From NCBI GenBank assembly GCA_037134755.1, contig JBAXLO010000008.1, positions 14,011 through 38,010 of the forward strand: a stretch of DNA of 24,000 nt, written 5' to 3'. The position numbers and the translations under genes are program-made. A model generated the notes under the pieces. The model searched no databases, was not told where the DNA came from, and saw only the letters and a program-made list of their open reading frames with translations. Below, piece after piece: positions 1 through 24,000 of the stretch (the first letter of the stretch is position 1; the number at the start of each line of letters is the position of its first letter). This DNA comes from Bacteroidota bacterium (GTDB taxonomy: Bacteria; Bacteroidota; Bacteroidia; Bacteroidales; JACABE01).

Positions 1-1789
1 TAAGAATATCCTCTTCAACCTTATTATAATCTGAGTTATTTGCTATAATTGGTATCGGGTTTGAATCAGGCGCAACATCTATTTGTTCAATTGAATTTGT
101 AGTTATTTCAATTTCTCCAGATATGTTTGATGGTACCTTAAATGTCTCAAATAAAGATTTTGGCAATCCCCCTAGCATTCCATTTCTGAGTTCTGTAGTC
201 GTATCCCCCCATAGCCTTAAAAGTATTCCTCTTTGTGTTGCAGTATTTGGGTCAATTTTTTTATTGCTTTCAGTATAATGAATAATTTTCCACCTTGGAA
301 TCGGTTGACTATCCAGTGTGAACCTAGACTCATTTAAAAGAAATCCTTCTGGATCAGTAACCCACATCGAAAGTACGTGCAAAATAACATTTTTTAAAAA
401 TACTCGTGGTGTCCTTCGTGCAACATCGAGGCTCTGGTATAGGTTCCATAACGCAGTCTCATTGAATGGGAATATGGAAAAATCCTTTTCCTGCTGCGAG
501 ACTATTGCCCATGGATATTCAGGTAATTTAGCAATTGGTATTGCCTCTTCGTATGCTCCTTTGTTAGCCCAATCGCAAATAATTTTTTCATCTAAATTTA
601 TTGCATTTATATACTTTGCTGCAAAATATGAAAGTTGCTTCTTGTTTCCAAGCATGGCTTCTTCTTTAATTAGTATATTATGTGTTACTCGATCTTTAAT
701 ATTATCAGGAATGCTATTCCAATAGAAGCTAGTTGTCGCTCCGCATATGGAACTGATTCTACAAAACTCACCATTTCCTTCTGCTGAGTGGTTTGTTATC
801 AAAACTTCCATCAATGCATTATCTAATCCAGAAAACGATGTAATATCCTCTATAAACAAAGTCAACTTGTTACCTTGCTTTTTCAATATACTTCTTAATG
901 ATGCAAATAAGTTCTTAAAGTCAGCCGATTCAAGATTTAGGCTTCGTTGAATAACTGATGATACTTTAGAGTTGAGATATTCAGCAACCTTGTTTCTTAG
1001 TTCGCTTCCTTCGCCTTCCGTAGCAAATTTCTCAGCTAGTCTAATTGTATTTCCTGCAGCTCCTGCATTTGCAATATCAAGATTCTGTTTAATTTGTTGT
1101 AATGTTATTTTGAAATCCTTGGCTGCAAAGATCTGATCTTCATTTTGATTAATAGTTCCGTCTTCTTTTGTTCCAAGTTTTGCGCAAATTTTACTTAATG
1201 GGCCATTGTCCACAAGTAAAAAGGTATTAATTATATACTCATCAGTTAAGTAGCTTTTGAGCCAATCTCTATATCTTTCGTCTAATAAATCATTTCCCGC
1301 TTCCTTATCTTTATCAATTTCAAGTGTAAAATTAAAATTTATCGTTTTCTTTAATTCTTCCCCAGTAATATTTCCTTTTGCATTTCTGATAATTCTAAGT
1401 TCATTCTCCTTTATTTCTTCAGGGAATAAATCAGCATCTATAATCTGTTTTAATGCATCTTGAAGAGTGTTGTGCGCTCGTGAAATTAATAAAACAACTT
1501 CTTTTTCATTTGCCTGCTTTTGATATTTTTCTTTAAGCCATCTAATTAAGTGAGATTTTCCAGACCCATTACTTCCCTGGATAAGAATGAGTTTATGTTC
1601 TTCAGGACTATCACATATTATTTCCTGGAAAAGCTTATTTTCATTGAGCGAGTCCTCTTTGGATCCAGTTCCCTTTTGTAAATATAAATTCTCAAAAGGA
1701 ATGTGAGTCGCAAGAAAATCAGCGATTGAAGGTGTTGTTGCTTCAGTTTGAATAACTTGACTTAATCTTTTCAGCCTTTGCGCATCCAT
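1..1789 (-). CDS. P-loop NTPase, BrxC/PglY-like or KAP-like Walker A; partial, 3' end beyond the left window edge
   Basis: Not in the supplied ORF track because no stop lies in the window. Hand translation from the ATG at 1789..1787 stays open to base 1 (596 codons): MDAQRLKRLSQVIQTEATTPSIADFLATHIPFENLYLQKG... Walker A is LILIQGSNGSGKSHLIRWL (GSNGSGKS = 1553..1576). A Walker-B-like LTLFIEDIT lies near 838..864. The start is 5 nt after the stop of the upstream gene. Confidence 0.8.
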   Translation of the reverse strand, partial: MDAQRLKRLSQVIQTEATTPSIADFLATHIPFENLYLQKGTGSKEDSLNENKLFQEIICDSPEEHKLILIQGSNGSGKSHLIRWLKEKYQKQANEKEVVLLISRAHNTLQDALKQIIDADLFPEEIKENELRIIRNAKGNITGEELKKTINFNFTLEIDKDKEAGNDLLDERYRDWLKSYLTDEYIINTFLLVDNGPLSKICAKLGTKEDGTINQNEDQIFAAKDFKITLQQIKQNLDIANAGAAGNTIRLAEKFATEGEGSELRNKVAEYLNSKVSSVIQRSLNLESADFKNLFASLRSILKKQGNKLTLFIEDITSFSGLDNALMEVLITNHSAEGNGEFCRISSICGATTSFYWNSIPDNIKDRVTHNILIKEEAMLGNKKQLSYFAAKYINAINLDEKIICDWANKGAYEEAIPIAKLPEYPWAIVSQQEKDFSIFPFNETALWNLYQSLDVARRTPRVFLKNVILHVLSMWVTDPEGFLLNESRFTLDSQPIPRWKIIHYTESNKKIDPNTATQRGILLRLWGDTTTELRNGMLGGLPKSLFETFKVPSNISGEIEITTNSIEQIDVAPDSNPIPIIANNSDYNKVEEDIL

Positions 1790-1794
1790 AAATT

Positions 1795-2589
1795 TTACCT
1801 CACAATTATTTCTGAAATCATATTTGTTTCCGGATATTGTATTGAATTTGTTAAGTGCCATATATCACTAGTATCAGGGATATATTTTAATTCTATAATT
1901 TTCTGGTTATTTAATATCCGTAGTGCCATTGATAAGCTTTGCTTGATTCGATTATCTTTTATTGTATTAAGATATTGTGGTGAATCAATAATTAATTGAT
2001 TGATGAACATTTTGACTGGAATTTTTTTACCACTTTCAAATGGTTTCTTAAATTTCAACCAATCACAAATATTATTATTGCACCCAAATACTAATGTTGA
2101 ACCAGCCCCTGCCTTTTGGAATGTAGCTAATCCAAGTGCCACAGCCCAATATCTGAAGCCTAAAATAAAGTCTTTTTCTATGTTAATTCCAAACTCAATT
2201 TCCCTAGGTATTTTATTTTTTAGTTCTTCTGCGGACTTATAACTAAACACATTACTTTGTTGACCAAGATACCATTTTACTAATAGTGTAAATGCCGTAT
2301 CCTTTTCTTTAAAAATATTATCTGCAATAGTAAACCTAAGAATATTAAAATTTCTTAATTGTTCTTCTGTAAAATCAGTAGATACTTTTTCACCATTTAT
2401 TAATTTAATGAAATTGCAATCCAATGAAAACTTAAAAACCCTATCATATGCTGTAGTATTTTCATGGCCTAACGTTATTAATTTTTTAAATTCTTCTTTT
2501 CTATATTTATCTTTTGCTCCTGCAAGCTTACAAATAATATAGACCATTTCTGGCATGCATTCTTGCCTTAATGAGTCTGCAATAATCAT
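1795..2589 (-). CDS. hypothetical protein, 264 aa, no recognised motif
   Basis: ATG start 2 nt after the stop of the RecQ-like gene. A GGGGG-type SD sits inside the upstream gene's 3' end. Its stop is 5 nt before the next start. Amino-acid composition looks like normal coding sequence. Confidence 0.7.
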   Translation of the reverse strand: MIIADSLRQECMPEMVYIICKLAGAKDKYRKEEFKKLITLGHENTTAYDRVFKFSLDCNFIKLINGEKVSTDFTEEQLRNFNILRFTIADNIFKEKDTAFTLLVKWYLGQQSNVFSYKSAEELKNKIPREIEFGINIEKDFILGFRYWAVALGLATFQKAGAGSTLVFGCNNNICDWLKFKKPFESGKKIPVKMFINQLIIDSPQYLNTIKDNRIKQSLSMALRILNNQKIIELKYIPDTSDIWHLTNSIQYPETNMISEIIVR

Positions 2590-2591
2590 AA

Positions 2592-5084
2592 TTATTTTCC
2601 CCCTTCAACATAAAAATTATAACTTATTTCAATGTCAGCTAAATCGCTTAAACGCTTCTCTTCCGACTTAATATATTGAGAAGATGGGCCAATATGAATT
2701 ATGCGATTGGCTTGATTTTTTGCAATATATTTATTTGAAAAGTCAAAATATTTATCAGTTAGATATTCATTTTCATTATAAATAATTGCGCATACACCAT
2801 TAAGCCATTTATATCCGATTTTCATAAATTCATCTAATGTTAATATCATGTATGCGTTAAATTCGTAAATGGATATAGCCTCAAGTATATCCTCTCCTTT
2901 TGTAATATTTGGTGTAATTATAATATTTACTTTGTTTTTTATTAAATAGCTAAAACACTCTGTATATTTATCAGCCTTTATATAAACACTATTTTGAAGT
3001 AATATTTGCTTATTTGAAATAACAATTTGTTGAAAAGGCGTATTAAAATTTATTAAATTAGTATCTAAGATATTATCTTTACTACTTTTGATTCCAATTT
3101 TACCCTCTTTGAAAGCAATCCCGAAGGACTTGTTTCTACAGTAAGGGCAGCCACTACAAACTTCCTGTGCATATGGGAATTCATCTATAAATATTGTTGA
3201 GAAACAGTTCTTTTTTGCGCTTTTTATCAATTTTTTTATAGACTTTATTCCTTCGCTTATCCTTGTTCTTTCATTGGCTCTAAAATTTGTAAGATATGTT
3301 GATAACTTTTCCGAATTCTCAAGTATGGATATTTGCACCAATTCAACAAGCATTTTATAGCCATTATTACTCGAAATATCAACATCTATTATCCTAAGAA
3401 GATTGCTTTTTAGCATGAATATTATTACATCTTTATTCCAACCGGCATTTTGTTGTCCTGTAGTTTCATATTTAAGATGTTCTGGCGCAATCTTAACATC
3501 TAACCATACTTTATTTGGGCCTTCTCCTGCCTTAGCGTTTGAATACATTGCTTTCCATCTTTTTACAATATTATCGACCGTTAATATTGAGGATTTAGTT
3601 AAGTTGTTTATAATTTCATTATCCTCAGTTTCATTAATCAACCAGTAGCAAAGGGACGTGCATCCATCCCTCCCAGCCCTTCCTATTTCTTGATAGTATC
3701 TACTCACATTTTCTGGTATATAGGAAGTTATTATTGTCCTGATGTCTTCTTTATCAACTCCCATACCAAATGCTGACGTTGCAATAATTATATCAATTTC
3801 GTCTTTTCTCCATTGTTCAAGTATTCTCTCCCTATCGCTATTTTTGGTTTCACCGGTGAATAACTCCAAGTAGGAAAACCCTAATTCTTTTAATTTATTA
3901 TAATAAGTTTTGGCAATTTCAGGTCTACTAGTGTAAACGATTAAAGGTTTTGGCGCTTGTTTAACAAGTTTAACCAGTATATCCTTCCTTTCTTCCTCAT
4001 CATTACATTTATGCATATAAAATTTAGGCTCTGGTCTTAATTCATCGGCCCTGAATTCAGTCAGAAAGTCATCATCGAAAATTATTTTTAATATTTCTGT
4101 GTCTTCCATAGTTAATGTTGCCGACAGCAATATTGTTTTTAGCCCTGACTCAGAAAGCTCTTTAATCTGATTTCGAAACGATCCTAGAAGTTGAAATTCA
4201 GGTCTAAATTTAATCCCCCAGCTAACGACCAAGTGTGCTTCATCGATAACAAGTGCACTTATTTTAGAATTTTTTGCCGATGCAAGGATTTTTTCTTTAA
4301 ATTCTTTATGCATCAAAGCCTCAGGCGAAATATATAAAATTGAAAGTGTGTTGTTATCAATCCCTTCAAAAATCCTGTTTTTATTTTTTTGATCAATCCC
4401 TGAATAATATGCAGCGCAAAATGTTGAAGAGAATTCGCACTTAGCATATAATTGCTTTGTTGAGATTTCGTGATCTATTGCAAGTGCAATAGTTGGAACA
4501 ACCACAATAATTAGGCCGTCATACATGTTTGATAGCGCCGGTAGTTGCCAGGCAAGGCTTTTCCCTCCCCCAGTTGGCAAACAAGCTAGTAATGTTTCAT
4601 TTTTTTTCATATTTGAAATTACATAAATTAACATCTTTTGAGATAAGGAAGTATAATTTTCATATCCTAAATATCTATATAACGTCCCATCTCCAAATGA
4701 CTTTTTTGTTCTCCTACTTTTAATATTTGAATATGAAGATCTTAAGTCATCAATATCATTAGCAATATTAACTTCTATAGTCAATTCAATATTATTATTG
4801 GTCGTGTCAAAAATAAAACCAAATGGCATTTTGTGCATGTAAATTTTATCGTACAATTCATTTGAGATTAAAATTCCACTTTGAAAATATTGCATGCATT
4901 GTCTTATGTGACCGCAAAAGTCAACGATGTTATCTTCTTTTAATGATTTCAGTGCTCTTAGCACGCATCTATATTTTAGAGGCTCATTTGCATCGCTTAT
5001 TAAACTATCAATTTTACCGATAGCAATATCAACGTCTAAATCATTAAATATAACTTTTTGAATTAATAGGATTGTTGGCTCCAT
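2592..5084 (-). CDS. RecQ-like SF2 DEAH helicase with N- and C-terminal extensions
   Basis: Motif I is CLPTGGGKSLAWQLPAL (4557..4577). Motif II is VIDEAHLVVSWG (DEAH 4233..4244), followed by the RecQ-typical FRPEF. Motif III is LLSATLT. Motifs V-VI are IIIATSAFGMGVDKEDIRTIITSYIPENVSRYYQEIGRAGRDG. Cysteines C627-x15-C643-x2-C646-x2-C649 have RecQ zinc-motif spacing. Confidence 0.85.
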   Translation of the reverse strand: MEPTILLIQKVIFNDLDVDIAIGKIDSLISDANEPLKYRCVLRALKSLKEDNIVDFCGHIRQCMQYFQSGILISNELYDKIYMHKMPFGFIFDTTNNNIELTIEVNIANDIDDLRSSYSNIKSRRTKKSFGDGTLYRYLGYENYTSLSQKMLIYVISNMKKNETLLACLPTGGGKSLAWQLPALSNMYDGLIIVVVPTIALAIDHEISTKQLYAKCEFSSTFCAAYYSGIDQKNKNRIFEGIDNNTLSILYISPEALMHKEFKEKILASAKNSKISALVIDEAHLVVSWGIKFRPEFQLLGSFRNQIKELSESGLKTILLSATLTMEDTEILKIIFDDDFLTEFRADELRPEPKFYMHKCNDEEERKDILVKLVKQAPKPLIVYTSRPEIAKTYYNKLKELGFSYLELFTGETKNSDRERILEQWRKDEIDIIIATSAFGMGVDKEDIRTIITSYIPENVSRYYQEIGRAGRDGCTSLCYWLINETEDNEIINNLTKSSILTVDNIVKRWKAMYSNAKAGEGPNKVWLDVKIAPEHLKYETTGQQNAGWNKDVIIFMLKSNLLRIIDVDISSNNGYKMLVELVQISILENSEKLSTYLTNFRANERTRISEGIKSIKKLIKSAKKNCFSTIFIDEFPYAQEVCSGCPYCRNKSFGIAFKEGKIGIKSSKDNILDTNLINFNTPFQQIVISNKQILLQNSVYIKADKYTECFSYLIKNKVNIIITPNITKGEDILEAISIYEFNAYMILTLDEFMKIGYKWLNGVCAIIYNENEYLTDKYFDFSNKYIAKNQANRIIHIGPSSQYIKSEEKRLSDLADIEISYNFYVEGGK

Positions 5085-5092
5085 CTAATCAC

Positions 5093-8000
5093 TCACCCCT
5101 TTTTAAAAACAGTAAATGCAATAGAATCTAATTCTATTATTGGGTTTGTTAATCCATAAATCAGTGCTTCTATAATGTCTTGAGTTAAGCAATATGTATT
5201 AATATCATTTATCCCATAGAATATCTCTCTTGCTTTCTTTGAGTTGAATTGGTTGTCAAGTTCTTCTCTCGCTCTTGTTATATCAGTAAAAATTTTAGCT
5301 TGCTCCGCTGCAATACCTTTGCCGGTTTTGTATGCAGCTTTCACATACTTTTCCCAATTCACCTTTGGATATTTATTTTTAAATGCATTAATCATTCCAT
5401 TTTCTCGTTTTCCGAGATGCATTGGTCTTTTATGCGTTACTTCTTCTAGTTGCCTCAGAATGTTGTATTCACTTATTGAATCCCACTTAATATTCAATGG
5501 CGCGGTGTTAATTACCTGCTTGTTATAAATAAATCTGCTAATCAATGTATAAATCTCTAAAGGATATCCCTTTTCAATTAGTTTTATTGGATTATAGTTT
5601 ATATTCCAGGTTGTTATTAATCCAATCCATTCAATTTCGCAATTTGAATATAAAAATGCGCAACATCTTCCTTTATAACATTCTTCTGCATTTCTTGTGA
5701 TGCTATCAAAGAATGGATTAAAAGGTGCAAAAAAACCTAAATTTTCATGTTTTATAGCCGCAGCCCTTGAAAACGTACCCCAAATATCATTTTTGTATCT
5801 CGCTCGGCTAATCAGCTCATCCATTCTAGGAGGGAAGTATAAAGAATTGAACATGCTACGCGCATTTAATTGTGTTGTGTCAACTTTTATTATTTTATAT
5901 CCATCTTTATATGCATTTGTAACTGTAACGTTCTCGAATCCTGCCATAGATGGCCATATCAACATTGTATCCATCAATCTTTTTCCATCGTTCTCGGTAA
6001 ATTTGATTATTAGCTCATTTAACTTTTTTTGTAAAAACGGATCAAGTTGTCTTGCCAAATCAAAGTATCTTTCTCTTTCAACTTCCGATTTCATTTTATT
6101 GTAGAATTCCTTAACATTCCCAAGTAATTTACCTAATCCAAATTTTGCATCGCTAATAAATGAGTTAGTAATTAAATCATTTAATTCTTCAAATATTATC
6201 TCCATTCCACATAATGATTCATCAAACATATTAAGTCCATTGCTATAGATGCTAAACAAATCATTTTCGATTGTATTCTCGGTAAAAAATACAATTGATA
6301 TAACATCTTTTCCTAGTTCTCTTCCTATCCTATCAAGCCTTCCAATTCTTTGTTCAATTAATGCTGGAGACCATGGTAAGTCAAAATGTATTATATAATC
6401 TGCAATCTGAAAGTTACGACCTTCACCCCCTGATTCATCACAAATAATAAATCTACAAAGATCATCGTTTTGAAATATTGTTGCCGATTCTTGCATTGCT
6501 TCTCTTGTTTTATTCGAATGAAATGAAGATGTCGAGTTTGTGCCAAAAAAAGATTCGAAACATTCTTCAAGTTTCAGCGCTGTTTCTGTAAAAGTTGTAA
6601 AAATAATATATTTTTTATTCTTTTCCAAATCCTCCTGGTCAATAAAGTCAATAACATTTGCAAATCTACTGTAGAATGATTCTATTTCATCAGATACATC
6701 TTTAATATTACTTATCTCTTGATTTGTTGCCCTTTTCCACTTTATATTTAACAACTTTATATTTTCAAGATAATCATTTTCGTTATCCAATAATTCAGAC
6801 TTTATATTGCTTCTTTCTTTTAGCACCACTTCCAACGCATAAGGTGAGCTAAAGAATGCGCTAAGTATTTTTTTTGCATACTCGAATAATTCGTGTTTTG
6901 GTTCTAAGTGTGATGAGAAAATATAATCTACATAATCAAGAACTTTTGACGAACAATTTTCTTCATTGAAATCTACATCAGCGCCCCTCATTTGATATGG
7001 TTTCATAATTAATTTTCTTGTAGTATTTTCATTTTCGATTTCAGTTCTTCTGTGCCTAATAATGTTTTTCTCTAATTGATAAAACTCTGCAATATATGCA
7101 AGGGATAGCCTAGCATATTTTATACCTTTATCATCAGAATCCCCATCGATGTTCATAATTAGTACTGAAAGCTTTTCATCACATATCTCTTGATTGATTT
7201 TTCTAAGCTTATTAATAAAGTCGCCTGATAAATTATATTCATTATAATCAGAAAGGTCTTTCATCATGTCATATACAAGATCCCTTATCTTGCGTTGCTT
7301 TTCCATTAAGTTAGTAAATTGAGTCAAATTGATAGTATCGAAACGTTTGGGATTCAATATTTTAAGTAATCTATAATATTCATCTTCGCGTTGTAAGATT
7401 GGTGTGGCACTAAGAAGAAGAAGCTCTTTTACATCGCCGGAAAAATTGTAAACTGAAGTATAAAGATTATTATTGTTAAGTAATTTATGAGTTTCATCTA
7501 CAACACACATGTCCCAATTAGCAAGTCTTTTTATTGTTTTTTCATTTTTTACAAAATCGCTTGTTGAAACTATAAGGAGTTTAGGCTCGCTTATTTCATC
7601 CACTCCCCATATTGGTATATTGAACCAGAATTTAAAAGAAAGCTCTGTTTGCCACTGATAAATAAGAGTGTCAGGAATAATAAATATAACTTTAGTCTTA
7701 GGTGACTTATCTATTTTACATTTAACAATTGAACATGCTTCGATAGTTTTTCCAAGTCCTACTTCATCAGCAAGCATTAATCTGCAAGGATTTTCTGATA
7801 AAGCTCTAATAATTGTATCTATTTGATGTGAAAATAAATGTACTCTTGTCCCAAGGAGGTTCTTGAATCCATATGGCGCATTATCAATCATATTCAATGA
7901 TTCACTAACAATTCTGCGATTTAAATACCATCTTGGGTTTTGCAATTCATAATTTAGCATTTGATATATTGGGTTAAAATTAGACCTGTTTAGAGAAGCT

Positions 8001-8365
8001 AGGATTTCTGTCTCGCATACAATCCCAGTTCTTGTTTCTCCATCTTTCATAAATTCAATATAATAATCATAGTATTCATAATCTGAGCTAGGTTTCCTGG
8101 AAGTTGTTATTATTTTAACCTTAAAACCCTTATAATTAATAATTGTATTGTCTAAAATGCAGCTTCTTTGAAGTTTATTTGCTTTGTAAATCACTCTGTT
8201 TGGAAGAAATTTGAAGAAATCTCTTAATCTAAAAAGATCATGGAAAACTACTGTAATTTTATCATTAACTAAATCAGCAAATTCTATTTGGCCTAATATA
8301 AAATCTCTTGGGTTTTGTGGATCTTCGTCATAAGCGCACCTTACATACATTCCCTTTTTTAACAT
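5093..8365 (-). CDS. RapA-like Swi2/Snf2 family ATPase/translocase, 1090 aa
   Basis: HQIDTIIRAL...RLMLADEVGLGKTIEA (GLGKT = 7745..7759). DETH box at 7487..7498. LLLSATP. GGEGRNFQIADYIIHFDLPWSPALIEQRIGRLDRIGR closely resembles E. coli RapA motifs V-VI. A roughly 390-aa extension after the core has no recognisable motif. Confidence 0.9.
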   Translation of the reverse strand: MLKKGMYVRCAYDEDPQNPRDFILGQIEFADLVNDKITVVFHDLFRLRDFFKFLPNRVIYKANKLQRSCILDNTIINYKGFKVKIITTSRKPSSDYEYYDYYIEFMKDGETRTGIVCETEILASLNRSNFNPIYQMLNYELQNPRWYLNRRIVSESLNMIDNAPYGFKNLLGTRVHLFSHQIDTIIRALSENPCRLMLADEVGLGKTIEACSIVKCKIDKSPKTKVIFIIPDTLIYQWQTELSFKFWFNIPIWGVDEISEPKLLIVSTSDFVKNEKTIKRLANWDMCVVDETHKLLNNNNLYTSVYNFSGDVKELLLLSATPILQREDEYYRLLKILNPKRFDTINLTQFTNLMEKQRKIRDLVYDMMKDLSDYNEYNLSGDFINKLRKINQEICDEKLSVLIMNIDGDSDDKGIKYARLSLAYIAEFYQLEKNIIRHRRTEIENENTTRKLIMKPYQMRGADVDFNEENCSSKVLDYVDYIFSSHLEPKHELFEYAKKILSAFFSSPYALEVVLKERSNIKSELLDNENDYLENIKLLNIKWKRATNQEISNIKDVSDEIESFYSRFANVIDFIDQEDLEKNKKYIIFTTFTETALKLEECFESFFGTNSTSSFHSNKTREAMQESATIFQNDDLCRFIICDESGGEGRNFQIADYIIHFDLPWSPALIEQRIGRLDRIGRELGKDVISIVFFTENTIENDLFSIYSNGLNMFDESLCGMEIIFEELNDLITNSFISDAKFGLGKLLGNVKEFYNKMKSEVERERYFDLARQLDPFLQKKLNELIIKFTENDGKRLMDTMLIWPSMAGFENVTVTNAYKDGYKIIKVDTTQLNARSMFNSLYFPPRMDELISRARYKNDIWGTFSRAAAIKHENLGFFAPFNPFFDSITRNAEECYKGRCCAFLYSNCEIEWIGLITTWNINYNPIKLIEKGYPLEIYTLISRFIYNKQVINTAPLNIKWDSISEYNILRQLEEVTHKRPMHLGKRENGMINAFKNKYPKVNWEKYVKAAYKTGKGIAAEQAKIFTDITRAREELDNQFNSKKAREIFYGINDINTYCLTQDIIEALIYGLTNPIIELDSIAFTVFKKG

Positions 8366-8396
8366 ATTGCTTAACCTCTTTCGGCGTGGTAAATAG

Positions 8397-10046
8397 CTAC
8401 TTACTTATATCTTTCTTCCCCTTTAGGTTCTCAACTAACTCATTCAATTCTGCCTCCGATAATGAAAATCTCTTTGTCGGTTCAAATTCTACTGATTCCA
8501 TTGTATTTGTGTGCATAGCTCCTATTTGGTATAAACCCGCGTCGTTTATATCCATACTAAGCATTATTTGATCATTTGTGTAGTAAAGTGGCAGAAAAAA
8601 TGAAAATTGGCATATTTCTTTTTTCTCCACTTTTTCTTTTTCAATTATCTCATTAAAGCAGAGATCAATTCTGTCGTTTAATGCATGTCCAACTTTAATT
8701 GCAAATTCTTTCTTTTCCAAAAATGGATATTCCGTCCCCTTTGGTATAAAAACGCTTGATTTACCAGCATGATATATTTCAATATCCCTTGAAACAATGC
8801 TATTACACTTATTTTGAGCAAAGGGGGGTATAATAGTCCCATTTTTAAGTGCAGCTTGTATTGCTGCACCTTTTGCAACTGCCTTATTGAAATCATCTGA
8901 ATGTATAATTTTTTCTTTTGTGATGCCACCGATACTTGAAAATACATTAAATATTAATTCCCTTACATATGGAATTTGAGAACTACCTCCTATTAATATT
9001 ACTTGTGAGATAGGCAAGCGTTTTTTGCTAATTCCCTTTAAAACATCTGCAATCCTTGTTTTTATGCTTAGCTTGCTATCCCCCAATACTTCCTCTTCAA
9101 AATCTTCCCTAGTAACGATTATTGGTTTATAAATGCCTTCAAAAGATATTTTTACGCTTTTCTCAGTTGAGAGTTTGATTTTTGCTTGCTCAATATTTCT
9201 CTTAAGTCTAAATATATATTGCTTAACATCAATACTCACATCTTCAGAAAATTTTAATATTTTATGATCTAAATAATTTATATAATAATTTTCAAAAGCG
9301 ATTTTTACTTCTTGAATAAATTTATCATTTACATATTCATTGGCTATATTCTGGAGAACTAAATCAGTAAAAATAAAATCTATAATATTTCCTCCCAATT
9401 CAGGATCTCCACCAATTTCAAGAACTTCAGGTGTAATTGCGCCATTTGCATAACATACCTTTATTAATGATAGGTCTAACGTCCCCCCTCCGAAATCAAA
9501 CACAAGAATATTTTTATGCGCATCAGATGAGAACCATTCTATGCCCTTTTTTACATACTGATCAAAAAGGTGGTACATGATAGCAGCTGTTGGTTCTTCA
9601 ATTAAGCCTTCAATTCTCATCCCTGCTGCAATTCCTGCTTGCATTGTAGCGTCTTTCTGCGTTTGGTCAAAAAATGCTGGAACAGTTATTAAGGCAGATT
9701 TTATCTGATTATTGTGCAATTTATTGAAGTGCCTAAGAAGGTAAGCAGAAATCTCTTGAGGTGATTTGTTAATTATATTTCCGTTTATTATAATAGGTAT
9801 TTCAGTTGTTTTCCCAAGACGAATTTTAACAAGTTCAACAGTACTGTCGGGATAAATATATAATTTGTTTTCGGCAAGACTCCCAACTTTATAATTATTT
9901 TCGTCCTCGAAATACACTATTGACGGGAAGCTTTCATTGCCTTCATCATCATTGAGACATTTTACTTCGAAGCTCCCGTCAAGCTTTTCTTCTACTTTTG
10001 CAACAAGACAATTGGATGTTCCTAAATCAAGTCCGTAGCTTATCAT
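8397..10046 (-). CDS. atypical short Hsp70-family ATPase (HscC-like, 549 aa)
   Basis: Phosphate-1 motif YGLDLGTSNCLVA (10011..10028). ITVPAFFDQTQKDATMQAGIAAGMRIEGLIEEPTAAIMY. Phosphate-2 motif VFDFGGGTLDLSLIK. Adenosine motif ILIGGSSQIPYVRE. An SBD-beta-like stretch runs IPKGTEYPF...MDINDAGLYQIGA. The protein ends soon after, so the helical lid is short or absent. GGAGG SD at 10053..10057. Confidence 0.9.
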   Translation of the reverse strand: MISYGLDLGTSNCLVAKVEEKLDGSFEVKCLNDDEGNESFPSIVYFEDENNYKVGSLAENKLYIYPDSTVELVKIRLGKTTEIPIIINGNIINKSPQEISAYLLRHFNKLHNNQIKSALITVPAFFDQTQKDATMQAGIAAGMRIEGLIEEPTAAIMYHLFDQYVKKGIEWFSSDAHKNILVFDFGGGTLDLSLIKVCYANGAITPEVLEIGGDPELGGNIIDFIFTDLVLQNIANEYVNDKFIQEVKIAFENYYINYLDHKILKFSEDVSIDVKQYIFRLKRNIEQAKIKLSTEKSVKISFEGIYKPIIVTREDFEEEVLGDSKLSIKTRIADVLKGISKKRLPISQVILIGGSSQIPYVRELIFNVFSSIGGITKEKIIHSDDFNKAVAKGAAIQAALKNGTIIPPFAQNKCNSIVSRDIEIYHAGKSSVFIPKGTEYPFLEKKEFAIKVGHALNDRIDLCFNEIIEKEKVEKKEICQFSFFLPLYYTNDQIMLSMDINDAGLYQIGAMHTNTMESVEFEPTKRFSLSEAELNELVENLKGKKDISK

Positions 10047-10052
10047 AAGTAT

Positions 10053-10057
10053 CCTCC
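10053..10057 (-). promoter_or_regulatory. Shine-Dalgarno GGAGG for the Hsp70-like gene
   Basis: Plus-strand cctcc, with a 6-nt spacer to the ATG at 10046. Confidence 0.7.
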
Positions 10058-10060
10058 GGT

Positions 10061-10774
10061 CTAAAGTGATATTTGTTCTGGTTCCGGTTCTGGTTCTTTT
10101 TCAATTTGGGCTTCCATATTTTTAGATTTTTTATACTTTGTTGTCTTTTCTTTAATTATTACTTTATCCTTATTTTCAATATGTAATATTATTTTAGTAT
10201 TTGGCTTTATACCCTCTTCTGGCCATAATCCTAAGCCAGTAATTTCTTCAGTAATCTCAGAAATACTTGAAATTATGTTATTGATTGTATCAATCATAAC
10301 ACTTGTATCATCTCCGTTATTTATTTGCTCTCCTAAAGCGCTTGATGTATTGGCACTAGAAACTAGCCTATCTCTTACTATTTGTAGTTTCTTTCTAGTT
10401 TCATTTATAGTAGATTTCTTAATCTTTTCTTTCTCATTATTAGCATCGTCAATTAAGCCCTGTGCTCGACTGATTGATGATTTTAACTTTTCATTTTCTT
10501 CTATTAAAAGTCTATGTTCCAAATACCTCCTACCAATTGCGTCGAATTTAATATTTTCTTTTATCAATTCCAATGCTGTTTTTAAAGCACTATTAATTGA
10601 ATCACTCCTTGCAGATATTTTTTCTTTGTTTAAAACAGTTTCTAAATAGTTTGAGGTAGCATATTTTTCGTTTAATTCGTAGAGAAAAGTGAAAATTTCA
10701 TTCAGATACGAATTGCTTTCTCTTCCATCGCTTTGCTTGATAAATTCTTCCATTAATAAATCTTTAATATTCAT
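10061..10774 (-). CDS. hypothetical coiled-coil protein, 237 aa, acidic EPEPEPE tail
   Basis: ATG start with AGGAGGAA SD at 10783..10790. The long central stretch is rich in charged residues and looks heptad-like (IEENEKLKSSISRAQGLIDDANNEKEKIKKSTINETRKKLQIVRDRL). The C-terminal part looks beta-rich (KIILHIENKDKVIIKEK). No J-domain HPD motif. Confidence 0.65.
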   Translation of the reverse strand: MNIKDLLMEEFIKQSDGRESNSYLNEIFTFLYELNEKYATSNYLETVLNKEKISARSDSINSALKTALELIKENIKFDAIGRRYLEHRLLIEENEKLKSSISRAQGLIDDANNEKEKIKKSTINETRKKLQIVRDRLVSSANTSSALGEQINNGDDTSVMIDTINNIISSISEITEEITGLGLWPEEGIKPNTKIILHIENKDKVIIKEKTTKYKKSKNMEAQIEKEPEPEPEQISL

Positions 10775-10782
10775 AATTAATC

Positions 10783-10790
10783 TTCCTCCT
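10783..10790 (-). promoter_or_regulatory. Shine-Dalgarno AGGAGGAA for the 237-aa coiled-coil gene
   Basis: Plus-strand ttcctcct. There are 8 nt between it and the ATG at 10774. It overlaps the last base of the upstream stop codon. Confidence 0.7.
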
Positions 10791-11434
10791 TATAACCAAT
10801 GCATACCCGAAATCCAATAACGTGAACTATTTCCCTGAAATTTATGCCTATATAAAATAAAATATAGCTCTTTATCTTTTCTATTTAGTAAATCTAAATA
10901 TTTTTTTCTTTTATTTTCAAACTCACTATTTTTTATTATCCAATTCCAATAATGAACCCATCGATAATCTTTATTTAGAAATTCTTTTGCTTCTTTAAGA
11001 CAAGTTATATTCGCTTTTATTCGATACTTATTTATTTGCCCACCTTTTGATTCAGTTTTTTTATCTATTGAGATATCTTCAACTTCATTAACTTTTACAA
11101 TTGCATATCTTTCTTTAGTATTTACAAAAAACTTATCTCCATTTAGCACTTTAGCTTCAAGTATCTTTTTTAGTAAATCTATACTATTATTAGCAAGCTT
11201 TACTTTGAAAGCCTCATACATTTCGTTTCCATATTTTGATTCTTTGATCCTGATTTCATCTACAAATGTTGTGAACCCAATATCCCACATAACTTCTCCA
11301 TTAGTAGAAACTATTTGATCTCTCACTAAATCAAAAGATAGAATGTTTTTACTTTTAACATCATAGGCAACGACAGAGAACTCATCTGTGTTAGGGAATG
11401 TTTCAGTAATGGCAAGGGTTATCAGTTCATACAA
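10790..11434 (-). CDS. hypothetical protein, 214 aa, Trp-rich C-terminus
   Basis: The ORF begins at a TTG (plus-strand caa at 11432..11434) 2 nt after the upstream TAA. GGGAG lies about 10 nt upstream. There is no in-frame ATG near the start, so the start is uncertain. The C-terminus reads YRWVHYWNWIIKN...RYWISGMHWL. Confidence 0.6.
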   Translation of the reverse strand: MYELITLAITETFPNTDEFSVVAYDVKSKNILSFDLVRDQIVSTNGEVMWDIGFTTFVDEIRIKESKYGNEMYEAFKVKLANNSIDLLKKILEAKVLNGDKFFVNTKERYAIVKVNEVEDISIDKKTESKGGQINKYRIKANITCLKEAKEFLNKDYRWVHYWNWIIKNSEFENKRKKYLDLLNRKDKELYFILYRHKFQGNSSRYWISGMHWL

Positions 11435-11436
11435 AA

Positions 11437-14211
11437 TTATTCATCTCCCATCATACTTTCACTTACTTCGTAGTAGTTTCTAAGGCATACATCTGTAAAG
11501 TTACAATTTTCGCAAACTTTTTTATGAGGCAATTCAATTTTTTTCTGATAAAGTTTGCTCGACTCCATATATTTATTGATACGCATATTAATATTATCTA
11601 AGCTGAAATTCATTGTGTTTTGCTTTGTTTTGTCATCTTTCCATTGTGCAATTAGAAAGTTTAACTTTCTTCTTCTGTAAATCATACCCGTACCATTATT
11701 ACCAATAATCTGCTTATAGGTGTTCTTTTCTAAGTCGTATAAAACTGCTTGCCCCCAGAACGGAAAAAGTTTTCTAATATTTTCATATTCAATTGAAAGC
11801 TTATTTTTTAAATCTTTTTCCTTCAGTCCATACTTTTTTTCCATTAAAATAAACATAAAATTAGATACAAAATATTTTATATGGTATTCATTTGAATATT
11901 CGATTGGTGATTTAATCAGATAATTTATCATGAATTTAAATGGGCATATTGCGAATGTTTCTTTTTCCTCACTTGATAACTTTTCTGAGTTTAAAGCGCT
12001 TATAACTTTTTCTTTTGATTCCTCAGCAATAAATGACGGCTGTCCGCTTTTGTCAAATAATTTTTGACCTAGATTTAGAATTTTAAGAAGATAATAAAGC
12101 GTCTGTTCTCTGCCATTTTCTTCTTGAATAAAACTTAATTGAATATTCTTATTTGAGAAAAATGTTCCATAAAATAGTGAGAATTTGAGAAAATTTCTAT
12201 GTTCTAATATGCATTTTGTTATTACAGGGACTGCTGATTCCATGTCCGTATATCCAACAAACATTTTTTCTGATAGTGGCCAAGTCAAGATATCGCTGTT
12301 CTGAGAATTCATATTCAAGTTTGACAATAATGCAAAATGATGATATTTAGCGGTTGTCGAAGTTCCTAATAAGACAGAACCATCAATTTGTTCAAAATTT
12401 CTGACAATCCAGTTTGATGAATCTTTTTTGTTTGAACCCGAAAGATAGAAGGCTATTGCATCTTTTACATCCTCAATATTCCCTTTGACCGCACCCTCGT
12501 GAAATAACTTCATTTTTATATTTAGTTCTTCTATTAATTTACTTTCTGTGTCGCTAATAATTACATTCGATGTAGCTTTGTTTGATATTATTTCCATCAA
12601 AATACCAAAATGCTTTGCAAAGTCTACTGTTTTATTTGAATCCTTAAACAATTCATTTGAAATCCCTTCAATAAATTCGATGAATTTTTTAAATTCATCG
12701 ATCTCATCCAAAGTAATATTAAAAAATGAAATCATTTTTAAATCATTATATAAGTTGTTAGTATTTATTATTTCATTAGCAGTTTTTAGCTCTTTGATTC
12801 TCTCGTAATATTTGATTAATAATTTCACGTCTGTGAAGTATGTAGAAATTTTTTTGTAGATTGAGTATATGTTGTGTGTTTCTGATTTATATAGACCCGT
12901 AGCAGCACACTCAAGTAAATATTTGTCTTCTATTTTCAAACTCGCAACTTCAAAATCCCACATTGAATAGATACCAAGAATGAACTGTCCAATTGGGTAA
13001 GAAAGGAAATGCCTGCTCCCAAATTGATCTGGGTAATACATCTTAAGCAATGCGTTACTTGATTCTCCAGTAACAGCATAATATTGCGTCTTCATTTGGC
13101 TAATTGATTCACCTGCTTCATCGAAAGTTATAGCAACTTCGTTGTCTGTGAATTCAGTCAGATTTCTAAATAATATAACTTCTTGATCATCTAGTTTGGG
13201 TGGGTCTTTGCCTTCAATAATGGCTGCAATTGACTGGCCAATAAGTTGTCCAGATTGAATGTCAATGGTACTTTCATATTCAAATTTTGCATCGCACCAC
13301 CCATAAACCTCTTTCCATGTGCTATAAGTAAATGGCAAATTTTTGCAGTAATTAATTAAGAAAATTACTTCAACTCCAAATTTTTCAAGTTGTTTAAAAA
13401 AATGAAACATAATTGGAGTTATTTTATGTACCCCATGTACAATTATTTTATTGAAAGCTTCAAAATTCTGACCTTGCAAAAGTTCATATAAATAATTCGC
13501 GCGGTCAAGGTCCCTTTTATATGTAGTCTTTTTTCTACCTGTCAAACTTAAGTATCCTTCTTGTCCATGCTTAGACTGGCTTAATTTATTTAAATAATCA
13601 ATGATGATTCTCAAACATTCTAAACCATCATTTCTATCATTCAAATTTGATTTTGCTCCTGATTTTTCAATATAATTCCTTCGGTTATCGCCAAAATACC
13701 ATTTAATTTCTTCATTTAAAGTTGAAATAATTGATGAGATATAATCTTCTTTATTCAATAATGCTAGTTTCTTGTACCCCTCATAATACTCACTCGTTAT
13801 TACTTCCTCATATATAATAATTAAGTAGTTCTGCTCTACTGACAAATCAGCTTTATTGAATAAATTGCTATCAGCATTCATTAATATTAATAGTTTTATT
13901 GATTCTACAATATCAGAAATATTAAACCTAAAAGCCTTTTTTATTTCTGGTTCCTTCATTCCTCTTATTATGTTTGAGATTGTAAGAAAAAGCTGCATAT
14001 CGCTCTGCGGATTATTTATGAAGTCTTTATAAAACAAGTTGATTAGCGTTGTTATAGCCCCCATATACCCAAATGATATTCTTCCATATTGAGTTTCTAA
14101 ACCTTGCATAAGGGTATCTGATGCACAAAAGTGAGGGTGATCTGTGACCACTTTCCAAAGCTCCTCGTTTTCATTAATTTTACATGGATTTGGATAAGTA
14201 AGTATCCTCAT
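11437..14211 (-). CDS. large protein with C-terminal AddB/Cas4-type four-cysteine (iron-staple) PD-(D/E)XK-like domain, 924 aa
   Basis: The first Cys sits in FAICPFKFMINYL (C756, 11944..11946). CENCNFTDVC supplies C900-x2-C903-x5-C909 (11485..11514). This matches the C...CxxCx5C pattern of AddB/Cas4/RecB-family nucleases. No Walker A is seen in the roughly 750-aa N-terminal part. The ATGA overlap with the upstream helicase gene indicates translational coupling. Confidence 0.6.
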   Translation of the reverse strand: MRILTYPNPCKINENEELWKVVTDHPHFCASDTLMQGLETQYGRISFGYMGAITTLINLFYKDFINNPQSDMQLFLTISNIIRGMKEPEIKKAFRFNISDIVESIKLLILMNADSNLFNKADLSVEQNYLIIIYEEVITSEYYEGYKKLALLNKEDYISSIISTLNEEIKWYFGDNRRNYIEKSGAKSNLNDRNDGLECLRIIIDYLNKLSQSKHGQEGYLSLTGRKKTTYKRDLDRANYLYELLQGQNFEAFNKIIVHGVHKITPIMFHFFKQLEKFGVEVIFLINYCKNLPFTYSTWKEVYGWCDAKFEYESTIDIQSGQLIGQSIAAIIEGKDPPKLDDQEVILFRNLTEFTDNEVAITFDEAGESISQMKTQYYAVTGESSNALLKMYYPDQFGSRHFLSYPIGQFILGIYSMWDFEVASLKIEDKYLLECAATGLYKSETHNIYSIYKKISTYFTDVKLLIKYYERIKELKTANEIINTNNLYNDLKMISFFNITLDEIDEFKKFIEFIEGISNELFKDSNKTVDFAKHFGILMEIISNKATSNVIISDTESKLIEELNIKMKLFHEGAVKGNIEDVKDAIAFYLSGSNKKDSSNWIVRNFEQIDGSVLLGTSTTAKYHHFALLSNLNMNSQNSDILTWPLSEKMFVGYTDMESAVPVITKCILEHRNFLKFSLFYGTFFSNKNIQLSFIQEENGREQTLYYLLKILNLGQKLFDKSGQPSFIAEESKEKVISALNSEKLSSEEKETFAICPFKFMINYLIKSPIEYSNEYHIKYFVSNFMFILMEKKYGLKEKDLKNKLSIEYENIRKLFPFWGQAVLYDLEKNTYKQIIGNNGTGMIYRRRKLNFLIAQWKDDKTKQNTMNFSLDNINMRINKYMESSKLYQKKIELPHKKVCENCNFTDVCLRNYYEVSESMMGDE

Positions 14212-17200
14212 TCTTGCACCCCACTAATCATTTTACTCCAATTATACTTAGTCTTTTTCTTTGAGACTTCATAAGAAATATAAATTATTCTCTTGATTGC
14301 TCTTGTAATTGCTACATATAAAATTCTTGTCTCTTCTCTTCTTCTATCTATAATCTCGTCCTTTTGATAGTTTTCATAATGATTATTCTCGCAAATTATT
14401 TTGTAGTCTCTGCCTGTGATTCTGTATCCAACTTCATTTTTTGAATATATTAAATCAACCTCTCCTTTTGCTCTGGCACTTGAAATATCAAAGTTGCAAT
14501 AAGGAAGTAATATCGTATCAAATTCTAGCCCTTTCGCTTTATGAACAGTTGTGCATATTGCTTTTGCTTTAGATTTTTCAATATCATATGATTCTCTTGC
14601 TTCTTCTTCTTGTTTTGTTAATATCATTATTTCCAAGTAATCAGAAAGCTTATTTATCGTAATGTAATCGGTATTTGAAGCTATTATTAATTTTTCAAAT
14701 AATTGGTCAAGATTTCTTATATAATATGATTCCAATCTTTCTATCTCTTCTAAACCATCTGCCTGCGATTTAATTGCAAATGTTTCCCAAGGCTTAGTAT
14801 CGTTTACTATATCCCTTATTACTTTTAATGCCGGCTCTTCCGTCAATCTAGAAATATATTTATTCCATTTGTTTAAATTTTTAGGCAAATTATTATAGAA
14901 TAATTCTACAATTTCTTCTTCATTTAACCCTACTAACGAATTCTTTTCCAGTTCATCGATTATATAAGATGTTGTATATAGGTTATAGAGATATTTTGGC
15001 CATCTATTATGTTTAAGTGCAAGTACTAATTTAAACAAATCAATAGTTGGATCAATTCTAAATAGGTCTCCTCCTATTTCAGTCTCAATATTAATTTTGG
15101 CTTTTTTACATATTTCCTTAATATTGTTAACTTGCCAATTGTAGCGAACTAAAATTGCAATTTTATCATTTTCATTTTCAAGACTTGGTATATACTGCCT
15201 CAATGTATCGACCAACTTTTTCTCGAATTGGGGATCGCTAAACACTTTAATATTATATAATTCAGTAGAATCACATAATAACTTTGTTCCTATTAATATA
15301 TCTTCCTCTGAGTAATCTATATCTCCATTATTATTCCAAGCCCTGAAAACTTTATTCATTTGTTTCATAAGGTTACTATCAGTTCTGTAATTTTTATTAA
15401 GTGAAACTGTTGTAAATTGATTTTCATTGTCAAGCGTATCGAAAGCTTTGACCTGGGCTCCCCTGAATCTGTAAATACATTGTTTTATATCACCAACTAC
15501 GAAGAATTTATAATTAAATTGCTTTCTAAAATCTTTCATAAGTTGGATTTGAACATCATCTGTATCTTGAAATTCATCGACAAAAAGAAAATCAATATTA
15601 TCTTTCTGGAACGTAGGGTTTTCTTGGAGTTTAGTTAATAATATTCTCAGTTTTTTTATTAAGTTGCCAAGACTAACGGAGTTATTTGTATCACAATATT
15701 CATTCATTTCAACTTGAGTTGATTTAAGTTCTTCAATTAATTTATTAAAAATTTTATTATTTGGATTTCCAAAGTCAACATCTTTATCAGATATTTCAAC
15801 ATTTTTATCATCTAACTTCTCTAATAAATGCAAGAGCCTCTCTTGCAGATCATACATAGATATTTCTATTTTATCCTCTATTTCTTTATTTTTTTCTACA
15901 AAGTCATTTATATGCTTATGCAGGATCTCTTTCCTTTTATATTTGCCTGTTGTAATGCTAAATTCTCTTCCTAAGCCTAAAACATAGCCGTATTTCTTGA
16001 TAATATTTTTAGATAAAGCATGAATTGTTGAAATGTTCATATCTTCAATAGCTTCAATAAAATCTAAGAAGTCATTATTTTTAGTCAGTAAATAAATATT
16101 CAAAAAACTATCAGCAAGTTTTTCTTTCATCGCTTGGGCTGATTCATTTGTAAAAGTGATCATAATTATAGCTCTTTTTAAATCGTATGTGTCATAACCC
16201 TTTTCCCATATCAAATATTGAATCCTAGAAATTATAACGTAGGTCTTTCCAGTGCCTGCCCCAGCCTTCACGATGATGTCCTCAAGTTTCGCATGCTCAA
16301 TAGAATACTGCCCTAAATTAAAGCTTGAGCTTTCATTTAGGCTAACAAGTTGATTTGTATATTTTCCTGATTCGCTTCCATTTATTATTTCAAATGATTC
16401 TGCGTTAACTTCCGTTAAGCTTAGATCGAAGTTAAAAGTGCTATTGCCGATAAATTTAAAATCTTTTCTGTCATCTAGTCCCATGCTTTTGATGCAACCT
16501 TCTATTTCCCCTCTAATTTTTATGAGAACATTTAGCGAAGTCACATATACATAAAATTTGGTTCCCGAATTCCATTCATGAATCATTTTTTCAAGATATG
16601 TTTTGTCAATTTCTTCATTATTTATAAAGATCAGTTTAGAGTAGTATCGCCTTACTAGCTTAATTTTATCTTTCTCTGCTTTTGAGTCGGGTTTCCCTTG
16701 CTTGTTTTCCGAACGAAATTCGGGGCTTACTAAATTCCCTACAGTATTTAATATTGGTTTGTCCAAACCATTTTTAATTAATCCAGGAATATTAATTTGT
16801 TCATATGCATCTTCAAATATTTTCTCGATTTTATCCTTCAAAGTTTTAGCGTTTTCTAGGTCTTCCATTGTAATCGTCATAATTGGGCCAGATATTTTGT
16901 TGAGATGTTTTGATTCATATTCTTTCTTATTAAGGAAAGGATAACAAACGCTACATGGCACATAAACTGAGTTAATGCCTGCATTATGAAGTATTTCAAT
17001 TAATTGAAATCTATATCTATTTGCTTGAGCTAGTGGAGATGGTATTGGTGGGTAATTCTTAAGATTAATTCTAGAATTATCTGGCACTTCGATAATATTC
17101 TTTGCTAGAAAACCCTTTATCTCTATAATTAATGCCCCAAGTTTTGGCACCAGTAGAATAATATCCACCTGCTTCTGCCCTAAGTAATAATTGTGAAAAC

Positions 17201-17294
17201 TTACATAATCTTCTGGTAATAGTTCTTTAAATTTTCTCCAGACGTAGTTTTCGCCTTCTGAATTTCCATCAAAGTCATTTATAGGTAATATCAT
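14208..17294 (-). CDS. NERD domain - UvrD/Rep-like SF1 helicase fusion, 1028 aa
   Basis: N-terminal NERD-like region YVWRKFKELLPEDYVSFHNYYLGQKQVDIILLVPKLGALIIEIKG contains D44...E58-x-K60 (17115..17165). Helicase motif I is VKAGAGTGKTYVI (16242..16262). Motif II is FLFVDEFQDTD. Motif III is VVGDIKQCIYRFRGA. Motif IV is NKNYRT. C-terminal motifs are TVHKAKGLEFDTILLP and LYVAITRAIKRI. Confidence 0.85.
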   Translation of the reverse strand: MILPINDFDGNSEGENYVWRKFKELLPEDYVSFHNYYLGQKQVDIILLVPKLGALIIEIKGFLAKNIIEVPDNSRINLKNYPPIPSPLAQANRYRFQLIEILHNAGINSVYVPCSVCYPFLNKKEYESKHLNKISGPIMTITMEDLENAKTLKDKIEKIFEDAYEQINIPGLIKNGLDKPILNTVGNLVSPEFRSENKQGKPDSKAEKDKIKLVRRYYSKLIFINNEEIDKTYLEKMIHEWNSGTKFYVYVTSLNVLIKIRGEIEGCIKSMGLDDRKDFKFIGNSTFNFDLSLTEVNAESFEIINGSESGKYTNQLVSLNESSSFNLGQYSIEHAKLEDIIVKAGAGTGKTYVIISRIQYLIWEKGYDTYDLKRAIIMITFTNESAQAMKEKLADSFLNIYLLTKNNDFLDFIEAIEDMNISTIHALSKNIIKKYGYVLGLGREFSITTGKYKRKEILHKHINDFVEKNKEIEDKIEISMYDLQERLLHLLEKLDDKNVEISDKDVDFGNPNNKIFNKLIEELKSTQVEMNEYCDTNNSVSLGNLIKKLRILLTKLQENPTFQKDNIDFLFVDEFQDTDDVQIQLMKDFRKQFNYKFFVVGDIKQCIYRFRGAQVKAFDTLDNENQFTTVSLNKNYRTDSNLMKQMNKVFRAWNNNGDIDYSEEDILIGTKLLCDSTELYNIKVFSDPQFEKKLVDTLRQYIPSLENENDKIAILVRYNWQVNNIKEICKKAKINIETEIGGDLFRIDPTIDLFKLVLALKHNRWPKYLYNLYTTSYIIDELEKNSLVGLNEEEIVELFYNNLPKNLNKWNKYISRLTEEPALKVIRDIVNDTKPWETFAIKSQADGLEEIERLESYYIRNLDQLFEKLIIASNTDYITINKLSDYLEIMILTKQEEEARESYDIEKSKAKAICTTVHKAKGLEFDTILLPYCNFDISSARAKGEVDLIYSKNEVGYRITGRDYKIICENNHYENYQKDEIIDRRREETRILYVAITRAIKRIIYISYEVSKKKTKYNWSKMISGVQE

Positions 17295-19372
17295 GAGCGT
17301 CCTCCATCTTCCAGATATGTTACTATTAGCTCATCTCTTGCTCTTGTTGACGCAACATATTTTTCACATTCAATTAGTTTGTCATAATATTCACCAATTT
17401 CTGGAGAATCACTTTCGATGCTTCTATAATTTTTTATATTGTTATAGTCAAATATTATAACGACCTCAAACTCAAGCCCTTTTACTCCCATAATAGTACA
17501 AATACACACTCCCTTATCTTTCCCCGGAATGATATCATCAATTAGCAAAGTTGATACTATCTCAGATAAAATTAGAACTGCTTTTATTTCATTGCTCTCT
17601 TTAATTGTAGGGCAAATAATGCAAATTTGATTTGGTGCTCTTCCAGTTTTTATTAGATCTTGAACCTTTGATGCTATAAATTTATACTGGCTTGCTTCAG
17701 TGGTAAAGCCCTCAACTAGGGGATCAGCGCCACTCACGATTGATTTATATTCTTTAATATGGCCATTGACCATCTCTGATTGTATGAATTGATATCTAGC
17801 ATAATCGTTTATTTGTTTAGTTGTTCTATAATTTATTGATAAATATTGCGTTCTTCCAACTATATTAATTTCTATTTTATTTTTCCATGTCCCAAGGTTA
17901 AATATCCTTTGATTCATATCAGAAAGTATAAATATATTATTTTCTTTGGTTTTTACACACTTGCATAACGCCTTAAGTTTGATTGGTTCTAAATCCTGGG
18001 CCTCATCGATAATAATTGAATCATATTCCGCGTGTATTGAGCCCTCAATTAGTCCACTATTCATTTTATGAGCTCGATCTACAAAGGTTGTAATACCTCG
18101 CAACCTTTTTTCGTTTAATAATACTTCGAAGAACTTCCAAACAATTATACGTTTTTTTTCGTTAAGAGGCATTCCCGTTCCAGTTCGATCAGCTAGAAGG
18201 TATTCGCTCTCTGTTGTTATATTATATTTTTCAATAACCTCGTTATATTCAAATTGGTAAAACCCTTTTGTTCCCTTAGGTTTAAGTTGCTCATAAATCG
18301 TTGTAATTAACTTTTGCATACCTTGTGTATCGACATTTTGGATATGCCCATAAGCGTTGTTTAATGTAGAAAGTATAAAGCTATCAATTCCTACAACATC
18401 TATATTGTTCTTAATTCCCTTTATACGAATTAATTCCTCAACCTTCTCATTAATACTTTTGGCTAACTTTTTACTAAAAGTGCAAATTAAAATTTTCTTT
18501 CCGTCTTCAGACTTGTAAACATTTTGTGATAGGTAAATTGCTCTATGTATACCCACTATTGTTTTACCTGTTCCTGGGCCGCCTTCGATGAGTGCGGGGC
18601 CATTGAAATTCTTCTTAACAATCTCTTCTTGGCTTGGGTGAAGGAATAAAGTCCATTTTTCGAACGAATCATTGTCAGTCAAAATCTGTAATTCCTCTAA
18701 GGAATCAACTAAATAAAACCTTCTCTTGCTATCTTTATGATTTATTGAATTTTGAGTATCTTGATATTTATCATCAACTAACTCATTATAAATGGTTTCA
18801 TAGCTTTTAATACCAGACGCTAAATCTAGTAAAGCTTCTTGAATTTCTGAGGGAAAGATTGTAACGTAATCTAGATATTTATCCTCATTGGAAATGTTAA
18901 TTAAATTCTCTGCATGAATTTCGGCAATCCCAAGTTTTATTAAATTTTTAGCCTTAATGTTATTTGCTTTTAATAAAGACTTCTCTTCAATCATTTCATA
19001 TGGCTCATTTTGTTTAAGTTGATCTTCTTTATTATTCATAAGATTTTCATCATATATATATTCTGCCCCGAACTTTGTCTTATTTAAAGACTTACCCTCG
19101 CACCAATCATATGCTTGATCATGATGATCAACATATAAAATAGTGAAAATATCGCCCTGGGGTACAAATATCATTCTAATATCATCATTTACCCTTGCAC
19201 TTCTAAATTTCGGATCACACTTGACTCTATCAATACTATGGACTTGTAGCGATGCGCTTTTATGATTTTCAGATAATAAATTAATTGTATTTAAGGTAAG
19301 CTTTCTTGACTGTGCATCTAGTTTGAACACACTACTTAAGTAAGACTCTGTAATTGCAATATTCTTATCCAT
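17291..19372 (-). CDS. UvrD-like SF1 helicase with a distinct ~95-aa N-terminal domain, 693 aa
   Basis: Motif I is LIEGGPGTGKTIVGIHRA (18560..18580). ILICTFSKKLA. Motif II is IIIDEAQDLEP. SDMNQRIF. INYRTTKQI. TIMGVKGLEFEVVIIFD. YVASTRARDELIV. GAGGTG SD at 19377..19382. Confidence 0.85.
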   Translation of the reverse strand: MDKNIAITESYLSSVFKLDAQSRKLTLNTINLLSENHKSASLQVHSIDRVKCDPKFRSARVNDDIRMIFVPQGDIFTILYVDHHDQAYDWCEGKSLNKTKFGAEYIYDENLMNNKEDQLKQNEPYEMIEEKSLLKANNIKAKNLIKLGIAEIHAENLINISNEDKYLDYVTIFPSEIQEALLDLASGIKSYETIYNELVDDKYQDTQNSINHKDSKRRFYLVDSLEELQILTDNDSFEKWTLFLHPSQEEIVKKNFNGPALIEGGPGTGKTIVGIHRAIYLSQNVYKSEDGKKILICTFSKKLAKSINEKVEELIRIKGIKNNIDVVGIDSFILSTLNNAYGHIQNVDTQGMQKLITTIYEQLKPKGTKGFYQFEYNEVIEKYNITTESEYLLADRTGTGMPLNEKKRIIVWKFFEVLLNEKRLRGITTFVDRAHKMNSGLIEGSIHAEYDSIIIDEAQDLEPIKLKALCKCVKTKENNIFILSDMNQRIFNLGTWKNKIEINIVGRTQYLSINYRTTKQINDYARYQFIQSEMVNGHIKEYKSIVSGADPLVEGFTTEASQYKFIASKVQDLIKTGRAPNQICIICPTIKESNEIKAVLILSEIVSTLLIDDIIPGKDKGVCICTIMGVKGLEFEVVIIFDYNNIKNYRSIESDSPEIGEYYDKLIECEKYVASTRARDELIVTYLEDGGRS

Positions 19373-19376
19373 TTAG

Positions 19377-19382
19377 CACCTC
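19377..19382 (-). promoter_or_regulatory. Shine-Dalgarno GAGGTG for the first UvrD-like helicase gene
   Basis: Plus-strand cacctc inside the 16-nt dndA-helicase gap, 4-6 nt before the ATG at 19372. Confidence 0.6.
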
Positions 19383-19388
19383 GGCATT

Positions 19389-20582
19389 TTAGATATTATT
19401 AATAATAAAATTCAATGCATCCATTATTTCAGACTTAGATGTTTTAGTTCCATAAGATATTCTCAGAACATTTCCTGTCATATTCTCAAGACCTATTGCC
19501 TTCAAGACGTGAGATGGTTGGCCTGCTGTACATGCAGAGCCAGATGAAAGGCAGTATTTATCGCTTATTTTCTTTATAAATCTTTCATTATTAAAATCTT
19601 CATTTTTAATTATTAAGCTTAATATCCCTGGGAGTTTATTGTCAGGGTCTCCCAATATTTCAATGCCTTCTATTTTTTTTAAAAGTGAATTTATCTCTCT
19701 ATCAATTTCTAAATAATGCTGCTGATTTTTAGCCTTATCCCTAATAACTATCTCCGCAGCCTTACCAAAACCAACAATATTATGAACGGCTAAAGTTCCA
19801 GCCCTAAGACCATTTTCTTGTTCTCCTCCGTGAATTAGTGAGGATATTGGAGGTAAACCAAAATCATCTTCCCGAATATATGCTGCTCCTACTCCTTTAG
19901 GTCCGTTTAATTTATGTGCAGAGAAAGAAAGAAAATCTACTTTAGTCTTCTCGACATCTACATCTATCTTCGCTATAACTTGAGTTGCATCAGAATGAAT
20001 GGGAACCATCTTGCTGTGAGATATTTCAGCAAGTTTTAAAATGTCATTAATGGTTCCTATTTCATTATTTCCCCATATTAATGAGACAAGAATTGTCGAA
20101 TTCTTTATATTGTCCAACAAATTTTCAGGTTCAACTTGTGCATATTTGTTTACTTCTAAGAAAGTTACTTCATACCCTCTATCTACCTTTAAAATTTTAT
20201 CAGTTATAGAGAAAGAAGAATCTTTATTTGAATATAATTCTCCATTTAAGAATTTGCATGTGTTTAAAGTTGCCTTATGCTCAACCATTGATGTTATAAT
20301 ATGATTTCCTTTTTTAGTATAAAGCTTCTGGTAGTCAGCTATACCTTTGATGATCATGTTCGTACTTTCAGTTGCGCCTGAGGTGAAAACAATGCTTTGT
20401 GGCTGCGTATTGATTAGTTTAGCCACCCAGAGTCGACTTTCTTCAACTGCTTCTTTTGCTGAAGCAGCTAGTTTATAATACTTACTTGAGGGGTTTCCAT
20501 ATTCTAAAGTTAGATAAGGAATCATTGCCTCATAAACTTCTTTAGCGATTGGCGTTGTAGCGCAATAATCCAAATATGTCAT
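19389..20582 (-). CDS. dndA: cysteine desulfurase (NifS/IscS class V aminotransferase), DndA by context
   Basis: TSGATESTN. PLP-lysine motif SFSAHKLNGPKGVGAAYI (K224). Active-site cysteine loop LSSGSACTAG (C351). ATGA overlap with dndE. Confidence 0.88.
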   Translation of the reverse strand: MTYLDYCATTPIAKEVYEAMIPYLTLEYGNPSSKYYKLAASAKEAVEESRLWVAKLINTQPQSIVFTSGATESTNMIIKGIADYQKLYTKKGNHIITSMVEHKATLNTCKFLNGELYSNKDSSFSITDKILKVDRGYEVTFLEVNKYAQVEPENLLDNIKNSTILVSLIWGNNEIGTINDILKLAEISHSKMVPIHSDATQVIAKIDVDVEKTKVDFLSFSAHKLNGPKGVGAAYIREDDFGLPPISSLIHGGEQENGLRAGTLAVHNIVGFGKAAEIVIRDKAKNQQHYLEIDREINSLLKKIEGIEILGDPDNKLPGILSLIIKNEDFNNERFIKKISDKYCLSSGSACTAGQPSHVLKAIGLENMTGNVLRISYGTKTSKSEIMDALNFIINNI

Positions 20583-20959
20583 ACGGTGTCACCAACTCCT
20601 AAGTTTTGCATTACATATCTGTCCAAAGATCCTGCATGATTATACATATCTAATAATAACTTAGAGCCTCTATCAATATGCGCCTTAACATAATGCGGAA
20701 AATAATCGTCTTCAGGCAAGTTTTTGCCTTCCACTTGTTCTATCATTACTTTAAAATAAGCATCGTAATCACCAGTTATTGTTTGCCTATTCAAGTCTAA
20801 ACCCTCTGAATCAGATTTAAACTTTTCTACTGAAGTCCCTTGTCTTAAAGACCAACAGATAGCATGTTTAACCAAGGTATAAGGCCTTAAGTGCATTCGG
20901 CTCTCAAGCTCTTTAAAAATTGTTTCTGTTTCCTTTGAAGTTTTTAATCTAAAAATCAT
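20579..20959 (-). CDS. dndE: DNA sulfur modification protein DndE
   Basis: A 126-aa protein between dndD and the desulfurase, overlapping both by 4 nt (ATGA). The N-terminal FRLKTSKETETIFKELESRMHLRPYTLVKHAICWSL resembles the DndE family as I remember it. Size and position are typical. Confidence 0.8.
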   Translation of the reverse strand: MIFRLKTSKETETIFKELESRMHLRPYTLVKHAICWSLRQGTSVEKFKSDSEGLDLNRQTITGDYDAYFKVMIEQVEGKNLPEDDYFPHYVKAHIDRGSKLLLDMYNHAGSLDRYVMQNLGVGDTV

Positions 20960-23154
20960 AAGTTATCACCCCTAAAAAAGTAACCTGTATTTACAATTGT
21001 CTTGCTAATTGTCTCGTCGTATTCCAACAAGTACTCTTGCCCAATAAATGGCTTTATTACTTTATAGTAAGTTTTATTTATTTCTTCATCCGTTGAAAAT
21101 ATGATTACTTGGTCACTTATTGATGGGAAAAACTCTCTTGAAATTTGTTCTCTATGTTCAGTATCAATTCTCGCATATGGTGTATCAATAATGAATGGTA
21201 AATCTTTCCCCGATGCTTTAATAATTGCCCAATAAAGACACAGTATGAATATTTGCTTTTCACCTTTTGAAAGTTGGTTAAGCTCAATTTTCTTAAAAAT
21301 TGAAATAGAAATATCATCAAAAATCCCAACTTGATCCTGTGACTTTTTTAGAATATTTTTTAATTGGGAGAACGAATTGATATTAAAATGATTTAAGAGA
21401 ATTTCTACGCCTTTTCCACCAATTCTTTTTGACAATTCATCCAATCCTATATTTTGAATTAATCTGCTCAATTCTTTGTATTGATAACTTTGGATTTTAT
21501 ACAAATTTATATTAAACTTGTTGTCTATTTCGACTAAGTCTATGAGATTCTCTTTTCTCATTATTTTTTTTAACATATTAAGAGATAGCTCTTCAATTTG
21601 CTTATATTTTGTATCTAGCATTTTATCAATAATTTGGCTCATTACAAAACTAGTCTTTTGAGTCAGTTCATATATGTTCTTATCTTTTGCATTAGCTTTG
21701 ATTTTCTCCATAACTAGAGTTTTATTAGTATTTAATTCATCATAGCGTGATTTTATATCTTGTTCTTCGGCAACTATTAAATCAAGTTTAGCTTTTGTTT
21801 CATATTCTGATTCAGTTAATTCGGTGAACTGTTTTGAAAACGAATTAAAGTCAATCTCAGATAAAGTATCTCTGAGAATTTTATTTAATCTTGAAGTTTC
21901 TTGTGCGAGGCTAGTTTTGGCATTTATCATTAAGATCATTTTTTTAGCATCAAATTTATTAATATCTTCAAGAACCGCACTAACTTTACTATTCTGCTCT
22001 TGCGATAAATCGTGAATAAGTTCTAACTCTTCAGTGTCTTGATCGTTATCTGGTCTCCAGTCTGCTATAAGTTTTTTTGCCAAGTCTTTCGCAAAATTAT
22101 CCACATCAATGGAGCTAATTTTATTAGTATTTAAAGATTCAATTACTGAATTCTTGAATTCGTCTGATTCTAATTTATTTTTTAATATATTATATTGTTG
22201 CACTTCAGTTTCTAAGGAAATTTGTTTCTTAACGTTTGAAGCAATATCCTTTGTTATTATAAAAGGCATTAAACCCTCAAGGTAGTTCTTTATATTAATG
22301 CTAATCTCATCCTTCGCGCGTTCCTTATCCTTAAGTTGGTTATTTAATTCCTCTCGCTCATTCTCACTCATTCCACCTGATTCCTTGAACCTTTTATCAA
22401 GTATCTCTTTATCTGAATATATTTCAGCTAATTTTTCATTGTAACTCGTTTCCTTTTTCTCAAGATCAGCAATTTGTTCATTAACTTGATCAATGCTAGC
22501 CTTTATAAGATCATATTCCTGAGTTAATAAAATAATCTCTTCTGAGTTTTCGCTGCTGCTAATATAGTTTTCAGTAAATTTCTTTATCAATTCAAAAGTA
22601 TCTAAAGAGCATAATGTTAAAAATGCATTTTTTAGATATGAATTATAATTATTTGAAGCAAAAAATTTTGCAACTTCCTCACCATCAAAGAAAAAATAAT
22701 CAAATAGATTTGGAGGTAGTTCATTGAATAAATAATTATTAAAGAAAACAATGTCATCACTATCTAACTGCTTATCTTTATAAAATATTTTAAGATTTTC
22801 TGTTATCCTTTGATTATTAAAATTCCACTCTCTTCTAACAATGTAGTTTTTTCTTTCCCTTTCATCAACAATTTCAAAATCTACCTCTATATATGCACTT
22901 ACTTCTTTGTTTGAATAAGCATCATCGTTTATTAGCTCTTTTATTTTTGATAAGTAGAATGCACTATTAGTCTGATAGTTAAAGCATAGTGGTCCATAAA
23001 GTGCTAGTTTTATCGCTGTAAAAAGAGAAGTCTTGCCAGTGCCGTTTTGACCTCCGATTAACACTATTTTCTTATCCTGACCTAAGGTAAAATCAAATTC
23101 AAATTCACCCAAATATGAGCTAAAATTACATAATTTTATCTTATTGATTCTCAT
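20956..23154 (-). CDS. dndD: DNA sulfur modification protein DndD (SMC/ABC-like ATPase)
   Basis: N-terminal MRINKIKLCNFSSYLGEFEFDF...LIGGQNGTGKTSLFTAIKLALYG (Walker A 23029..23055). Long central coiled-coil. ABC signature-like LSKGEKQIFILCLYWAI. Walker B PFIIDTPYARID. Overlaps dndC by 14 nt. Confidence 0.9.
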   Translation of the reverse strand: MRINKIKLCNFSSYLGEFEFDFTLGQDKKIVLIGGQNGTGKTSLFTAIKLALYGPLCFNYQTNSAFYLSKIKELINDDAYSNKEVSAYIEVDFEIVDERERKNYIVRREWNFNNQRITENLKIFYKDKQLDSDDIVFFNNYLFNELPPNLFDYFFFDGEEVAKFFASNNYNSYLKNAFLTLCSLDTFELIKKFTENYISSSENSEEIILLTQEYDLIKASIDQVNEQIADLEKKETSYNEKLAEIYSDKEILDKRFKESGGMSENEREELNNQLKDKERAKDEISINIKNYLEGLMPFIITKDIASNVKKQISLETEVQQYNILKNKLESDEFKNSVIESLNTNKISSIDVDNFAKDLAKKLIADWRPDNDQDTEELELIHDLSQEQNSKVSAVLEDINKFDAKKMILMINAKTSLAQETSRLNKILRDTLSEIDFNSFSKQFTELTESEYETKAKLDLIVAEEQDIKSRYDELNTNKTLVMEKIKANAKDKNIYELTQKTSFVMSQIIDKMLDTKYKQIEELSLNMLKKIMRKENLIDLVEIDNKFNINLYKIQSYQYKELSRLIQNIGLDELSKRIGGKGVEILLNHFNINSFSQLKNILKKSQDQVGIFDDISISIFKKIELNQLSKGEKQIFILCLYWAIIKASGKDLPFIIDTPYARIDTEHREQISREFFPSISDQVIIFSTDEEINKTYYKVIKPFIGQEYLLEYDETISKTIVNTGYFFRGDNL

Positions 23155-24000
23155 TTTCGATCTCCCTCATCACGTCAAAATGCAGCCATTGCTGAGTTAA
23201 TGATTTTTCAAGAGCATTCCGTAAAATTTTGGGATTTGAGAAGTGTTTATTTTTTGTTGTTTCGAAAATTAACTTTTTAATCAAATCAAATGGCACATCT
23301 GTTGAAGTTGAAAGTTCTTCTAATTTAGAAATTGTTTCAGCGTCAAATAATGGCTTTTTGAGGTCATGCCATGGTAATTTCTCTCCTATTTCACTTTCAT
23401 AAAGCTCAACTAATGTTCTTCTGCCTAGATCTAATTCTTCATCCCATATCTTGTCTATTGCCTTTAATTCTTCATTAGTAATAAGCTCATAATTCATTTC
23501 CTTTTGAATTTTTAATAATTCTCTTAATATCATTTGTCTAGCTTCCCAGGTAAACGGTCCATATCCCATATCTCCAGCAGCCGTGATATATATACTCCCG
23601 TCCCTTCGCTTCTTTTGTCTATTTTCAGAAATATCTCTTTCATCCATTAGCCATTTCCTAAATCTTGCCAAAGGAATTAACTCTCTATGGCCGTTGCGAA
23701 TAAAGCCATTAAGCGATTTGTCTTCTTTTACAACTGTGCATATCCAACAACCGAATCTCGACTGACCGCATGTTTGTGTTTGTTCATTCTTAACTGTTAT
23801 GCCCGCGAAAGGACATTCCCCACTATCTGCGTCAGTATAAAGTTCTATAATTTTTGCGTTAGTTGTTCCCCATGGAGTAGTCTTCGCTGACAAAATATCC
23901 CAAACATCTTCTGTTGTTAATTCTGATATAGGAGAATATACAAACGCTTGTTTTAGAGTATCGTGCCTATTAAGCAATTTCCCTATTATTTCTCTATCTT
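23141..24000 (-). CDS. dndC: DNA phosphorothioation protein DndC (PAPS-reductase-like, Fe-S), C-terminal part only
   Basis: Cysteine cluster GECPFAGITVKNEQTQTCGQSRFGCWICTV (23738..23815) is the DndC hallmark as I remember it. The listed start at 23977 is a TTG. The frame stays open upstream to base 24000 (...DREIIGKLLNRH), so the true N-terminus lies outside the window. Confidence 0.9.
   Translation of the reverse strand, partial: DREIIGKLLNRHDTLKQAFVYSPISELTTEDVWDILSAKTTPWGTTNAKIIELYTDADSGECPFAGITVKNEQTQTCGQSRFGCWICTVVKEDKSLNGFIRNGHRELIPLARFRKWLMDERDISENRQKKRRDGSIYITAAGDMGYGPFTWEARQMILRELLKIQKEMNYELITNEELKAIDKIWDEELDLGRRTLVELYESEIGEKLPWHDLKKPLFDAETISKLEELSTSTDVPFDLIKKLIFETTKNKHFSNPKILRNALEKSLTQQWLHFDVMREIENENQ

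Follow-up and report, generated by a model that had tools for sequence, protein, structure and literature searches.

In gut Bacillota especially, many dnd clusters have no dndFGH, which raises the question of what restricts unmarked DNA in these bacteria (PMC10853773, PMC12914056). The same question is posed by a stretch of 24,000 nt from a Bacteroidota bacterium (GCA_037134755.1 JBAXLO010000008.1:14011-38010; hereafter, the window), in which dndCDEA is joined to ten downstream genes. The initial annotation viewed the ten genes as a single block of unfamiliar type that serves as the partner of the dnd genes. What are these genes, and are they linked to dnd in other genomes?

All 14 genes of the window are on the minus strand (ORF listing of the 24,000-nt window), with DpdH running off the low end and dndC off the high end (Table 1). 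The only plus-strand ORFs of at least 120 aa (318-725, 5697-6104, and 10275-10649) are antisense within minus-strand genes. From dndC downstream, the junctions are overlaps of 14, 4, and 4 nt, a gap of 16 nt, and overlaps of 4 and 4 nt; the later junctions, from g7 to DpdH, are gaps of 2, 15, 14, 31, 8, 2, and 5 nt. The sequence of all four 4-nt overlaps is ATGA on the minus strand. Gene count, strand, junction sizes, and overlaps are exactly as first annotated, and the array is operon-like, as had been claimed: the junctions are tight and each start codon has a purine-rich, Shine-Dalgarno-like site 5' of it. In a scan of the window, promoter-like and terminator-like matches were at about the level of shuffled sequence, with none at the junctions, which makes a single transcription unit plausible, if only that. 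An independent metagenome contig (locus L180) has the identical 14-gene order at about 47% protein identity, so the array is far from a chance arrangement. The window sits in a defense island with a PLD-helicase upstream, and no dndB was found upstream of dndC in the source contig. Beyond the low end of the window, the source contig encodes the remainder of DpdH, the DpdI-like protein, and then SAM-methyltransferase and HNH genes, which may or may not be part of the system.

Table 1. Genes of the window in transcriptional order, with the adjoining DpdI-like gene. Bits are HMM scores; PADLOC values are E-values.
Gene	Coordinates	Strand	Length (aa)	Description and matches
dndC, 3' part	23141..24000	-	460 in source contig	PAPS-reductase-like sulfurtransferase; PADLOC DndC 6e-67
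dndD	20956..23154	-	732	SMC/ABC-like ATPase; TIGR03185 370.7 bits (cutoff 245.85); PADLOC DndD 2e-115
dndE	20579..20959	-	126	Pfam PF08870 DndE 85 bits (cutoff 25); ATGA overlap with dndD
dndA	19389..20582	-	397	Cysteine desulfurase; Pfam Aminotran_5; ATGA overlap with dndE
g5	17291..19372	-	693	UvrD/GajB-like SF1 helicase; Pfam UvrD-helicase, UvrD_C, AAA_19; PADLOC NERD+UvrD and GajB models
g6	14208..17294	-	1028	NERD nuclease fused to AddA/UvrD-like SF1 helicase; Pfam NERD, UvrD-helicase, UvrD_C
g7	11437..14211	-	924	AddB-fold protein (predicted)
g8	10790..11434	-	214	Orphan; optional accessory directly after g7
g9	10061..10774	-	237	Orphan, mostly helical/coiled-coil; putative Hsp70 partner by co-occurrence
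g10	8397..10046	-	549	Hsp70-like ATPase; Pfam HSP70 184 bits
DpdE homologue	5093..8365	-	1090	SNF2/RapA-like ATPase; NF041062 342.6 bits, full-length (cutoff 500); PADLOC DpdE 2.7e-77
DpdF homologue	2592..5084	-	830	RecQ-like SF2 helicase; NF041063 505.8 bits (cutoff 550); PADLOC DpdF 3e-125
DpdG homologue	1795..2589	-	264	NF041064 32.8 bits (cutoff 80); weak precomputed Pfam PF28110 DpdG match
DpdH homologue, N-terminal part	1..1789	-	596 of 1025	P-loop ATPase; NF041065 220.8 bits (fragment); PADLOC DpdH 2.6e-36
DpdI-like	Outside window, next to DpdH in source contig		227	Homologous to the DpdI-position gene of the canonical cluster

Matches to TIGR03183, TIGR03185, PF08870, and PADLOC models bear out the initial calls for the modification genes, and we consider dndC, dndD, dndE, and dndA to be genuine on this basis. 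Full-length DndC (L009) scores 407 bits on TIGR03183 (the cutoff is 290). DndC, DndD, and DndE are encoded together, with overlaps of 14 nt (dndC and dndD) and 4 nt (dndD and dndE), and are accompanied by a dedicated cysteine desulfurase. This protein is matched by the PADLOC models for both DndA (5e-121, 402 bits) and SspA (3e-121), and it scores 363 bits on TIGR03235, under the cutoff of 480. Because its gene shares an ATGA overlap with dndE, we identify it as DndA rather than as a general IscS.

At the other end of the array, profile matches identify the last four genes of the window as homologues of DpdE, DpdF, DpdG, and DpdH, in the canonical order of the Dpd system (dpdA-K, a 7-deazaguanine restriction-modification system; Thiaville et al. 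2016; PMC10164549). The initial annotation had described them as a SNF2 ATPase, a "RecQ-like helicase", an orphan, and a "P-loop NTPase" and had regarded them as non-canonical; instead, part of the block belongs to a restriction module that is already described. The HMM matches are full-length and all are under the NCBIfam equivalog cutoffs (for full-length DpdH, NF041065 gives 256 bits against a cutoff of 450). In 140 loci, DpdG is flanked by DpdF and DpdH. In DpdH, the Walker A motif (GSGKSH) and a FIEDI motif are invariant in our alignment (A2), and a search of PDB sequences with the DpdH profile found nothing significant. With the DpdI-like protein, the locus thus has DpdE, F, G, H, and I in order, with sub-cutoff scores for DpdE-H. 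Like the Dpd system, it is a large operon-like array, rich in helicases and ATPases, that is paired with a DNA-modification module. In contrast to the Dpd system, neither DpdA (TGT-like), DpdB, and DpdC nor DpdJ (a YprA helicase), DpdK (a PLD nuclease), and DpdD were found in the window or in the 10 kb or so that flank it on each side (PADLOC and NCBIfam), and there are no preQ0 genes. (In a canonical cluster that we used for comparison, L103, all three of DpdJ, DpdK, and DpdD score above their NCBIfam cutoffs.) The modification genes here are dndCDEA instead, and a NERD-UvrD protein and an AddB-like protein stand where the missing DpdD, DpdJ, and DpdK would be expected.

These two proteins, g6 and g7, resemble the subunits of AddAB and the related RecBCD and AdnAB. 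The top NCBIfam match of g6 is AddA, at 137 bits, which is far under the cutoff of 707. E15, D44, E58, and K60 of g6, along with the complete SF1 motifs, are conserved across 73 homologues, and g6 is predicted to be the effector. For g7, Pfam, NCBIfam, and PADLOC give no matches. Its AlphaFold2 model (pLDDT 85) has the AddB chains 4cei_B and 3u4q_B as its top Foldseek matches (E = 3e-10, TM about 0.48), with RecC next, and four cysteines (C756, C900, C903, and C909) are kept by at least 85% of the 111 aligned sequences. Judging from the model and the alignment, g7 has the AddB fold and the four-cysteine, Fe-S type pattern of AddB and Cas4, in agreement with the initial annotation. A search of PDB sequences with the g7 profile gave nothing significant, and the C-terminal cysteine cluster alone matched Cas4 at only E = 0.46. 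However, the pair differs from AddAB in several ways. The nuclease of g6 is an N-terminal NERD domain, while AddAB has a C-terminal RecB-type domain. In the homologue alignment, g7 has no Walker A motif, no conserved nuclease residues, and no conserved acidic residue or lysine between the cysteine positions, so that active RecB-type sites are not found in both subunits. And g6 and g7 are in a defense island, not in the housekeeping context of AddAB. The g7 family comprises 460 representatives at 50% identity. A search of plasmids found only distant relatives of g7, without DpdE-H, and a search of phages found one unannotated faecal contig.

The other four of the ten genes are lineage-specific. 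Among the loci that we compared, g5 is present only in L012, L013, L018, L176, L178, L179, and L180. It has a conserved N-terminal domain of about 100 aa (alignment A3), whose profile matched only "toxin" chains among PDB sequences, at E of about 1 (we were testing for a RelE-like fold). The g8 family HMM finds 14 loci, always after g7, and in most of these a variable gene of 170-500 aa follows g8, although it is missing from some ORF maps (such as L019 and L022). We never found g9 without the Hsp70-like protein (L012, L096, L176, L178, L179, and L180). Residues 5-539 of the Hsp70-like protein (g10) align with residues 6-492 of DnaK, and the DLGTSN, EEPTAA, DFGGGTLD, and GGSSQIP motifs are all intact. 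The protein has the nucleotide-binding and beta substrate-binding domains and lacks the helical lid. Its subfamily is discrete and comprises about 87 clusters, with scores between 729 and 266 bits, after which there is a drop to 162 bits. Even at E values up to 5, Pfam offered nothing credible for g8, g9, the DpdI-like protein, DpdG, the N terminus of g5, the C terminus of the Hsp70-like protein, or three variable insert proteins. Thus, two of the three proteins first called orphans, g8 and g9, are still without a family match, while the third is the DpdG homologue. The helicase, Hsp70, and SNF2 calls were correct (Pfam, PADLOC, and NCBIfam).

Do these genes travel with dnd? The initial annotation proposed that they would co-occur across genomes, and this holds for a core. 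A cassette of g6-g7 plus DpdE-I is conserved in over 100 loci from Bacillota, Bacteroidota, Thermotogota, and Yersinia, with median gaps between neighbors of 11 nt or less. Cultured strains among the carriers include Agathobacter / [Lactobacillus] rogosae CLA-AA-H255 (L064), Sellimonas caecigallum JCM 35759 (L045), and Paenibacillus roseipurpureus (L176). The genes g6-g7-DpdE-F-G-H are present in nearly all of 80 genome loci (g6 itself is found in 77 of the 80 g7-anchored loci), and in the pooled set we found DpdH in 148 loci, DpdF in 141, DpdG in 140, DpdE in 126, g7 in 121, and g6 in 112. Almost everywhere that the flanks are visible, the cassette adjoins dnd genes: dndCDEA is directly upstream of g6 in 17 of the 60 loci with that side visible, and dnd(B)CDEA is directly downstream of DpdI in 24 of 32, fractions that are rough because g7 and DpdH served as the anchors for collecting loci and because metagenome contigs were not dereplicated. 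The gap from dndA to g6 has a median of 15 nt across loci (16 nt in the window). When we matched loci by their DpdF lineage, 22 of 24 loci without upstream dnd, as against 0 of 12 loci with upstream dnd, were paired with downstream-dnd loci; this left about 17 genome loci of distant lineages without a dnd assignment (within 10-kb flanks). As judged by DpdF lineage, this shows that the upstream and downstream layouts are complementary. In Yersinia, the cassette adjoins dndBCDEA. (The DpdH-like gene from Yersinia has no DNA matches in 5,426 complete genomes of E. coli.) We also considered whether loci without upstream dnd might share another modification module upstream of g6, and found nothing conserved there; dnd is downstream instead. 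XpaC/TelA/rhomboid-like genes, which lie downstream of some cassettes, were judged to be ordinary flanking genes.

The view of the ten genes as the partner of dnd therefore stands for the core of g6-g7-DpdE-F-G-H-I, which is beside dnd in dozens of genomes, but g5, g8, g9, and the Hsp70-like gene are confined to a sub-lineage. Nor are the ten genes an indivisible unit. The six-gene module g5-g6-g7-g8-g9-Hsp70 also stands alone in Bacillales: in Halobacillus, it occurs without dnd or DpdE-H in the visible stretch (about 0.5 kb upstream and 10 kb downstream). This implies that g6 and g7 can work in other contexts. Conversely, in other lineages, either DpdJ/K or MZB plus a NERD-helicase replace g6/g7 on the same DpdE-I core.

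In PADLOC, NCBIfam, and Pfam, the ten genes fall into no single named system and dndCDEA with these downstream genes has no name, and in the searchable literature, no paper ties dnd to DpdE-I, to UvrD/AddB-like genes, or to Hsp70 genes. The initial annotation, which did not recognize the combination as a described system, is borne out to this extent, except that the DpdE-H part comes from a described module. The locus shares the writer (DndA, DndC, DndD, and DndE), and the logic of a phosphorothioate (PT) mark with a linked restriction module, with the known PT-based defenses (Dnd with DndFGH, Dnd with PbeABCD, and Ssp with SspE or SspFGH). In the window, the only sign of DndFGH (PADLOC) is a match of DpdH to DndF (2e-6) that is limited to the P-loop; true DndFGH proteins (L092) score 687, 503, and 2850 bits. 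In some relatives, such as Halalkalibacter, the cassette adjoins canonical DndFGH. PbeABCD, with its HKD nuclease-SF2 helicase, is also absent from the window: PbeC models match DndD, as is known to happen between these families, and PbeA matches only a helicase C-terminal domain (7e-9), which is generic.

BREX (including the PT-based type 4), DISARM, and ARMADA have a SNF2 helicase of the BrxHII/RapA-like type, and DpdE matches the BrxHI/II and DrmD models. In contrast to those systems, there is no PglZ, PglX, BrxL, YprA, or DrmB here; of the proteins that define BREX (the PglZ phosphatase, BrxC, and a PglX or BrxP modifier), PglZ and PglX have no matches in the window, and neither does BrxL. 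A large P-loop ATPase is a further shared feature, and the one here, DpdH, is described as BrxC-like in bioRxiv 2025.09.15.676423; with the PADLOC HMMs, DpdH showed no similarity to BrxC, and a fold search gave nothing significant. There is precedent for PT in exchange for methylation (PMC12839542, PMC12914056). ARMADA II includes a UvrD helicase with a RelE-like N terminus, which g5 may resemble. Both g5 and g6 match GajB models as generic UvrD helicases, and GajA (the OLD nuclease of Gabija) is absent from the window (PADLOC). Finally, CnuD of CoCoNuT type III (PMC10542128) is also an Hsp70-like protein of a defense operon, with nucleotide- and substrate-binding domains, beside a coiled-coil protein. 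However, CnuD has degenerate Walker-like motifs, while the Hsp70 motifs are intact here, and the two are separate subfamilies; furthermore, no window protein matches McrB or McrC, so the McrB-like NxD GTPase CnuB and CnuC, which accompany CnuD, were not found.

We think it fairly probable that the window encodes one operon for a PT-based, restriction-modification-like defense that is built of three modules. The writer, dndCDEA, would mark the DNA of the host itself with PT. DpdE (SNF2), DpdF (RecQ-like), DpdG, DpdH (P-loop ATPase), and the DpdI-like protein, which have their homologues in the restriction half of Dpd, may scan or translocate on DNA and judge whether it is self. The effector would be g6 (NERD nuclease and SF1 helicase) with g7 (an AddB-fold Fe-S scaffold), a putative AddAB-like complex that replaces the helicase and PLD nuclease of DpdJ and DpdK; it would unwind and degrade unmarked DNA, such as that of phages. 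The second UvrD-like helicase (g5), g8, g9, and the Hsp70-like ATPase may be an added accessory module in the window's lineage that regulates or assembles the effector.

A different explanation, which we consider unlikely, is that the cassette is a stand-alone defense that acts regardless of PT status and only shares an operon and a mobile island with dnd. Rakesh, Aravind and Krishnan argued along these lines for DndFGH: in their view, DndFGH is stand-alone, DndABCDE is commonly decoupled from it, and the function of Dnd modification is often separate from that of the neighboring restriction genes (PMC10853773). The solitary module of Halobacillus fits this explanation, as does the location of the window in a defense island with a PLD-helicase upstream, and Pfam, PADLOC, and NCBIfam found no recognizable PT-sensing domain in the ten downstream genes. 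But the linkage to dnd is near-universal and holds for each of two independent layouts, with dnd either upstream or downstream; the junctions to dnd are translationally tight, the homologous DpdD-K genes belong to a modification-dependent system, and a processive nuclease-helicase without a self-mark would need another way to spare the host's DNA.

The linkage also bears on the idea that Dnd, the AddAB/Hsp70 module, and a Dpd-like remnant are three unrelated systems that were packed together by island shuffling and have no joint function. All three are known apart (canonical Dpd, the Hsp70 module alone, and, in the literature, dnd alone), and GmrSD, Mrr-like, and IS110 genes have inserted inside related loci. 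Yet g6-g7 is contiguous with DpdE-I in over 100 loci, the complete order has been preserved in L180 despite its divergence, and ATGA overlaps and gaps of 2-31 nt span all of the module borders in the window, so we rate shuffling as improbable. We give even less credence to the idea that the downstream genes serve not in immunity but in the maintenance or repair of DNA, with AddAB-like, RecQ-like, SNF2, and Hsp70 proteins that deal with the nicks and breaks resulting from PT chemistry. DndD does nick DNA and PT sites are redox-labile, g6 and g7 resemble a repair enzyme in their fold and domains, and DpdF is RecQ-like. However, homologues of DpdD-K cause restriction rather than repair; the loci are sporadic and horizontally transferred, with integrases and other defense genes adjacent; and a NERD domain has taken the place of the AddA nuclease, while the nuclease site of g7 has been lost.

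Beyond the preferred reading of a PT-based defense in three modules, a broader proposal, which we put forward tentatively, is that DpdE-I is a modification-agnostic "restriction chassis" that works with unrelated self-marks and swappable effectors, and that g5-g6-g7-g8-g9-Hsp70 is an autonomous, undescribed defense in which Hsp70 controls the nuclease. The self-mark may be phosphorothioate in the DNA backbone at this locus, 7-deazaguanine as a base in the Dpd system, and, in Selenomonas, possibly C5-methylation, and the AddAB-like pair, DpdJ/K, and MZB plus NERD-helicase may be interchangeable effectors. If DpdE-I is indeed such a chassis, then self would not be told from non-self by direct chemical reading of a single mark.

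In summary, the locus apparently represents a recurrent set of helicases, nucleases, and ATPases that is undescribed as a combination and partly borrowed from Dpd. For many of the "orphan" dnd clusters of gut bacteria, whose restriction partner is missing, the cassette offers a good candidate that is both concrete and recurrent. The Hsp70-containing sub-module would be one of the few examples of a chaperone-type ATPase in a DNA-targeting defense operon. The cassette also suggests that the poorly understood restriction genes of Dpd are not tied to 7-deazaguanine, and because the DpdE-I core is linked here to a backbone mark and elsewhere to differing nucleases, it constrains how such systems could sense self.

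All 14 genes in the ORF listing of the window lie on the minus strand, and two of them, dndC at the start of the array and DpdH at its end, are cut by the ends of the window. The junctions read in the initial annotation were exact: overlaps of 14, 4 and 4 nt, a gap of 16 nt, overlaps of 4 and 4 nt, and gaps of 2, 15, 14, 31, 8, 2 and 5 nt. ATGA is the sequence of all four 4-nt overlaps, and a GGAG/GAGG-type site precedes every start in the array. When we scanned the window, promoter-like and terminator-like matches did not exceed the shuffled-sequence level and none fell at a junction. The single transcription unit that had been read from these junctions is therefore plausible. Three plus-strand ORFs were rejected (Table).

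By their family matches, dndC, dndD, dndE and dndA are a standard Dnd writer; dndB was not found upstream of dndC on the source contig. The four genes at the end of the array, which had not been recognized as Dpd (7-deazaguanine restriction-modification) genes, match the NCBIfam models for DpdE, DpdF, DpdG and DpdH in canonical order, all four under the equivalog cutoffs. Walker A and DExx motifs are intact in the translations of DpdE, DpdF, DpdH and g5. A predicted model of DpdH had no significant match among solved folds. In DpdH-anchored loci, from look-ups and a metagenome scan, the cassette also includes a DpdI-like gene, about 220 aa long, and so consists of g6, g7 and DpdE-I. The DpdI-like cluster has a homologue in the gene that occupies the DpdI position in a canonical Dpd cluster, where DpdJ (1213 bits), DpdK and DpdD are all above cutoffs. 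A 227-aa gene of the source contig, which overlaps the end of DpdH, falls in the DpdI-like cluster and is a putative DpdI, assigned by position and BLAST only. The Dpd restriction phenotype comes from DpdD-K, and the roles of the single proteins are not defined (PMC10164549).

Features of the locus and of comparison loci (L-numbers) or database proteins (P-numbers)
Feature	Sequence	Coordinates	Remarks
dndC	source contig		TIGR03183, 407 bits for the full-length copy (cutoff 290)
dndD	window		TIGR03185, 371 bits (cutoff 246)
dndE	window		PF08870, 85 bits
dndA	window		PADLOC DndA, 402 bits; under TIGR03235 cutoff
g5	window		UvrD/GajB-like helicase
g5 N-terminal domain	window	19013-19372	conserved, ~100 aa
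g6	window		NERD nuclease fused to AddA/UvrD-like helicase
g7	window		AddB-like by model
g8, g9	window		orphans
g10	window		Hsp70-like
DpdE homologue	window		NF041062, 343 bits, full length covered
DpdF homologue	window		NF041063, 506 bits
DpdG homologue	window		NF041064, 33 bits; weak match to PF28110 (Pfam)
DpdH homologue	window		NF041065, 221 bits (half-protein in window), 256 bits (full 1025 aa)
Plus-strand ORFs (124-135 aa)	window	318-725, 5697-6104, 10275-10649	shadows, antisense inside minus-strand genes
SAM-methyltransferase (213 aa), HNH protein (341 aa)	L005 (source contig)	14626-16268	past the window's low end, after DpdI-like gene
PLD + SF2 helicase + DUF3427 protein (975 aa), LRR protein (286 aa)	L009 (source contig)	4624-8445	
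GmrSD/DUF262-type genes (600-650 aa), inside or beside dnd module	L012/L179	~3000-4806	
	L050, L064, L078		between dndE and dndA
Mrr-like restriction endonuclease (~272 aa), N-terminal HTH	L050, L054, L075, L078, L081, L088		between dndA and g6
Unrelated protein (431-454 aa), Mrr-like C-terminus	L012/L179 (closest GTDB relative)	21489-22784	at DpdG position
HNH protein (~395 aa)	L097, L118, L120, L134, L142, L144, L165, L170, L173, L174		after dndA; ~200-aa SAM-methyltransferase in most, not seen in L097, L170, L173
g7 homologues (~1400 aa)	P0110-P0112; L030, L032, L051, L055, L062, L069, L070		PIN domain (PF13638) in those from the protein database
g7-like minimal set	L095 (Geobacillus zalihae plasmid pJS1-2, 35 kb)	13921-20894	856-aa helicase, 909-aa g7-like protein, 74-aa protein, 472-aa helicase; without DpdE-H or dnd
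g7 homologue	MT836883.1	5472-7424	25% identity, E 6e-50
Six-gene block	L178 (Halobacillus trueperi)	481-11629	without DpdE-H
Six-gene block	L176 (Paenibacillus roseipurpureus)	582-11623	without DpdE-H; dndB adjoins
Six-gene block	L177 (Bacillus sp. Marseille-P3661)	475-11680	without DpdE-H; disrupted by IS110 element; UvrD helicase downstream

A pattern scan anchored on g7, with one genome per species, gave 130 species, and in the 80 loci kept we scored gene presence by tblastn and by clustering of mechanically called ORFs. g6 was present in 77 of the 80 g7-anchored loci, DpdE in 72, DpdF in 68, DpdG in 64 and DpdH in 65; loci without these genes were mostly short or truncated contigs, and in a few (L016, L018 and L028) the cassette is rearranged or incomplete. 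The g7 and DpdH anchors bias the overall sample of loci, and metagenome contigs were counted without dereplication. Median gaps within the cassette are -8 to 11 nt.

dndCDEA lies upstream of g6 in 17 of the 60 loci with at least 5 kb visible there (median gap from dndA to g6, 15 nt). Downstream, dndBCDEA or dndCDEA was found in 24 of the 32 loci with at least 5 kb visible beyond DpdH or DpdI, on the same strand as the cassette and 22-156 nt past DpdI. Because flanks reach 10 kb at most, both sides are visible in none of the loci, and we therefore matched lineages by DpdF (at least 50% identity). Of 24 loci without dnd upstream, 22 have a nearest relative that carries dnd downstream, and the other two are of the Halalkalibacter type; of 12 loci with dnd upstream, none has such a nearest relative. 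The upstream and downstream layouts thus complement each other, and in lineages that could be resolved the cassette is almost always linked to dnd. Some 17 distant loci, from Oscillospiraceae and other groups, lie outside these lineages. The cassette adjoins dndBCDEA in Yersinia enterocolitica and canonical DndFGH in Halalkalibacter (687, 503 and 2850 bits). Of the ten genes downstream of dndA, whose co-occurrence with dnd had been proposed as a check, g6, g7 and DpdE-H (with DpdI) recur beside dnd in this way, whereas g5, g8, g9 and Hsp70 occur in fewer loci.

In 73 homologues of g6, E15, D44, E58 and K60 vary little or not at all, as do all SF1 motifs, and g6 is expected from these residues to be an active nuclease-helicase. 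No family match to g7 was found in Pfam, NCBIfam or PADLOC. The best structural match of its AF2 model (pLDDT 85, pTM 0.73) was AddB (E 3e-10), followed by RecC and UvrD-type helicases. Four cysteines are conserved in g7, and its homologues have no conserved acidic or lysine nuclease residues and no conserved Walker A; g7 is probably a scaffold carrying an Fe-S cluster. A word-indexed search found 124 g7 homologues and an exhaustive search found 460 representatives at 50% identity, none of them named. A g7 homologue is also encoded on a faecal "Bacteriophage sp." contig of 8.3 kb in a phage collection (MT836883.1), which carries no annotation and may be mis-binned or a mobile element. The alignment of the Hsp70 covers DnaK residues 6-492; its ATPase motifs are intact and the lid is absent. 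About 87 clusters make up the discrete subfamily in which it falls. In the N-terminal domain of g5, residues H45, D53, R60, N62, R66, Y80, H84, D85 and W90 are invariant (alignment A3). By eye this domain looks RelE/ParE-like; a PDB profile search gave only E ~1 to "toxin" chains. ArmD of ARMADA II is reported to join a RelE-like domain to a UvrD helicase, an arrangement that g5 may resemble.

g5 is present in only a few loci; g8 follows g7 directly in 14 loci, usually with a variable second gene next; and among cassette loci g9 and Hsp70 are limited to the sub-lineage of the window. Ten contigs appear common to the match lists of g7, DpdH and Hsp70. In one locus (L180) all 14 genes keep the order of the window at about 47% identity, L179/L012 has an extra GmrSD gene, and L181 lacks g5 and Hsp70. 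Three Bacillales genomes encode the six-gene block (g5 to g9 and Hsp70) without DpdE-H, and this block is possibly an autonomous system. The DpdE-I core occurs with DpdJ/K/D as the effector in soil loci, with MZB and NERD-helicase proteins and dndBCDEA in L150 and L173, and with a split DpdJ-like set, a C5-methylase and Vsr in Selenomonas. In a Selenomonas ruminantium metagenome contig (L093), genes for a C5 DNA methylase, DUF2971 and Vsr precede DpdE-I, and those for a helicase of 1197 aa, an MZB/DUF1998 protein and a NERD-helicase come after it; here the DpdE-I chassis may be linked to methylation.

The same locus is found on an 83.8-kb contig of the Eubacteriales MAG GCA_964616105.1 and in several other assemblies. 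On the source contig, the 227-aa gene downstream of DpdH is followed by SAM-methyltransferase and HNH genes. Upstream of dndC, after a gap of 187 nt, are genes for LRR and PLD-helicase-DUF3427 proteins, and the operon thus lies within a defence island. The latter protein has a weak match (80 bits, cutoff 600) to TIGR04095, "dnd restriction enzyme".

We favor, with some confidence, a mechanism in which dndCDEA would place phosphorothioate on self DNA, DpdE-I would survey DNA as ATP-driven translocases and ATPases, g6 and g7 would take the place of DpdJ/K in degrading unmarked DNA, and g5, g8, g9 and Hsp70 would tune or assemble the effector. That the cassette defends independently of phosphorothioate is unlikely given its linkage to dnd, although the six-gene block does occur apart from DpdE-H. 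A chance packing of independent systems would fit the separate occurrence of the modules elsewhere, yet we consider it distinctly improbable for a cassette with this spacing and an array whose order is kept in L180. A role in repair, which the AddAB-like g6 and g7 could recall, seems less probable still in these surroundings.

The ten genes after dndA had been taken for an undescribed combination. Of the array, only the Dnd genes and DpdE-H have names in PADLOC 2.0, NCBIfam 20.0 and Pfam, and the latter four thus belong to a described restriction module. In openly searchable full-text literature, a pairing of dnd with DpdE-I, with g6/g7 or with this Hsp70 was not found. As predicted from its sequence, the 14-gene locus would be a defence system linked to DNA modification, in which parts of Dnd, Dpd/BREX-like and AddAB-like origin are recombined.

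What the first reader, a model, noticed from the sequence alone, without database searches (positions are those of the whole stretch)
8397..11434. Short Hsp70-family ATPase with two small partner genes inside a dnd-linked helicase operon
The 549-aa protein has all actin-fold Hsp70 nucleotide-binding motifs and an SBD-beta-like segment. It terminates without a full helical lid, like HscC-type atypical Hsp70s. It is not in a dnaK-dnaJ-grpE context and no J-domain HPD motif occurs in any neighbour. Instead it follows a 214-aa orphan and a 237-aa coiled-coil protein, each with tight spacing and strong SDs. It sits between two helicase-rich modules. A chaperone-type ATPase here suggests a regulatory or remodelling switch for an effector, or a separate three-gene defence module.
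Basis: partly seen in the sequence, partly recalled or inferred. Interest (0 to 1): 0.8.

Follow-up and report, generated by a model that had tools for sequence, protein, structure and literature searches.

The report
Dedicated Hsp70 inside dnd-linked defence module
A short Hsp70-type ATPase that has lost its lid is always inherited together with a predicted DNA-binding protein, a coiled-coil protein and a helicase-nuclease set next to DNA phosphorothioate-modification genes, so it looks like a built-in part of a so far undescribed anti-phage module, not a housekeeping chaperone.

Summary
Window 8397-11434 (minus strand) encodes a 214-aa protein, a 237-aa coiled-coil protein and a 549-aa Hsp70. 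They sit in one 14-gene operon with gaps of -14 to +31 nt.

The Hsp70 keeps every ATP-binding and catalytic residue and a beta-sandwich substrate domain. It ends at DnaK residue ~527, so it has no lid. It has also lost the hydrophobic VLLLD linker and the J-domain contact residues. It belongs to a rare clade (~87 clusters, NJ bootstrap 96/100) that lies outside DnaK, HscA and HscC.

The interpretation needs correcting. The three genes are not an independent module. In 15 loci from Bacteroidota and Bacillota they always follow a NERD-nuclease/UvrD helicase and a 924-aa protein with an AddB-like four-cysteine pattern, usually with a second UvrD helicase. This five- or six-gene block persists where the downstream DpdE/F/G/H-like genes are absent.

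The block adjoins dnd genes in at least 7 loci. The 214-aa protein models as a tandem OB fold. In one variant it is fused to a phosphorothioate sulfur-binding domain.

Best reading: a new dnd-linked helicase-nuclease effector module, gated or recycled by a J-independent Hsp70. The mechanism is inferred, not shown.

The parts
8397..10046 (-). 549-aa lidless Hsp70-family ATPase: NBD ~1-401, atypical linker ~402-416, SBD-beta ~417-525, one terminal helix 531-542.
   Evidence: Pfam HSP70 E=3.5e-54. Profile alignment to Hsc70 residues 7-526. AF2 pLDDT 91, pTM 0.92. Foldseek best match is ATP-state DnaK 4B9Q/5NRO, TM 0.76-0.79. Catalytic residues are invariant; the linker and J-contacts are lost. 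Distinct clade.
10061..10774 (-). 237-aa fast-evolving coiled-coil protein. A conserved L-W-(P)-E motif (W184) ends the helical part, followed by a 46-93 residue charged low-complexity tail.
   Evidence: Alignment of 7 orthologues has only L130, L183 and W184 invariant. PDB profile hits are coiled coils only. Tail composition. No Pfam, NCBIfam, PADLOC or PHROG hit. Present between the 214-aa gene and the Hsp70 in 14 of 15 loci.
10790..11434 (-). 214-aa protein predicted to be a tandem OB fold (two five-stranded barrels, each with a helix between beta3 and beta4). Putative ssDNA/DNA-binding subunit.
   Evidence: AF2 pLDDT 87, pTM 0.84. Foldseek PDB hits are LEF-3, Teb1-AB, RPA, CST and HIN-200, prob ~1.0, TM 0.3-0.5. 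Invariant W50-D51, K155-D156, W159, W163, G210, H212. A homologue is fused to a phosphorothioate sulfur-binding domain in L114.
11437..14211 (-). 924-aa protein, probably AddB/RecC-like. It has invariant C756...C900-x2-C903-x5-C909 (iron-staple pattern) and an 'HGVHxFTP' motif. No conserved D/ExK catalytic triad is evident.
   Evidence: Invariant cysteines in 38 diverse homologues. The family has 460 representatives. One member has a weak Pfam RecC hit at 0.0034. hhalign to RecC aligns only the HGVHxFTP region, at probability 1.2%. No PDB sequence hit. Always sits directly upstream of the 214-aa gene.
14208..17294 (-). 1028-aa N-terminal NERD (PD-(D/E)xK) nuclease fused to a UvrD/AddA/RecB-type SF1 helicase.
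   Evidence: Pfam NERD 2.5e-11, UvrD-helicase 1.8e-45, UvrD_C 1.7e-20. NCBIfam AddA 4.9e-40 and RecB 2e-36, both below cut-off. NERD D...ExK and Walker A GAGTGKT are invariant in 7 orthologues.
17291..19372 (-). 693-aa second UvrD-family helicase with a ~240-aa N-terminal extension. Present in most but not all loci.
   Evidence: Pfam UvrD-helicase 1.8e-24. Orthologues at 44-61% identity in 5 loci. Absent in L091, a remnant in L087.
19389..24000 (-). Phosphorothioate modification genes: IscS/DndA-like cysteine desulfurase (19389-20582), DndE (20579-20959), DndD (20956-23154) and the 3' part of DndC (23141 to the window end).
   Evidence: Pfam Aminotran_5 7e-68, DndE 5.6e-24, AAA_23/SMC_N for DndD. 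The DndC reading frame runs off the window. Overlapping or abutting stop and start codons link these genes to the helicase genes.
1..8365 (-). Dpd-like (BREX-like) block: DpdE-like SNF2 helicase (5093-8365), DpdF-like DEAD helicase (2592-5084), DpdG-like (1795-2589) and DpdH-like P-loop ATPase (1-1789, truncated by the window). An optional neighbour of the Hsp70 block.
   Evidence: NCBIfam DpdE 4.8e-102, DpdF 2.8e-151, DpdG 4.6e-08, DpdH 8.6e-76, all below equivalog cut-offs. PADLOC DpdE/DpdF. Present downstream of the Hsp70 in 10 of 15 loci, absent in 5.

Best explanation
Proposal. The 549-aa protein is an ATPase-competent, lidless Hsp70 paralogue that probably works without a J-protein. It is a fixed subunit of a mobile five- or six-gene helicase-nuclease module. 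In gene order the module is:
- a UvrD-like helicase (sometimes absent);
- a NERD-nuclease/UvrD helicase (AddA/RecB-like);
- a 924-aa AddB/RecC-like partner with a four-cysteine cluster;
- a tandem-OB DNA-binding protein (214 aa);
- a coiled-coil protein with a disordered charged tail (237 aa);
- the Hsp70.

The module travels with dnd phosphorothioate (PT) modification genes. It most likely acts as their effector (restriction) arm, as an alternative to DndFGH. In two thirds of loci a DpdE/F/G/H-like block joins it.

Shown:
- The gene set, its strict co-inheritance and its dnd linkage.
- Intact ATPase residues in the Hsp70.
- Loss of the lid, of the hydrophobic linker and of the J-contact residues.
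- A predicted tandem-OB fold for the 214-aa protein.
- Fusion of a 214-aa homologue to a PT-binding SBD domain.

Inferred working model:
- The NERD-UvrD/924-aa pair unwinds and cuts DNA.
- The OB protein holds the ssDNA or reads the DNA substrate. In one variant it reads PT directly.
- The Hsp70 uses ATP-driven clamping of one specific conserved client segment to switch the nuclease complex between a held and an active state, or to recycle it. The client could be the 237-aa protein's LWPE motif or tail, or a partner subunit. The analogy is DnaK freeing the DnaB helicase from lambda P.
- The 237-aa helical protein may serve as its adaptor or nucleotide-exchange factor.
For: Co-inheritance. In 15 non-identical loci carrying a family Hsp70, a 214-aa homologue lies upstream on the same strand. 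The loci are the window/L081, L084 Halobacillus, L086 Paenibacillus, L087 Bacillus, L088, L089, L090, L091, L102, L106, L107, L108, L111, L112 and L119. The 924-aa and NERD-UvrD genes precede the 214-aa gene wherever the contig extends. All components are orthologous across loci, at 23-61% identity.

Independence from the Dpd-like block. The block stays intact in L084, L086, L087, L088 and L106, which lack DpdE/F/G/H.

dnd linkage.
- dnd genes lie directly upstream in the same operon in L081, L089, L091, L107 and L111.
- They lie downstream after an IS element in L106.
- DndB is divergent in L086.
- A 214-aa homologue is fused to a domain matching the PT sulfur-binding domain 8H0L at E=1.4e-08, and the 7CC9 family more weakly. 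A UvrD1 orthologue follows it.

Hsp70 features. Catalytic residues are invariant, VLLLD is replaced by N-[KR]-C-x-S, and R167 and N170 are not conserved. The hydrophobic pocket residues are kept and the arch is lost. SBD positions such as H454, L456, P486, Y489 and G504 are invariant, which suggests one specific client.

Defence-island neighbours. These include GmrSD, BREX BrxC/PglY, SIR2, type I R-M and HNH genes.

Ancestral core. Distant 924-aa relatives on Geobacillus and B. cereus plasmids sit in NERD-UvrD/924-like/small-ORF/UvrD operons without the triad. The triad therefore looks like an add-on to an older helicase-nuclease core.
Against: - No experiment and no complex prediction links the Hsp70 physically to any partner.
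- The AddB/RecC assignment of the 924-aa protein rests on a cysteine pattern and one short motif. Sequence profiles find no PDB relative, and hhalign to RecC gives probability 1.2%.
- The OB assignment rests on a 9-sequence AF2 model with modest TM-scores of 0.3-0.5.
- dnd genes are not visible in 8 of the 15 loci. Mostly the contigs or 10-kb flanks end first, so the linkage may be less than universal.
- Nothing shows whether PT marks self (protective) or is the target.
- The SBD fusion is a single 1.7-kb metagenomic contig.
- No model in PADLOC 2.0 matches the 214-, 237- or 924-aa proteins, so defence activity has never been tested for any relative.
Confidence: 0.7

Rival explanations
1. The module is a DNA-repair or maintenance machine for phosphorothioated genomes, not a restriction effector. 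An AddAB-like helicase-nuclease, an SSB-like OB protein and a chaperone would process the breaks that arise at PT sites, for example after oxidative cleavage.
For: The components resemble AddA/RecB and AddB. The OB protein resembles SSB/RPA-type proteins. The genes lie in the same operon as dndCDE-iscS. PT sites are known from the literature to be oxidation-labile; this was not tested here.
Against: - The system is rare and patchy across Bacteroidota and Bacillota.
- It has defence-island neighbours: GmrSD, BREX, SIR2, R-M and HNH genes.
- It is recurrently joined to the BREX/Dpd-like restriction genes DpdE-H.
- The 237-aa subunit evolves fast, which is typical of conflict systems.
- IS insertions and decay occur in L087 and L088.
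Confidence: 0.12
2. The Hsp70 is an infection sensor or decoy, not a regulator of its own complex. Its substrate domain would capture a phage protein or an unfolded-protein signal, and that event would license the nuclease.
For: The substrate pocket keeps its hydrophobic residues. The ATPase is intact. Chaperone-type ATPases have been proposed as threshold sensors in other conflict systems (PMC7159879).
Against: Many SBD positions are invariant across 35 sequences at 38-60% identity. This fits a conserved internal client better than changing phage targets. There is no lid to trap clients and no J-protein to deliver them.
Confidence: 0.1
3. The Hsp70 works as a nucleic-acid-binding module, as proposed for the Hsp70-like CnuD of CoCoNuT systems, and not as a peptide clamp.
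For: Hsp70 NBD/SBD units in CoCoNuT type III systems are predicted to bind RNA (PMC10542128). All other subunits here act on nucleic acids.
Against: The CoCoNuT units have degenerate ATPase motifs. Here every catalytic residue is invariant. There is no McrB/McrC context. A dedicated OB-fold protein already supplies DNA binding.
Confidence: 0.06
4. The three genes form an autonomous three-gene defence system, or the Hsp70 is a housekeeping HscC-type chaperone, that merely sits inside the operon.
For: The length is similar to HscC (556 aa). The three genes are tightly spaced.
Against: The triad is never found without the 924-aa gene in the 13 loci whose contigs reach that far upstream. The clade lies outside DnaK, HscA and HscC. 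NCBIfam scores are far below every equivalog cut-off, 172 against 648 bits. The family comprises only ~87 clusters among 5.8 billion proteins.
Confidence: 0.02

Closest known systems
DndFGH, PbeABCD, SspE and SspFGH: restriction modules coupled to phosphorothioate modification
   Same: A multi-gene effector encoded next to, or in one operon with, dnd modification genes. It contains helicase/ATPase and nuclease domains. It is modular and can be separated from the modification genes.
   Different: No sequence relationship. None of the six proteins hits DndF/G/H, Pbe or Ssp models in PADLOC or NCBIfam. No known PT-linked module contains an Hsp70, a tandem-OB protein or an AddAB-like pair. The Aravind-lab survey of dnd neighbourhoods mentions neither Hsp70 nor UvrD (PMC10853773).
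AddAB / RecBCD helicase-nuclease complexes
   Same: An SF1 UvrD-type helicase carrying a PD-(D/E)xK nuclease, paired with a ~900-aa partner. The partner has the C...CxxCx5C cysteine pattern of the AddB iron staple and an AddB/RecC-like 'xGxxxFTP' motif. The recollection of the AddB motif comes from my own knowledge.
   Different: The nuclease is an N-terminal NERD domain, not a C-terminal RecB domain. Scores lie far below the AddA/RecB cut-offs. The 924-aa protein has no detectable sequence match to AddB or RecC structures and no conserved catalytic D/ExK. The extra UvrD, OB, coiled-coil and Hsp70 subunits have no counterpart.
Hsp70-like CnuD of type III CoCoNuT systems (PMC11090510 / PMC10542128)
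   Same: An Hsp70 NBD+SBD unit recruited into a predicted restriction-type defence operon that is rich in coiled coils and helicases.
   Different: CoCoNuT units go with McrB/McrC GTPase systems, carry HEAT repeats and have degenerate ATPase motifs. Here there is no McrBC, the ATPase is intact, and the partners differ.
GTPase-centric conflict systems with Hsp70 (+GrpE, DnaJ fusions, tubulin) of Kaur et al. 2020 (PMC7159879)
   Same: A dedicated Hsp70 paralogue used as an NTP-dependent regulatory component of a conflict system.
   Different: Those systems are built around TRAFAC GTPases and keep GrpE and J-domain cofactors. This one has neither, and has lost the J-interface.
HscC (E. coli atypical Hsp70)
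   Same: Similar length and a shortened C-terminal region. Not part of a dnaK-dnaJ-grpE operon.
   Different: NBD identity of 30.7% is no higher than to DnaK or HscA. The family lies outside the clade holding DnaK, HscA and HscC. HscC is encoded beside its J-protein DjlC.
Dpd system (DpdA-K, 7-deazaguanine modification and restriction)
   Same: The four genes downstream of the Hsp70 are paralogues of DpdE, DpdF, DpdG and DpdH.
   Different: dpdA/B/C, dpdD, dpdJ and dpdK were not found in the window and its contig as far as examined. The modification genes are dnd. All scores lie below the equivalog cut-offs. The Hsp70 block is not part of any described Dpd system.

Membership tests
Hsp70 superfamily (Pfam PF00012) | Actin-fold NBD with phosphate-1, phosphate-2 and adenosine motifs and the catalytic residues (DnaK D8, K70, E171, D194, T199, D201) | tested here: met
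   Pfam E=3.5e-54. All listed residues are invariant in 21 family members.
Hsp70 superfamily (Pfam PF00012) | Beta-sandwich substrate-binding domain after the NBD | tested here: met
   Profile alignment to Hsc70 residues 394-509. AF2 strands at 421-512. Foldseek TM 0.76-0.82 to full-length and lid-truncated DnaK/BiP. Pocket residues are kept as I/L/V/F.
Canonical DnaK-type Hsp70 | Alpha-helical lid (helices B-E) and C-terminal tail | tested here: not met
   The protein ends at the position of DnaK residue ~527 of 638 and has only one 12-residue helix.
Canonical DnaK-type Hsp70 | Hydrophobic interdomain linker (VLLLD) and J-domain contact residues (R167, N170) | tested here: not met
   The linker is N-[KR]-C-x-S. 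R167 is replaced by E/G/Q and N170 by E.
Canonical DnaK-type Hsp70 | Cognate J-protein (HPD motif) and GrpE encoded nearby or required | tested here: not met
   No HPD in any of the 13 complete window proteins. No DnaJ or GrpE Pfam hit in the window or in related loci. A trans-acting host J-protein cannot be excluded.
DnaK / HscA / HscC orthologous groups | Score above the NCBIfam equivalog cut-off, or branching inside the group | tested here: not met
   DnaK 172 bits against a cut-off of 648; HscA 156 against 709. Separate clade in an NJ tree with bootstrap 96/100, about 30% identical to all three.
CoCoNuT CnuD Hsp70-like | Association or fusion with CnuB/McrB GTPase and CnuC/McrC; HEAT-like repeats; degenerate ATPase motifs | tested here: not met
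   No McrB/McrC or HEAT hits in the window. ATPase motifs are intact. Family definition taken from PMC10542128.
Known PT-linked restriction modules (DndFGH, PbeABCD, SspE, SspFGH) | Homology of the effector proteins to DndF/G/H, PbeA-D or SspE-H | tested here: not met
   PADLOC and NCBIfam give no such hits for the six proteins. The only traces are on the downstream DpdE/F-like helicases: PbeA 6.7e-09 on a helicase domain, and dnd_restrict_1 at 0.0023.
PT-linked defence (functional class) | Recurrent physical linkage to dnd modification genes | tested here: met
   dnd genes adjoin the block in 7 loci in three different arrangements. An SBD fusion to a 214-aa homologue exists. The other 8 loci are not informative or lack dnd in the visible flank.
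PT-linked defence (functional class) | Protection against phage or foreign DNA that depends on PT status | not testable with these tools
   Needs cloning and phage or plasmid challenge.
AddAB/RecBCD-type helicase-nuclease | SF1 helicase with a nuclease domain, plus a RecC/AddB-like partner with an iron-staple nuclease-like domain | tested here: inconclusive
   Helicase plus NERD nuclease is clear. The partner has the invariant C...CxxCx5C pattern but no PDB or Pfam match, and hhalign to RecC gives probability 1.2%.
OB-fold ssDNA-binding proteins (RPA/SSB/LEF-3/HIN-200 type) | Five-stranded beta-barrel(s) with a helix between beta3 and beta4; DNA binding | tested here: inconclusive
   The fold is met in the model: two such barrels at pLDDT 87, with consistent Foldseek hits at prob ~1.0. 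However TM is only 0.3-0.5, and DNA binding itself is untested.
Dpd system | DpdA/B/C modification genes plus the DpdD-K restriction genes | tested here: not met
   Only DpdE/F/G/H-like paralogues below cut-off. No DpdA/B/C/J/K in the window or in L093.

The most novel reading that the evidence does not exclude
The block is a new type of phosphorothioate-sensing immune effector in which a dedicated Hsp70 acts as the switch.
- The Hsp70 has shed its lid, its J-protein coupling and its promiscuous client binding. It has become a single-client ATP-driven latch.
- The latch holds an AddAB-like NERD nuclease-helicase inactive on PT-marked self DNA and releases it on unmarked DNA.
- The tandem-OB protein is the DNA/PT reader.
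- The coiled-coil protein is a private BAG/GrpE-like exchange factor.

This would be the first case of an Hsp70 machine acting as the regulatory core of a restriction-type defence system.
Probability: 0.3. Interest if true: 0.85.

Novelty: new variant of a known kind. Interest (0 to 1): 0.72.

Why it matters
Modification-linked defence systems are known with several effector modules, but none of them uses an Hsp70. If the block restricts DNA, three things follow.
- It would add a new effector architecture to phosphorothioate-based immunity.
- It would give a natural example of an Hsp70 reduced to a J-independent, lidless, single-purpose ATP switch working on a helicase-nuclease. That would be a compact model for how Hsp70 allostery can be rewired.
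- It would define three new protein families (924-, 214- and 237-aa) that current defence-finder libraries miss.

The SBD fusion also offers a direct handle on how such a system reads the PT mark.

Tried and rejected
- **Genome-contig scan.** The scan with the Hsp70 alignment used generic Hsp70 motifs and returned only housekeeping DnaK loci at 25-32% identity.
- **PDB profile searches.** The 924-aa family (7 and 38 sequences), the 214-aa family and the 237-aa family gave no meaningful sequence hit.
- **Pfam on 38 members of the 924-aa family.** One weak RecC hit only. hhalign to E. coli RecC gave probability 1.2%.
- **Family libraries for the three orphans.** PADLOC, NCBIfam, Pfam and PHROGs found nothing.
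- **Viral-contig scan for the 214-aa family.** None found.
- **Structure prediction with locus-derived alignments.** The 214-aa model therefore used only 9 sequences, and the 924- and 237-aa proteins could not be modelled.
- **SBD elsewhere.** I tested whether the HNH proteins near the block carry an SBD, and whether any SBD is encoded in the window or the other loci. Both were negative by sequence.
- **Promoter and terminator scan.** No signal above shuffled sequence and no intergenic terminator, so no evidence for internal operon boundaries.
- **Literature.** Searches for Hsp70 with Dpd, dnd, UvrD, NERD or defence found only the CoCoNuT and GTPase-centric systems.

Full report
**What is in the window.**
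All long ORFs lie on the minus strand and form one uninterrupted array. In order they are:
- dndC (truncated by the window end), dndD, dndE and an IscS/DndA-like desulfurase;
- a 693-aa UvrD helicase;
- a 1028-aa NERD-nuclease/UvrD helicase;
- a 924-aa protein with no family match;
- the 214-aa, 237-aa and 549-aa Hsp70 genes of the finding;
- paralogues of DpdE (SNF2), DpdF (DEAD), DpdG and DpdH.

Successive genes overlap or are at most 31 nt apart. Starts are preceded by purine-rich SD-like sequences, and none of the proteins contains an HPD tripeptide. Promoter- and terminator-like sites are no more frequent than in shuffled sequence, and none sits in an intergenic gap. The window comes from a Bacteroidota MAG, GCA_964616105.1. 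On that contig the operon continues with a 227-aa gene, a methyltransferase and an HNH endonuclease.

**The Hsp70.**
- Family match: Pfam HSP70 matches at E=3.5e-54. NCBIfam DnaK and HscA models score ~170 bits against cut-offs above 600.
- Extent: a 35-sequence family profile aligns to bovine Hsc70 residues 7-526. That covers the NBD, the beta-sandwich SBD and only the first turns of helix A.
- Model: the AF2 model (pLDDT 91, pTM 0.92) shows the same architecture with a single 12-residue terminal helix. It superposes best on ATP-state, domain-docked DnaK/BiP at TM 0.76-0.82.
- Residues kept: mapped onto E. coli DnaK, every nucleotide-binding and catalytic residue is invariant in the family.
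- Residues lost: the VLLLD interdomain linker is replaced by a hydrophilic N-[KR]-C-x-S. The J-domain contacts R167 and N170 are not conserved.
- Substrate pocket: the substrate arch (M404, A429) is replaced by small or variable residues. The hydrophobic pocket positions stay aliphatic or aromatic.

The protein is therefore probably an active ATPase with a peptide-type pocket, uncoupled from the canonical J-protein and lid mechanism.

**A discrete, rare clade.**
The database search returned ~87 clusters of 540-560 aa at 300-729 bits, then a jump down to 162 bits for ordinary Hsp70s. In an NJ tree of the NBD the family is monophyletic (96/100 bootstraps). It branches outside the group holding E. 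coli DnaK, HscA, HscC and 33 other Hsp70s, and is 30-31% identical to each of the three E. coli proteins. It is not an HscC orthologue. HscC has its J-protein DjlC next door.

**Gene neighbourhood.**
I examined 15 non-identical loci carrying a family member. Nine came from exact look-ups. Six came from a metagenome scan seeded with the 214-aa family.
- In every locus a 214-aa orthologue lies upstream of the Hsp70 on the same strand.
- In 14 loci a 237-297-aa coiled-coil gene lies between them. L088 lacks it, and its Hsp70 also lacks NBD residues ~32-84 and the terminal helix.
- The 924-aa gene precedes the 214-aa gene in all 13 loci that extend far enough.
- The NERD-UvrD gene precedes that in all 12 loci that extend far enough.
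- The first UvrD helicase is present in 10 of those 12.
- The DpdE/F/G/H-like block follows the Hsp70 in 10 loci. It is absent in five: Halobacillus L084, Paenibacillus L086, Bacillus L087, L088 and L106.

The conserved unit is therefore the five- or six-gene block ending with the Hsp70. It is neither the triad alone nor the whole window.

**Link to phosphorothioation.**
dnd genes adjoin the block in seven loci, in three arrangements:
- upstream in the same operon (window, L089, L091/L110, L107, L111);
- downstream as dndB-C-D-E-iscS after an ISL3 transposase (L106);
- divergently, as DndB (L086).

In the other loci the available sequence ends within ~0.5 kb upstream, or dnd is not in view. 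Independent support comes from contig L114. There a 372-aa ORF fuses a 214-aa homologue (E=5e-32) to an N-terminal domain. That domain matches the solved PT sulfur-binding domain SBD-Hga (8H0L, E=1.4e-08) and, more weakly, the SprMcrA SBD structures. A UvrD1 orthologue follows the ORF. No SBD is detectable in the window itself.

**The partner proteins.**
- 214-aa protein. AF2 with 9 sequences gives pLDDT 87 and pTM 0.84. The model folds as two five-stranded barrels, each with a helix between strands 3 and 4. Foldseek against the PDB returns almost only tandem-OB DNA binders: baculovirus LEF-3, Teb1-AB, RPA, CST, HIN-200 domains and SSBs. Probability is ~1.0 but TM is only 0.3-0.5.
- 237-aa protein. 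It is the fastest-evolving component (16-32% identity). It is helical or coiled-coil by its only PDB profile hits. It ends in a conserved L-W-(P)-E motif followed by a 46-93-residue charged tail.
- 924-aa protein. The family has 460 representatives. Four cysteines are invariant, C756 and C900-x2-C903-x5-C909. From my own knowledge, this is the pattern of the AddB/Cas4 iron staple.
  - An invariant 'HGVHxFTP' segment is the only part that hhalign aligns with RecC, at probability 1.2%.
  - One member weakly hits Pfam RecC.
  - No D/ExK triad is conserved in the cysteine-bracketed domain. Any nuclease activity more likely resides in the NERD domain, whose D...ExK is invariant.
  - I regard the AddB/RecC-like assignment as likely (~65%) but unproven.
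- Distant relatives. On Geobacillus and B. cereus plasmids, relatives of the 924-aa protein sit in NERD-UvrD/924-like/small-ORF/UvrD operons without the triad. The triad thus looks like an addition to an older helicase-nuclease core.

**How it most likely works.**
- Shown:
  - the composition of the block, its co-inheritance and its dnd linkage;
  - the intact ATPase, the lost lid and the lost J-interface;
  - the OB-like model;
  - the SBD fusion.
- Inferred:
  - the NERD-UvrD/924-aa pair is an AddAB-like helicase-nuclease that acts on DNA according to its PT status;
  - the OB protein binds the unwound strand, or reads the substrate;
  - the Hsp70 clamps one conserved client segment in an ATP-dependent way, and so gates or recycles the complex;
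  - the 237-aa protein acts as adaptor or exchange factor.

The invariance of many SBD positions favours a fixed internal client. The classical precedent is DnaK releasing DnaB from lambda P (established knowledge). The single variant that lacks the 237-aa gene also lacks part of NBD lobe IB and the C-terminal helix. That is compatible with the 237-aa protein contacting those parts, but it is one observation only.

**Rivals.**
- Repair of PT-associated DNA damage instead of restriction. The defence-island neighbours argue against it: GmrSD, BREX, SIR2, type I R-M and HNH genes. So do the patchy distribution and the recurrent fusion with BREX/Dpd-like genes.
- The Hsp70 as a sensor of phage proteins.
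- The Hsp70 as a nucleic-acid binder, as proposed for CoCoNuT CnuD. There the ATPase motifs are degenerate, unlike here.
- An autonomous triad or a housekeeping HscC. The neighbourhood and tree data contradict this.

**Comparison with what is known.**
- Libraries and dnd literature: none of the 214-, 237- and 924-aa proteins has a model in PADLOC 2.0, Pfam, NCBIfam or PHROGs. A detailed survey of dnd neighbourhoods does not mention Hsp70 or UvrD partners (PMC10853773). A gut-microbiome PT survey does not either.
- Other defence Hsp70s: described Hsp70 homologues in conflict systems are the CoCoNuT CnuD units (PMC10542128) and the GTPase-centric systems with GrpE and DnaJ (PMC7159879). Both have different partners and different Hsp70 properties.
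- Dpd literature: the Dpd papers retrieved do not describe a dnd-linked DpdE-H block.
- Classification: I therefore file the block as a new variant of PT-linked modification/effector defence with an unprecedented Hsp70-containing effector module. It is not a member of any named system.

**Limits.**
- Everything functional is inference.
- The dnd linkage is documented in 7 of 15 loci, because contigs and flanks are short.
- The OB and AddB-like assignments rest on one shallow model and on motifs.
- No multimer prediction was possible.

Noticed in passing
window 1-8365 (minus strand); L093 10801-14545: DpdE/F/G/H-like genes, plus a 227-aa gene that may be DpdI-like, are attached here to dnd phosphorothioation genes and not to the dpdABC 7-deazaguanine genes. 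All score below the NCBIfam equivalog cut-offs. The papers I could search do not describe a Dnd-Dpd hybrid of this kind.
   Followed up: partly
L114 142-1260 (metagenome contig SL_5KL_010_SEDDRAFT_10027029): A 372-aa ORF fuses a phosphorothioate sulfur-binding domain (PDB 8H0L, E=1.4e-08) to a homologue of the 214-aa protein. A UvrD1 orthologue follows directly. This is a domain fusion that ties the family to PT-DNA.
   Followed up: yes
L088 1-3033 (Hsp70 = P0086, 472 aa): A variant locus has 924-aa, 214-aa and Hsp70 genes but no 237-aa gene. Its Hsp70 lacks NBD residues ~32-84 (lobe IB) and the C-terminal helix. This may hint at where the 237-aa protein binds, or it may simply be decay.
   Followed up: partly
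L093 15243-16268 and L086 11707-12702: An HNH endonuclease of 331-341 aa with an uncharacterised ~200-aa N-terminal domain is orthologous between the window's contig and Paenibacillus (37% identity over the full length, E=1e-78). In the window's contig it follows DpdH, the 227-aa gene and a methyltransferase. In Paenibacillus it directly follows the Hsp70. The N-terminal domain shows no SBD match by sequence.
   Followed up: partly
L094 5921-12894 (Geobacillus zalihae plasmid pJS1-2); L095 4361-11730 (B. cereus plasmid): Distant relatives of the 924-aa protein sit in four-gene operons (NERD/UvrD helicase, 924-like protein, 61-74-aa ORF, 472-aa UvrD helicase). These lack the Hsp70, OB and coiled-coil genes and lie near Abi and restriction genes. 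This may be a simpler, also unnamed, helicase-nuclease system.
   Followed up: partly
L087 7131-8414; L106 12799-14070: Insertion sequences interrupt or flank the block. An IS110-family transposase lies between the 214-aa and 237-aa-like genes in Bacillus sp. Marseille-P3661, where the first UvrD is reduced to a remnant. An ISL3 transposase lies between the Hsp70 and dndB in L106.
   Followed up: no
window 318-725 (+) and other plus-strand ORFs: The plus-strand ORFs of 80-135 aa listed mechanically are antisense to the long minus-strand genes and have no credible family hits. They are most likely spurious.
   Followed up: partly
window 17291-19372 (minus strand): The first UvrD helicase has a ~240-aa N-terminal extension. 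Its only weak NCBIfam similarities are to HelD/HelR RNA-polymerase-recycling motors and helicase IV, and those cover only the Walker A region. The extension itself is unassigned.
   Followed up: no

Follow-up and report, generated by a model that had tools for sequence, protein, structure and literature searches.

Organization of the locus

To examine the genes that lie next to the dnd phosphorothioation genes in this Bacteroidota genome, we analysed a stretch of 24,000 nucleotides (contig JBAXLO010000008.1, positions 14,011 to 38,010; hereafter the window). The whole window was found to be one tightly spaced, co-directional array on the minus strand, reading from dndC through dndA to three genes (genes 1 to 3) and then to a series of Dpd-like genes. 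A scan for promoters and terminators was at chance level and uninformative, with no terminator signal above chance. The dndA gene lies 16 nt upstream of gene 1, and both ATGA stop/start overlaps that link genes 1, 2 and 3 were read directly from the sequence.

Features of the window, with window positions, strand and supporting evidence (L numbers denote individual surveyed loci that carry relatives of the genes)
Position	Strand	Feature	Evidence
23141..24000	-	dndC (3′ part; runs off the window)	NCBIfam DNA_S_dndC E 1.7e-58
20956..23154	-	dndD	NCBIfam DNA_S_dndD E 1.4e-110, above the curated cutoff
20579..20959	-	dndE	Pfam DndE E 5.6e-24
19389..20582	-	dndA cysteine desulfurase	Pfam Aminotran_5 E 7e-68; NCBIfam DndA E 1.3e-108
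17291..19372	-	Gene 1, accessory SF1 helicase, 693 aa: RelE/HigB-like N-terminal domain plus UvrD core (ArmD-like architecture)	Pfam UvrD-helicase and UvrD_C (aa 245-688); AlphaFold pLDDT 86.9 and a UvrD fold
19043..19372	-	RelE/HigB-like domain of gene 1 (aa 1-110)	Pfam HigB-like_toxin in 12 of 17 family members (best E 1.9e-4), ParE_like in 5; top PDB profile hits YoeB and RelE3, both weak (E 0.27-0.8); predicted topology beta-alpha-alpha-beta-beta-beta; H45, R60, R66, H84 and Y88 invariant
14208..17294	-	Gene 2, NERD-UvrD helicase-nuclease, 1028 aa: AddA-like motor and nuclease subunit	Pfam NERD (E 2.5e-11), UvrD-helicase (E 1.8e-45) and UvrD_C; best NCBIfam hit addA (E 4.9e-40, below cutoff); best PDB sequence hit AddA 3u44_A (E 2.7e-20)
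16941..17261	-	NERD PD-(D/E)xK nuclease domain of gene 2 (aa 12-118)	D44, E58, K60, Q90 and Y94 invariant in 75 of 75 homologues
11437..14211	-	Gene 3, AddB-like subunit, 924 aa: predicted inactivated SF1 helicase fold plus C-terminal 4-Cys domain	AlphaFold pLDDT 84.2; top 5 Foldseek PDB hits AddB chain B (E 3e-11 to 3e-9)
11440..11979	-	C-terminal iron-staple-like domain of gene 3 (aa 745-924), C756 … C900-x2-C903-x5-C909	All four Cys invariant in 37 of 37 sequences; sub-threshold PDDEXK_1 hit at the first Cys (E 0.027)
10790..11434	-	214-aa protein of unknown function, first of the variable genes between AddB-like and DpdE-like	No family hits; homologues of 185-220 aa at the same position in clade-A loci
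10061..10774	-	237-aa protein of unknown function	No family hits; present only in the closest relatives
8397..10046	-	HSP70/actin-like ATPase (nucleotide-binding domain only), 549 aa	Pfam HSP70 E 3.5e-54, profile positions 3-245 of 599; conserved in L004, L007, L015 and L090-092
5093..8365	-	DpdE/BrxHII-like SNF2 helicase	NCBIfam DpdE E 4.8e-102 (342 bits, cutoff 500); PADLOC DpdE E 2.7e-77
2592..5084	-	DpdF-like DEAD/RecQ-type helicase	NCBIfam DpdF E 2.8e-151 (506 bits, cutoff 550); PADLOC DpdF E 3.3e-125
1795..2589	-	DpdG-like protein	NCBIfam DpdG E 4.6e-8, below cutoff; weak precomputed Pfam DpdG hit
1..1789	-	DpdH/BrxC-like P-loop ATPase (5′ part; 1025 aa on the full contig)	NCBIfam DpdH E 4.3e-65, below cutoff; PADLOC DpdH E 5.5e-38

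On the source contig the DpdH-like gene is followed by a 227-aa protein at the DpdI position, a methyltransferase and an HNH protein. Pfam, PADLOC and NCBIfam scans of the 214-aa, the 237-aa and the DpdI-position proteins found nothing usable.

Domains and conserved residues of the three proteins

The initial annotation had described genes 1 to 3 as a translationally coupled trio of two UvrD-like helicases and a four-cysteine protein, and this description of the sequence was confirmed in every point: the three minus-strand genes, the two overlaps, the helicase motifs, the NERD domain and the C…CxxCx5C motif are all present. In gene 1, the Walker A (G264-K270), DExQD (456-460) and motifs V and VI were invariant in 37 homologues. 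The N-terminus of gene 1 carried no annotation in the initial domain scan, and a RelE/HigB-like domain was recognized there from the family, the predicted topology and profile hits. In gene 2, a full UvrD core follows the NERD domain and the protein ends with UvrD_C at aa 1008 of 1028, and D44, E58, K60 and all SF1 motifs were invariant or nearly so in 75 homologues.

Gene 3 gave no credible hit in Pfam, PADLOC or NCBIfam. Its N-terminus reads MRILTYPNPCKI, with no GxxxxGK[ST], and thus has no Walker A site such as that of B. subtilis AddB; Y6 and P9 are conserved instead, and their invariance in 37 homologues supports the long start of the gene. A sequence-profile search of the 924-aa family against PDB gave only a chance hit, and only the fold search revealed AddB. 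Comparison of its predicted structure with Foldseek, which had been suggested as a test of the AddAB reading, gave AddB chain B as all of the top five hits over about 1016 aligned columns, nearly the full length of the protein, although the TM-score was moderate (0.48). The four cysteines were accompanied by no invariant D…(D/E)xK triad between C756 and C900, and this region was predicted to be mostly helical; D826 is conserved at 89% and sits in a predicted helix, and some members carry acidic residues at positions 842/843. The C-terminal domain is therefore probably not a second nuclease, and NERD is probably the only nuclease of the pair. Binding of an Fe-S cluster was not assayed.

Distribution and genomic context of the gene pair

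To determine which of these genes form a conserved unit, we surveyed the loci of their relatives. Genes 2 and 3 were adjacent or overlapping in 77 of 80 independent genomic loci, which is far beyond chance. On the other hand, gene 1 was present in only 4-5 of 80 genome loci, always directly upstream of NERD-UvrD where present, and is a clade-specific accessory; the trio is thus not the functional unit. The conserved array was found to be NERD-UvrD, AddB-like, 0-3 variable genes and then DpdE/F/G/H/I-like genes, which extends beyond the three genes first delimited. A DpdE-like gene followed directly in 59 of 74 loci, starting within about 160 nt of the AddB-like stop codon, the order DpdE, F, G, H was conserved in about 70 of 80 genome loci, and a DpdI-position gene followed in the metagenome loci. 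The pair is fused in an operon with DpdE/F/G/H/I-like genes in about 70 of 80 loci. Gene order was fixed across very divergent sequences of 23-50% identity. Clustering of unassigned flanking ORFs in the 80 genome loci found no further widely conserved gene, only integrases, WYL/HTH regulators and relaxases. Some members add a PIN domain or a neighbouring Mrr nuclease.

The co-occurrence with dnd genes was then examined. The dnd genes lay upstream in 16 of 59 loci and downstream in 19 of 33. Ten of the 12 loci without downstream dnd had close relatives with upstream dnd, and one more case was resolved by the locus L172. Taken together, dnd modification genes lie directly upstream or downstream in about 30 of 31 resolvable loci, sometimes with dndFGH or pbeABCD as well, and the pair was never seen away from a phosphorothioate-system gene in any inspected locus. 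DndFGH co-occurs in L009, L010, L015, L088 and L089. However, the cassette was also found without Dpd-like genes, in Paenibacillus (L004) and next to PbeA/PbeC (L171), and may therefore work on its own. The DpdEFGHI-like core in turn occurs with other helicase-nuclease partners, such as DrmA/DrmB plus a NERD helicase in L087, which fits a swappable effector slot.

Two outcomes had been named in advance as fatal to the defence reading, namely that the genes would prove to be a housekeeping repair operon of most related genomes, or that they would match a named defence system. Neither was observed. The family is rare and sporadic, being found in 130 of 185,579 species and in 826 representative clusters out of 1.84 billion, and a housekeeping AddAB was rejected on this rarity and on context. 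In PADLOC the pair gave only generic GajB, "NERD+UvrD" and RTasHel hits and matched no named system. Literature searches and paper reads found no description of a dnd-linked AddAB-like/Dpd-like module, although most subscription-journal papers were not covered, so that a prior description cannot be excluded, and the module is apparently undescribed.

Proposed function of the module

The initial interpretation, that the trio is an AddAB-like helicase-nuclease acting as a phosphorothioate-dependent or phosphorothioate-excluded machine, was partly supported by these data: the resemblance to AddA and AddB holds for genes 2 and 3, the domain order does differ from AddAB as claimed, and linkage to phosphorothioation is very strong, whereas the claims of a three-gene unit and of a nuclease-like domain in the third protein needed change. 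The suggested stoichiometric complex is an inference from gene coupling and analogy, as neither a multimer prediction nor biochemistry was carried out, and heterodimer formation, binding to DNA ends and a response to Chi were not measured.

We consider, with moderate confidence, that genes 2 and 3 encode an AddAB/RecBC-like two-subunit helicase-nuclease, in which the 1028-aa subunit would supply the SF1A motor and the only conserved nuclease, and the 924-aa subunit would be an AddB-like dead helicase whose C-terminal domain keeps the four-cysteine "iron staple" but has lost the catalytic residues. In this view the pair is the DNA-degrading effector of a multi-helicase restriction module linked to dnd, together with the DpdE- to DpdI-like proteins, which are relatives of the sensing and translocating parts of the Dpd and BREX systems. 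The dnd-installed marks would identify host DNA, and DNA without the mark would be engaged by the Dpd-like ATPases and helicases and handed to the AddAB-like enzyme, or that enzyme would load on free ends, and would then unwind and cut the DNA processively. Gene 1 would be an accessory analogous to ArmD of ARMADA type II. Of this account, the domain identities, fold matches, residue conservation, gene order and linkage to dnd come directly from the analysis, while complex formation, the nuclease-dead status of the AddB-like protein (which rests on missing conservation and a predicted helical domain), the division of labour and the direction of phosphorothioate sensing are our inferences. Whether phosphorothioate protects against the enzyme or activates it is not known; PbeABCD needs phosphorothioate and does not degrade DNA.

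Other explanations were considered to be less likely. The cassette (gene 1 where present, NERD-UvrD, AddB-like and the ~200-aa protein) might be a self-sufficient, Gabija/Nhi-like system attacking phage DNA ends or replication intermediates, which merely rides in the same islands as dnd, pbe, dndFGH and Dpd-like genes without depending on them. The varying partners in L004 and L171, the generic PADLOC hits and the integrases, relaxases and HTH regulators in the flanks, typical of islands, agree with this; but the close spacing to DpdE, the fixed gene order and a dnd linkage much tighter than loose island co-location would give speak against it, and we regard it as unlikely, though as the strongest of the alternatives. 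It is still less likely that the pair is an end-processing enzyme repairing breaks in the host's own DNA, caused by DndFGH nicking or by oxidative cleavage at phosphorothioate sites. Its closest solved relatives are indeed the repair enzymes AddA and AddB and it co-occurs with DndFGH in some loci, yet its nuclease is a NERD domain rather than the RecB-type domain of repair enzymes, the AddB-like nuclease site is not conserved, PIN or Mrr nucleases are added in some members, the operon is fused with Dpd/BREX-type defence helicases and the distribution is rare and patchy.

Equally doubtful is a Pbe/BREX-like exclusion system that blocks phage replication without degrading DNA, with the pair acting mainly as a translocase or clamp and NERD as a backup suicide effector. 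PbeABCD does not cleave viral DNA, BREX analyses treat NERD as a backup nuclease, and the DpdE and DpdH relatives are BrxHII- and BrxC-like; however, the strict conservation of the NERD catalytic triad and all helicase motifs in 75 of 75 sequences points to a primary catalytic role. A more speculative possibility, which we hold to be improbable but which the data do not rule out, is that a new class of AddAB-like enzymes has been recruited for immunity, in which phosphorothioate linkages play the role that Chi plays for AddAB: the dead-helicase, Fe-S-bearing AddB-like subunit would read the sulfur-marked backbone on the translocating strand and switch off or stall the NERD nuclease, so that host DNA is spared and unmarked phage DNA is degraded from its ends, with the Dpd-like ATPases acting as loaders or licensers.

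Many dnd modification clusters lack the known restriction partners DndFGH or PbeABCD, so what reads the mark in those organisms is an open question. The present module is a concrete candidate reader and effector for them, and many of the loci found here come from gut and rumen Bacillota. It also shows that the DpdE-I/BREX-like core is not tied to 7-deazaguanine but can be paired with a different DNA mark and with interchangeable helicase-nuclease effectors, namely DpdJ/K, DrmAB plus a NERD helicase, or this AddAB-like pair, and it would be an example of an AddAB/RecBC-type machine dedicated to defence rather than repair.

Comparison with known systems

In order to place the module further, it was compared with its closest known systems. 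In AddAB of Bacillus subtilis (PDB 3u4q, 4cei), as here, one subunit is a UvrD-type SF1A helicase that also carries a nuclease, the other has a helicase-like fold with no helicase motifs and a C-terminal domain pinned by C…CxxCx5C, and the genes are adjacent and coupled. In contrast, the motor subunit here carries no C-terminal RecB-type nuclease, the AddB-like subunit lacks Walker A and a conserved nuclease triad, the score of gene 2 against NCBIfam addA_Gpos is far below the equivalog cutoff (137 against 708 bits), and the context is defence and phosphorothioation rather than housekeeping repair. The logic also matches RecBCD, with one active helicase-nuclease, one catalytically dead helicase- and nuclease-like partner (RecC) and, in the clade of the window, a second helicase gene; but RecC has no Fe-S cluster, RecD is an SF1B helicase whereas gene 1 is a UvrD-like SF1A helicase with a RelE-like domain, and RecB was only a weak sequence hit (E 8.5e-9).

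Homologues of DpdE, DpdF, DpdG and DpdH, plus a DpdI-position gene, occur in the canonical order of the Dpd system (7-deazaguanine modification; restriction genes dpdD-K), yet they score 343/500, 506/550, 33/80 and 221/450 bits against the NCBIfam equivalog cutoffs, so that this comparison does not settle whether they count as the Dpd proteins proper. DpdA (TGT-like), DpdB and DpdC were not annotated in the window or in the gene tables of the looked-up loci, and the linked modification genes are dndBCDEA instead; the surveys included no DpdA/B/C queries, so their absence from the surveyed loci was not tested directly. Likewise, no gene in the window has a PLDc or YprA/MZB (DUF1998) Pfam domain and none of the genes downstream of DpdH on the contig corresponds to DpdJ (YprA-family helicase) or DpdK (PLD nuclease), without a specific query for these two having been run, and the NERD-UvrD/AddB-like pair takes the helicase-nuclease role.

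Among phosphorothioate systems, the window has dndC, D, E and A but no DndF/G/H or PbeB/C/D hits, and none of the trio or the Dpd-like proteins is homologous to these; PbeA shares only the generic helicase C-terminal domain, and identity with PbeABCD was rejected on its domain description. The comparison with Gabija GajB, Nhi and the PADLOC "C3a187 NERD+UvrD" candidates showed UvrD-type helicases used in defence and existing NERD plus helicase fusions, but the hits are generic helicase-core matches, there is no GajA (OLD-family ATPase-Toprim nuclease) in the window, and none of these systems has an AddB-like partner. Finally, gene 1 shares with ArmD of ARMADA type II (bioRxiv 10.1101/2025.09.15.676423) the fusion of a RelE-like domain to a GajB-like UvrD helicase, although direct homology between the two was not tested. 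ARMADA uses a YprA helicase (ArmC) and a PglX-like methylase (ArmB), neither of which was found in the window, rather than an AddAB-like pair and dnd; as in ARMADA, however, gene 1 sits in an operon with a BrxHII/DpdE-like helicase and a large helicase-nuclease.

Gene organization of the array

To examine the three-gene cassette in its context, we first read the gene order of the window, which was found to be a single co-directional minus-strand gene array. In the order of transcription it comprised dndC (partial), dndD, dndE and dndA, followed by a UvrD-like helicase gene (gene 1), a NERD-UvrD gene (gene 2), a gene without any family hit (gene 3), two small genes of unknown function, an HSP70-like ATPase gene and the genes of DpdE-, DpdF-, DpdG- and DpdH-like proteins. 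The intergenic gaps were 2-31 nt or were replaced by overlaps, and no terminator or promoter signal exceeded chance. The initial annotation had reported two ATGA overlaps joining the three genes, and both were read directly from the sequence. Its residue-level statements were also found to hold: Walker A and DExQD were present in both helicases, NERD carried D44, E58 and K60, and the 924-aa protein had no Walker A and carried C756…C900-x2-C903-x5-C909. The observation that had prompted this analysis is confirmed.

Coordinates of the features in the window and in related loci
Sequence	Coordinates	Strand	Feature
Window	17291-19372	minus	Gene 1, UvrD-like helicase, 693 aa
Window	14208-17294	minus	Gene 2, NERD-UvrD protein, 1028 aa
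Window	11437-14211	minus	Gene 3, protein without family hit, AddB-like by predicted fold, 924 aa
Window	10790-11434	minus	Small unknown protein, 214 aa
Window	10061-10774	minus	Small unknown protein, 237 aa
Window	8397-10046	minus	HSP70/actin-like ATPase, nucleotide-binding domain only
Window	1795-2589	minus	DpdG-like protein
L001 (source contig, just beyond window position 1)	14626-16268		HNH protein, preceded by a small SAM methyltransferase
L004 (Paenibacillus roseipurpureus)	15887-16882		HNH protein
L087 (Selenomonas ruminantium metagenome contig)	3359-21698		DpdEFGHI-like core with DrmA, DrmB and a NERD helicase
L087	9195-10004		DpdG-like protein
L088	14982-23075		dndF/G/H genes beside the AddAB-like/Dpd-like module
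L089	22471-23135		dndF/G/H genes beside the AddAB-like/Dpd-like module
L171	10001-22070		Trio cassette in an array with Pbe genes
L172	1-22064		Trio cassette in an array with Pbe genes

The NERD-UvrD and AddB-like proteins

Family and fold searches had been named beforehand as a test of the AddAB analogy, and these were carried out for genes 2 and 3. The 924-aa protein gave no credible hit in Pfam, PADLOC or NCBIfam, its only Pfam line being a sub-threshold match to an unrelated family, and a profile search against PDB sequences also found nothing. We built an AlphaFold model from 37 homologues, which was confident (pLDDT 84.2), and when this model was compared with the PDB by Foldseek, the five best matches were all AddB, chain B of the B. 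subtilis AddAB complex (E 3e-11 to 3e-9, about 1000 aligned columns, TM about 0.48), followed by UvrD, PcrA, AdnA and RecB. Independently, the best solved sequence relative of the 1028-aa NERD-UvrD protein was AddA from the same complex (E 2.7e-20), which ranked ahead of PcrA, UvrD, Rep, GajB and RecB; the best NCBIfam hit was also addA, although far below the equivalog cutoff.

In 75 homologues of the NERD-UvrD protein, the NERD residues D44, E58, K60, Q90 and Y94 and all SF1 motifs were invariant or nearly so. In 37 homologues of the AddB-like protein, the four cysteines were invariant, but no D…(D/E)xK triad was conserved between them and the region was predicted to be largely helical. Besides these four C-terminal cysteines, C435 was invariant and C29 nearly invariant in the family, and their role is unknown. 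Given also the absence of a Walker A, we read the pair as AddAB/RecBC-like in architecture, with one active nuclease (NERD) and a partner which keeps the iron staple but has probably lost catalysis; whereas the conservation and the fold matches were observed, this loss of catalysis is our inference. A subclade of the AddB-like protein (proteins P0110-P0112; loci L026, L028, L047, L051, L058, L065 and L066) was ~1400 aa long and carried a C-terminal PIN_4 domain after the CxxCx5C motif and a long acidic coiled linker, which may be a replacement nuclease for the degenerate one.

The N-terminal domain of gene 1

Gene 1 was found to encode a complete UvrD-type core, and several lines pointed to a RelE/ParE-superfamily domain at its N-terminus (aa 1-110). 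The predicted topology of this region was beta-alpha-alpha-beta-beta-beta, Pfam HigB-like_toxin matched 12 of 17 family members (best E 1.9e-4) and ParE_like matched 5, and YoeB and RelE3 were among the top PDB profile hits, although these were weak. Several homologues are named 'RelE' by JGI, and H45, R60, R66, H84 and Y88 were invariant. The same architecture has been described for ArmD of ARMADA type II.

Conservation of the unit in related loci

It had been stated in advance that a housekeeping recombination or repair operon present in most related genomes regardless of dnd would count against the proposal. A scan of one genome per species found 130 relatives of the AddB-like protein in 185,579 species, most of them Bacillota with isolated Bacteroidota, Thermotogota and Actinomycetota, and a full HMM search found 826 representative clusters among 1.84 billion proteins, indicating that the family is rare and patchy and not housekeeping. 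The taxonomic labels of the window's own proteins were in disagreement; the identical helicase protein (gene 1; record P0241) is labelled by NCBI as from a Bacteroidota MAG, while the AddB-like and DpdH-like proteins of the same sequence (records P0001 and P0121) are labelled Eubacteriales MAG, which is either a binning conflict or a recently transferred island.

Across 80 genome loci, the order NERD-UvrD, AddB-like, DpdE, DpdF, DpdG, DpdH was conserved in about 70. The pair was adjacent in 77 of 80 loci, and DpdE followed directly in 59 of 74. On the other hand, gene 1 appeared in only 4-5 of these loci, and wherever it occurred it lay directly upstream of NERD-UvrD. The clade of the window inserts a ~200-aa protein plus one or two further genes between AddB-like and DpdE, these being the 237-aa protein with HSP70-like, a 293-aa protein, or a ~380-aa protein, while other loci insert an Mrr nuclease or nothing. 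The cassette of the window, with its HSP70/actin-like ATPase and two unannotatable small proteins, is clade-specific, and in other relatives it is replaced by a ~195-aa plus ~293-aa pair, a ~380-aa protein, or an Mrr nuclease.

A metagenome scan anchored on DpdH further showed a DpdI-position gene after DpdH, and also that a minority of DpdEFGHI-like cores lack the pair, as in locus L100, where dndDEA is directly followed by DpdE-I. The Selenomonas locus L087, which was found by looking up a DpdH homologue, instead carries DrmA, DrmB and a 605-aa NERD helicase after DpdI, with a C5 methylase and Vsr upstream; this is a DISARM/Dpd hybrid without dnd and without the AddAB-like pair.

Linkage to phosphorothioation genes

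We then determined the position of dnd genes relative to the module. They lay directly upstream of NERD-UvrD in 16 of 59 genome loci with enough upstream sequence, and dndB/C/D/(E)/A, often followed by an HNH gene, lay directly downstream of DpdI in 19 of 33 metagenome loci carrying the pair. The two positions were complementary: ten of the 12 loci without downstream dnd had close relatives (DpdE 50-99% identical) with upstream dnd, and locus L005, which has no upstream dnd, had a 98%-identical counterpart with downstream dnd. One more case was resolved by L172, in which the order was pbeABCD-like, dndBCDEA, trio, 185-aa gene, 384-aa gene and DpdE. About 30 of 31 resolvable loci are thus dnd-linked, a count that is partly inferred by matching relatives.

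Known phosphorothioate-associated restriction genes were also found beside the module. dndF/G/H genes lay directly next to it in L009, L010 and L015 (upstream of NERD-UvrD) and in L088 and L089, so that the module co-occurs with DndFGH rather than simply replacing it. In L171 the order was dndA, trio, 196-aa gene, PbeA, a PbeB-size ORF and PbeC, and with the L172 arrangement this shows three phosphorothioate-associated modules stacked in one array. In P. roseipurpureus (L004), the trio, two small genes, HSP70-like and HNH lie beside dndBCD with no Dpd-like genes.

Proposed mechanism and comparison with described systems

The initial annotation had proposed that the three genes form an AddAB-like effector linked to phosphorothioation, and this interpretation is supported only in part: the AddAB analogy holds for two of the three genes and the link to phosphorothioation is strong, but the unit is larger than the trio and gene 1 is optional. 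In the best-supported reading, dnd would mark self DNA, the DpdE-I-like helicases and ATPases, which are relatives of BrxHII and BrxC and of Dpd restriction proteins, would discriminate or load, and the NERD-UvrD/AddB-like enzyme would unwind and cut unmarked DNA, with gene 1 as an accessory. Our data did not distinguish whether phosphorothioate protects DNA or licenses the enzyme; PbeABCD needs phosphorothioate and does not cleave DNA. Rival readings are that the genes form an autonomous Gabija/Nhi-like cassette, an AddAB analogue for self-repair, or a non-degradative Pbe/BREX-like exclusion machine.

The pair is read as working like AddAB but differs from it in the position of the nuclease, the lack of the AddB Walker A and of the AddB nuclease motif, and the equivalog scores. 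The neighbours are Dpd-like but do not constitute a Dpd system; no DpdA/B/C or DpdJ/K was found where annotation was available and all scores were below the equivalog cutoffs. A profile-level match to an already named defence system had likewise been set beforehand as an outcome against the proposal, and PADLOC (2023) was found to have no model for the AddB-like protein and to give only generic helicase hits for the others. Comparative-genomics papers on Dnd, BREX and YprA/Dpd-like systems, and papers on gut phosphorothioate systems, do not describe this module, although the literature that could be searched was incomplete. We regard it as phosphorothioate-based, Dpd/BREX-like restriction, which differs from the described forms in its AddAB-like effector.

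Two further features of the neighbouring genes were observed. DpdG-like proteins of the window and of L087 gave a faint MksE (kleisin-like) Pfam hit, which hints that DpdG and DpdH/I may form an Mks/SMC-like ATPase complex. In addition, an HNH protein of 330-400 aa recurred after dndA, DpdI or HSP70-like on the source contig, in L004 and in many of the L09x-L16x loci, and it may be a further nuclease of the system or a sulfur-binding-domain/HNH-type enzyme.
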